A stretch of 64,000 bases of DNA from Carcharhinus amblyrhynchos. Lineage: Eukaryota. Positions within the stretch are counted from its first letter, which is position 1. Every line of letters starts with the position of its first letter. The DNA is taken from NCBI GenBank assembly GCA_965287045.1, contig OZ336878.1, forward strand, positions 104,098,001 to 104,162,000, in the 5' to 3' direction. Shown in pieces: positions 1-64,000 of this stretch. Under the pieces are notes generated by a model that worked only from the letters and a program-made list of their open reading frames with translations, did no database searches and had not been told where the DNA came from. Made by a program: the position numbers and the translations under genes.

Positions 1-609
1 CTATTTCATGTGAGCATCATATTATGGAGCTAGTGAAACGCGTTCCTCTACTAAATTAGATCAGTCACATTGTGATCTTAGTATACTTCTTTCGAACTAT
101 ACGGCTAATATCCGTAATTTTACCGGCCTCGATTGTGGGAGCGGGCGAGATTCGGAGAAAGGCATTCTCCTTCGGCCTCAGGCAGGATCGTACGAACTTC
201 GGGCGCACGTGCTGGTAAAGTTCCGCCCCATGTCTACAAAAGTAGTGGCCGCAAAAACTTCTAATGCGCACATTTTCTCTGTCGTAGCGATCAAAGTAAA
301 CTTTTATATCGATTGTGCCTTTCATCTTAAAGTCAGAAATCCAACGGATTTTGTGTGAGAGATGGTAAGAATGAGGTGTGTGCAAACTGAATTAATATAC
401 TTTGGCATGGTACTAATATGGCGAAGTGAAAATTGTCTCCCATGACAACAGCATATCCGGCTGCGGCGCTAACCCGCCGCATTGAATTTTCTGCCCAGCA
501 CCCCACATCCATTAATTTAGAGAATGCCACCCGTATAAAGATTCCAGCGTCCAATAGATTAGAAAATTATCCCGTAAATTACATGAAAATTATGCAAGGT
601 ATGCCATAC

Positions 610-621
610 CTGGTCCCTTTC
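610..621 (-). CDS. 12-nt microexon (GKGP), in duplication copy 1
   Basis: cattccacgatcaatag|GAAAGGGACCAG|gtatgg; AG and GT kept in both copies. Confidence 0.45.
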
Positions 622-3600
622 CTATTGATCGTGGAATGCACATAGAAGAATACATAAGAATTGTGTTAAGAACAATGAAGTGATATGACAGGCATCATTG
701 CTAGATACATTTCTGAAAATATAGTGCCGGTGTACTGATGCGCCTCTCGTAAGTGCTTTCCAGACATGAGCCTCCTGATTATCAGGCCATGGGAGAGTTT
801 TATTGCATACATCTTCGTCTAATCGATATAAAGAGATCAAATCTCATAACTTACGTATGCAGAAATGTAGGAATATACGAATTAGGTGCAGGAGTACGAC
901 AAGTCTGCACTTATACATGGATAATTCAATTAAAATCTCAACTTTACGTTTCGGCGATTGATTCCATTGTTAGCTATCTGTGCGCACCTGCCGTTTAAAA
1001 GTATGGGGTACTTGCATCTCCCTCTCTCTGGTGAAATAATTCTACAGAGAAAAAAATACCTAGCTCCGTTTCAAATGGGTGATAACTTACGCATTTGCTT
1101 CTCCCCCGAGTCCCCGTTTTTCTTCAGAACATTATTTCAGCATTCACTTCGTCAATTCCATTCAGGATAATTTATGTTTCAAAAGGATCATTCCTCATTA
1201 TTCTAAACAAAGATGGATAGAAGCGCAATTTGTCAAATATTATACTTTTATAGCAGGAAATAGTCGGGTGAAATCTCACAGAAGTGTTTCTAGCACAATT
1301 ATTCCTTTTCTTAATTAAGGAGATCAAAACTATCCAGAATGCAACCGATGTGGGTTCCAAATACATTGCTGCAAAGCCAGCTTACTTTTATATTCAATTC
1401 TTATTGCACAACGGTTATCATTCGATTTACCTTGTTCACCCATTTTTGCCCTGCATATTAACTATTGGTGTCCTGCAGGAGAACAATATGTCTTTTTACT
1501 TCAGAGTGGTGTAATCTCGAAGCATTTAGATAATATGCGGAACTTCTCGTCTTCCTACCAAAGTAGAAATGTTAACTTTTCTCACCTTACGTTTTCTGTC
1601 CCACATTTTTACCTTCCGATTGAAACTATCTGTCATCAATTGCAGCGTTGACAACTTGCTTGCGCACTATGTGTCGTCAGAAAAAATGGCATTGATAATG
1701 TGCTTTAATCAACGCAGGTTATAAATAATTGATGCCCCGGCACTGATCACATTGGGACTGCAATCAATGCATAGAGTCAAACATAACTTGACCAGATTAT
1801 GCCTAATCACCGTTTCCTGCTGGCTAACCAATCATGTAACTACGCTAATGTTCATGTCCTCTTACTCTGTACAGAAACATCTGATGCGTCACGACTGATA
1901 AACGCTGGCTACACCCACATCCACAGTTTCCCATTTCTGCACGTTGCTTCCTCCTTCTTCAAGTAATGCTTATAAATTAGTCAAGCACCATTCCTTTTGC
2001 ACAGAAAGACATGGGCTCTGCCTAACTGAATTGAGACTTTCTAAATGCCCAAAAGATGTCAGATCTTTCTAAATGACATATGATATAAGACATGAGGATG
2101 GTCACAAGGAATTTGATCGAACAAGTTGGGGGCGAGGAAGGGAAGAGTAAAACTATTGGAAGTATAATGGTTAATAGGATGCAAAACAGCAGGATAACAC
2201 GTGAGGAGAATATTTCAACAACATCGAATGTCAGGAAAAAAGCTTAAAGGAAGGGGAACTCAGGCGATGTTATTAATGAAGGTGTTAGTATTCAAAAGGA
2301 AGGTACAGAAACTCGCATAAGCGCACTTTATCCGAATGCTCCTAGCTTCCACAAATCATTGCAAACAAGTATGATCTGGTGGCCATTATAGAGACATAAC
2401 AGCAAGTTGGTCATGACCGCGAGTTAAATTTCCAGGGGTATCAGACTATTCGGAAGAAGAGACAGGAAGATAAGGGAGATGGTATAACTCTGATATTTAA
2501 GAACGACATCAGGGTGGTAGTGATAGATGATATAGCTCCTATGGAAGAAAAAAGATGAATCAATTTGGGTGGAAATTAAAAATAGTGAGGAGAAAAAAAT
2601 CACTGATAGGCTAATGTATAGGCCACCAAACATTGTCATCTCGGTGGGACGAAAATAAATAAACAACAGATGCATGTGAAAACGATACAGCAATTATCAT
2701 GGGGGATTTTAATCCACATGTCTATTTGTCAAACCAGGTCAATCAAGGCAGCCTTGAGGGGTTGTTCATAGAATGTATCGTGATACTTATCTTGAACAGT
2801 ATGTAATGGAACCTACGAAGGAGGAATCTATCCTTGATGTGATCCTGTACAATGAGACAGGAATAATTAATGATTTTACAGTTAGGGACCCTCGCAAAAG
2901 AAGCAATCATAGTATGGTTGAATTCAAAATACAGATGGAGCGTGAGGGGGTAAAATCCAATGCCATTGTCTTGTGCTTAAACAAAGGTGACTGCAATGGG
3001 ATGAGGGCGGAGATTGGGATAAGATAGATTGGGAGCAAAACTTTATAGTGGCACAATTGTTGAACAGTGGAGGACTTACAAAACGATTTTTCACATTGCT
3101 CAGCAAAAGTATATGTCAGTTATAGGGAAGAACTGTAGGATAAGAGATAATCAGCCATGGATATCGAAGAAAATAAAGGACGGTATTAATTTGAAAGAAA
3201 ATGCACGCAAAGTGGCAAAGATTAGTGGGAAATAGAGGATTGGGAAAATTTTAGAGGTCAACACAAAGCCAAGAAAATGCTATGAAGGGAAGTAAAATGG
3301 ATTATGAGAGTAAACCAGCTCAGAATATAAAAATCAGATAGCAAATGTTTCTACGAGTGTATAAAACGGTAGAGTGGCCAGAGAAAATACTGGTCTTTTG
3401 GAGGATGTGAAGGGGGAATGTAATAATTGAAAATGAAGAAATGATTCGGGCATTGAACAGACATTTTGTGTCTTCACAGTGGAAGACACAAATAACATGC
3501 CAAAAATTGATGACAAGGTGGCTGTGACAGCTGAGGACCTGGAAGCGATCATTATGTCTACAGAGTAAGTGCTGGGCAAGCTAATGAGGCTATAGCTAGA

Positions 3601-6600
3601 CAAGTTACCTGGCCCTGATGGAAAGCGTCCCAGAGTATTAAAAGAGATGGCGGGGCAAATGGCAAATGCACTAATAGTAATCTATCTACACTTCGAAGGA
3701 CTCTGGTGTGGTTTCCACTGATTAGAATACAGAAAATGTGACGCCACTGTTTCAAAAAGGAACTGGACAATGGTGGATAACTATAGATCGGTTAGCTTAG
3801 CTCTGTAGCAGGGAAAATGCTTGAAACTAACATCGAGGAAGAAATAGCGAGACATCTGGATATAAATTATCCCACTGGAAGACACAACATGGGTTCAGGA
3901 TAGGCAGATTATGTTTGGCTAATTTGGTTAAATTTTCGAGAACTTTACGTGCGCCATTGACAATGGGGAACCTATGGATGTGGTGTATTTGGGTTTCCAG
4001 AAGGCATTTGACAAGGTGCCACACCAAAGGTTGCTGCATAACATAAAGGTGCACAGTGTTGCTGGTAACGTGTTAACATGGATAGAGGACTGGTTGACTA
4101 ACAGAAAGCAAAGAGTGGGGGGGGGGGGGGGGGCAGGGGGGAGGGTGCGGGAGTGGTAAATGTATGCTTTTCTGGTTCACGATCAGTAACGTGTGGCGTG
4201 CCCCAGTGATCAGTGTTGGGACGGCAATTGTTTACAACTTACATAGATGATTTGGAGTTGGGGATTAAGTGTACTGTGTCAAAGTTCGCAGGTAACACGA
4301 AGTTGAATGGCAGAGCAAAGTATGCAGAGGACACTGAAAGTCGGCAAAGAGATGTAGACAGTCTAAATAAGTGGACAAGGATCTGGCAGATGGAGTACAA
4401 ATGTGGTATATGTGACACCATCCATTTTGATAAGAATACCAGCAAAATGGACTAATATTTAAATGGTAAATAACGGTAGCATACTGCTGTGGAGAGCGAC
4501 CCGAGTGTTCTTGTGCACGAATGGCGAAAAGTTGATTTGTAGGTGCAGCAGGTAATTAAGGAGTCAAACCGAATTCTGTCCTTCATTGCCGGAGTTTAAA
4601 AACAGCGAGGTTATGTTGCAGCTGTATAAGGTGCTGGAGAGGCCAGACCTGGAGTACTGTGTACAGCCTTTATCTCCTTACTTGAGAAAGGATATACTGG
4701 CACTGGAAGGGGTGCAGAGCAGATTCACTAGGGTGATTTCAGAGTTGAGAGAGTTGGCTTATGAGTAGAGACTGAGTAGACTGGGACTATACTCATTGGC
4801 ATTCAGAAGAATGTGGGGAGATCTTATAGCAACATATAAGACGACGAAGGGAATAGATTACATAGCAGCACATGAAACTAGAACTAGGGGACGTGGCCTC
4901 AAAATGAGGGGGAGCAGATTTAGGACTCAGTTGGAGAAGAAGTTCTTCATGCAAAGTTGTGAGTCTAAGGAATTCCCTGCCCAGTGAAGCCACTGAGGCT
5001 ACCTCACTGAATGTTTTTAAGACAAGGATAGATAAATTTTTGAACAGTAAAGGAGTTAAGGTTTATGGTTAACATACAAATAAATGGAACTGGGTCCATT
5101 TATTGAATGGTGGAGCATGCTCGATGGGCCAGATGGTCTATTGTTGCTCCTAGTTCTTTTGTTCCAACGAACTGGCTTGTAGATTACTGTTTTCTGTCTT
5201 AATTCCTTCCTTATTTCGGTATATTCCAATCTGATGGGATCCTTCCAGGATCTGGAATATTTCCAGTTGCTATTTCATGTGAGCATCATATTATGAGTTA
5301 GTGAAACGCGTTCCGCTATTAAATTAGATCAGTCACATTGCGATCCGAATATACTTCTTTCGAAGTATATGGCTGATATCCGTAATTTTACCGGCCCCGA
5401 TTGTGGGAGCGGGCGAGATTCGGAGAAAGGCATTCTCCTTCGTCCTCAGGCAGGATCGTACGAACTTCGGGCGCACGTGCTGGTAAAGTTCTGCCCCATG
5501 TCTCCAAAAGTAGCGGCCGCAAAAACTTCTAATGCGCACATTTTCTCTGTCGTAGCAATCAAAGTAAACTTTTATATCGATTGTGCCTTTCATCTCAAAG
5601 TCAGAAATCCAACGGATTTTGTGTGAGAGATGGTAAGAATGAGGTGTGTGCAAACTGAATTAATATACCTTGGCACGGTACTAATATGGCGAAGTGAAAA
5701 TTGTCTCCCATGACAACAGCATATCCGGCTGCGGCGCTAACCCGCCGCATTGAATTTTCTGCCCAGCACCCCACATCCATTAATTTAGAGAATACCACCC
5801 GTATAAAGATTCCAGCGTCCAATAGATTAGAAAATTATCCCTTAAATTACATGAAAATTATGCAAGCTATGCCATACCTGATCCCGTTTCTGTTGATCGT
5901 GGAATGTAGATATAAGAATACGTAAGAATTGTGTTATGAACAATGAAATAATATGACAGGCATCATTGCTAGATACATTTCTGAAAATATAGTGCCGATG
6001 TACTGATGCGCCTCTCGTAAGGTGCTTCCCAGACATGAGCCTCCTGATTATCAGGCCATGGGAGAGTTTTATTGCATACATCTTCGTCTAATCGATATAA
6101 AGAGATCAAATCTCATAACTTATGTGTGCACAAATGTAGGAATGTACGAATTAGGTGCAGGAGTACGACAAGTCTGCGCTGCTATACATGGATAATTCAA
6201 TGAAAACCTCAACTTTACGTTTCGGCGATTGATTCCATTGTTAGCGATCTGTGCGCACCTGCCTTTTAAAAATATGGGGTAATTGCATCTCCCTCTCTCT
6301 GGTGAAATAATTCTACAGAGAAAAAAATACCTAGCTCCGTTTCAAATGGGTGATAACTTACGCATTTGCTGCTCGCCCGAGTCCCCGTTTTTCTTCAGAA
6401 CATTATTTCAGCATTCACTTCGTCAGTTCCATTCAGGATAATTTATGTTTCAAAAGGATCATTCCTCATTATTCTAAACAAAGATGGATAGAAGCGCAAT
6501 TTGTCAAATATTATACTTTTATAGCAGGAAATAGTCGGGTGAAATCTCTCAGAAGTGTTTCTAGCACAATTATTCCTTTTCTTAATTAAGGAGATCAAAA

Positions 6601-9600
6601 CTGTCCAGAATGCAATCGACGTGGGTTTCCAAATACATTGCTGCAAAGCGAGCTTACTTTCATATTGAATTCTCATTGCACAACGGTTATCATTCGATTA
6701 ACCTGGTTCACCCATTTTTGCCCTGCATATTAACTATTGGTGTCCTGCAGGAGAACAATATGTCTTTTTACTTCAGAGTGGTGTAATCTCGACGCATTTT
6801 ATGCGGATCTTCTCGTCTTCCTACCAAAGTAGAAAAGTTAACTTTTCTCACCTTACGTTTTCTGTCCCACATTTTTACCTTCCGATTGAAACTATCTGTC
6901 ATCAATTGCAGCGTTGACAACTTGCTTGCGCACTATGTGTCGTCAGAAAAAATGGCATTGATAATGTGCTTTAATCAACGCAGGTTATAAATAATTGATG
7001 CCCCGGCGCTGATCACATTGGGACTGCAATCAATGCATAGAGTCAAACATAACTTGACCAGATTATGCCTAATCACCGTTTCCTGCTGGCTAACCAATCA
7101 TGTAACTACGCTAATGTTCATGTCCTCTTACTCTGTACAGAAACATCTGATGCGTCAAGACTGATAAACGCTGGCTACACCCACATCCACAGTTTCCCAT
7201 TTCTGCACGTTGCTTCCTCCTTCTTCAAGTAATGCTTATAAATTAGTCAAGCACCATTTCTGTTGCACAGAAAGACATGGGCTCTGCCTAACTGAATTGA
7301 GACTTTCTAAATGCCCAAAAGATGTCAGATCTTTCTAAATGACATATGATATAAGACATGAGGGTGGTCACAAGGAATTTGATCGAACAAGTTGGGGGCG
7401 AGGAAGGGAAGAGTAAAACTATTGGAAGTATAATGGTTAATAGGATGCAAAACAGCAGGATAACACGTGAGGAGAATATTTCAACAACATCGAATGTCAG
7501 GAAAAAAGCTTAAAGGAAGGGGAACTCAGGCGATGTTATTAATGAAGGTGTTAATATTCAAAAGGAAGGTACAGAAACTCGCATAAGCGCACTTTATCCG
7601 AATGCTCCTAGCTTCCACAAATCATTGCAAACAAGTATGATCTGGTGGCCATTATAGAGACATAACAGCAAGTTGGTCATGACCGCGAGTTAAATTTCCA
7701 GGGGTATCAGACTGTTCGGAAGAAGAGACAGGAAGATAAGGGGGATGGTATAGCTCTGATATTTAAGAACGACATCAGGGTGGTAGTGATAGATGATATA
7801 GCTCCTATGGAAGAAAAAAGATGAATCAATTTGGGTGGAAATTAAAAATAGTGAGGAGAAAAAAATCACTGATAGGCTAATGTATAGGCCACCAAACATT
7901 GTCATCTCGGTGGGACGAAAATAAATAAACAACAGATGCATGTGAAAACGATACAGCAACTATCATGGGGGATTTTAATCCACATGTCTATTTGTCAAAC
8001 CAGGTCAATCAAGGCAGCCTTGAGGGGTTGTTCATAGAATGTATCGTGATACTTATCTTGAACAGTATGTAATGGAACCTACGAAGGAGGAATCTATCCT
8101 TGATGTGATCCTGTACAATGAGACAGGAATAATTAATGATTTTACAGTTCGAGATCCTCGCAAAAGAAGCAATCATAGTATGGTTGAATTCAAAATATAG
8201 ATGGAGCGTGAGGGGGTAAAATCCAATGCCATTGTCTTGTGCTTAAACATAGGTGACTGCAATGGGATGAGGGCGGAGATTGGGATAAGATAGATTGGGA
8301 GCAAAACTTTATAGTGGCACAATTGTTGAACAGTGGAGGACTTACAAAACGATTTTTCACAGTGCTCAGCAAAAGTATATGTCAGTTATAGGGAAGAACT
8401 GTAGGAAAAGAGATAATCAGCCATGGATATCGATGAACATAAAGGAAGGTATTAATTTGAAAGAAAATGCACACAATGTGACAAAGATTAGTGGGAAATA
8501 GAGGATTGGGAACATTTTAGAGGTCAACACAAAGTCAAGAAAATGCTATGAAGGGAAGTAAAATGGATTATGAGAGTAAAGCAACTCAGAATATGAAAAT
8601 TAGATAGCAAATGTTTCTACGAGTATATAAAACGATAGAGTGGCCAGAGAAAATACTGGTCTTTTGGAGGATGAGAAGGGGGAATGTAATAATTGAAAAT
8701 GAAGAAATGATCCGGGCATTGAACAGACATTTTGTGTCTTCACAGTGGAAGACACAAATAACATGCCAAAAATTGATGACAAGGTGGCTGTGACAGCTGA
8801 GGACCTGGAAGCGATCATTATGTCTACAGAGTAAGTGCTGGGCAAGCTAATGAGGCTATAGCTAGGCAAGTTACCTGGCCCTGATGGAAAGCGTCCCAGA
8901 GTATTAAAAGAGATGGCGGGGCAAATGGCAAATGCACTAATAGTAATCTATCTACACTTCGAAGGACTCTGGTGTGGTTTCCACTGATTAGAATACAGAA
9001 AATGTGACGCCACTGTTTCAAAAAGGAACTGGACAATGGTGGATAACTATAGATCGGTTAGCTTAGCTCTGTAGCAGGGAAAATGCTTGAAACTAACATC
9101 AAGGAAGAAATAGCGAGACATCTGGATATAAATTATCCCACTGGAAGACACAACATGGGTTCAGGATAGGCAGATCATGTTTGGCTAATTTGGTTAAATT
9201 TTCGAGAACTTTACGTGCGCCATTGACAATGGGGAACCTATGGATGTGGTGTATTTGGGTTTCCAGAAGGCATTTGACAAGGTGCCACACCAAAGGTTGC
9301 TGCATAACATAAAGGTGCACAGTGTTGCTGGTAACGTGTTAACATGGATAGAGGACTGGTTGACTAACAGAAAGCAAAGAGGCGGGGCGGGGGAGGGGGG
9401 AGGGGGGAGGGTGCGGGAGTGGTAAATGTATGCTTTTCTGGTTCACGATCAGTAACGTGTGGCGTGCCCCAGTGATCAGTGTTGGGACGGCAATTGTTTA
9501 CAATTTACATAGATGATTTGGAGTTGGGGATTAAGTGTACTGTGTCAAAGTTCGCAGGTAACACGAAGTTGAATGGCAGAGCAAAGTATGCAGAGGACAC

Positions 9601-12600
9601 TGAAAGTCGGCAAAGAGATGTAGACAGTCTAAATAAGTGGACAAGGATCTGGCAGATGGAGTACAAATGTGGTATATGTGACACCATCCATTTTGATAAG
9701 AATACCAGCAAAATGGACTAATATTTAAATGGTAAATAACGGTAGCATACTGCTGTGGAGAGCGACCCGAGTGTTCTTGTGCACGAATGGCGAAAAGTTG
9801 ATTTGTAGGTGCAGCAGGTAATTAAGGAGTCAAACCGAATTCTGTCCTTCATTGCCGGAGTTTAAAAACAGCGAGGTTATGTTGCAGCTGTATAAGGTGC
9901 TGGAGAGGCCAGACCTGGAGTACTGTGTACAGCCTTTATCTCCTTACTTGAGGAAGGATATACTGGCGCTGGAAGGGGTGCGGAGCAGATTCACTAGGGT
10001 GATTTCAGAGTTGAGAGAGTTGGCTTATGAGTAGAGACTGAGTAGACTGGGACTATACTCATTGGCATTCAGAAGAATGTGGGGAGATCTTATAGCAACA
10101 TATAAGACGACGAAGGGAATAGATTACATAGCAGCACATGAAACTAGAACTAGGGGACGTGGCCTCAAAATGAGGGGGAGCAGATTTAGGACTCAGTTGG
10201 AGAAGAAGTTCTTCATGCAAAGTTGTGAGTCTAAGGAATTCCCTGCCCAGTGAAGCCACTGAGGCTACCTCACTGAATGTTTTTAAGACAAGGATAGATA
10301 AATTTTTGAACAGTAAAGGAGTTAAGGTTTATGGTTAACGTACAAATAAATGGAGCTGGGTCCACGAAAAGATCAGCCATCATCTTGTTGAATGGTGGAG
10401 CATGCTCGATGGGCCAGATGGTCTATTGTTGCTCCTAGGTCCCTTGTTCCAACGAACTGGCTTGTAGATTATTGTTTCTGTCTTAATTCCTCCTTTATGT
10501 CGCTATTGTCCAATCTGATGGGATCCTTCCAGGATCTGGAACATTTGGAATATCAAAAATCAACGCATCTGGTATCTCAGCAGCCAGCGTTTTTGTGGTA
10601 CCAGGATTAACTCCATCAGGTTTGACAGATTTTACTTAACTTTCTCAGTACTGTGTTCATTGCAGCTATAACTGTGCGAATCTCTTCCGTCGCTTTCGCA
10701 TCCCTATTCACACTTATATCTGATATGTTATCTTAATCCTCCAAATGAAGACAGATGCATAATGTGTTACCATTCCCTCCTCAATTTTCTCACTCTTTAT
10801 TATTAATTTCCATAACTCACTTGTTGGAGGGCACACGCTTATTTGAATTATTCTGGCCGTCTTTTGATTCCCGTCGGAGCCTTTGCCACCTGTTTTTGTA
10901 TTCCCAGCCAGATTAGGTGTGTAAATTCTCCTTTGTCATTTTGATTTTATTATTTTTTTGCTGGTTTCGAATTCAGTTCCAGCTTCTGACCTGCCCCTAA
11001 CGTTTGAAGTACATGTCTTTCTTTCAGTCTAATTACCTGTAGATTCCTTCGTTAGCGACAACTGGATTACACTTGTAGAACATTTCGTTCTCACTGAGAT
11101 GTATACCTGCTGAGCGTTATGGAATATGTTCTGAAACATTTGCTACAACATTTGCACTGACCTATGCCTTAAACCAATTTTCCAGTTCATTGTCATTTGC
11201 TTTGTCTTTTTGCCTTGATAATTTTCCGTCTTCAACTTTAAGATGCCAGTCTTAGACACACGTTTCTCTTTCTCAAACAAATGCGAAATTCAATCACATT
11301 ATGAGCCCTGTTGCGAGGTGGTGCCTTTATTATATGGTTATGAGTTCAACCTATCTTGTTGCATATTATCAGATGTAGTTTAACACCTCTTTGGCTGTCT
11401 GCCAAGGAACAGTTATGGAGACACGAGCAATTCATCTTGCAGCCTTCTCCTACCAATATGGTTTGTCTATAAAAAATGAACCATGTTTATCTCTGTACGC
11501 GTTTCAAACACACCTGCCTCAGTATTTATTTCTTTATGCCTCATCCTACTGTTCTGGGGTTCATAAGCTGCTCCCACAAGTGACTTCCTGCATTTAAAAT
11601 ATCTTATGGTTAACCAAACTGCTTTTACATCATTATCTTTTGAACTAATGTTAGCCCTCTCTAATAGAAACATAGAAACACAGAGATAGGAGGAGGAAGA
11701 GGCCATTTGGCCCTTCGAACCTGCTCCACCATTCATTATGATCATGGCTGATCATCCAACTCAATAGCCTAATCCTTTTTTCCCATAATCATTGATCGCA
11801 TTCGCCTCATGTGCTATATCCAGTCGCCTCTTGAATATATTCGATACTTTGGCATCAACTAATTCCTGTGGTAATGAATTCCATTGGCTCACCACTCTTT
11901 GGGTGAAGGAATATCTCCTCATCTCTGTCCAAAATAGTCTACCCCGAATCCTCAGGCTGTGACACCTGATTCTGGACTCCATCACAGTTGGGACTAATCT
12001 CCCTGCATCTATCTTGTCTAGTCTTGTTAGAATTTTATAACTCTCTATGAGATCATAGAATCCCTTCAGTGAGAATCAGGTCTTTTGGCCCATCGAGTCT
12101 GCACCGATTACAATTCCATTCATGTCCCTATCCCTGTAATCGCACATATTTACCCTGCTTGTCCCCATCATGAGATCTCCCCTCATTCGTCTGAACATCA
12201 GCGAAAACAATCCTAACCTAGTAAATCTTCTTCCTACATCAGTCCCACCATCCTGGAATCACCTTGGTAAAACTTTCCTGCACTCCCTTTAGAGCAAGAG
12301 CACCCTTCTTCAGAAAATGAGACCAAAACTGCATGCAGTCGTCTAGGTGTGGCCTCACCAAGGCCCTGTATAATGGATTAGTGCCGCACTTAATTAGTGT
12401 AGCGAGGAATATTTGAACTATCCGAAATTTGCTGTTTAAATCTCTTTTTCGGATAGTTCCCGGTGCAGAAGAATTCCAAAAGGGAACTTTGAATATCTTG
12501 GGAATTGTGGCACGTATTCCTTTAAGTGCTATGACTTGGACCTCGGAAGTTGCAGGCTTATTGTATTGTGACCTCAGAAGCGTCCCGTAGCGTATCTTGA

Positions 12601-15600
12601 AGCTGTGTCGTTTTGAAATGCATTGAGAGCAGTACAGCGAAGGTCAACTCCTCTGATTTCAGGGATGAGGGTGTTATCTAATGAACAATGTTCGGAGAAA
12701 TGGCGCTGTGAGCTTAGGAAAAAAATGATCCTATAGAAAAAGTTCTGGGGCAATCTATAAAGGTTATCTGGTTAAAACAGGAAAATGGCATCGTAATCAC
12801 CATAATATTTTTCAGGGTCGTAGTGGAGCGGTTAAATAGTCCTAATTTGCCCCTATTTCACATCTCGCATGTTAGCAGCTGGTTGTTTATTCCGGAAATG
12901 TCGATTGCAGTCCAGTAAAAAGGCCTTGGAGCTACAAAGTCTTCCACGAGTTGAGAAGAACTTGACAGATAAATGATCGAAATAAATAGGCAAAGCCATG
13001 GCGTTGGTACAGAAACAAGCTAACCACCAGCATTTGATGCCAGCAGCATGTATTGTCAGATATATGCCCTGACCTGTTCCGAAACAGTGACTTTTTAAGG
13101 CTTGAAATTCTGTAAAAAAAAAAGCAGGAGTATGAAGGCAAAAAATTACATTTCTTTTTGTACTTCCTGGATGTACAAAACACAAAAATCATCAACTGGA
13201 ATTAACAACGTATGCAAATAAAGCGACGACTTCTTGCCAAAGAGTCCATTATTCTGAAGCGCGGGGGCCTCTCTTAACATGTAATGCATTTTATCTTGAT
13301 GCAGTGAGTTTCAAAAAGGCGTCATTAGCCAATATATTATGAAATATCTGTCAATACCTTGAGAGATTGGACGTAAACACACTACTATCCGTGAAGTTAG
13401 TGTTTCTAAAATTATATAAAAAAACTTATAGAACGTTAAGAGTTATAAAATTGGACGGTCTGCTCAAGAAGGTGGTGTTTTGCTATGCTTCGAGAGTTAA
13501 AAGAAATGCAGTTGCATGCTGAACACAGATTGAAACATTATCACGTGAACCTAGGCAGTGGTGCAACCAAGACAACAGGTTGTTTTTGAAGTTTGTCCAA
13601 TTAGTTTAAACTAGGAATTTGATTAGCAGCAGCCTATCAGATTCGAATTGATGTTTTGCAAAGCGCATGGCCTTTGCTATTCTGATCTTCAGACAGTCCT
13701 GACTCTCAAGCCAATTCGGAATTAAAGATCGACTTTGCAAACCATACTGGGAGTTCACACATCGCTTTGTTAAGAAATGGATCACGAATAAAAAGAAACT
13801 ATAGAATTTCAGCCAGGCTGTCTTTCTGTTCCCCCCGAACAAAAAGGAAAATCGAAAGTGAACTTATGCAAGACAGACATGAATCAATCCTACACACCTC
13901 CCCTTGTATCAAGGTTGTTTCCATCATCAAAACGGAGCAGGATGAACCTGAAGCGTGGGCTAACAACGGAGGATGCAAAATCAACAGCTCCGGTTGTTTG
14001 AAATAAAATGTATTTGATCTTTTGGAGGTAAGGTGAAGATGAAACCAGTTTGCAAACTGTTTTTAAAGTTCAGGAAGAACCTGCTTGTTGACCTAGAAAT
14101 TTCACAGGAAGCCACCAAACTTGCTGTAATCCATAGAACAGCCAAAAAAGTATACAATAGTAGTCACAAAGTAGAAGATCCTGAAAGAGAGAAGGCCTCC
14201 TCCCAGTATTTCCAACTTCGAGTCCAATTGAGAAACAAATTACTGGAAAATTGACAAAAAGGAAGCTCATAGCTTCATGAAAATTATTCAGTTTACAAAA
14301 CCTTTGCGTGAACTAAAGCTTCACCTTCCCCCAATAAGCTCCAGGCTTAACATGAGACACACAGAGGCAATCCTGAGCTGAAACAATATTTTACCATTAT
14401 ATGTACCTAACTGTTGTGCATTGAAGTGTCAAATTATTCTTAAGTAATGGGTGGACACAAATATTCTTTACATTTAAACTCACGAGAAGCTTGCTTTTTG
14501 AACTACTTAATTGGGACACTCACTCTGAGAGGCGATAAATCACGCCCCCTGCATAGCAAAATGCTAATCAATCAAGTTAAAAAAGTTCAGCCTATCTTAT
14601 GTGCAAGTCTTGAAAACAATGATGGAATCCATCTCTTTTGCACTATACACACACACGCACGCACGCGCACACACACGCACACACACACGCATATAAAGAT
14701 GCATTTATTTCACAGCTTTAAAAATCGACACACAATAATTTCAAAAATCTCCTCACATATTCTTAGAAACTGAAGATATAACATTATGTTTTGCTTTCTG
14801 ATCACTTTGGATACTTAGTGATGCTAGGTTGATTTTAAAATTCCTGTCCAGAAAATAATTCAAATGGATAACCTTCATCCGGATGTGGAGCTCACAGAAT
14901 ATTTTGGGTTTGTTTCTTGGAATAGCAGGTGCTGCAGCCATTGAGAGAACAGTCTATCCTTTACTCGGCGTGGCCCAACAAGGCAGGATTAATTCATTAT
15001 TTCGTGGGGAAGGAACACCTTGGTAGCAGCGATCATAATATGATGCCAATTTACCGTTGGTTTGAGGAAGTGGATGATGGCCCCTTGACTAGTATTTGCA
15101 ACTTATGGAGGGACTTTAAAGAAGGCCACACTTCAGTGAATTGGCAAATGAATCGGTCAATAGACATGCAGTGATCACAATTTCAATGGGTGCTGGAGAA
15201 TACACAATTTAAGGGCATTGCAATAATCAGCAAAAGATTCAAGACGATGATGAGCCATTCGTGGTTAAATTAAAATGCTCTATATAAAGTAAAACTTAAA
15301 GGAAACTTTTTTTTACTTATAAAAGGCTGCTTGCAGGTCGGAACCATGGAACCACGACACCATAGAATCCCTACAGTGCAGAGAGAGACTTTTGGCCCAT
15401 CGAAATCACACCAAATCTCTGAAAGAGCATCCCACCAAATCCCTCCCTTCCGTCCTATGCCTGCAGCCCTGCACTTTGTACCATAGCCAACCCATCTTTG
15501 TATCGTAGCCAACCGTACAAATCCTTGGATACCAACGATCAATTTGCATAGTCAATCCACCTAAACTGCACATCTTTGAAATTTGGGAGGAAACGGGAGC

Positions 15601-18600
15601 GCCCAGGGAAAACCCACCCAGACACTGGTTTAATGTGAAATCTTAATTCCGTGAGTCAGCGAAGTACAGAATTGAAGTCGCGTCGCTGGCGCTGTGAGGC
15701 AGCAGTGCCAAACACTCTCCACAGTGCCGCCGGAAGATAGTGTGGAATATAAAGAACAGCAAAAAATGGCTAACAGAGATAGAGGAACATAATCGTACGA
15801 GAGGAAGCGAGGTGAAAATATAAGCTTCCAAGGATATTTATACAAACATGGTGAGCGTCGTTTCTATATAAATTTAGCCGAGGGAATTAATAGAAAAAAG
15901 GGAGATCACAGAAGAATTGATCGAGTGTTTTACATTAGCCTTCACTATATAAGGTAAAAAAAACACTCCGGAAATAACTGCAAGCCAGGAATTGGAAGGG
16001 AAGAACTCAAAAAGAAAGGAAGTTTTACTTAACTTTTTTTTGGATCGACGGGCTTGTAAATCATTTGGTTCCGATTAACTTTGTTCTAGTGTCGTACAGT
16101 CAATGGCTACTGCGATATTTGATGCATTGGCTTTATTTTCCCACAGTGCTCTAGGTTCGGGGAAGGCTTCATTAGTTTCGAAAATACTTAATGCAACCCC
16201 TTTACTCAAAACGGGAAGGAAACAGAAACAGGAAGTTTCAGCCCAATTAGTCTAACATTTGTCATTTGTAAAGTTTCAGATGTAATATTAAATTGCGGAA
16301 CAAATCAATAAATTCAAGGCAGTCAGGGAGTGGATTTCTTTGACTTGTGCGGTGATAAACAATGTACGGTACTTGGAAGTGATTTTGTTTCATTGAAGCA
16401 AACTAATAAAGTGATGGGTATGATTTTTAATTTTTTTTAACGTTCTATTAATGTAACTACTCGGTTTCACAAAATGTAAGGCATGTGTTTTTCATGTGTT
16501 GTTTTGTCTCACTTTATATATTGATACACTTAAGTTAAACGGGAAAGTTTTTTCTTTAGAGTTTATGTAAACAGGAGAATGTTTGATCATCTATTCATTT
16601 ATCTTCACTTCCGATTTACATTTCAATTAAATTCAATGCAAAGAAAGGTCAAGAGAACGGCATAAGTGACTATTAAGCTCTAGCTCGCATTTTGCCTTCT
16701 CGACAGAAGCAGATCAATGTTGGACTATACATGCATGGCGGCCTCTGCGGCAAATGGGAGCCACGGAGCTTTGCCAGGTTTGTCTACTGTCTGTGGCATG
16801 AAACCATTTAGTTACTTGTCTTGAAGTATGTTTCCACTGAACGCCTTTGAATTACTTGGGGAGTTAACTTGTGCTACGCAAATACAGAAATAGTTCAGAT
16901 TTTAACTCGGAACTCTTGTTATGCCAGTAGATTACGCAATTGTCGGCGAAGATTTGACCTGAGTAGCTGTGCTGGAACAGGTTGGCCTCTCTTTATAGAG
17001 AAAGTGACACCACTCTACTGAAAACATATCTGGAAATACATTTCATAGGAATTTGCTTGTATCAATCAAGGCGCTCATCCTGTTCACAGAACCAACCGAA
17101 AATTGTAGAAGTTGAGGTAATAAATAGATTTTTACCTTTTTCTTTCTCACGCACAATATCCGCTGCATGAAAGTAAACGTAAATTAGCGACATTAATGGG
17201 AACAATATACATAGAAGCTCCCATTTTCACAGAAAGTTTTCTGCATGACATATTCAAAGAACTGTCTCAGAAGAAACAGCTTGCATTCCTCGTCTCAGTT
17301 GTATGAATTCAGTCTGGTGTCTTAACTCTCTCTTTGAGCATCAGAAGTGATGTAATTTGCAAGATAAATTAACTGATATAGATTTGTAGGCTCGGATTAG
17401 TGACCAGATAACACGGCGTAATGGGGGAAAACAAGTGTAGTCACCTTTGAAGTTTACTCTTGGGAATAAGGGACAAATCATTTTCTAAATATATTGTTAG
17501 AAGTGAAAAATGTTTTCGAATCCTCATGTAACAAGCAGCTACAAAGTTGGAAAAATGGAAGCTGCAATCACGCAGCATGATTGCGGGATTATTCAAGATT
17601 TTGACATAAAATTGCTTTGCCAAGAACGGGTGGAAGCATCAAATCATTTCTAAATTGCATTGCAAAAACTAACCTCTGATTCAAAAGCCTTTACCTTGTA
17701 TCAATTTTTGTAAATAAGACTGATGGCTATGGGTATCCTCATCGGCTCCAGTGGTGCCTGACGGTTCGTGGGAAATGTGGAATATTCAGATCCTATTCCG
17801 GCTCCTTCGCACGATACTTTTTTTTCGTTACAACGATGAGTGTATCCCTGCCGCTTCGTGGTCTCGTCTGGACCTGACAGATTTATTTACTTTGTTTACA
17901 ATTTTCATCCCACTCACACCTTTACATAGTCCATCTCTGATACTTTCGTTCCCTTTCATGACCTTTCTGTCTTTATTTCCGGTGACAGACTGAGAACGAA
18001 TATTCATTGCAAGCCTAACCATTCCCACAGTTTCTTAGACGGCCTCTCCTCAGAACCCGTTTCCACTAAGATCTGGATCTCATTGTCCAGTTTTTTTCCC
18101 TTCTGGCGCATGTGTTCCGATGATAGTCGTTCCAAAACACCATTTCTGACATGCTGGAGATTTTCCTGAACCAAGCCCCACCCACACCACCCAACTATTG
18201 TTGACAGAGCTCAATATATCTGACTCATTCTTTGCTGTCATCTATTCAGATCCCTTCCAAACACATGATATGGCTCCGTTGTCCTCACCTCACCTTTTAT
18301 CATACCTACCTGTGAATTGAAAGGATCGTCCTCCGCCATTCTCACCAACTGCGAATTTTTTCCACTGCCATTCTCACCAACTGCAATTTTCTTTCACCGC
18401 CAAACAAATCTTGCCATCATTCCCAGTCAGCATTGCACCAGAACCATTCCCTCCATCAACAGAATTTTTCCCATGCCGACTTTCTATGTAATTGAAGAAG
18501 GAGAAACAACTGCCTCTTATCTTCTCTGTCCTCGGTGTCCATGGGAGCAACCACTCCTTAAGGATAAAGCAACATTTCACTTGTAGCGTCTTAAATCTAG

Positions 18601-20598
18601 TCTACTGCATTCGCTGCCTCCAATGCAGCCTCCTCTACATTACTAAGTGCTTTATGGAATATTAAAACTCGGTCCGTTTGCATGGCCGCGAACTTCCTGT
18701 TGCTTGCCATTTAAACGCACCATCTTGTTTCGTTTCCAACATATCCTTGCTTGACGTAGTGCAATGTTCAAATGAACATAAATGGAGGAACGCTTAAACA
18801 TCTGACTGGGCACTTTACAGCCTTCTGGACTCCCCATTGAGTTATGCGACTTCAATCATGAGTTCTGTATTCCATCTTGGCCTCCTTTGGGCATCTAAGA
18901 CTTGATTTAAAGTTTTGCTTAATCCATTCAGCTACCTTACCTTTATGCCTGATTCAGCACCTTCTTTAATCTTCAACACTTTCAGGAATTCGTCGTTTGC
19001 ATTTCGTCCATAATATATTTGTCCAATCTCGTGGAGTCAGAGAATTGTACAACACAAAAGTAAGGTGTTTGGTGCATTGTGTCTGGGCTGACCACCTGCA
19101 CCTATCTATTGGAATCCTATTTTCCAGTACCTACTTCGTAGGTTTGAATACTATGGCGTTGGAAGTGCTCGTCAAACTTCTTCTTAAAGGTTGTGGGGTT
19201 CCAAATTTCACTGTCTTTTCTTCTAGGGCTTTTCAGATTCTCAACCAGCTCTAAATGAAAAATACTTTCCTCAAATTCCCTCTAAAGCCCCAGATCATTA
19301 CTTTAAATAAATGCTCTTTGTTATTAACCCCTCTATTAAGAGGAAAATTTCCTCCCTATCTTCCCTCCCGATATCCCTCATAATCTTGTACACCTCGAAC
19401 ATCTCCCTTTTAGTCTTCATTGCTCTCAAGAAAACAACTACAGCCTAGCCAGCCCACTTCTTTATAGCTCAAACGCTCCAGCTCAGAATTTCCTCTGCGT
19501 CCTCTTTAGTGAAATCGGATCTTTCCTATGATATGGCGACCAGAACCACAGATAATAATCTAGCTGTGGCCTCAGGAACGTTTTCTACAAATCCATCATA
19601 ATTTCCCCGCTCTTATAGTATATTATTCGATTAATAAGGGCACGTATCCCGCAATCTCGTCCGTTGTCTCATACAACAGTATAGGATATAACTTACCAGG
19701 GCCTGGGGATTTATCGACTTTTAAGTAAACAATGATACGAGATTCAACTCAGATTGCTTCAGGGAAATAACGTGCTGTTTAATTCTAAGTCAAACGAGAA
19801 GGTATTCTAAATTAATTGCCTCACCAGCATGATGTAGTTGTTCGAGCAGCTTTTCTATTTCTAGCAACAGAGAATGACAAGAAGTCAGTTTGTTTTAGTC
19901 ACGAACTGAGCACATTGTGGCATCGCAATTGAAAGTTATCGATAAAATGAAACACATTGGTTATTAATTGATTGTCGGCAGATGTGTAAAGTGAGGGCTG
20001 TCAATTTTTTGCAACCGCGAAAGAAATCCGGCGGACGGGAACGTTGTGGTCAACTTGCTCTTGACGGTTTGTGTGTCCACTGACGCGAAATTGATACTCA
20101 ATCATGTTGACTGTTTGGAGTATCGATATACTGCGGGGTCATTCAAGATTAAAACATATTGCCGAGGCACCGCCTTCACGGATACCGATTGATATTCATC
20201 CCACAGATTTCATAGAAGTCAAACGTTTCATTTAAATTAAAATTTAATTGTATGGTCACTGCAACTGGACTGAAGATAATCCCGAATGTGGTAACATTAG
20301 AGTAACAGTGGGGGTTCTGATGAAAACATATAATACGTGGGCAGCCCGTTGGTCATGATCGATTTTGCGTCCAATTGATGTTAGTAGTGGAAAGGTCTGA
20401 CGTGGCATTCAGCGGCCAACTCCATCACAAACATTAAACTTAGTTCTACAGGTACTTTGTTTGATTGGCCAGTTTAACGTCTTGACTTTCACTTAGCCAC
20501 TTATTTCAATTCAAAGTTGCGGGGAGTCGGAGCCGACCCCGACGGGAATTAGGCAACAGGAAGGGTAAACCCAGGACAGTAGGCCAGTCAATCACGGG

Positions 20599-20641
<43 letters not shown>

Positions 20642-23600
20642 CTCTCTCTCTCTGTATCTCTCTCTCTTTCTCACACACAAACATCTATGGACGCAAAGGG
20701 ACAATATGGCGTGGTCAATCCACCTAACGTTTATATCTTGAGCTGTAGGAAGAAACCAAAGGACCCAGCGAAAATCATATATGGGAAGAGCGTCCAAACT
20801 CCACACGAACAAGATTAACATGTGATTCATATTTCATCTGTCAAATCCGCCACGTTTCAACATGCAGAAAAACTGACAATAAATTATCAAACACAAAGTA
20901 CCCGAAATTCCCAAGGATCAGGTGGAATTTGAAAAAAAAACAAGCTAACGAAGGTCTCGATCTTTCTGACGCCGAACTGTTCGTAAACATTGCTCGCAAT
21001 ACTGAGCAGCGCTCCAAAAGCTCATGATACCAAATAAGGTTGTTGGACTTTAATCTGGTGCTGTGAGACTTCTTAGTGTGCCCACTCTAGTCCAACGCCG
21101 GCATCTCCACATCATCGCAGTGTTGATCACAGGAACGGCAAATTGCCTGCCAATTTTACTGGCGCAACCAGAAATTAGGCGTTACCGGAATTTTCATGTT
21201 GAGACGTGCTGACGTGGCAGGCACCCAACACGTTTACTAGAAAAAGTGAAGACAGATCCAGTTCAGTAAAAGTAAATTTAGAATGCTAAGGCAGAATTGC
21301 TGTCAAGCCCCCTTTCCGGCATTGAAAGCTAACATTATTATCAGAGTTGAATTTCCTTCCTTCAGATTTTAATAGTTGTAGAAAATGAAAAAAATGTGCA
21401 AAGTATTTCATGTTTTTGACCTTTACTTTCTTCTTTGGTCATGTCTCTCTCTTGTTTCCTCCTCGATATTATTCAGACTGTACATAACTTGCTATTGATT
21501 TGAACATTTTAAATTAGTTAACTCAATAACAAATTTTCAATCTGGTTAATTCAGGAGATTTAGGCCAGGATATTTCTAATGGTGGGTTTCACTTCCCGCC
21601 TTTCGAACAGACAGCGGGGAGCACATCTCACCCATTCTGCCTGCCTGCCTGCAAGTCATTTTAGTCTCGAATGGGCGTCGTCAAGCTGCAGAAGGTATTT
21701 TCGCCCTTCGCTCGGGGATTAGTCGCCGTCTTGGCCAACAGCTCTCCAATCCGAGTGCAGTCCTGGAACTGAACAGAAAGGTGAAGAATGGTGGAGGTGG
21801 ATATGGGCGATTGGAGGAGAGGATTGGGGTGGATAGAGGGAGGCTGAGCTGACACGGGACCTCAAGGGAGATGGGGGTGGAAGAGAAAGGGTGTCCGAAA
21901 TTATAGGGCGTCTTATCACGAAGGCACCGATCTCACCCCCTTCACGCTAGAGGCCAAGGCCTGATCATTTTCCGTGCCGACACTTGAGCAACCCTCCCGC
22001 TAGCCGCGAAACTGTCATAGGACGGGAAAGGGCCTTCAAGTGGCCAATAATTAACTGCATAAGGCCTGCAATTTGGCAAAGGCAAAGGTGTGCCTGTGCA
22101 ACCGCATAATCGTTGCCGGATGTGCGTGACCTGGAACTCGTTTCTCAAGGGAAGTCCGTTTATTCTATTTCATACTCCTTTCCTCTCTGTTCGCCTAAAA
22201 ACGCACCAGCGGGCGAGAGTGAGCTCCTTGCACATTTTACACTGGCTCACCTACTTGCAAATGGCGCTGTACTGAATCTAGTACTTAGTTAATGGAAATC
22301 CCACTGCAAATGCAGTGAATAAATTTGCGGGATAGTGTTAGTTTATTCGCTGACCTGTTTTGATCATTCACCATTGATGAAGATGCTAGTCCTAACAAGT
22401 AAATAAAGCCTTGCTTCCATATAATATGACGTCTAATTTAAGTCGTGCAACAGCAGAAACCTGCAATTGCCCAATTATCGCATAATATAATTTATTAGAT
22501 ACACGGAAGGACAGAAAGTTAGATTGCTACAAAAGTTAAAATTACGCTGAAAAGATATTGGTTATAATACTCATTTTTTTATTTGGACTTACCATGCTAC
22601 AACTTGTAGCATGATTCCGTATCCTAGTTACAAGTTAACCTGACTCAAACTCAAATATGCCATCTGAACAATGAACGGTTGAGTTACCTGTATGTCAACA
22701 TTTGCAAGAAATGGCCAAGTTCAACGCATGTGACGAGTAAAGGATGCGTTGGTGTTTGACAAATAAGTCAAAAAGAAATTGATATGCAAAATATAAGGGA
22801 TTACAATGTAATACTCACTTGTATCTCTCTCACTTACCGATATCTTTTAAAAGCAGTTGTCTCACTGAAATACAAGTCGTCAAATCAATTTTAGAATTCG
22901 ACAAATAAAGCAGAATATAAATGTACGATCGAATATTTATAGAATGGGCATCCAGGTTGCAATTACAATTACAAAACACGTTATATCCTTAATTCTGATT
23001 GATTAGTTTGGAAAATAGTTTTCAATTAAATTGACGCCCGTTAATTGCCCAGTTGTGTACTAGTTACAAGAACATCTTGTCATGATATCACCAAGGAATG
23101 CTTTATTACAATTCATTAAATGTCAACATGTAACCTCTCATTCCCATGGAGCATATTTTCCTCTTTAGTGATCTAGTGTAAAACAGGCGGAGAGTGGGAA
23201 GGTGGTGGTGTGGGCATGGAGGGTGAAATAATTGAGGGAGGAGGTATAATTTCAATTTGACAGTGTAAATGTTCAGAAGTTTTTGCCCCGCAGTTATAAT
23301 AAAGGAAGAAAATGATTCCCAAGCAAGGATGGGAGGAAACTTCCCTTAGATTTGGTGGAGGGACGAAGGATGTGGGAAGAGTATTTCATTTGATGCGTTA
23401 CTTTTGATCTGAGTTGTGCAATGTTATCACGTTCTAATAACTCTGAAGTTTGAACTGTGTCCCGAATCGAGTCATGTGTCACAGAAAAGGAATGATCTGT
23501 CTATCGAAGTTCAAATGTCTGCATCTGAATGCTATCGGATTTATAACTGTAATTAGCAAAATAAACTTGCAACCACATGTGGACACTATTGATCTGCATA

Positions 23601-26600
23601 GAGCAGGCGGCCAGTGAATGAATCTCTCTATATTCCTATCTTCAAATATGTGGAGAAGCACTGCTCAAGCTTTTCACCTCCAGTGTGTCTGCAGTCGCAC
23701 TGAAAGGTTTCTCGCAACTCTGAGGACACCAGACTTCTAATCCTGACGATTAATACTTGCAGTCCAACTACTTTAAGATGAGTAAGCGATTGAGTATATT
23801 AGTCCTTAAATGAATTGAAATGCTGTCGGCCGAACGGTCATCCGTGTCATTGCATAGTCTCCTCTGTGGCCAAAGTATTTCAACTCTACCCAGCCTCATC
23901 CAAAAAGCAGAAGCGGATGTTGTGGATGATCGGTAAAATTTGACACTGCATGTCATTACGTACTGCAGGCTTGAAGAAGTTTCTTGCATTCTAGGATTTG
24001 AACAAACAGGACAGTAAATATTTACTAATAGACACTTCAATAGCGGTGGGCGAAACAGATGACAGTACAATTTGTGCAACATTTGTGATTGGCTAGAATA
24101 CTTAATAATTCTGAAAAACATAAAATAAAAATTAAACATGCTGAACATGCTCAAGTGACCAGGAAGTACCTGTGGAGAGAAAAACAGAGTTGAAGTTTCA
24201 GATCCGTAGTCTGACCTGAAACTGCATATAATTTGATGCTGGCTGTGGAGCCGGGAAGAAAGGCTGGGTGGGGCATATACTGGATCAGGAAATTGTGGCA
24301 TGGCCACTCCCGTTGCGGTGTCGATTCCTACCAGTGAATTTGAGGCAGGAAGCGAACGGTTTTCTTGCCGGGATGTCAATGCAAACCCTTAGTTAGATAC
24401 TTGAGAGCCTCTTGAGTCATCACCGATATTCAACCAGGAGAGAGTAAGCTTCATTGTCAGGTGAGGTAACTTGCGACCTTCTGATCCTAGGGATATTCCA
24501 TTGTTTTCCTGCAGAATAGAACTAAGTACGTCTCCGGCTGGGTTAGCGTGTTATTATGTGCACAGAATTAACTAAGCTGCCTTCAGATGGGTAGCAAAAG
24601 ATCTTACATTTGTTGTTAGCTTAAATCTTTCCTTATATATTTGATGGTTACATGCATGTGCCAGTAAACACTCATGTTTTTACCAATTACATCTACCCAT
24701 TTCGGGATGTTTACTGAAATACTCTATCGAAGTTACTCAAAAACAACGTGTGGTGCATGCAGAAGGTTAAATGGGTAACTTTAAGAGTCGTCGTTTGACA
24801 TTCAATTCTGAATGTTACATACGAACTAGAAGCAAAATTAGGAAATTCAGCCCCTCGAAACTGATGAATAAAAAAGTAAAGGTTCTGTTAAACCAGGTTT
24901 TACTTCAAAAACGTAAAATGACTGTTTTGTTCTAAAAAAAGCTTCACTTAAATTTTCATGAAAATAATGTAAAACATTTCCTGTAGCATCATTAAATTAT
25001 ATGCGTGTTAACGATACAGAGAAAATTTTCTCCATAAAAATCCACAATAACATGGAATCTGCTGTCGCCATAACACCACCTGACTTCACCCCGAGAAGAC
25101 CATCATACCTCTTACAACAGTAGCAAAATATAGAAGTTTCCGATGAATAGTGGCATAAAGTGTGGCAGCAGATTCGAAATAAGTTTTCATTTTCATACAT
25201 CCAGTTAGCTTTTCCCCTCAAGGCTTGCATTCGGCGAAGGCAAGTATGCCAATATGATGAGGAATTCGACCAATCCTTTCCCTTAAAATGTACTCCCAGT
25301 CCACTTTCGCCATAGATCGCATTTTCTTATTTACACCTTTCTATTGGCTCCCTCTATCACTCAATATCAACAGAGTCTTTCCAATTGTTGCAAGGATAGA
25401 CAGTAGGCCACGATAGATTTTATTTTACCTGAGTACAATTCCTCTGTGGTGGCTGTGAAAAGACAGAGAACACAAAATGAAGCTTCATAATACGTTGCTA
25501 ACGGATTCAGGGCCTTTTTTCACGAATATAGAAATATCTCCGTGAATTCCTCGCAAACTGATGTAAGATCCTATTATGTTAAACACACATGAGGCAGTAC
25601 AACTCGGTCAATGAAGAAAAATTTGATTTTCTTGTCGGGTTAAATAACAAGCTATTGATGCAAATTGAACATGCATACTGATAGCGAGAATGTGTAACAA
25701 TGACCATGTTGCATTTAAAAAAAAACTTATGTTCATCAGAGCAGTGTAACGTACGCGCCAGACGATATACGAACTGCTGAAGTGTCTTGTTCTTGTTTAA
25801 ATCGGAGGAATCGTCTGTGTAAGCAAGACATTATTCCAACCAATACAAATTGCAAGGCGAAGTTACTAACGATACACCAAATGAAAAGTTGAGTTGATAA
25901 ATTAGAAAAATTGGATTGTCATTCGAATTAATAGACACAGTCTCATAAGTCCCAGGTAAGTAAGATATCATTGTGGTGACAATAAGTCGTCAGATTGGCT
26001 GCTTATTATATCGACCTACTGAGCAATAGGATCAAAATAATGTTTGAGGTTTTTTTTCTGTCACGCTTGAACTGTGGGTCCACGTGACAATCAATGCTGG
26101 AAACTGGGTTGGTGAAATAAACACTAGGGCTGGAGAATTCCAGAGATTTCACTGTACCTATGGCCTTGGAGACGGTGTGAAAATTTGGAACGAATTAATT
26201 CGTGTCCACGAATCACCATACCTGGTCGAACACCAACATGCCAGTGTAACCTTTTCATCGAACCTCTCAAATTATCTGGTTTAACACTCGTTCTAAATGA
26301 ATTCTGGAATTTTAGTGCGTGGATCGAATACGATTCAGATATACAATAGTTTGCCAAAGAGTCTTTCTGTTAAATATAGAACAGTGCAATCTCTGCATTA
26401 CCTAGGAATTTCCCTTTTGGTCCTGGAATATAGAATAAATGTAAAAATGTAAAATGTAAAAATGAGAACGTTACGTGTAGCATCTGGACACACATTATCG
26501 TCATGTTCCTTGAACGAACGGGNNNNNNNNNNNNNNNNNNNNNNNNNNNNNNNNNNNNNNNNNNNNNNNNNNNNNNNNNNNNNNNNNNNNNNNNNNNNNN

Positions 26601-29600
26601 NNNNNNNNNNNNNNNNNNNNNNNNNNNNNNNNNNNNNNNNNNNNNNNNNNNNNNNNNNNNNNNNNNNNNNNNNNNNNNNNNNNNNNNNNNNNNNNNNNNN
26701 NNNNNNNNNNNNNNNNNNNNAGAACGGGAGAAGGAAAGAAAGAAAGACAGAAAGGAAGTAAGACAGAAAGAAAGGCAGACAGAAAGAAAGAAAGACAGAA
26801 AGAAAGAAAGGAAGGCAGAAAGAAAGAAAGNNNNNNNNNNNNNNNNNNNNNNNNNNNNNNNNNNNNNNNNNNNNNNNNNNNNNNNNNNNNNNNNNNNNNN
26901 NNNNNNNNNNNNNNNNNNNNNNNNNNNNNNNNNNNNNNNNNNNNNNNNNNNNNNNNNNNNNNNNNNNNNNNNNNNNNNNNNNNNNNNNNNNNNNNNNNNN
27001 NNNNNNNNNNNNNNNNNNNNNNNNNNNNNNNNNNNNNNNNNNNNNNNNNNNNNNNNNNNNNNNNNNNNNNNNNNNNNNNNNNNNNNNNNNNNNNNNNNNN
27101 NNNNNNNNNNNNNNNNNNNNNNNNNNNNNNNNNNNNNNNNNNNNNNNNNNNNNNNNNNNNNNNNNNNNNNNNNNNNNNNNNNNNNNNNNNNNNNNNNNNN
27201 NNNNNNNNNNNNNNNNNNNNNNNNNNNNNNNNNNNNNNNNNNNNNNNNNNNNNNNNNNNNNNNNNNNNNNNNNNNNNNNNNNNNNNNNNNNNNNNNNNNN
27301 NACATGTATTCATTTTGCTTTGTGCATATTTCCATTGACTTCTCATTGGTGGCATATTGATGCACCACTTCGATTGTTCCATATTAACACATACTTCCTG
27401 ATTTTGGTAGCCATACTTGTGAGTGGGCAAAGAGAGACCTCAACATGCGATAAGGGAAGATCTTTAGATCTGTAAGTCTAAGAAAGAATGTGCACTCTTG
27501 AGAGGTTAAGCATATTTTTGGCATCAATGAAGTTTAGCACAGCAGTTACAACGCAATTTCCCTGATAAAGATACCAACTACACGAGGAAATATTTTCATC
27601 TGGAGTTTGACTCTTGAAATCATTACTGCAACCCGGTGTATTATTTTGCAAATAAGTAAAGAAGATCAAAAATATTAACATGATACATGAGCAAAAATGT
27701 GAAGGATTGTGCACAAATAAACGACCAATGCAAGCAACACGTATCTTGGAATGAAAAGCAAAAGCACAATCTTTTATCAACCTTTGGCAGAACCTTTTCC
27801 TCGTAGTGCATGGATTTCTGTATATAAAAAAAGTATCAGAAAGTCAACACTTCAGTTTGAGTTGTTCCTTTTTGAAATTTGTGTCAGTGATTTGTCGTTG
27901 CCCAAACTATGTAAATCGCCCCCTGTGTTTGGGAAATATGCACCAAGATTTGCATTCTAAAGTCTACCTTAATAATTAACAAGCGCTGCAAAACAAAGAG
28001 CAGTTGCAGATTGAGCAATTATGTTTCAGAACAATTTTAAAGTATTCATTTGTAACGAATTACACAATATAGAGTTAAGCTTATAAAAGGTGAGCAATGC
28101 GATGTTACCTCTTTTGCTTGACAAATCACCACTTCACTTCCCGCCATTCCATTCACCAACACCCCTAATTCCCTCACGCGGTTTCTAATATGCATTAGTC
28201 ATTTGTATATGGAACATGAATTAAATTTGTCATTTTCTGTAGATATAAATCAGGAAGAATCACAAAATCGAACTGTGCAGTGCACGATTTTCAGATGGAT
28301 GGCCGTTAACAGGTTCAGAAAATGTTGAATAAAGTGCAGTATATAAAAGTAATTTGCGAGAGCAAGCATTTTACATTCATTTAACTATGACACTTTTATC
28401 AAAACATAAGGCCACAGAACAGCGGTACTGATGATTGCCCTGTATGCTCTACTGTTGACAATTTCTCAGGTACTGAAACAGCCGGTGTTCACATGTAGCA
28501 AGACTTGGGCAATGTTCCAGTTTCGACAAGTGATTGGTAAGTAAATCATACGCCACGAATTTATCTGCATTACGGTAGAAGAACACAGCCCCATTAAATA
28601 GCCAACGGCATTACCATTGTTGGCTGAACTAATGTCAGCGTTTTGAGTGGAACCTAGCTGAACCATTGATATAAATACTGCGTTTATAAAAACATGTTCA
28701 GATGTTTGGAATTGTCAGACGAGTAACTGATTGTTAAATTTCTCCACCCATCTCTAATTCACAAATCAGGATTATAATCGTATACTATGCACCTATTTGA
28801 GAGAGTTCCACTTCAACAGCGTTCAAAATGTCGACCTTAGCAGAAAAAGCAGACCACACGATCAGCTAAGCAACCCTCTCTGCCATCAGCGCATTGATTA
28901 ACAGTGTGCATAATGTACAAGATACGCTGCCCCAGTCTCCCACGGCAGGGCAATGCAATCCTTCCACTTTCTTTGTCTCGGGCACGAGAAGAATGGGAAC
29001 TCGATTAGTTTCCCTCTAAATCACATCTTACCCTGGCTTGGAAATATATCAACTTCTCTTCACCGTTACTGATCAACATACTGGAATTCCTTACCTCACT
29101 GCGCTGACCCATCAGTTGCACTACATGAACTGCAACTTCTCAGGAAAGAGATCCATTTCACATTCTTAATATCAATGAATGGACGATAAATATTGAGCTT
29201 TGAGCGATGCTCACAATCCATGTCTGAATGAAAAAAATACGTTTATATGGATTCGGTGAGCTTGGGAAGAACTTACAAAGTGGAAAACGTTGATGCAAAA
29301 TTAATTAGAGGAGAAATATTTGTCTTAAGAAGTGGCACGAGAGGGGTATGCTGCTTTTACTCAGAAAATTATGACATTGGGCGGTATGGTGGCACAGTGG
29401 TTAGCATTGCTGTCCCACAGCTCCAGAATCGTGAATTCGCTTCAGGTCCCTGGTGACTGTGGAATTTGCATGTTCTCCCCGTTTCTGTATGGATTTTCTC
29501 TGGGTGCTCCAGTTTCCTCCTGCAGTCTAAAGATGCAGGATTAGGTTGATTGGACATCCTAAGTTGCCCCTCAATGTCAGGCGAATTAGCAGGGTAAATC

Positions 29601-32600
29601 ACAAGGGTCGGATTTACGGGGATAGGGCCTGAGTGAGATTGCTGTTGATGCAGGCTCCATGGGCTGAATGGCCTATTTCTGATCTGTGTGGATTCTGTTC
29701 TACTGAGGCTAGTATTCGAGGAAATAGCTGCAATTAGATATTTTCCAACCATCCAATGTGTACTCTTTATTTAATGTGGTCGGACGCAAACATCATTTAC
29801 CTGCTGTTTTTTCCAAGAGTTGTCGCACTGCAAGGTAAATGACATTTGTAAGATTTAAATTCTGTTCGGTAAACTGATATATTTGGACGATTTTAAGCAA
29901 TCTTAATCAGTAAGTGTGATCCATAGTTTTAACATCCCCAAAGCAGATTGATAAACTGTGCATTCCTCCTTGCCTCCATATCAATGTCTTATTTGAACAC
30001 TGGTGACAATCGTTTTAGTCTTAATCGGGGCAGACTACGAAATGCTAAAACATCGGGCATAGTTTAATTAGATGGCAGGCTGTCATCGTAATCATCGCGA
30101 TTCCAAGAGGAAGTAATATTGAACTCCTAGACCCGATGTCAGACAGCAGACCATAAGACAAGGCGCAGAAGTAGGAGAATCCGATCCATCGAGTCTGCTC
30201 TGCTACTCCATGAGAGTGATTGATATGATAATCCTCAAAGTCACTTTCCCACCTGTCACTTTACAACATTGATCATCTTACTAAAAATCTTTCCGTCTCA
30301 GCCTTGAACACACTTGATGATTCCACCTCTAACCCTCTCTACGAAAAAGATTCAATTGATTCACCACACACACCGTGAGAAGAAAATACACCGCATTTCT
30401 ACCTTACTCTGAGATTATGCACCCTTTGAAGCCCTCATCTCTATTAATTAAGAATACTTAATCCAAAGCAACTAAGTTCACCATCCTTTCCTCCGTCCCT
30501 GAAGCAATTCTGCTATGCTAGAATAGTGTCAGCTGAGTTTTATTTGGGACCCCATTCTTTTCCGTCCTTTCATTCTCCTCTGATTTTCGTCCAGTGGGCT
30601 CTCCGTTCCTAAATCATGGGGGTTTTCATATCTCTTCCTGTGCTCACATTTGATGAGAGATCGTTTGTCATACATAACGAAAGCAGCCACTTCTGTGTGC
30701 TTATATTGTTGTCTGTGCGCCTGCGACCAAGGCTTATGTTTTTAGACCTGCAATTTTAATCTAGCATACCTGTCGGACAACTATGAGCGTGTTACAGGAA
30801 TTATGTTTATTGGAGGAACTAATGAAATTCGTTGTTCTACCTCTGTTCTCTTCCATCCTAAGGAGTTCCCGACTCGCACGCTAGGCCTAGTTTAAATATT
30901 TATTATCAGATGGGGAAGAAGTGACGTAGTGGGTATTGTCACTCGACTGGTCATTCAGAAACCGGGGAAAGACCTGGGGATTCGGGTTCAAATCCCACAG
31001 ATGATGAAATTTGGATTAAATTTAAAAATCTGGAATTAAAAATTTAAATCCATGAAACTACTGCTGTCAAAATCCATTTGGTACACGACTGTCCTTCAGC
31101 AAGGAGAATCTGCAATCTGACCTGGATTGGGCTCCAGATCCAGAGCAGTGGCACTGACTCTCAAGCCCTCTGCAACTGGGGGCAGTTAGGGATGCTAGTC
31201 AAGCCAGTGAACCTGCGTGCACACGCTACCTTAGATATCTATGTTAAAAAAGTAATTTGTCAAGACTGCTGAGTGTCGAGTGCCCGACTGACATTATGAA
31301 CTAGGCCAATCACGTCTGCAAAAGTACTTGAGGAGATGTAGCTCATGGTCATGTAAGGCCCAGTTTATGACACTGTAACACATCAGCGAGGGAGAGAATT
31401 AACTGAGCACTTAGTTTCAGCGGTTGATCACACGGTTGAATATGCCTTGCGCATGTGAAGTGGGAGAGAGCCTGAGTGAGGCCGTCAGAGTGGGATTGGA
31501 ATTTGGTAATTTGGAGCAGTGTGGTAATGTTTTTTTCAGTAATAAGTGTAGTGATATAGTTAGTTGGTAAAAAATGAACTACCCTACCCAAATAGCTGAG
31601 TAGCAGTTATTTGCCAAACACCTAAAGAATGATCAGAGGCAAAAGATGTAAGTTGTATTCTTCTGTTTGAAACCTATCTGGTGTGTGAGTCATTTTTGCC
31701 CAGCTGAACATGAAATAAGAGACAGTCATAAGAATACTCTCAGCAAGCTTTGTGCACGTGAAGGGGGAGACAGCCTGAGCGAGGAGACAGAGTGGGATTG
31801 ATATTTGGTAATTTGGAGCATTGTGGTAATTAAAGAGGGAAGCGGTAAATTTAATTTTCCCGTTTTTTTCAGTTATGAATTTAGTTGTCTGTCAGTTGAT
31901 AAAAATGAGCTGCTCCCACCCAAAAAGCTGACCGGTAGTTATCTATCAATCACCTGAAGATGATAAGAGTCAAAAGGTATAAAACGCACTCTTCTGTTTG
32001 AAGTGTAACTGGTGCGTGATTATTTCAGTCCAACTGATCTCGAGATGCATAAGCACACTCTCATTAAGCTTGTGCACATGAAGTGGGAGAAAGCCTGATT
32101 GAGAAATCCAGAGTGGGATTGAAACTTGGTCATTTTGGGTAGTGTGGTAATTCGATGCAGCGTGGGAGGAGGTGCTTCTTCCGTTTTTCTTTTGTTTACT
32201 TTCATCTTGCTTTGTGACTGTTTAGCTGTATGGACAGATCCAGAAAGCATCCTGGGAAGGTAAATGATATAAAGACGTAGCTCGGGTATCGGCAGCGTTA
32301 AGTGAAGGTAAGAGTTTAATTAACTTTCTTACATAATTTAATTGCTGATAGAAACGTTCGTGAGTGGGGCTAAGTGCTGCATTTGTTAGATATGGGAGAC
32401 CATGACTCTTCTAGTGTCTTGGGCGACTACATCTGCAGGAAGTGGATCCAATAGGCCACATGGATAGGTTTGTGCAGCTGTTGGATGCTCTTCGGAGTAT
32501 GAAGGTGGCGGAAAGCGTCATAGACAGGAGTTTCAGTGATGTGATGACACCCAAGGTGCAGCCAGATAGACTGGTTGACCATTGGATGGAGTAGGCTGTC

Positions 32601-35600
32601 AATTCAGGATTCTCCTGTGGCCATGCGCCTATCTAACAGGTATATTGTTAGCGGCAATATCTTATCAGGGGATAGCAGCAGCAGCAGCAACCAGTGTAGT
32701 GGCACCACGATTGGCTCTGTTGTTAAATACAGAGGGACAAAATTCACTAGACCAATATTTAGAGGGCGCTGAATAGTTAGGGATACAGATACGCGCTTCT
32801 TTGGACGTGAAGGAGACTCCAGGATGGTATGTTGCCTCTGTCGTGCTAGGATCCAGGATTCCCTGAACGGGCAGAAAACATTCTGAAGGGAGAGGGTGAA
32901 TAGCAAGTGATCGCGGTACCTATTGGTAACAACACAGGTCAGAACAATGACGAGATCCTGCAACAGCAGTTTAGGTAGGTAGTTAAAAAAAAGGGCCCCT
33001 ATGGTTGTAATCTCAGGATTACTCTCTGTGCCACGTGCCAGTGAGACTAGAAATATGAATATAGTCCAGCGCAACACATGGCTACACAGCTGGTGTAGGA
33101 TGGAGGGTTTCACATACCTGGGCCATTGGGATTCCTTCCGGGGCAGATGGATCATCTACAAGAAGGACAGGTTACTTCTAAACTGGAGGGGCATACATAA
33201 TTTGGCCGGGAAATTTGCTAGTGTCATGCCGGAGGATTTAAACTAGTTTGGTAAAGGGGTAGAAAACAAAGCAAATGTTAATTAACTGGAAGAAAATTCA
33301 GGAGTCGGGCCAGTAAACCCCACATGAAGAGCATGCATGGTTTCGTTGCTGCTCGAATACGGTCTTGTGCACTGAAGAGCATTTGTTTCAATGCGAGAAG
33401 TGTAGTAGGTAAAGCAGATTAGAATAGAGCTTGAATTAGTGTTTGGAACTATGATGTTTTTACCATTAAAGAGAATTGGTTAAAGGAAATACAGGACTGG
33501 CAGCTTAACATTCCAGGATACAAATATTTCACGCGGGATTGAGGGGTTGTAAAAGGTATGGGGGAATTGTACGATTGGTTAAGGAAAATGTCACAGCTGT
33601 GCTGGGGGAGGACACCTTGGAAGGCTCATATGACGGGTCAAGATAGATAGAGTTCGGGCAGAGGAAGGGTGTAGTCAAAATGTTGGGGGCCTGCCAACAG
33701 CCAGTGGGAGATAGAGGAACAGATATGTAGGCAGATTTTGGCAAGGTGTAAAAGTGGCAGGGTTGCTGTGGTGGGTAATTTTAACTTCCCCTGCGTTGTC
33801 TAGGACTCAACAAGTGTAAGGTGCCTGGATATAGCAGAATTTGTAAGGGCCATCCAGGAGGGCTGCATGAACCAGTATGTCGATAGTCCAACTCCTGAAG
33901 GGGCCGTTCTGGGCCCGGTACTGTGGAATGAGCCCGGACAGGCGATCACTGTTTCAGTAGGGGAACAGTTCGGGAAAAATGATTTCAATTCAGTAAGCTT
34001 TAATGTACTGCATAGATAGTTTGAACAATTAGATCATGAATTAAATAACGGAACCACTGAAGTTTTAATCTCCTGATTGGGACCCAATGTTGGCATTGCG
34101 TATGCAAAATTGGGAGCTGAATGCGTCATTGAAAGACTGCTGTGGGAGAAGTGGGTTATTGTGTGTGCGCCATTGGCAACAGCACTGGGAAAGTGGGGGC
34201 TATATCTCTGGGATGGCCTACATCGAACCGTGCTGAAACCAGGGTTCTTGCAAACAGTGTAACTGGTATTTAGAGAAGACCTTAAAGTAAATAGGAACGG
34301 AATGGTTCTGTGGGAGAGCACGTGTGCATCCAATGTGAAAGGATATGGCACAGTAAGACGTCTCACAACACCAGGTTAAGTTCCAACAGGTTTATTTGGA
34401 ATCACAATCTTTCGAAGAGCTGTTCCTTCATCAGGTAAGTGTGTGGGTAGATTTCACAAACACGACATATACAGCCATAGGCTCAATTGCAAGGTATAGT
34501 TGGAATGCAAGTTTTTAAGCTAATCAAATGCTCACCGGTACAGACAATGCGAGTTGAGAGAGGGATAATCACAGGTTAAAGAATTGTAAATAGTCTCAAG
34601 CCAGGACAATTATTGGATTTTGGAAGCCCAGACCAAATATTGGGATTACATGTAGTATGAAATGAAGCCAAGATCCCAGTTGAGTCCATCCTCTTGCATG
34701 CGGAACTTGACTATTAATTTTTGCTCGGCGATTCTGCTTTGTTGTGTGTCTTGAAGGCCATCTTGGAGAATGCTTACCCAAAGATCGGAGGCTGAATGTC
34801 CTTGACTGCGGAAGCCCTCCCCAACTGGAAGGGAACACTCCTGCCTGGCGATTTGTCGCACGGTGCCCACTCATCCAACTTACTCCCTGCGTGGGAGATC
34901 TCTACTTCCTCCAAAGAACACAAGGCCAACACACCCGGGGGTCCCTTGGTATCAGTCAATGGAACCCCATGTGAGAACCTCTCTGGCTACATCGAAGGCA
35001 TCTGGAACCCATCGTACAAAGGAACCCTCAGCTTCTTCCGTGACACTACGGACATTTACAGAAACTCAGCACCAATGGACCAGTTGAATCAGGAACACTC
35101 CTCGCCACAATGGACGCTTGGCACTCTACACCAACATCTCCCGAGACAACGACATTGCTGCAGCAGCTTTTTTCTCAACACCGACAACTGCCAATCTCCA
35201 GACACAATTCTACAACTCATCTGGTTCATCTTGGTCCACAACGTCTTTTCATTCGACAACCAGTTCTTCATCCAGCCAAATGGAACAGCCATGCGGACCA
35301 CACTGGCACCTCAGTCTGCCAACACCTTCATGGAAGTGTTCGAACAAAACCTTGTCACCATACAGGACCTTGAACCAGCGCTATACACCAGAGATATCAA
35401 TGACATTTTCTTCTTTTGGACCCACAGCAAAGAATCACTGAAAGGTCTACACGATGACATCAACAAGTTCCATCCCATCAGCAGACGCTATGGATTACTC
35501 TTCAGAATCGGTTGCATTCTTAGACACATGCATCTCCATCAATGACAGTCACCTCAGCACTTCCCTCCACCGGACGCCCACGGATAACCTCACAATTCTC

Positions 35601-38600
35601 CACTTCTCCAGCTTCCACCCTCAACACTTTAAAGAAGCCATCCCCTACGGACAAGTCTTTCATAAACACAGGATCTGTTCAGACGAAGAGGAACACAACA
35701 GATATCTACAGACACTAAAAGACGCCCTAGTAAGTACGGGATACGACGCTCGACTCATCGATCATCAGTTCTAACGCACTGCAGCAAAGAACCGCAATAT
35801 CTTCTCAGAAGACAAGCATGGGACATGACGGACAGATTGCCCTTCGTCGCCCAGTAGTTCTCCTGAGCAGAGAAACTACGACACCTTCTTCAAAACCTTC
35901 AACATATCATTGCTGAAAATGAATCTCTCGCCAAGGCCATTCCTCCCCTCCCCAACTGCTTGCCTTCAAACAATCACAGAACCTCAAAGAGGCCATTGTT
36001 AGCAGCCTTCAGGAGAAAAGCGACTATGGCATCACACAAACCTGTCATGACAACCTCTGCAAGACGTGCCAGAACTTCGGCATGGGTGCCATGATCACAT
36101 GTGAGAACACAACCCACTAGATACATGATGCTTACTCATGCGACTCAGTCAAAATTGTCTATCACATCCGCTGCAGGAAATGATGTCCAAGACGTGGTAC
36201 ATTGGCAAAACCATGCAGATGCTACTACAATGGATAAGCAGACACTGCGCAACAATCACCAGGCAGAAGTGTTCCCTTCCAGTTGGGGAGCACTTCAGCA
36301 ATCAAGGACATTCAGCCTCCCATCTTTGGGTAAGCGGTCTCTAAGGTGGGTTTCAAGACACACAAGAATGCAGAAGCTCCATGCAGATACTGATAGCCAA
36401 GTTATGCATGCATGAGGATGGCCTCAACTTGGTTCTTTGGTTCATGTCATACTATGTGTAAACCCCACCAGTTGGCCTGCACTTGCAAAATCCTACTAAC
36501 TGTCCTGGCTTGTGACATTCATACCTCATTAACCCGTGATTATCCCTCTCACCACTTGCATTGTCTGTGCTTGTAAGGACTTGATTACCTGAAAAGACTT
36601 GCATTCCAACCATTATCTTGCAATTGAGCCTTTGCCTATATATGCTACGTTTGTGAAAGCTACCTCTTCACTTCCTGATGAAGGAGCAGCTCTCCGAAAA
36701 CTCGGCATTTCAAATAAACCTGTTGGATTTGGACATGGTGTTGTGAGACTTCGAACCGCGCCCACTCCAGTCCAACGATGGCATCTCCACATCAAAGGCT
36801 ATGGCAGTATTGGAAGTTCACATAATGATTTGCAGAGTATCAAGTGAAGGGACAGAGTGTACAAAACAATAAACCACAGCAGTAACTGGAACTAAAGTAG
36901 AAAAAGACAGTAAAAAAACCAAAGAAAAATGTGTTTTTCTTAAATGCACATCATGTATGGTATAAATTAAATTAATTAATGGCACATGTTCAAGCTAATG
37001 ACTATGCTTTTATCTTGATGTGTGTACAAGTAGATCGAAGTTTCGAACTAAATATTCAGGGCAATGTGACTTTTTGTAGAAAAGGCTGGAAGAATGCATG
37101 GCACGTGTTGGTGCCATGCATTCTTGTTGATACAAGATGGAATAAGTATGATAGCAACAAATGACCATGGATTGGAAGAATTCATCTGACCGCTGCTCAG
37201 AAATAACCAGGGAAGGACCCATATGGTGGGAGTAACCTATAGCCATAGCTACATCATAGGATGGAAAATTAATTGGGTGATACCGTTGGCATGTAAAAAG
37301 TTGGTGCATTAATCATGGGTGAATTTATTCTTCATGTGCATTGCGAAAATTATGTTGGCAGAGGTAGACATGCTGACAATTCAATAGCATGTAATGGGGA
37401 CAGAATCCTGGAATAAGATGCCGTGACCCAGACAGGAAACAGGTTTTTTGGATCATGAATGTGTAATGAGGCAATTTTAATCAACTAAGTCAGAGTAATA
37501 GATCTCCTGGGTAACAGTGGCCACAACAAATCGAATTTAGCATTTACTTTGATGGTGATGAACCTGGGTGAAAACCAAGTATGCACGAATTAAAGAAGGG
37601 TGATCACAAATAAACGAGAATAGAGGTGGCTGGTGTAGACTGGGAAAAAAATTCTTCAGAAGATAAGATGTAGATCAGCAATGGCAGACATTTATGAAAA
37701 TATTTCATGACTCACAAAGAGGACATACTCCAGTGAGGAAGGGAATTCTTGGAAGGGGATGGATCAACTGTCCCAGGAAATTAGGATAAACTGCTAGTGA
37801 AAGACTAATAAATCGGTGTAGATGAATTTAGAAATAATTACTGTACAGAAAAGGTATAAAGTGCTTGCAAATACAGAGGTACAGTTGCACTGAAACACAT
37901 AAAACTACTGCTACAAAATTTAAATATGTGTTTTTGAAATATTCTGCACATGTTTGCAAAAAGAGATTGCCACAAGGATAATGGAATGAAAGCTAAGTGA
38001 GAGAAACCACATTTTTAAAGAACAATACAGCCATTGAGGATAGTTTTTATTAGTATAATTTACAATTTCCAAGACACTAACATGAATGGTGCAATTCAAT
38101 TTCTACTGATAAGAAACACTGGGCAGACAATGAGAATGATAGTGCTTGAACGATACAACCTAAGTGATTGAGAGACTTGTAAGCGACAAGTGGGTGCAAA
38201 TTTCCAGAATCTATGGACGAATTAATTTGCATGCTGCCAGAGGGTAGGAAGTAATAGGCCAAAGGTAAATAATCAATTTTAGCACGATTGAGCTGTCCTA
38301 TTAAGATGGACAGATTTGGCAAGCAGATGATTTCTGAAAACGTATAATTGCGGAACATGTTGATAATGTAATTAGAATAATTTAAGCTGCCTCAAAATGC
38401 TCTCCCTCCATGGTGGAACCAAACCCGGGCAATAAATTGCGTCTTCAAATCAGAATTACTGTGTTCTTTGTTATTGCTGAGCTGTATTAATAAGGAAAAA
38501 TCTCCTACATGAAGTCAGCAAAATACATAGGTCTTTGAAAAATTCTTACTTCAACCTTGATAAACCAAGAAAACTAAAGGTGTGAGTAAACTAATTTACA

Positions 38601-41600
38601 CAATTTAGCGATGATTAGTAGCAAGCCAGAAGACGTGAACAGTTTTGAAAAAAAAAAGACAGCCAAAATAATATAAAGAGGGGGGAGGTAAAGTATGATG
38701 TTAAAACCAGCAACGCCAAAACGAAGAGCAAATGGCTCTTGAAATACATGAACAGAAAAAGGGGCCAAAGTAAGCATCGGTCTTTTGATGAATTGAGACT
38801 GCACAGCACGAGGGACACGGGTTCGATTGCCATCTTGTGTCACTGTCTGTGTGGAGTTTGCACCAAAGCATGGAATGCCCTGACCTGCCCACCTAACCCC
38901 ACATGCCAATACTTGGCCCATAGCTTTGAATGTTATGGAATGCTAAGTATTCATCAGGTTCTGTTTAAGGATGTGAGGCATCATCGCTCCACTATCATCT
39001 CAGGCAATGCATTCCAGACCGTCACCATGTTCTGAGTAGAAAGGATTTTCCTCAAATCATCTCTAAACCTCCCATCCCTCACTTTGAACTTGTGTCCCCT
39101 CTTAACTGACCCATCAATAACGGGAACTACTGCTCTCTGTCCATCATGTCCATGCCTCTCATAATCATGGACACCTCAATAGGGTCGCCCCTCAGTCTTC
39201 TCCATTCCAGCGAAGATAAACGAAGCCTGTTTGTTTTCAACTTAAATATTCCATCCCAGGCAGCATCCTGGTAATTCTCCTCTGCACACCTCCAGTGCGT
39301 TCACGTCCTGTGGCAAAAGTAAAATTGGCAAACTCTTACTGGTTCTTTGCAGAAGTTGTTTACATTCTGAAAAATAAATGCATGTTGTCAGAAAGGTATT
39401 TGAAAACAACACAAAGGCATTTCTTAAACATTGTCACAGAAAAACTATGAAGGACCATCCAACTATAGTAAAGCTATGGCGCAGGAAGTAGTCAATAAAT
39501 GTTTGCACCAGCCAGAAAAAAATATTAGCCACTCATTTTAGTCTATTTTTCCAGCACCCAGCCCTTAGCTTTGCATTTTAAAATACTTTGTATGAAGATC
39601 CAGGTACAGCCCTTAATGTCAATGCGCACAACTTCATTTTTTTTCACTTTAATCTTTTCCTGTCAATTTTATACTCTTTTATTCTATCCATTTTACTTTC
39701 GATGCTCATTTTATCCTCCACACAGCTTACCTTCTGACCTATAAATGTATCGTCGGCAAAACTGGCTATGATGTAATCGGCACCTTTGCCAAAATCATTA
39801 ATGTAAGTCGTAAATGCGTATGGTCCCAGCACGTATCCTTACAAATCGATTTTCGTTATAGTTCTCCTGCCTGCAAATAATCCATTTATTATGACTCACT
39901 GTTTGCAGTTAGTTAGCCAAAGTTCCATTCTTGTAATTATTTCACTCTTTACAGAATGAACTTGTGCAGTAATATTCAGATTAGTATCTTATTCCATATC
40001 TATTGGAAATAGGAGTAATTCCACATCAATTGGTTCTTCTTGATTCAACCTTCAGCCAAGCTTAGCCATTTTTTCCTTCAATCTATGCAAAAGTTTCAAC
40101 CATCCATGATTATGGCTGTAGTTTACTTCCAAGGTCGAATTATATCTCCATTTTCCTGACACACTGACCTCTCTGTAATTAGTCTACTATAGAGTTCTGT
40201 TGAAAATCGAAGCAACTTCGAGAAACAGCACTTCATCTTGCAAGTGACATTTTACAACGTTTTTGATGAAGTATTGAGTTCAACAAATTAGATGGTAACC
40301 TCTGTGTCATTCTGCTATTTTTATTCGTTTATCTCTCTCGCTGTTTTGTCAGTTATGTTGTGTTCAGAGGACAAATCTTTACTCATTCTCAGCTTCTCTA
40401 AGTATATTTTGTTTTGGCTCTTTACACATCCTCTTGGTCTTACTCCAATCAATATTTGTCCTTTATTGTGTCCTTCCCATCGGCTAATCACTAATCTCAT
40501 CTTTAGTTCCTTTCCCATTCCCTTTCTTCATTTACTCAATAACTATTGCCAACTGATTCCGCGTTGTAATTTACCGGTACGGACGTTAACTTTTTCTTTC
40601 GGCACCAGTACGGCCTGAATTACTGTCTATTTCCAAAGTGTTCTATTCATATTCCACGTTATTTTCTTGTTGTAACGCATTCCAAACACTTCAAAAAATT
40701 GTGTTAACACAAGATATAAACGTCTGCAATAAATTACGAGTCCTCCATTCAAGAGAGACCTGATTTTAAGTCGCTTAAAACGACTCATTATTTGTATGAA
40801 ATTATTTAGTTTATTAGTCACAAGTGAGCCTTAGTGCAATGAAGTTACTGTGGGAGAAAGTACCAGCGACCTAGTTCAATTCCTGGCTTCTCCTCGCACA
40901 ATTACCTCTAATCGCTACAATCCGGCGCCTGTTCACGTCAATTAACCTAACCAGTATGTCTTTCAGATTGTGGGAGGAAACCGGAGCACCCTGAGGAAAA
41001 ACAAGGAGAGACGGGGAGAACGTGCAAACTCCACATAGACAGTGAACCAAGCCGGGAAGCGAACCCGGGTCCCTGGCGCTCTGAGGCAGCAGTATTAACC
41101 TTTGTGCCACCATGCCGCCCTATTTACTACCCCTAATGATACACCGTAATGAGATTTTCCTGGGTAAGTATGTTTGAGAGAATTTAAACTTCTTAGAGAA
41201 CCTCCCTGCTGCCTGCCGGTCAACTAATCAAAAGCAATTCTGTGAGTCTTCCGTTAAGCTCCATGGAACGTCACAATCTCAAGCTTGAGATGTGGTGGGC
41301 TTTTTGAACTGACCTTGATCCAACTCATTCAATCTTAAACCAAGATGATTGTATTCATCGCTGGCATTATCAAGAGCCAATTCTAGATATGCATTAATCT
41401 ATGAATCCGAATCATACATTATGTTGCGTCGTTTACCTTTACACTTCGGGTCAATTCCTAATAAAACCGAAAAACAAAAAGCAGATCAAACACTTTCTGT
41501 TAAATTCACAGCACGTACGTGATACGAAGGTCATATTTGATCGAATCGTCAGTAGAAAGGGAAAGCAAAAAAGCGGGTACCTGGAGCGGCATAGAAACAA

Positions 41601-44600
41601 CCTCAAATGCAATGGATGCTTCCAGACTGAAATTACCCACTTCTTGGGAAAGCTGTTTGTGCGTATCATTGATGTAAGGGGGTGGGGGACGCTAGAGGGG
41701 CGAGGGTGTTTTACCTATTGTATTGCAGAAAGTTGTCAAAATACACAGGTGAAAGCAGATGGCTCTAATCTTGTATATTTTGTTTGAATTCAGGGATTAT
41801 GTTTTCAGAACGGCTTTTCTCAGTGTCGCCCGGGATCTGGAGCAGCATGTGAATTACACATTCCGAAGTATATTTCAAGGACATTTTTAACATTGGGCAA
41901 TAGTTGAATTGCTCTTTCAATGTCAAAGAACAACAGGGCATTAAAGACTGATCCAGAGATTGCTGCGGCAGGGTTGTGTGGTGTCATGGTCGCTGTTCTC
42001 TGAAGGCTGGGTAGTTTCATGCGGACAATGGTCTGTTTGAGGTTGTGTTGTTATTTGAAGGCAAGAAGCAGAGCTGTGGGGATGACCTTGGCGAGATGTT
42101 CGTCTTCATCAATGACACGTTGAAGGCTCTGGAGAAGATGTCGTAGCTTCTCTGCTCCTGGGAACTACTGGACAATGAAGGGTATACTCTGTCTGCCATT
42201 TCCCATGTTTGTCTTCTGAGGTGGTCGGTGCGGTTTTTCACTGTGGTGCATCGGAACTGTCGACCGATCAGTCGAGTACCATATTCTGTTCTTAAGAGGG
42301 CATGTTTCAGCATCTGGAGGTGTCTGTTGCAATCCTCCTCATCTGAGCATTGTGAACACGACTTGCACTCACCTGATGTAGGAGCAGCGCTCCGAAAGCT
42401 TGTAGCTTGTGGTACCAAATAAACCTGTTTGACTTTAACCTGGTGTTGTGAGACTTCTTACTGTGCTTACCCCAGTCCAACGCCGGCATCTCCACATCAT
42501 GCCAATTATTACTGACAGGGAGCTCAAGTGGAAAATGTCATGGAAATTCCATTCTAGTTCTTAGGTCGAGCTGGCATTTATGCAGGATCTCCTTTTCTAT
42601 CTGTAGGGTAACGAATAATGCATACAGGATATAAAGTTGCATGAACACTTCCACATTACTTAAGGCAGCCTGGCAAGTGAAAACTTAAAGTCTTAAGGAT
42701 ATATTTGAGAAAATAATTTCGTCGTACCTGCCTTTACTTTGCCCTTCAGGTCTGCAAATGAACATATTACATTAGACTGATTATGTCCTTTATTAAAGTT
42801 TCAATGAAATAATGGCATGCGACTATGCGCAATGTTCTAAGGCGAATGATTGCGATTCAACGCCTTGCCTTTATTCCTACGGAACAATTTTTTTCTATTA
42901 ACCGCAACAGAAAACCGGGACAAAAATCTACCACAGGTTGTAGATTCTATATATTAAATCACTGTATCTTATTAATATCTCCGTCCAATCTGCAGTAAGT
43001 CGCCGTCGTTTGTTAGCGACGAGAGATATCACAGAGAGAGAGAGAGACGGACAGACAGAGAGAGGGAAGGAGGGAAGGAGATGGGTAAATCCCGAGGCAA
43101 CCACTCCTTATCAAGCGTTGACAGAAGGCAAGCAAGAAGTCTCCAAGCTTGAACCGTCGTGGTTGGCGTTTATTTTCACCAGTCTAGCCAACTGAGGTGA
43201 TTGATAACAAATAGTAGCACACTGACTACCTTGACAACAAAACCCTACATCACATTTTAGAGCGGTGTTTCCAATAAATTAAGAATATTGATAACGATGA
43301 GAAGACAGTTACGATAAGGATAAATCATAAAATGTACTGACGTTAACATCTAATCATATATTGATATATCAGACATAGAATATTGTTCATTCACGTAATG
43401 GCAGACAATGTTAACTCGTCTCTTGACTTTTTTTCTGAATCACTACACTATATCTCTCTGGGAGGACATTGCTTATATTGCTTAACAGATGCCAGTATTG
43501 TAGATAGTCATATGTTGGGGGAGCCCATATGCAATTTTTTTTCACATTGAAATGCAGTGGCTTCGCCGTTTTGCACCATTGAAATTTTATTCATGTCGCA
43601 TCTCAGTGATAACGAGTTTCTTCTTCTTCAGTATGTCCCCGGTTTCCTGCTGCAGTTAGTAGAGAAGAAAAAGTAGGGATAAACACAGAACGTTGACTTT
43701 CATCCTTTCGTGTTCCAACATTGCTACATTAGGAACACTGAACCCATGCTACATAGACATCAACGGACAGAAGTTGAATATTTCTTACCTTGTGTCACAA
43801 GAGACATAGGCGGCCTGGCTTAAAAGTCAGTGAATGCTAACGTGCAGATCCAGCAAGCAATTGGCAAGCAAAATGGTAAGTTGACTGTTATCGCAAAAGG
43901 ATTTGAGTACAGAAGCAAAAATGCATTCCTCCACTTTTATAGAACGTTTGTTAGATACGAACTTGGAGTGTAGTCTACAGTTTTGGTCCATTACATAAGG
44001 AACGATACAATGTAGGACGATGGCTCGTGCACGCTGTCTTCACCAGACCTATTACCGGGATGGCAAGTTGCCCTGTGAGAAGTGATTGAGAAGACAGTGC
44101 CGGTATTCTGAATCAAGAGGAAGACTCTTCTGATTAACATGAGGAAGAATTTGTTAACGCAGAGGGTATTCAATAAATGGAATTCTCTAACACAGAGAGC
44201 TGTGGGCACTCTGTCATTGAACATATTCAAGATAGCGATCAATATCAATTTAGGTGTTAATGACTTCAGGCATATAGGAATAGCGAAGAAAATAATTTTG
44301 TGATAGACCATCACCCAGGATCTAATCCAATGGCAAAACATGTTCGAGGGTTTGAATTGCTTCCTGCCGTTTACATATCCATATGTTCGCAATGACACTC
44401 AGCTAGACTGATGCAGATGCTTATCCAACTCTTAGTCGGACGCTGTAGCGAGGTTTCTATGATTAAGATGTAAATGCATCCCTGGGAACATCTAGTCCAG
44501 CTCCAAGTACTGCACGGAATGACTCAGCGTGAAATCATTAGTTGGAGAATCCCTACATTTAACTTTTTACAGACTCAATAATGTAACTCTGCCTCATAAA

Positions 44601-47600
44601 CAGTGCAACTATAATAATATGAAATTGTCCATATCTTGCTCACGCAAAGTCGCAACGTTTACCGCCTTGCCCTTCTAACCCCTACAGTCACTCGGGTCAC
44701 AAGCTTAAGAAACTCAACTCAGGCCACAAAAATCGGCATTGCTGTACATTTGGCGCTACTCCGATGTCTCAATTTCATTCATGACATAAAATACCAACAC
44801 CTGAGATGGCAGACATAGAGCAGGGGCATCTTCATCTTCACTTTCGAAATTTAATATTCCTCAAATCTCTAGAAAGTGACATTTAGTCTGCACGTTTATG
44901 GTCACGAAAAGCCTACGCAGCAGAAAGTTGTACATAGAAATTTGCTGATGCATTACAGTTTGTCATGCAGAGTGTTTTATAGAAAGTGAAATAAACTATT
45001 GCTTTGATTGGGATTTTGCCTTAGCATCATGTGATTTGAACGCAGTCTCATAAGATGCACAATATTTACACTGCCTATTTCCAACTTACCTTTCAGTGCC
45101 TTGAGCGTTTCAGCTGTGAGACAGAAACATAGATCATTAACTGACACGGAAGATGTTTTTGCAACTGAAAATAGAGAACATAACATAAGAACATAAGAAA
45201 TAGGAGAAGGAGTAGGCCATCTGGCCCTTCGAGCCTGCCCCGCCATTCAATAAGATCATGGCTGATCTGTCGTGGCTCAGTTCCACATTCCCGCCCTCTC
45301 CCCATAACCCTTAATCCCCTCTCTTATCAAAAACCCATCAACCCGCGTCTTAAAAATATTTAGCAAGGTAGCCTCCACCACTTCAACGGGCAGAGAATTC
45401 CAGAGATTCACCACCCTTTGAGTGAAGAAGTTCTTCCTCAACTCCGTTCTAAACCGCCCCCCTTTATCTTGAGGCTGTTCCCCCTAGTCCTACTGTCCTT
45501 TCTGAGCGGGAAGAGTCTCCCCACCTCTATCCTATCCATCCCATTCATCATCTTATACATCTCAATGAGATCTCCCCTCATTCTTCTAAACTCTTACGAG
45601 TACAAGCCTAGTTTATTCAGCCTCTCCTCATAGCTCAACCCCCTCAACTCCGGCATCAGCCTAGTAAACTTCCTCTGCACTCCCTCCAAGGCCAAAATAT
45701 CCTTTAGTTCAATTATGATTACATTCAATTATTTACTTATAGTCCTTTAATTATAGAATATTCGAGTTCTTGAATGATGATGTTGAAATTTGCCTACTGT
45801 TCGTCCTGAACCTAATATAACATATTAACAATTGTTGCTTCCAAGTTTTGCATAATAAATCCATGTCATTGTTTTCGACATTATTTCAGAACCATCTTTA
45901 CATTGAATCATAGCCAATATCCAGTTTGTACAGGCAGAATCTATGCGAGAAAAACTCTTTCTACACAGTTGGAAGCTTTGCTGACAGGGTCAGCATTATT
46001 ATCTTTCTCTAAATGCCGTTGGGAAAGTCCTGACAATCTGCTTTAAAAAAAACTTATTTAATTGTTAAGGAATAATTATAATATGGTAAGCCATTAAGTA
46101 TTAACAACGGATAAAACATATGAAGGATTGCCTTTATTCGTGAAGTGAAGGAGTGGGATATTATCGGTCCTGAGGAAATGTCATCGACTTGACATATAAC
46201 CATTTGAGCGCCAAAGCATTTCCTGCATTTCTGTTTTTAGTTCATTTCCACATTGACTTCCATTCCTTGCGTCGCAATAAATATAATTCCACATAACAAG
46301 AAACTGCTCATAACCATGAACATATATTCCTCAGTTACCAAGCTTTACTTGCAGTGCGTCTCTCTCTGAAAGGGAATAAAGCATACATAACACGCATTAC
46401 GGGAAGTTTTAATTACGAATGCATCATTGAGTTATTGGAGAATTCTGAGCTCAAAAAGGTCAAGGCGTATTTCCAAAGAGTGGAACATACCTAACAACGC
46501 TTTTTCATTTTGTAATGTGATGTCGAGGAATTTAGACATGGCACCATTAAAGCGGGCAGCAGGGAAATGAACGTTTACGTAACTGTAAGCAGATTTTTCA
46601 TATGAAATCTCATTACGAGTCAAATTATGACTGATGACCAAAAACCATAGAGTGTGATGATAGGGACAAAATTTATTGTAATATAGATCGAGATAGTAAT
46701 AACGTAAATAACAAGCGACAGAAGAATTTAATTAGCATGATCAAGTCAACGGGGAGAACGTGCACACTCCACACAGACAGCAAACCAAGGCTGGAATCAA
46801 ACCAATTTCCTTGGCGCTGTGAGACAGTCCTGCTCATCACAGTGCGATCTTGTCACTGCTACGGGTAAGAATTGGTCAAATAGATCAAAACGTCAGGTGG
46901 AACTTTATTACTACACTGCGAAACTCTTGGCATAGAGTTTAGAGTAAATATGGAAACGACGAGAAATATCAACATTTACTTTGCTGGAAGGCCAGTTTCA
47001 ATGGTTTCAGAACAGATCTCTGCAGGATGTGCTGGAATCAAAAACTGACAGGCATAACTGTAATCCAGCAATATATTGTCTTTAGAATCAAATGGTTTTG
47101 AAATGGTAATAGGGCAGAAGGCCGCAAATATAGGCCAGCCAATACTTTTTGTTCCTGTGATATAATGCTTTTCGATAGGATGATATGGACCAATTCTCAG
47201 TAACTAAGAGAAATGTAATTTAGTTAATTAAGTCAGAACAGACTTATTAAAGGAAAATCGTGTCTTACTAACTTGATTGTATTGTCCAGAAAAGTTGCAC
47301 CTCAAAAACAGAGACTGGAGTACGCCTCTGCCGTTCGACAGAGAGAGGAAACAGAATGGTGGATCACTACCCTTTTTCATATTGGAGGAAGCAATGTAGG
47401 GGTGTTCTTTAGGAGTTGCTTCCAGGATCACTGTCTGTTTCTTAGTTTTTTCATAGACTTGAGCATATAGCGAAAAATGTAAGCACGTGCAGGTGACACA
47501 ACAGCCGTTTATGTTATGAACTGCGGTGAAGGGAGCGTTGGGTTTCTACAGGATGTGGGCGCACTTGAAGAAACACAGAACACCGACGCAAAGTCAATAA

Positions 47601-50600
47601 CTATGTAATCAAAATAGATAGGAGGAAAATCCTTTCTTTACGTTGGAATTTTTAAAAATACGAAATGTATTATCTGAAAATATGGCAGAGAAGGTCTCAA
47701 TCATCTCTTTCAAAAGGTATTTTATCATCATCCAAAGGGATAAGATAAAACCCGCAGGACTACATGATAGGGGCTGGGGAGAGGGAATTGCTCAGTGGCT
47801 CTGGTAGAGAAAGAGCACTAAAATGACAGTTTAAACCATCTCCATCTGCATTGTAATCACTGTTGATGAACCTGTGATTCGGTATTTATTAATAACTACA
47901 TAATGCAAGGAATATTTGTATTCTCGAATCTACAAAAGACACAAATCTTTGAGGTATACATTGAGTTAAAGGTTACTTTAAAATGCTTGAATGTAGCCAG
48001 CATTTTAGGGATCAGAATCATACATTTTGAAATGTTGTTTGCAGATCTTCACTTTCTGTGCAAACTTCAGATTTCAAGTGAGCTCGCCTGGTACAAACCA
48101 CAATATGTTTTCGCGGTTCTAGTGTAACAGATTCACACCACGTTAGTGCCCCATTTAATTTCAAAAGAGGAGCATTCGAATAAACGAAGAGCTAAAAATA
48201 GCTACGTTTTAACCAGTGACTACGCCTTCTTCATTGGAGCCTAACATAATAATAATGGTATTGATACTTAGCGGGCAACTATGGTTCCTCTCATTCCCGA
48301 AAGATAACGCAATTAGCCACGCTACTTATGTAACAAGAGTAAACGGTTCATCAAGCATATCAGATATTCTATTCTTCTATAGAAAATTAGTCAACTGATT
48401 TCTACTAAACAATGCACTTTTAGTTATATTGCCGATTGCTGTTTCCATAGAAGACAATGGAAAATAACATTTAGTTGACGTTAGGAGCGGCGGCACATAC
48501 GACACGTCAGCTGATGAATACTGAAAAACACTTGACTTAATAGTCCCACTTAATGTGACAGGCCACGGAAAAGTTAAATGTCTAAAGTAAGTGGATTTGA
48601 TTTGGGAGTTGGGGAATTGGACATCATAGAGTTGGGTGTCGGACATTAGGGGGATTGCTGGAGTGGAAGTTGGTGCTTGGACATCAGGCAGGGAGACGGA
48701 CAGCGGCAGGTTGGCCCACCAAGCTAGGTGTGGAGTCAAAGAGTGGCGCATCGGAAATGGGGAATGGATTCGTATGTACGAATATCAGGGGGATTGTGTA
48801 TTTTACCACGCGTGCTCAGACATCGGAACACATCGGATATTAAGGGGTTCGTGTTCGGACATCAAACAAGTGAATGGAGGGGTGGCAGATATCTCAAGTT
48901 GGGTTCTGTTAGACATTGGGGGTGAATGAGGTGTCGAAAATCCTGGGCGGTGGGTTTGCGATAGTGTCCTGGGTCGAGGGAGTAGGGTTTTGGTCAGTTG
49001 GATGATTAATTGGTTTGGTCAAAGGCAACGGGGACAGTCAGTTCAGGACAGGATGTTGGAACGGGGTCCTTCCATGTGTGGTTGCGCCAGGTTGGTTGTG
49101 GAGGTATGTAGTCACTACAGTCAGGGGTGCGGCGGTGTAATGCGTTCCAGTAGGTTCGTGTCCGGCCCTGAGTCAGATCGAGGATGTTTTGGGTACATTC
49201 ATTCCACTGGCGTTTAGAGATGGGGAACAAACTGCGGGTGGAAGATTGGTGTAGGTATCATTCAGAGGCGGCAAGGATGTCAGCTTTGGGATCGAGAGAG
49301 TTGGCTGGCACTGGTCGCTGTGTTAAAATATTTACACTGAAGTCAGAAGTCGTTTTATATTCTCTAGCTTTTTCAGCTTATCTCGTAGAATAACAGTGGC
49401 AGAACATGTGAAGCTACTCATTTTAACGGCTTTGTTTGTGGTTCCCTGCGCAGAACAGTCGTCCAAGTGATGTTGGATTACTGTAGCGTATACTCCTACC
49501 TGTGAACTTCAGAAAAAGTTTACTTAGTGTGCCACCCAAAAATGACGCGGGGGTGGGGGGGGGGATGTGCGGCGTGGGGGGCGGCGGTGATGGGGGCGGG
49601 CAGGGAATTACATCGTTACATCGTTTCGTCAAGTTCGGAGTATGGTCGTTTGCTGCATTAGAATATCCATTTAGCACGTTAGGAACTGATTAACCTTGTG
49701 TCACTCCTTCAAGTGAGGTTGCTGCTGAGAGAAATATAATGTTTAAAACAAAAGTCATGAATTAGTATATTTTAACATAATGATTGCATTTGCAGGCACA
49801 AAATGAGGCACAAATCATAGATTGCAATGATAGGTTATGGAGAAATGCATGTATAAGTGGTTCACTGTCCTGCCCGGTTAACATCTCCAAGCTGAAGAGT
49901 TGACATTGACCCAATTTCAGAAATATTTAGACAAGAATAGGAAGTGTTGGATATTCATTACATCAACAATTTCCGTTAAGAAACTGAATACAGCTTCAGC
50001 AATTGTTTGCCTTAAATACTAAAATACAACATATTTGTGAGCAACGTTGGAAAAGCAGCGAGCAAATGGGAATATATGCAACTATAAAGAAAAGTACCGA
50101 AACAAAGAGTGTGAGTGAATGAGAATTCTCCGTAAGACATAACTGCTAAAATATTTCAAGTTTATTGAAAAAAATAATCATCATTAGCACGAAAGACTAC
50201 CAAAATTGGTAGCTTGTGAAAGTGAGAAGATGGGGCGCATTTGAGAAGAAACACTTGGAAAAGAGCCTAGAATTACGACTTGGCCCTGATGTGCGTAATG
50301 TGTAATACCGGCTGACGAAGCCTGAGTTATGTTTTATTGACTTAAACTAAAGGAATTTTACTACAGGTGAGACTGCATCTGAGTTCTGCTCTCCTTAGTC
50401 AAGGAAGGATACGATTAACTTCGGAGAACATTCTATTGATGACTGAAATGGGATTATTTCATTCCTATGGTGGGATTATTTCATAGAATCATAAAGTCTA
50501 TAGCGTAGAAGGAGGCTATTTCGCACATCGAACCTGCACCATCAATAATCTCACCTAGGTCCCATCCCTGCATCCCTATACATATTTACCCTCCTAATCC

Positions 50601-53600
50601 CGTGACACTAAGGGGCAATTTAGCATGGCCAATCGACCAAACCCGCACATGTTTGGACTGTGGGAGGAAACAGGAGCACCCGGAGGAAGCCCACGCAGAC
50701 AGGGGAGGCTGTTCAAATCCGCACAGTTCACCCGAGGCCGGAACAATGGTTGGCAACAGTGCCGCCCATGAGGGAACGCTGGAAAAGTTGTGCAAATATC
50801 CATTCGTGCTCAGAGATGTTAGTGGTGACCTTACTGAAAAGATTCATATTCTGAGAGGAATTGACAGACGCGATGCTGAAAGGAGATTCCCGCTTATGGG
50901 AGAAGCCAAAACTAAGGCTCATTGTTCAAAAATAGGGGGTTTTGCATTTAATGTGAGGATGAGGAAAATTCTCTATCTTTCTCTGAGTGTGGAGTTGGCT
51001 TCCTTGGACAGCAATGTAGCCAGCCATCTTGGACGATGGTGGATGAAACCACTATTGTAGATTAACATCCTGGGCCATATTTAATCTCAGTTGGGTGAAA
51101 AATATAACTCAGGAGACATGTAAATAGGATTTATTCTGGCGTCGCTGGTTAGACCAGCATTTATTGCCCATCGCAAATTTTCTTTGAGAAGGCAGCGTTG
51201 AGATACTTTCTTAAAACTGCAGGCTATATCGTAGAGGACACCAATAATGCAGACAGTAAGGCAGTTCCGGGATTTGTACATAGAGGCAGTGAAGGAATGG
51301 CGACAACGAATTCATGTGTACATTGGGCATATGTTGATGCGAGGTCGTCCGTCCATGTTTAGGTGTAGCAATTTGATGCGACGGATGTGTTCAGTTGATT
51401 CGGATAACAGTTAAGAGTCAAATTCATCGCTCTGCGTCTGGGACTCACAAGTAGGGCAGACTAGACCTAGTTGGATGGCAGGTTTCCCTCCTTGAATGTT
51501 GTTACTGGGCCATATGGGATTTTAGAGCAACCGACAATTGTTTCTAAAGTTTTTAAAGCGAATTTATTCGTGTCGAAAGTAAGCTTATATTAGCGTTGCA
51601 ATGAAGTTACGTTGAAAATCCCCTAGTCGCCGTGCTCTTTTGGGTACACTAAGGGAGAATTTAGCCTTGCCAATACATTTAACCAGCATGCTTTTCGAAC
51701 TGTGGGAGGAAACTGGAGCACTTGGAAGAATCCCACACAGACATGGGAAGAATTTGCAGGCTCCATGACTTAAGCTGGGAATTGGTCCAGGGTCTCTAGT
51801 TCTGTGAGGCAGCAGTGCTAACCATTGAGCCACCATGCCACCAAGGTCATGCCGCCAGTTCCACCAGGATTATTAATTCAATTCAAATTCCACTGTACAA
51901 TTTGCACGCGTTTTCCCCAATAGTATCTCCAATATTACTATTCCAGTGACATTATCATACGCCACCGCCTCCCCTTACCCTCTGATCGCGGAACTGTGAT
52001 TTTAATGCAAATAAAATGGTTAAATAGAACATTGCAAGTATGTTGCATAATACCCCTATCATATACCGCTAGTTTGAGCCAAGTGCCAGAATTTGAATAC
52101 ATGAGCCAAGGATCATGTTTTCATCTTCTTACCAGGAGCCTTTTCTCCTGTTGATTCTGCAGAGAAATGCAGATAAACTTTTTTAAGTTACATTTTTAGG
52201 AGGCCTGGAACTAACTGAATAGCACAAATTCCACCCACCGACATTGATTTGTATATAAAAAAGACTGATTGCGTTTGGTAGTCTTTCATTTATGCGACGT
52301 AATGACAGTGGATGAATTTATTACAGTGCATTTCATCATGGCAAATGAACTTTAAAGTTATCCACCAGTCACAAATCAGCTTGTATTCATATTGCAATGA
52401 AGTTACTGTGAAAGATCCCTAGTCGCTCCACTTCGGCGCGTGTTCGGGTATACAGAAGTAGAATTTAGCATGGCCAATCCAACTAACCAGCACATGTTTG
52501 GAATGTGGGAAGAAACCAGAGCACCCGGAGGAAACTCACGCAGAAAAGGGGAGAATGCACAAATTCCACATAGACAGTGACCCAAGCCGGGAATTGAAGC
52601 CAGTTCTTTGGCGCTGTGAGGCAGCAGTGCTAACCACTGAGCCACCATGCCACCAAGGTCATGCCGCCAGTTCCACCAGGATTATTAATTCAATTCAAAT
52701 TCCACTGTACAATTTGCACGCGTTTTCCCCAATAGTATCTCCAATATTACTATTCCAGTGACATTATCATACGCCACCGCCTCCCCTTACCCTCTGATCG
52801 CGGAACTGTGATTTTAATGCAAATAAAATGGTTAAATAGAACATTGCAAGTATGTTGCATAATACCCCTATCATATACCGCTAGTTTGAGCCAAGTGCCA
52901 GAATTTGAATACATGAGCCAAGGATCATGTTTTCATCTTCTTACCAGGAGCCTTTTCTCCTGTTGATTCTGCAGAGAAATGCAGATAAACTTTTTTAAGT
53001 TACATTTTTAGGAGGCCTGGAACTAACTGAATAGCACAAATTCCACCCACCGACATTGATTTGTATATAAAAAAGACTGATTGCGTTTGGTAGTCTTTCA
53101 TTTATGCGACGTAATGACAGTGGATGAATTTATTACAGTGCATTTCATCATGGCAAATGAACTTTAAAGTTATCCACCAGTCACAAATCAGCTTATATTC
53201 ATATTGCAATGAAGTTACTGTGAAAGATCCCTAGTCGCTCCACTTCGGCGCGTGTTCGGGTATACAGAAGTAGAATTTAGCATGGCCAATCCAACTAACC
53301 AGCACATGTTTGGAATGTGGGAAGAAACCAGAGCACCCGGAGGAAACTCACGCAGAAAAGGGGAGAATACACAAATTCCACATAGACAGTGACCCAAGCC
53401 GGGAATTGAAGCCAGTTCTTTGGCGCTGTGAGGCAGCAGTGCTAACCACTGTGCCACCTTGCCGGCTTTACAAATTGGCTGTCTATATTCGAAAATGTTG
53501 ACTATTTAGTTATGACTGCTGATTACCGAATTCAGAATGATATATCGGTCAGCTGAGACGACTGTTTGGCATTCATCGTCCATTACCGGGAATAACGAGG

Positions 53601-56600
53601 TGAGCATCAGCAAAGAGACTAGTGGGTTCACACGGAGCCCAAACCAAATTCAAGGTAATAGAATTGCCACAAGGCCACCGCCTTCCCTTAGCACCTGAAC
53701 CTCGGGCTGTGATTTTAATGCAACTAAACTGATTACACGGAACATCACAAGCGTACCTCGTAATTCCCAGCCATAAGCCGCCAGTTTTGGCCAAATACAA
53801 AAATTTCAATACATCAACCAATACCAGAAATATTTTTTCTTCCACATACCATCAGTCTCTAGTCCTGTTGTGGCTGCAAAGAAAAGGGCGCACTATTTTC
53901 AGTTGAACTTTTGGGACGCGTGGCAATAAACCATCACCACAAATTCCACCCACCGAGCTTGACAGGTATGAAAAACTGGATCTTTCATTCGCACGACGTA
54001 ACGGTAGCGGATGAATCTATCGCAGAGCATTTCAGTTTAATCACTGCAAATTAACTTTATAGCTTGGTTACCTACATTCGACAATGTTGACGATTCGGTT
54101 GTGACTGCTGGCTAGTGAATTCCGAACGATATTTTGGCCAGCCGGAATTAATGTAGCATTCGGCATTTCCTCATCCATTAGGGGAACAGCGAGTGGAGAA
54201 ATAGCAAGGAGACATGTGAGCTAACACAGCGCCCAAATAGAATTGAAATGAATAAAGTCGGAAGAGGCATATGACAGAGGACTGGCCCAGAATCTTTTAC
54301 ATTTTTATATGCAATGGAAATATGACATAACGTATGAATGTTGACGGAATTCGGTGTTTCGTGGGGTTCAATCGCAATAGAAAGCGTAATTGCCAATTGT
54401 CCGTTGAATGGCTCGGTAACTCGATAATCCCATGAACCCTCTCAAGGTGAACAACAGGAAGCATTTTGAGTTTCATTTGAATAAAGAAACAAAAAAAAAA
54501 TCGCATGCTTGAGCGCTAAATGTAAGATGGGCATTAATAAATGTAAGAAATTCTACATGACCTCTAGGTCATTGAGTGTCTTTCAGACAGAGATAGATAG
54601 GTTCTTGATCAATAAGGGGATCAGGGGTTATGGGGAAAAAGCAGGAGAATGGGGTTGAGAAAAATATCAGCTGTGATTGAATGGCCAAGTGGCATAATCC
54701 TCCTATGTCTTGTGGTCTTATGGTTTTATGCCCTCTTCGTAGTGGAAATTGCAAATTTAAATCCATGCTGTTGTTCAGCAGTGACAGGCAATTGTTTTCT
54801 TATTTTCACACTCCACATCGTGAGACTGGCATGAATTTGGATTAGTTTGCAATGCTTTAATTGTCGATCTACGTTTGTTCGTATTGGCCTCGCCATTTCA
54901 CAGAGAACAACTGATGTAATTTGTGCGCAAATAACTTTAATTCATGAATCAAAGATGCCTGCCGCATTTGAATGGACGAACCATCACCCTCATTTGTTTT
55001 GGAACTCATTGAGGATCGGGTTTTTGCCTAAATGAACTCGCAAGAAGAATCCGCGCTATTGCAGTCTTAATAATGGTGAACTCAATACTGTCCTCTATTG
55101 GGAAACAGAAATGGAGGCGATTCACTGGCAAAACGTGGCTGCATTACAAATCGTTTCCCATCACAAGATGCAGTATTGCAACTCAAATGCTGACCAGCGG
55201 TATGTCTGAACGTTCACCTGCTGACAAGATCAGCTGCTGCACAAGATCAGCTGCTGCACAAAATCAGCAAGGAAACTACGTTAAGTGTAACCACCAATCT
55301 AATCAAAGCATCACCGAAATTTCGTTATTGTCACTCAGTACAAATCTTAGAAGCCTCCATGAAACAGCAACGCGGGTAGTTTCATCGCCATATGCAGCAG
55401 TTCACTGCAAAACCTCGCAAACCTTCACAAAATTGATTAGGAACTTCTGCCCATACATATATATACATACATATACATTACCTATACATAATGTAAAAAA
55501 AATCATTCCTACTTGTACTTTCTGCGCCAGGATTTAGTTTTTTCCGTAAATCTGAAAACAAAGGTATTTCAACAATTGAGCAACATGAGGCAAATTGCGT
55601 CTGCTTATCTGTTTAGAACGCGCTTTTACATTGATTATACTGAATTAAAGGGCACCTATCAGTTAAACATGTTCAATTGTGCGGGAAGTTGAACTAATTG
55701 GCGTTTCTTTCATTTGCGGAAGTGTGTTTCCAGAGAGATGATCATCATTTATATCTAAATATATATGGATTTACGAATATTCAATATTATAATATTAGCT
55801 TCCATATGGTCAATGTTTTTGAGCAATTGCCCAGGCCAGTGTCAGATTGTGGCCGTATAGAGTGCCTTTACCACCTTTGGTAATGGAATGGGATATCAGA
55901 TAATAATGTAACAAGTGTCATATTCGGCGCCGCCGATTTTGCACCAGCACTAATGGCAAACATCGGTGACAATAATCAATGAAATCAAATCTGAATCACG
56001 GTGAGGAAATCGTGATTCAGATTTGATTTCATTGATTATAGTCACATGTATTAGCATAGAGTGAAAAGTGGTTCTGCTTACTATACAGAAAAGCATACCG
56101 TTCATAGAGAAGGAAAGGAGAGAGTGCAGAATGTAGCGTCACAGTCATAACTAGAGTTTAGAGAAAGATCAACTTAATGCGAGGTAGGTCCATTCAAAGC
56201 TTTGATGGCAGCAGGTAAGAAGCTGTTCTGCAGTCGGCTGGTCCGTGACCTCAGACTTTTGTATCTTTCTCTCAACCAATGAAGGTGGAAGCGAGAATGT
56301 CCGGGGTGCGTGGTGTCCTTAATTATGCTGCTGCTTTTCCAAGGCAGCGTGAAGTATAGATGGAGTCGATGTATGGGAGCTGGTTTGCATGATAGACTGG
56401 ACTACATTCAAGACCCTTTGTACTTTCTTGCGGTCTTGGGCAGAGCAGGTGCTTCACCAAGCTGTGATACAGCCATGCAGAACGTTTTTTTATGGTGCAT
56501 CTGTAGAAGTTAGTGAGAGTTGTAGCTGACACGCCAAATGTCCTTAGTGTTCTGTATTAAAACAGAGACACTAGAAATTGGTAGGTAGTTGGTTGAAAGT

Positions 56601-59600
56601 AAAGGCCAAGAGTGGTTATGGCACAGATTTCCAGCCCATCGAAATCTTGTTGTTTCTTGGCAGGTGATCCAATCAGCACCATTTCTCCGCCCCAACCCTC
56701 GAGAAATGCAAACGTATTTTCCTTTATTGGACTCCAATTTCATTTTGAGCTCTTCTCCCTCATAGGCAGCGACTTCCAGGTTGCACGGAAGATTTTCTGC
56801 GAGCCTCTTGCCCAGAACCACATCTTTCACCTCGCTCTTGTACGATCGGGTAAAGTAACTGCTTGATTTGTATGCCGTATTGAAACATGGCATAAAGTGT
56901 ACCCCCTCACAACCGCTGCCTTCCCAATCTCATTTTATACTAATAGAATCGCACTAGCTTTTCCAATTGAAATCATATACCAAAAATCGCGGGTTCCAAT
57001 TTTATCTGCTTTGAATCTTCCCATCATTACCAAAATGTGGTGCCCAGAACTGCTCACGCTACATTAGTTGTGGTTTAATCAGAGCTTTATGCATATTCAG
57101 CATCATTTTATAAAGTCAGAATCCTATTTCATTTCCTAATTGCTCCATTAACATTTTCTGACAGGTTCAAAAATATATACGCACTATCCCTCACTTCTTC
57201 TTGATAAATACCAGTGTCTATCATTCTCCAGTCCGAAAAGTTAGCCATATACTTTGACTCAATGTTTTCTCTCTTTAAGCCTTTGTTAAAATCGGATCTA
57301 CATATAGTTTCCTCTTCATAGGTTTCCTGTTTTCTGACAATAATTATACGTGGACTTTAAATTAAAGCAATTCACACAACATTCATGGCATTCACTTAAT
57401 CCACTGCCTCCATTATTTCATTAAGATTACTCAATTATCTCCATTACGATCTGCCTTTACATATCAGCTATCTTTAGCTGAATACTCCCCGAGACTCTGC
57501 TAAATCGTCCTGCGCTTATTGCTCATGAAGGATTACCCATCATAATGTTAAACTTACTGGTCTTGACGGTACTAGGAACCTCCGACTACTCTTTCGAGAT
57601 TATTCCAATCACATTTACCGTCCTTCTATTCTCTTGGAACCCACTTCCATCATGCGAGGAAACAATTCTGCCCTCCGCCACCGCACTCCCTCTACCACAG
57701 CAGCTCCCCCGCACCACCCTTCCCCCATTACCCCCCACATTCCGTGACACATACAGATCTTCTGGAGCCATGTGCGTTCCAGTTCATCGGACCAGGTGAC
57801 TTGTCCACCCTCAGCATAGTCAGAATTTCTGGTAAAAACTGTATCACACCGTCCACTACCTCACCATTTTGTTACCCTTCCAACGCGCATTTACACAGTT
57901 AACGCTCATACAAAGCCTTTAAATGTTCTAGCCCCGGCCTGCATCTCTGAATATTTAGCATAATGGTCCTAATTGATCCACCCCTCTCCTTCCGACCTGC
58001 TGAGATTTACATGCTTGTTTAAGAGCCTCGGATTGCTTTTACGCTGCATGTCTACTTGAATATGGCTGAACGAATCCACGTGACAGATTATCATGCGCCT
58101 CTCCCTCATTCATCAGTTTTTAAAATCTTCTCCGTAATCCAAAAACCATTGATATTGTTACCTATTGCCCTTGTCATATTGTACATCGTCTGTTCATGAA
58201 ACACATCTTACTCAAATGTCTCTCACTATTACCATATCTGACAGTGTTCGATTCCATTTCACCCTGGCTGGATCCGCATTCACACCACCGAGGCTTCCCA
58301 TCCTCCTGGTCGAAATTTGACTTCAGATTGTTACTTATTCTACTTCGATTTAAAAAATATTTTATGGAGCTATGACCAGACGTCCCCAAGTATTGTCCCG
58401 TGGCCATTTGATCCAATCGCCCACTTAATTCCATAGCACCAGATCCAGCAAAACATTCAACTAATTTGACCGAGAGCATACTGGTAAAGAAAGTTCTCTA
58501 GAACACATTTCTGCAATACCCCCTTTCCTTATGCGCTCATCTGATACATTTTTCTCCTATATTTGTGTGCCTTTAGAACCCACAGGATCAGCACTCTAGT
58601 TGCTCTTCAACAGCTCTCTGATGCCCATGTGTGTCTGTCGGCAGGGCGAATGGACAAAAATTGCCATTTGTCAATTTATTGCCTTATTTGGCATGGTTTT
58701 GATCTTACAGGAGGCATAAACCTTCCCAGCTCTCTCGCCACATGGTGAAACCATTCACATTTCTTTCAGCGGCTTGCCGGCTACTGCGATGTTAAAGTAC
58801 TTAATATTCGCCACACTACTGGAGACACGGGTAGCAGCAGATCACAGCCATTGGCCTCCGGCCACCTCTTGGAGTGTTTTCCTTTTCTGCGAATGTGGCA
58901 TTACAGTTCTGGAGAGAGATTATTTTCTGGATCCAGACGTGCTCCTTTTCAAAATGGAGACGAACGCGTATTGCCTCATCCGACAGCAGAAAACATCCAA
59001 TTCTGCCGGTTGATTTGTCGGCCAGCAACATAAAGGAATATTCAAGAAATCCTAGAGGAAACACAGAAGAAATTCTTGAACCAAGTCATTAAAAGAATCT
59101 GGAAATTACTCGCACAGGGATGATTCTTCCGGGCTCAGAATCATCATCAGACTAAAATGAATTAAAAAAAGTCAAGCTTTTTATGAACGCAGTTGGCGCT
59201 AATGATACGCTGCCCACCGCCTAACACATTTGGCGTGTTTTCTGCCCCTCTTGCTTCCAGCGCAGAAAGAAGTCCGTATTATTTCGCCTCAGATGTCAGA
59301 AACCAACCTAACACAATTCAGGAATAGAAAAGTTTGCCTGCTCATGTGATTGTAGATTTGTGAATATTTTACCTGCCAGTTCCTTTATCCTTTGAACTGT
59401 TGATGCAAGAAAACATAGAAATTGGAAAGCAGCAGATAATTCCTTTGCCTCCATGAATTCGTTTTCCGTCCGGCATGTACGAGATTTCATCCAGTGTGGA
59501 ATCGCATATGATTATTACCTCTTTAGCTGTGCCAAATGATAAGTTAAGCGATATACGTTTACTTGGGTGAACGAGAGAGTAAAGTCGTATCCAATTAGCC

Positions 59601-62600
59601 GTTGCGTTTTTAAGCAGGCTTCGACCGAATGTATACCTTTATTTGATTACCAATTCGGCTTTGAATAAGGACGGGAGAGATGCCTGCCACTCCTACCTAT
59701 TAAATTAAGAGTTACAGAGGTCATAGAGTCATAGAGATTTACAGCATAGAAACAGGCCTTTCGGCACAACTTGTCCATGCCACCCTTTTTTATTTTATTT
59801 TAAACCCCTAAGCTAATCCTAGTTACCTGCATTTGGCCCATATGCGTCTATACCCATCTTACCCATGCAACAATCTAAATGCTTTTTAAAAGACAAAATT
59901 GTACCCGTCTCTACTACTACTTATGGCAGCTTGTGCCAGACACCAACCTCTGTGAAAAAATTACACCTCTGGACACTTTTGTATCTCTCTGCTCTCACCT
60001 TAAACCTATGCCCTCTAGTTTTAGACTCCCTTACCTTTTGGAACAGATATTGACTATCAAGTTGACCTGTGCCCCTCATTATTTTATCGACCTCGAAAAG
60101 TCTTCTATGCCCCAGAGAAAAAAGTCCCAGTCTACCCAGTCTCTTCTTAGAACTCAAACTATCGAGTCTGGGTAGCATTTTAGTAAATCTTTTCTGCACC
60201 CTTTCTAGTTTAATAGCATGCTTTCTATAATCGTTCTGAAATCTTAACTGACCATTTAATAAGATAAGCTGTCTGTTTATCACTTTTCACCTCTTGCTGG
60301 GCATATCAGAACATGCCAAATCGCAAGGAAACAAAGAAATTCCACTACTTCCGCCGTCCACTAGGCAACAGCTAAGCAGCCGGGGGAAACGCATCATTAG
60401 GACGAAAATTAAAATGTCAAGAAAATGGATGTAGATGAAGCAGGAGAAGACACTGAGTTAAGGCCATGCCTTCGGACTGAACGCACATGACATGACTCTG
60501 TCTCGGTGCGATTGCATTCTTCTTCAAATGTGGTGACTACGTATTTTGGAGGAGTTAGTGCCGCTAGTATGCCAGGCTTTTGATGTGATTTGGTTCAATT
60601 CATTATTGTCACATGTATTGGTACACATCGAAAAGCATTGTTTTTTGCGCGCTGTATGAATGGCCCTTCGTGCAAAATAATTTCCAGGTCTCAGACAGAG
60701 GCCCACCGCTAAGGAACGAAGGACATGTGGATCGGCGGACAGTTGAATGGAAGGGCTGGTGTTGGGCCGCAATCCTTCGGACTCTGGAGTCCCCGGCTAG
60801 GTTAACTCCACACCAATTATTATTGCGGCATGTGCGACTTTAATCAATTAGCATTGATGTTTCATTTCCCAGATTTGGGCTTCTGAAAACCCGGAACAAG
60901 ACAGCATGAGATACATGGTGACAAATTGGTCAAATTGTTCAGTCTTTTTTTCCTTTGTTAATTACATATTCAACCATGTTTTCGACGTTTACTTTGAAAC
61001 ATGAAAAATGTCCCCACGAAGTTCGCAGGAGAAACGGCATCTAAGCTGATTGATTGCACGTCTGACACTGCTAAATTGGGATGTGGTGCTGTAGTTGAAC
61101 AAAATAAAATCTCATGTGACATGGCAATCTATACCTTGCTGATCGTTACAATGCAGGAGTAGGTTCTTCGGCCCATTGGGTTTGCAATGTCTCTCTGAAA
61201 GGGCATCCTACCTAATTCCACTCCCCTGCCTTGTACATTTTTTTTTTGTTTTTAGATAGATTCCCTTTCTAATACCTTCATCGAACCTGTCATTGTATAT
61301 TGTACACTGCAACCGTTCGCTGTGTGAAAACAAACGTGTCCACGTCACTTCAGACCCTTTTGCCTAATATTTCGAATCTGTGCTGTTTAGGTCTTGATGC
61401 TCTCTCTGGAGGGAACAGTTATTCACTATTTGCCCGGCCCGTTGCCTTTAGGACTCTGAATCCATCTATCAAATCTTCTCTTAGTCTTTATTTTCTGTAA
61501 GGAAAACACATGCAATATCTCTGAACTATCCTCATGGATTCAGCTTTTCCTCTTAGAATCACTAACGGGAATCTCTTCTGTGCCCTATCCAATGCTTGCA
61601 TATCATTCCTTCATTGAGTATTCTATCGATGATAAAGAAGTTAGAAAACGAGTACTGCTGCGAAGTTAGAACGTTTAAGACTTTATCAAAATAGCTAACT
61701 ACCCATTTTACTATTAATCCTGACCACAGAATCCAATGATGTGTGGAAAAATGATGTATGCACGATTAATCACCATGTAGTAAATTAGTTTTGACATTGA
61801 GTGCCAACTCCTTCCCAATAAGTTGTGATTTATGTACTCTGAATCGACTTCTATGGGAAAGTTATCCGTCTGGCTCACGTTTCCTTTGATGGAAGGGTGG
61901 AGCCGGGGGTTGGTGGGGGGACGGGGAAGGGGGTCGACGAGGGTGGGGGGATCGTGGGGTGGGGAGGAGGAGCGGTTATCAATACATATTAATCCAAGCC
62001 GCTAATAAACTCCATCAGAGTAAAAACAAGAAAATTACTATGGACGCTGTGACTTGAAAGGAAAAAGTAGAAACCAGGAGCATCTCAGCGGGTCTGACAG
62101 TATTTCTGGAAAGAGAATAGTGCTAACATTGGAGCTAACGTAGGAACTATGCTGATGGATGGAATTGTTCAGGTCTTCGTTGACGGTGTCCAGTGTTAGA
62201 GTAATCGTTGCAGATCCTTAATTAGCGGAAAGTTTCAAACATACACCAAGAATTTCGTTCACCACTCTCTGTGACTAAGGTTGCAGCCAGAGTCATGGAT
62301 ACTCTGTTAGGTCCCAGATGTAATATTCATCAACATAATTAGTTATAACTGTTTGAATATGACTTGATTCTATGACAATCAAAAAAAGAAACGAAATATG
62401 AATGATATTTTAAAGAATTTATATACAATATAATACTTTACCAAGCTGTAGACGCAATCTCTCGTTCTCTGAAAAAGAAAGTTGAATGAATAAGGAAAAC
62501 CTCAACTTTATTCAGTTCAAATAATTCCTTCGCACTTACCAAGGTTATATTTCCACGAGTAATAGAGGCTTACTAGTGTTTGGTGAAAATCTTTCGTGTT

Positions 62601-62717
62601 CACAGGGTCCTCTTTTAATCTAGGCCTCTGAAAGGAATGTATCAAGAAACAAATAAAACGGAGAGATGGAATTCCACCCTTAGTAACTATTCATCTTACC
62701 TTTTTTAAGTGCATCAG
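610..62717 (-). CDS. Partial multi-exon gene (3' part): chain of ~27 symmetric phase-1 microexons encoding a coiled-coil/low-complexity region, resembling a butyrophilin/BG-like cytoplasmic tail; 5' exons presumably lie beyond 64000
   Basis: Joined translation of exons listed below: xDALKK-ENERLRLQL-VQRIKELA-DLRKKLNPGAEST-TTTGLETD-ESTGEKAP-ESTGEKAP-AATSLEGVTQ-ERDALQVKL-AETLKALK-ARPPMSLVTQ-DLKGKVKA-GIDPKCK-ECKQLLQRT-MRQLLEKTA-GPKGKFL-ATTEELYS-ECKKLLQAC-MRQLLLKDI-DGIFEFES-EIEKLLEQLHHA-GTTGADEDTHSHQSYLQKLIQ-ENDLSLIPK-TDIVREKEK-EFQALKSHCFGT-ETGS-GKGP, with no stop. Splice sites are seen in the sequence. That all exons belong to one gene, and the family assignment, are inference. Confidence 0.65.
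2090..5165 (+). mobile_element. CR1-type LINE ORF2 (endonuclease + RT), degenerate
   Basis: MDVVYLGFQKAFDKVPHQRLL, LGRQLFTTYIDDL..VSKFAG, LYKVLERPDLEYCVQ..SPY; CR1 3' end gaatggtggagca..gatgggccagatgg; many stops and frameshifts. Confidence 0.92.
5878..5889 (-). CDS. 12-nt microexon (ETGS), in duplication copy 2
   Basis: cattccacgatcaacag|AAACGGGATCAG|gtatgg. Confidence 0.45.
7355..10445 (+). mobile_element. Duplicate of the CR1 LINE above
   Basis: Same motifs offset by ~5266 bp. Confidence 0.92.
10445..11660 (-). mobile_element. Older, decayed CR1-like LINE; its 3' part is at ~6810-7330 (and ~1540-2070), interrupted by the plus-strand CR1
   Basis: Reverse-strand CR1-like text; ORF remnant VKAVWLTIRYFKCRKSLVGAAYEP resembles the CR1 endonuclease region. 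Confidence 0.55.
11665..12375 (-). mobile_element. CR1 LINE 3' fragment with a nested SINE 3' piece (~12055-12170)
   Basis: RCHSLRIRGR..TEMRRYSFTQRVVSQWNSLPQ..FKRRLD; tagaaacatagaaac tail. Confidence 0.85.
13074..13109 (-). CDS. 36-nt microexon (EFQALKSHCFGT); frame stays open to a stop at 12853 if the donor is skipped
   Basis: ctgc-poly(t)-acag|AATTTCAAGCC...GGAACAG|gtcagg; very strong acceptor. Confidence 0.55.
15340..15732 (-). mobile_element. HE1-type tRNA-derived SINE
   Basis: gggaggaaac..ggagc..ccagggaaaacccac..ctggcgctgtgaggcagcagtgc..gtgccgcc. Confidence 0.8.
17136..17162 (-). CDS. 27-nt microexon (xDIVREKEK)
   Basis: tttactttcatgcag|CGGATATTGTGCGTGAGAAAGAAAAAG|gtaaaa. Confidence 0.75.
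17458..17484 (-). CDS. 27-nt microexon (ENDLSLIPK), or terminal exon ENDLSLIPKSKLQR*
   Basis: ctaacaatatatttag|AAAATGATTTGTCCCTTATTCCCAAGA|gtaaac; both sites moderate. Confidence 0.45.
17695..17757 (-). CDS. 63-nt exon (GTTGADEDTHSHQSYLQKLIQ)
   Basis: catttcccacgaaccgtcag|GCACCACTGGA...TTGATACAAG|gtaaag; starts xTTG like the 24-nt exons. Confidence 0.6.
17990..18860 (+). mobile_element. Penelope-like element remnant (GIY-YIG region)
   Basis: aatctagtctactgcattcgctgcctccaatgcagcctcctctacatt translates as NLVYCIRCLQCSLLYI. Confidence 0.7.
19040..19720 (-). mobile_element. CR1 LINE 3' fragment, decayed
   Basis: Reverse-strand CR1 text (ccctcataatcttgtacacctc, ggcgaccagaacc). Confidence 0.7.
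19825..19860 (-). CDS. 36-nt microexon (EIEKLLEQLHHA)
   Basis: cattctctgttgctag|AAATAGAAAAGCTGCTCGAACAACTACATCATGCTG|gtgagg; ExxKLL motif as in the ECKKLL exons. Confidence 0.75.
20604..20675 (+). repeat. (CA)n followed by imperfect (CT)n microsatellite
   Basis: Seen directly. Confidence 0.95.
21003..21115 (+). mobile_element. Solo Penelope pseudo-LTR fragment
   Basis: gagcagcgctcc..aagct..ccaaata..gttggacttt..gtgagacttctta..tccaacgccggcatctccacatca, matching the ends at 36680-36793 and 42380-42500. Confidence 0.8.
22640..22663 (-). CDS. 24-nt microexon (DGIFEFES)
   Basis: cgttcattgttcag|ATGGCATATTTGAGTTTGAGTCAG|gttaac; weak donor; ends TCAG like ATTEELYS. Confidence 0.5.
22838..22864 (-). 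CDS. 27-nt microexon (xRQLLLKDI)
   Basis: cttgtatttcag|TGAGACAACTGCTTTTAAAAGATATCG|gtaagt. Confidence 0.8.
23964..23990 (-). CDS. 27-nt microexon (ECKKLLQAC)
   Basis: tgtttgttcaaatcctag|AATGCAAGAAACTTCTTCAAGCCTGCA|gtacgt; read-through of the donor would give ECKKLLQACST-stop. Confidence 0.7.
24420..24508 (-). CDS. Candidate alternative terminal exon (GKQWNIPRIRRSQVTSPDNEAYSLLVEYR*)
   Basis: ttagttctattcttgcag acceptor; phase-1 ORF containing a YxxL motif. Confidence 0.35.
25429..25452 (-). CDS. 24-nt microexon (ATTEELYS)
   Basis: ttctctgtcttttcacag|CCACCACAGAGGAATTGTACTCAG|gtaaaa. Confidence 0.75.
26402..26422 (-). CDS. 21-nt microexon (GPKGKFL)
   Basis: tttattctatattccag|GACCAAAAGGGAAATTCCTAG|gtaatg. 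Confidence 0.65.
   Translation of the reverse strand, partial: DQKGNS
26523..27301. other. Two assembly gaps flanking a (GAAA)n-like purine-rich tract (26721-26830)
   Basis: N runs; the long ORFs in the track here are artefacts. Confidence 0.99.
29379..29700 (+). mobile_element. HE1-type SINE
   Basis: ggtggcacagtggttagcattgctg (tRNA box-A-like) ..tttgcatgttctcccc..ggtgctccagtttcctcc..gggctgaatggcct. Confidence 0.85.
29801..29827 (-). CDS. 27-nt microexon (xRQLLEKTA)
   Basis: catttaccttgcag|TGCGACAACTCTTGGAAAAAACAGCAG|gtaaat; paralog of 22838-22864. Confidence 0.8.
30915..31215 (+). mobile_element. tRNA-derived SINE of a second family
   Basis: gtgacgtagtgg..gggttcaaatcccac (box B) ..aaatctggaatt..; family not assigned. 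Confidence 0.6.
31445..34020 (+). mobile_element. 5' half of a CR1 LINE: repeated 5' UTR, ORF1 (SGNH-esterase-type) and start of ORF2
   Basis: VVISGLLSVPRASETRN..NTWLHSWCRMEGFTYLGHWDSFRGRW..YKKDRL.LNWRG; ORF2 start ttcaatgcgagaagt (FNARS). Confidence 0.8.
34351..36793 (+). mobile_element. Penelope-like element (RT + GIY-YIG, frameshifted) with inverted 5' arm
   Basis: HNVFSFDNQFFIQPNGTAM..AP..ANTFM, YTRDINDIFFFW, FLDTCISI, LHFSSFHP..KEAIPYGQ, WYIGKT; 34351-34870 is an inverted, diverged copy of ~36240-36750. Confidence 0.92.
36795..37790 (+). mobile_element. Decayed CR1 ORF2 endonuclease region, continuing the host element split by the Penelope insertion
   Basis: ELNIQG..TF.RK-like text, attaatcatgggtgaattta; host 5' part at ~34030-34350. 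Confidence 0.55.
38860..39310 (-). mobile_element. CR1 3' fragment, abutting a SINE 5' piece at ~38795-38870
   Basis: gcattccagacc..ttttcctcaaatc..atcctggtaattctcctctgcac. Confidence 0.75.
39340..39366 (-). CDS. 27-nt microexon (ECKQLLQRT)
   Basis: catttatttttcag|AATGTAAACAACTTCTGCAAAGAACCA|gtaaga; clear paralog of 23964-23990. Confidence 0.8.
39530..40080 (-). mobile_element. CR1 RT fragment
   Basis: LGPYAFTTYINDFGKG..IASFADDT. Confidence 0.8.
40800..41121 (-). mobile_element. HE1-related SINE with gtaacttcattgc...tgtgactaataa tail
   Basis: tgggaggaaaccggagcaccc..gaacgtgcaaactccac..ctggcgctctgaggcagcag..gtgccaccatgccgccc. Confidence 0.85.
41437..41457 (-). CDS. 21-nt microexon (GIDPKCK)
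   Basis: ttttgtttttcggttttattag|GAATTGACCCGAAGTGTAAAG|gtaaac. Confidence 0.65.
42015..42500. mobile_element. Rearranged Penelope fragment: inverted body (42015-42348, minus) fused to a plus-strand pseudo-LTR
   Basis: CSDEEDCNRHLQMLKHALLRTEY..LI.RQF homologous to 35670-35830; pLTR ends ggcatctccacatca. Confidence 0.85.
42728..42751 (-). CDS. 24-nt microexon (DLKGKVKA)
   Basis: atgttcatttgcag|ACCTGAAGGGCAAAGTAAAGGCAG|gtacga. Confidence 0.65.
43603..43649 (-). CDS. Candidate alternative terminal exon (AGNRGHTEEEETRYH*)
   Basis: Strong acceptor with branch-point-like tactaac (tttttcttctctactaactgcag), 139 nt after the VTQ exon; AATAAA at 43586-43591. Confidence 0.45.
43789..43818 (-). CDS. 30-nt microexon (ARPPMSLVTQ)
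   Basis: ctgacttttaag|CCAGGCCGCCTATGTCTCTTGTGACACAAG|gtaaga; AAG acceptor is weaker. Confidence 0.55.
43830..44390 (+). mobile_element. CR1 3' fragment, decayed
   Basis: ttggagtgtagtctacagttttggtcca; atgaggaagaatttg..tggaattctcta. Confidence 0.7.
45090..45113 (-). CDS. 24-nt microexon (AETLKALK)
   Basis: tgtttctgtctcacag|CTGAAACGCTCAAGGCACTGAAAG|gtaagt; near-consensus sites. Confidence 0.8.
45176..45705 (-). mobile_element. Relatively young CR1 3' fragment
   Basis: gaacataacataagaacataagaaataggag tail; ggcccttcgagcctgccccgccattcaa. Confidence 0.85.
46339..46365 (-). CDS. 27-nt microexon (ERDALQVKL)
   Basis: ctttattccctttcag|AGAGAGACGCACTGCAAGTAAAGCTTG|gtaact; similar to ENERLRLQL. Confidence 0.75.
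49695..49724 (-). CDS. 30-nt (or 27-nt via NAGNAG) microexon (AATSLEGVTQ)
   Basis: tatttctctcag|CAG|CAACCTCACTTGAAGGAGTGACACAAG|gttaat; shares its GTGACACAAG end with 43789-43818. Confidence 0.6.
50483..50768 (-). mobile_element. HE1-type SINE
   Basis: gacactaaggggcaatttagcatggccaatc..ggactgtgggaggaaac..ggagcacccggagg. Confidence 0.85.
51585..51842 (-). mobile_element. SINE, left partner of the 812-bp duplication
   Basis: gcaatgaagttac..tgggaggaaactggagcac..ctgtgaggcagcagtgctaacca. Confidence 0.85.
52133..52156 (-). CDS. 24-nt microexon (ESTGEKAP), copy 2
   Basis: Identical to 52945-52968, 812 bp away, inside a tandem duplication. Confidence 0.7.
52945..52968 (-). CDS. 24-nt microexon (ESTGEKAP), copy 1
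   Basis: ctgcatttctctgcag|AATCAACAGGAGAAAAGGCTCCTG|gtaaga. Confidence 0.75.
53850..53873 (-). CDS. 24-nt microexon (xTTGLETD)
   Basis: cccttttctttgcag|CCACAACAGGACTAGAGACTGATG|gtatgt; paralogous to the next two exons. Confidence 0.75.
55513..55551 (-). CDS. 39-nt microexon (DLRKKLNPGAEST)
   Basis: cctttgttttcag|ATTTACGG...AGTACAA|gtagga; donor moderate. Confidence 0.55.
55966..56045. repeat. Inverted repeat: 29-bp perfect stem with 10-nt loop
   Basis: 55972-56000 ataatcaatgaaatcaaatctgaatcacg is the reverse complement of 56011-56039. Confidence 0.95.
56020..56545 (-). mobile_element. Rex1/Babar-like LINE 3' fragment
   Basis: TTLTNFYRCTI..LPYIDSIYTSRCLGKAA; gatttgatt..gtcacatgtatt tail, also seen at ~60585-60670. 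Confidence 0.8.
56640..58500 (-). mobile_element. Ancient CR1-like LINE, highly decayed
   Basis: tggtgcccagaactgctcac..tgtggtttaatcagag..; CR1-like 3' end at 56640-56860. Confidence 0.55.
58816..59051 (-). CDS. Candidate alternative terminal exon (GFLEYSFMLL...CCYPCLQ*)
   Basis: ttcttctgtgtttcctctag acceptor; phase-1 frame open for 77 codons to TAG; AATAAA at 58675-58680. Confidence 0.35.
59373..59396 (-). CDS. 24-nt microexon (VQRIKELA)
   Basis: ttttcttgcatcaacag|TTCAAAGGATAAAGGAACTGGCAG|gtaaaa. Confidence 0.7.
59715..60225 (-). mobile_element. CR1 3' fragment
   Basis: LERVQKRFTKMLPRL..RLGRLGLFSL..ESKTRGHRFKVR; catagagtcatagag tail. Confidence 0.9.
61140..61610 (-). mobile_element. CR1 3' fragment, decayed
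   Basis: ggttcttcggcccattgg..; ccatctatcaaatcttctc. Confidence 0.6.
62442..62468 (-). CDS. 27-nt microexon (ENERLRLQL)
   Basis: caactttctttttcag|AGAACGAGAGATTGCGTCTACAGCTTG|gtaaag; heptad-like. Confidence 0.75.
62700..62717 (-). CDS. 18-nt microexon (xDALKK)
   Basis: ctctatttcttctcacag|CTGATGCACTTAAAAAAG|gtaaga. Confidence 0.7.
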
Positions 62718-62929
62718 CTGTGAGAAGAAATAGAGATGTTATGTTATGACTGCAGATTGAAGTCATGGGGTGAAGATCTGTTTGGCATTTGTTCAAGAAA
62801 AGTGCTTCAGCTTGGCAACATTATAGTTCTCAAACATGCTGGCGTTTGGCAGCCACATAAATCTCACCATATTCCTTTTCAAAGAGAGTTATTTTTGTTT
62901 ACAAAATCTATAATATCATAATGACACGC

Positions 62930-63420
62930 ATTGACAAGGAAGGTTTACCAGGCTGATTCCTGGGATGACAGGTGTGTCAAATGAGGACAGACTAAGTTGA
63001 CTAGCATTATATTCACTGGAGTTTAGAAAAATGGAAGGGATCTCATAGAAACTTGTGAAATTCTAAGGGGGTTAGACAAGGGAGATTCAGAAAGAATATT
63101 CAAAATGGTGGGGGAGTCCCGAACCAGGGGTCATAGTTTGAGGATAATGGGTAAATCTTCTAGAATTGAGGTGAGGAAAAGTTTCTTCACCAGATAGTGT
63201 TGAATTCATAGAATTCACTACCACAGAATGTAGTTGAGGCCAAAGCTTTGTCTAATTTCAAAAAGAAAGTAGATATACCTCTAGGAGCTAAAAGGATCAA
63301 GAGATATGGGGGAAGGAAGGATCAGGGCTTTGAATTAGATGATTAGCCATGATAAAAATGAGTGGCGGAGCAGGCTTGAAGGACCTAATGGGCACCTCCT
63401 TGTTTTGTTTCTGTTTTCCT
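62930..63420 (+). mobile_element. CR1 3' fragment
   Basis: aggtttaccaggctgattcctgggatg..aggggtcatagtttgagg..gtggcggagcaggcttgaagg. Confidence 0.85.
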
Positions 63421-64000
63421 ATTTTTTTTTCTCTGAATACGTGGTAAAAATTACGTGGACACCTGATGTTGCAATGGTTTCACTGATTAACGACCATGAC
63501 AGTTTACAGTTTCACATCATTACAATCGCAACATATAGACCAATGGTGATGTAATCCAGGATTGAATTTGAGTGTCAATCTTGGAAAGGGCTAACTTGAT
63601 TTTCTGCCCTGTAGAACACAATTCATAATTCTGAGGTGTGCCAGACCAGCTAGGAAAATTAGAAAGTGCTATCTCTGCAAGATCTGCTTGAAGCATCCAA
63701 TCAGTCTGAAGTGGCTTCAGCAAATTATCATGGAGAAAGCTATTAATTTACCCAATAGTTCGTGCATAGATTTAATGCTGCAATCCCGAAGAACAAGGCA
63801 AGGCCGGACCTTCCTGACAATTCTCCATGATCAGGTGAATGATGCAAGTACATACAACGAAGAGTGGAATATTGGTTGGAATAATCCGCACCATTATGCT
63901 TATTGCTCGTAATTTCAAATTGTGTGATCCGTGGCAATGGGTGAGCCGCTTTGCTGAATATGTGCGCACAGATACTGTATAATCTAACTTAGTATCGATG

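Follow-up and report, generated by a model that had tools for sequence, protein, structure and literature searches.

A run of symmetric phase-1 microexons in a shark genome, likely the middle of a ~405-kb gene for a coiled-coil protein with a C-terminal SPRY domain

Microexons in the window

The window analysed here is a 64-kb stretch of the 2.9-Gb genome of Carcharhinus amblyrhynchos (G000:C9:104098001-104162000). This vertebrate DNA is rich in repeats and offers no long ORF that is informative. Its minus strand carries an array of 24 supported phase-1 exons of 12-39 nt each (618 nt in total, with a translation of 206 aa), and the array runs on past both ends of the window. The exon peptides are present, in order, in a 945-aa catshark protein model (P0001). 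In the following list, 'gene A' is a tandem paralogue that lies directly upstream.

62700..62717, minus: coding microexon, 18 nt, phase 1-1; 5/5 residues identical to P0001 118-122; paralogous exon in gene A
62442..62468, minus: coding microexon, 27 nt; 8/8 identical to P0001 124-131
59373..59396, minus: coding microexon, 24 nt; matches P0001 133-139; paralogue in gene A
55513..55551, minus: coding microexon, 39 nt, with a Pro/Gly/Thr linker start; matches P0001 141-152
53850..53873, minus: probable linker microexon, 24 nt; strong acceptor; similar, like-placed 24-nt exons in gene A; no clear catshark match
52945..52968, minus: probable linker microexon, 24 nt, first copy in a recent tandem duplication; strong sites; flank resembles a gene A exon region
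52133..52156, minus: probable linker microexon, 24 nt, copy 2, identical; within duplication 51582-52651/52378-53463 (92%)
49695..49724, minus: coding microexon, 30 nt, weak sites, NAGNAG acceptor; colinear with P0001 163-171 at a low score
46339..46365, minus: coding microexon, 27 nt; matches P0001 173-180
45090..45113, minus: coding microexon, 24 nt; matches P0001 182-188; strongest splice sites of the window
42728..42751, minus: coding microexon, 24 nt; matches P0001 190-196
41437..41457, minus: probable linker microexon, 21 nt; good sites; fills the P0001 197-201 spacer
39340..39366, minus: coding microexon, 27 nt, first Cys-Lys-x-Leu-Leu-Gln repeat exon; matches P0001 203-210; paralogue in gene A
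29801..29827, minus: coding microexon, 27 nt; 7/8 identical to P0001 212-219
27782..27817, minus: coding microexon, 36 nt, weak donor, 3' border uncertain; matches P0001 221-231
26402..26422, minus: linker microexon, 21 nt; colinear with P0001 233-238; paralogue in gene A
25429..25452, minus: coding microexon, 24 nt; matches P0001 240-246; paralogue in gene A
23964..23990, minus: coding microexon, 27 nt; 7/8 identical to P0001 248-255
22838..22864, minus: coding microexon, 27 nt; 7/8 identical to P0001 257-264
19825..19860, minus: coding microexon, 36 nt; 8/11 identical to P0001 266-276
17136..17162, minus: coding microexon, 27 nt; colinear with P0001 278-285; paralogue in gene A
13074..13109, minus: probable coding microexon, 36 nt; very strong acceptor; gene A exon of same length and place; low identity to P0001 287-297
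5878..5889, minus: probable linker microexon, 12 nt; fits the P0001 296-303 Gly/Ser linker; within the 5.3-kb duplication
610..621, minus: probable linker microexon, 12 nt, second copy; fits the same Gly/Ser linker (P0001 296-303), within the 5.3-kb duplication; upstream flank resembles gene A
39290..39307, minus: unsupported candidate, 18 nt; lies in a repeat that occurs 8 times in 864 kb; the exons on either side are contiguous in P0001
24216..24242, minus: unsupported candidate, 27 nt; matched by neither catshark nor gene A; its two neighbours directly follow each other in P0001
17695..17757, minus: unsupported candidate, 63 nt; weak acceptor; no catshark or gene A match
1..10546, unstranded: tandem duplication of ~5.3 kb (1-5262/5270-10546, 97%), a blastn self-match; one 12-nt exon per copy
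51582..53463, unstranded: tandem duplication, 0.8-kb period, 92%, a blastn self-match; carries the identical 24-nt exons

Splice sites were scored with a simple weight matrix, at thresholds of 3/3, lengths of 12-63 nt and one candidate per donor. The first-pass annotation had proposed the plus strand and shuffled sequence as controls, and at these strict thresholds the contrast is clear: the minus strand has 19 AG..GT candidates, 16 with a length divisible by three (3n) and 12 with an open phase-1 frame, and the corresponding plus-strand numbers are 5, 2 and 0; block-wise dinucleotide shuffles (n=60) gave a mean of 0.9 and a maximum of 3 candidates (binomial p 7e-6). With loose thresholds (1/1) the contrast fades (27 on the minus strand versus 19 on the plus) and single exons were therefore called by homology. 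Seventeen of the 24 exons were picked by similarity to P0001 and the remaining seven on splice strength, position or paralogue match.

The translation of the 24 exons aligns colinearly with P0001 117-304 (score 515), with 118 identities over 206 aa, a figure that is not independent of this selection. None of 300 shuffles of the exon order scored above 153. The alignment shows no gap across masked stretches and therefore, as judged from sequence, no conserved exon seems to be hidden there.

The array end points given previously (62717-62700 and 621-610) are real exons with AG/GT borders. About 27 microexons had been claimed; 24 have orthologue, paralogue or positional support. The other three are probably 39307-39290, 24242-24216 and 17757-17695, because with these the 24 become exactly 27 exons coding for 242 aa. 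In the catshark protein the exons on either side of these candidates follow one another directly, and the three are without support. Two arguments offered for the array carry little weight. That its exons end in G or A is the background state of 82% of AG..GT candidates with a donor-like site, and the closest of the 'paralogous pairs' lie inside whole-DNA tandem duplications in which the introns were copied too.

Other units in the window include two of 15 nt (AG..GT; 52791-52805 and 51979-51993), one per 0.8-kb copy, with a good donor and a poor acceptor. The 54-nt candidates 6312-6259 and 1041-988 were ruled out by a phase-1 stop, and those at 9968 and 4702 lie inside a 24-copy repeat and were also discarded. 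The duplicated 24-nt exon unit (51582-53463) is seemingly present in two copies in sequencing runs X1 and X2 and perhaps singly in organism C, as one contig at single-copy depth suggests; this hints, weakly, at a difference in exon number among closely related species.

The whole gene and its relatives

The array is part of a real gene and is larger than first claimed. An ATG exon is found ~198 kb upstream (right) of the window and a terminal SPRY exon ~142 kb downstream (left), where the first-pass annotation had predicted a PRY-SPRY exon. The window is likely, from sequence comparison, to be the middle of one gene of ~405 kb; the 62 kb and 27 exons proposed previously were an underestimate, set against this span and an estimated 130 exons. 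All junctions and the 5' end are predicted from DNA; six sequencing runs look like genomic reads from relatives that differ by 1.5-4%, and they showed no splice joints.

The terminal exon is intact and in phase 1. It encodes a divergent SPRY domain (Pfam SPRY, E 1.4e-9; Pfam PRY is not matched). Its matches in PDB, both by sequence and by fold, are all PRY-SPRY domains, with the butyrophilin BTN3A1 as the top sequence match, about level with TRIM21; the structure model is of modest quality (pLDDT 60). The closest database relative is P0001, which is 63% identical and in which SPRY is the only family. A search with the P0001 rod gave two S. torazame models (P0006 and P0003) and a ray model with nine isoforms. 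The orthologous RefSeq models are XP_038671249.1 (S. canicula), XP_072329362/3.1 (S. torazame) and XP_069775418-28.1 (N. bancroftii). These elasmobranch models (63% identity in SPRY and a mean of 68% in supported exons) are partial or split, and carry uninformative names (A33-like, golgin A6-like, trichohyalin-like or uncharacterized) that do not convey the architecture. The catshark and ray proteins are predicted: P0001 is without the N-terminal third, and P0003, P0006 and the ray models are without SPRY.

P0006 (the N-terminal part) has an overlap in sequence with P0001, and together they map to a single colinear chain that starts at the ATG exon and finishes at the intact SPRY exon. From this overlap, summed by hand, the catshark protein has about 1,490 aa; the shark product is likely to be a soluble protein of ~1,500 aa. 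Spliced phase-1 chains scored 1503 for P0006 and 1745 for P0001, compared with 388 and 369 on the plus strand and 546 and 600 for the reversed protein. Filtering by score and region kept 99 of the 144 chain nodes, with a mean identity of 68% to the catshark proteins. These 99 supported exons (two of which are probably mis-bounded) contain no stops and have a median spacing of 2.9 kb; 53 are of 27 nt, 28 of 36 nt and 10 of 24 nt. Dividing rod length by mean exon length puts the total at probably ~130. The original proposal of a cartilaginous-fish gene of symmetric phase-1 microexons coding for a coiled coil is upheld.

The first coding exons (L030:7539-7670; L100) encode a short N-terminal peptide, acidic and with Tyr-Ile-Asn-Ile as its core, that is near-identical in gene A, gene B and P0006 and more conserved than the rod. 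At a guess, it may be a binding or phosphorylation motif.

Gene A (G000:C9:104389231-104757721, L033 to L100, minus strand, ~368 kb) starts ~398 kb further upstream. Its SPRY exon is broken by frameshifts and stops, and since only ~34 kb separates this from the last matched rod exon, gene A seems to be without most of the C-terminal rod. Gene A has colinear partners for 48 of the 99 exons, at an identity of at least 62% (pS 0.40, pN 0.17, dN/dS 0.34, 0 stops), a substitution pattern that is one of purifying selection between the two paralogues. Related divergent SPRY exons occur at seven more loci (C9:106.38-106.50 Mb and C16:60.45, 61.08, 63.07, 63.15, 63.74 and 66.44 Mb), six of which carry arrays of 27/36-nt phase-1 coiled-coil exons on the coding strand; C16:63.07 has few. 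In a ten-row SPRY tree, which contains no butyrophilin and omits two family and two conventional loci without a recoverable frame, the gene and five frame-recovered loci are separated from three conventional shark SPRY domains (100/100). The gene, its tandem paralogue and the related loci form a gene family.

An intron of gene A (the L045-equivalent region, G000:C9 near 104.508 Mb, ~410 kb in window numbering) contains a 571-aa frame resembling, by its appearance, a retroviral envelope.

A search of the ESM Atlas returned look-alikes in chordate clusters with PRY-SPRY (1,277-1,802 aa; scores 0.93, 0.91 and 0.76), which serve as leads to possible kin; the rod part gave generic coiled-coil matches. 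The SPRY part of P0001 compared with proteins of 519-1654 aa matched nothing but P0001 itself. A full-text literature search, covering few subscription journals, found no description of such a gene.

The predicted rod and its heptad register

Hydrophobic residues recur with a period of 3.5. They occupy codons 2, 5 and 9 of the 36-nt exons and mainly codon 4 of the 27-nt exons. Directly adjacent exon pairs comprise 9+12 codons, that is, three heptads, in 30 of 70 cases and 9+9 in 20 of 70. The heptad register continues across exon borders. Whole-heptad exons (a multiple of seven codons) are rare, with only 2 among the 99 supported exons (2 of the 24 in the window), so that skipping of a single exon shifts the register.

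Modelled in two copies, catshark P0001 196-345 forms a parallel in-register dimer whose heptads are unbroken over residues 241-294, across several exons. The model scored 0.55, the best control 0.00, with a contact agreement of at least 56% and pLDDT of at least 59. In calibration, 21 of 30 solved microbial pairs passed the mark used for such dimers, and none of 23 single chains; among eukaryotes it was passed by 17 of 29 pairs (7 of 16 in animals; 1 of 7 where there is no older relative) and by none of 30 single chains. The model concerns the catshark segment, not the shark protein itself, and coiled coils can pass because a predictor has memorised them. The rod is described here as a predicted parallel two-chain coiled coil broken by Gly/Pro linkers.

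The exons had been described as interchangeable modules. Their order is the same as in the catsharks, as both the colinear chains and the order shuffles indicate, and with so few whole heptads and a register that crosses the borders this description finds no support. The exons are frame-neutral, not register-neutral. Copying of exon units together with splicing in a fixed order therefore fits better than free shuffling.

A fixed-order rod and the alternatives

We consider it probable (roughly 0.7) that splicing of the gene mostly keeps to one fixed order and yields a likely soluble coiled-coil rod of ~1,500 residues with a C-terminal B30.2/SPRY domain, grown by exon duplication and serving as a spacer or scaffold. 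The protein would consist of the short acidic head, the parallel two-chain rod with its Gly/Pro linkers and the B30.2/SPRY domain, which would bind a partner protein. The gene would have lengthened as phase-1 exon units (27+36 nt, equal to three heptads) were copied in tandem; splicing would be mostly constitutive, with single-exon skipping as a minor process. The product would be a long, hinged cytosolic rod, a spacer or scaffold of ~190 nm if fully coiled (by arithmetic, at 0.15 nm per residue), and the dimer would carry two B30.2 heads at one end. It might act like the soluble 'zipper protein' tail of chicken BG, or as a butyrophilin tail without its membrane anchor.

The first-pass annotation had seen the array as the cytoplasmic tail of a butyrophilin- or BG-type receptor, and had suggested looking for signal, IgV, IgC and transmembrane exons beyond position 64000. 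ORF scanning with Pfam, motif patterns and paralogue comparison did not find them. Pfam recognised no Ig family in 89 of the 93 minus-strand ORFs (at least 75 aa) around and above the first coding exon; the other four lie downstream of that exon, and ORFs cut at 10-kb borders could escape the scan. P0003, P0006 and P0010 gave no Pfam match and P0001 gave SPRY only (no Ig, RING or B-box). Pattern searches found no Ig motif on the coding strand, and no RING and one spurious B-box in 864 kb. A weak V-set search of the genome (150 of 1793 candidates scored) gave none near the locus. There is no transmembrane stretch in four orthologous proteins (highest 19-residue hydropathy 0.79-1.28) and no signal peptide by hydropathy, the N-terminus being acidic without a hydrophobic stretch.

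Above the ATG exon, the gene and gene A share blocks that are ~70% identical, indel-ridden and without long frames. Hydrophobic windows in this DNA lie outside the shared blocks, except for one beside a non-coding block. A conserved donor site terminates one shared block 1.7 kb above the ATG exon; splicing from it would place an in-frame stop just before the leader in the present gene, and this block is a putative 5' UTR exon. In both paralogues the phase-1 frame stays open through the 14 nt that precede the ATG, which makes an upstream coding exon conceivable.

It is very unlikely, then, that Ig and transmembrane exons were simply missed and that the array is the tail of a membrane-anchored butyrophilin/BG-like receptor. 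Such a reading draws on the open leader, on the abundance of SPRY genes in the region and on the plan of butyrophilin tails (small coiled-coil exons in phase 1 that lead to a B30.2 exon of the same phase; PMC4046983, PMC5938342), but it is opposed by the absence of Ig families and patterns in the DNA scanned, of a coding block common to the two paralogues upstream and of a transmembrane stretch in the orthologues, and by the mere ~29 kb between the ATG exon and the last exon of the previous paralogue. As no signal peptide, Ig, transmembrane or RING/B-box part was found, a butyrophilin/BG receptor tail is not supported. That the stretch might represent several shorter genes, or a decaying duplicate, rather than one transcript is suggested by the RefSeq division of the S. 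torazame orthologue into P0006 and P0003 and by the broken SPRY exon of gene A; the single colinear chain of overlapping P0006 and P0001 from ATG exon to intact SPRY exon, the stop-free supported exons and the dN/dS of 0.34 make this very unlikely.

Combinatorial splicing is a further alternative. Cells would pick subsets of the symmetric exons, as in the micro-exon genes (MEGs) of schistosomes, to make rods of varied length and register; we regard this as unlikely, and equally doubtful that such a process would tune the reach or partner choice of the B30.2 head. In its favour, every exon is of phase 1-1, and no stop arose when the exons were put in 200 random orders, although the lack of stops at junctions follows from the donor consensus. 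The nine ray RefSeq isoforms, which are predicted models, show in-frame deletions of 8, 8, 11 and 12 residues, the longest of which corresponds to one exon of the shark gene, together with one 23-residue change and two end variants. Certain ESM Atlas look-alikes also have names with high isoform numbers (X51; a lead, at a score of 0.76). Against it, exon order is kept between shark lineages, single skips break the register, 425 of the 597 columns are invariant in the nine-isoform alignment and only one isoform combines two internal changes. The ray models, with their few and mostly single-exon skips, show at most that skipping of some exons is feasible. It is quite unlikely that the gene belongs to an undescribed cartilaginous-fish family of giant B30.2-headed rods in which cell-by-cell skipping among more than 100 symmetric microexons sets length and register and only matching isoforms pair.

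Among known systems, butyrophilins (BTN/BTNL) likewise place small coiled-coil exons before a terminal B30.2 (PRY-SPRY) exon, but have 'a few heptad repeats' (PMC4046983, PMC5938342), compared with ~130 rod exons here, mostly of 27/36 nt; no Ig or transmembrane part was found here. The same papers describe the chicken BG tail as a long coiled coil encoded by 13-36 tiny split-codon exons of 21, sometimes 24, nt, a soluble form of which (the 'zipper protein') regulates actin-myosin in gut epithelium. The likeness lies in the many tiny exons of a long coiled-coil tail. BG differs in having signal, IgV and transmembrane exons, a final 3' UTR exon and exons that are whole heptads, whereas the shark gene has 2 of 99 such exons, an array 4-10 times larger and the B30.2 exon last. 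By analogy, the 'zipper protein' is the nearest functional precedent. Schistosome MEGs (PMC4015677) have most of their coding sequence in small symmetric exons, as does the shark gene; they encode small, mostly secreted proteins with demonstrated exon skipping, whereas the shark product is very large, without a signal peptide and bound by its rod register, and the skipping in the ray models is far from the MEG situation.

TRIM-type proteins share the C-terminal PRY-SPRY, and the region of the shark gene is full of SPRY genes; the RBCC-B30.2 type differs in its RING and B-box, neither of which Pfam finds in P0006. Enterophilins, soluble leucine-zipper and B30.2 proteins of guinea-pig enterocytes, are likewise soluble coiled coils capped by B30.2 but are much shorter than the shark protein. 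By the features compared, the gene is not a butyrophilin, BG or TRIM member; it is the small-exon coiled-coil plus B30.2 design in a new form.

Even in the plain reading, with one protein encoded by an estimated 130 consecutive exons of ~30 nt over 400 kb and separated by introns of ~3 kb, the gene is extreme. It provides a test case for the recognition of long microexon runs during splicing and for protein growth by exon duplication, with very different duplication ages within one locus, and bears on the origin of the butyrophilin and BG tail design. Should skipping prove wide, it would be a vertebrate counterpart of the parasite micro-exon genes; should it operate cell by cell with pairing of matched isoforms, it would amount to a vertebrate combinatorial splicing code inside a coiled coil. 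The gene also marks a soluble coiled-coil/B30.2 family, split and misnamed in annotation, in the SPRY-gene regions of sharks. The neighbourhood is immune-gene-rich: the same contig (G000:C9) carries a dense V-set exon cluster and many SPRY exons at 83.8-85.6 Mb and 96-112.5 Mb.
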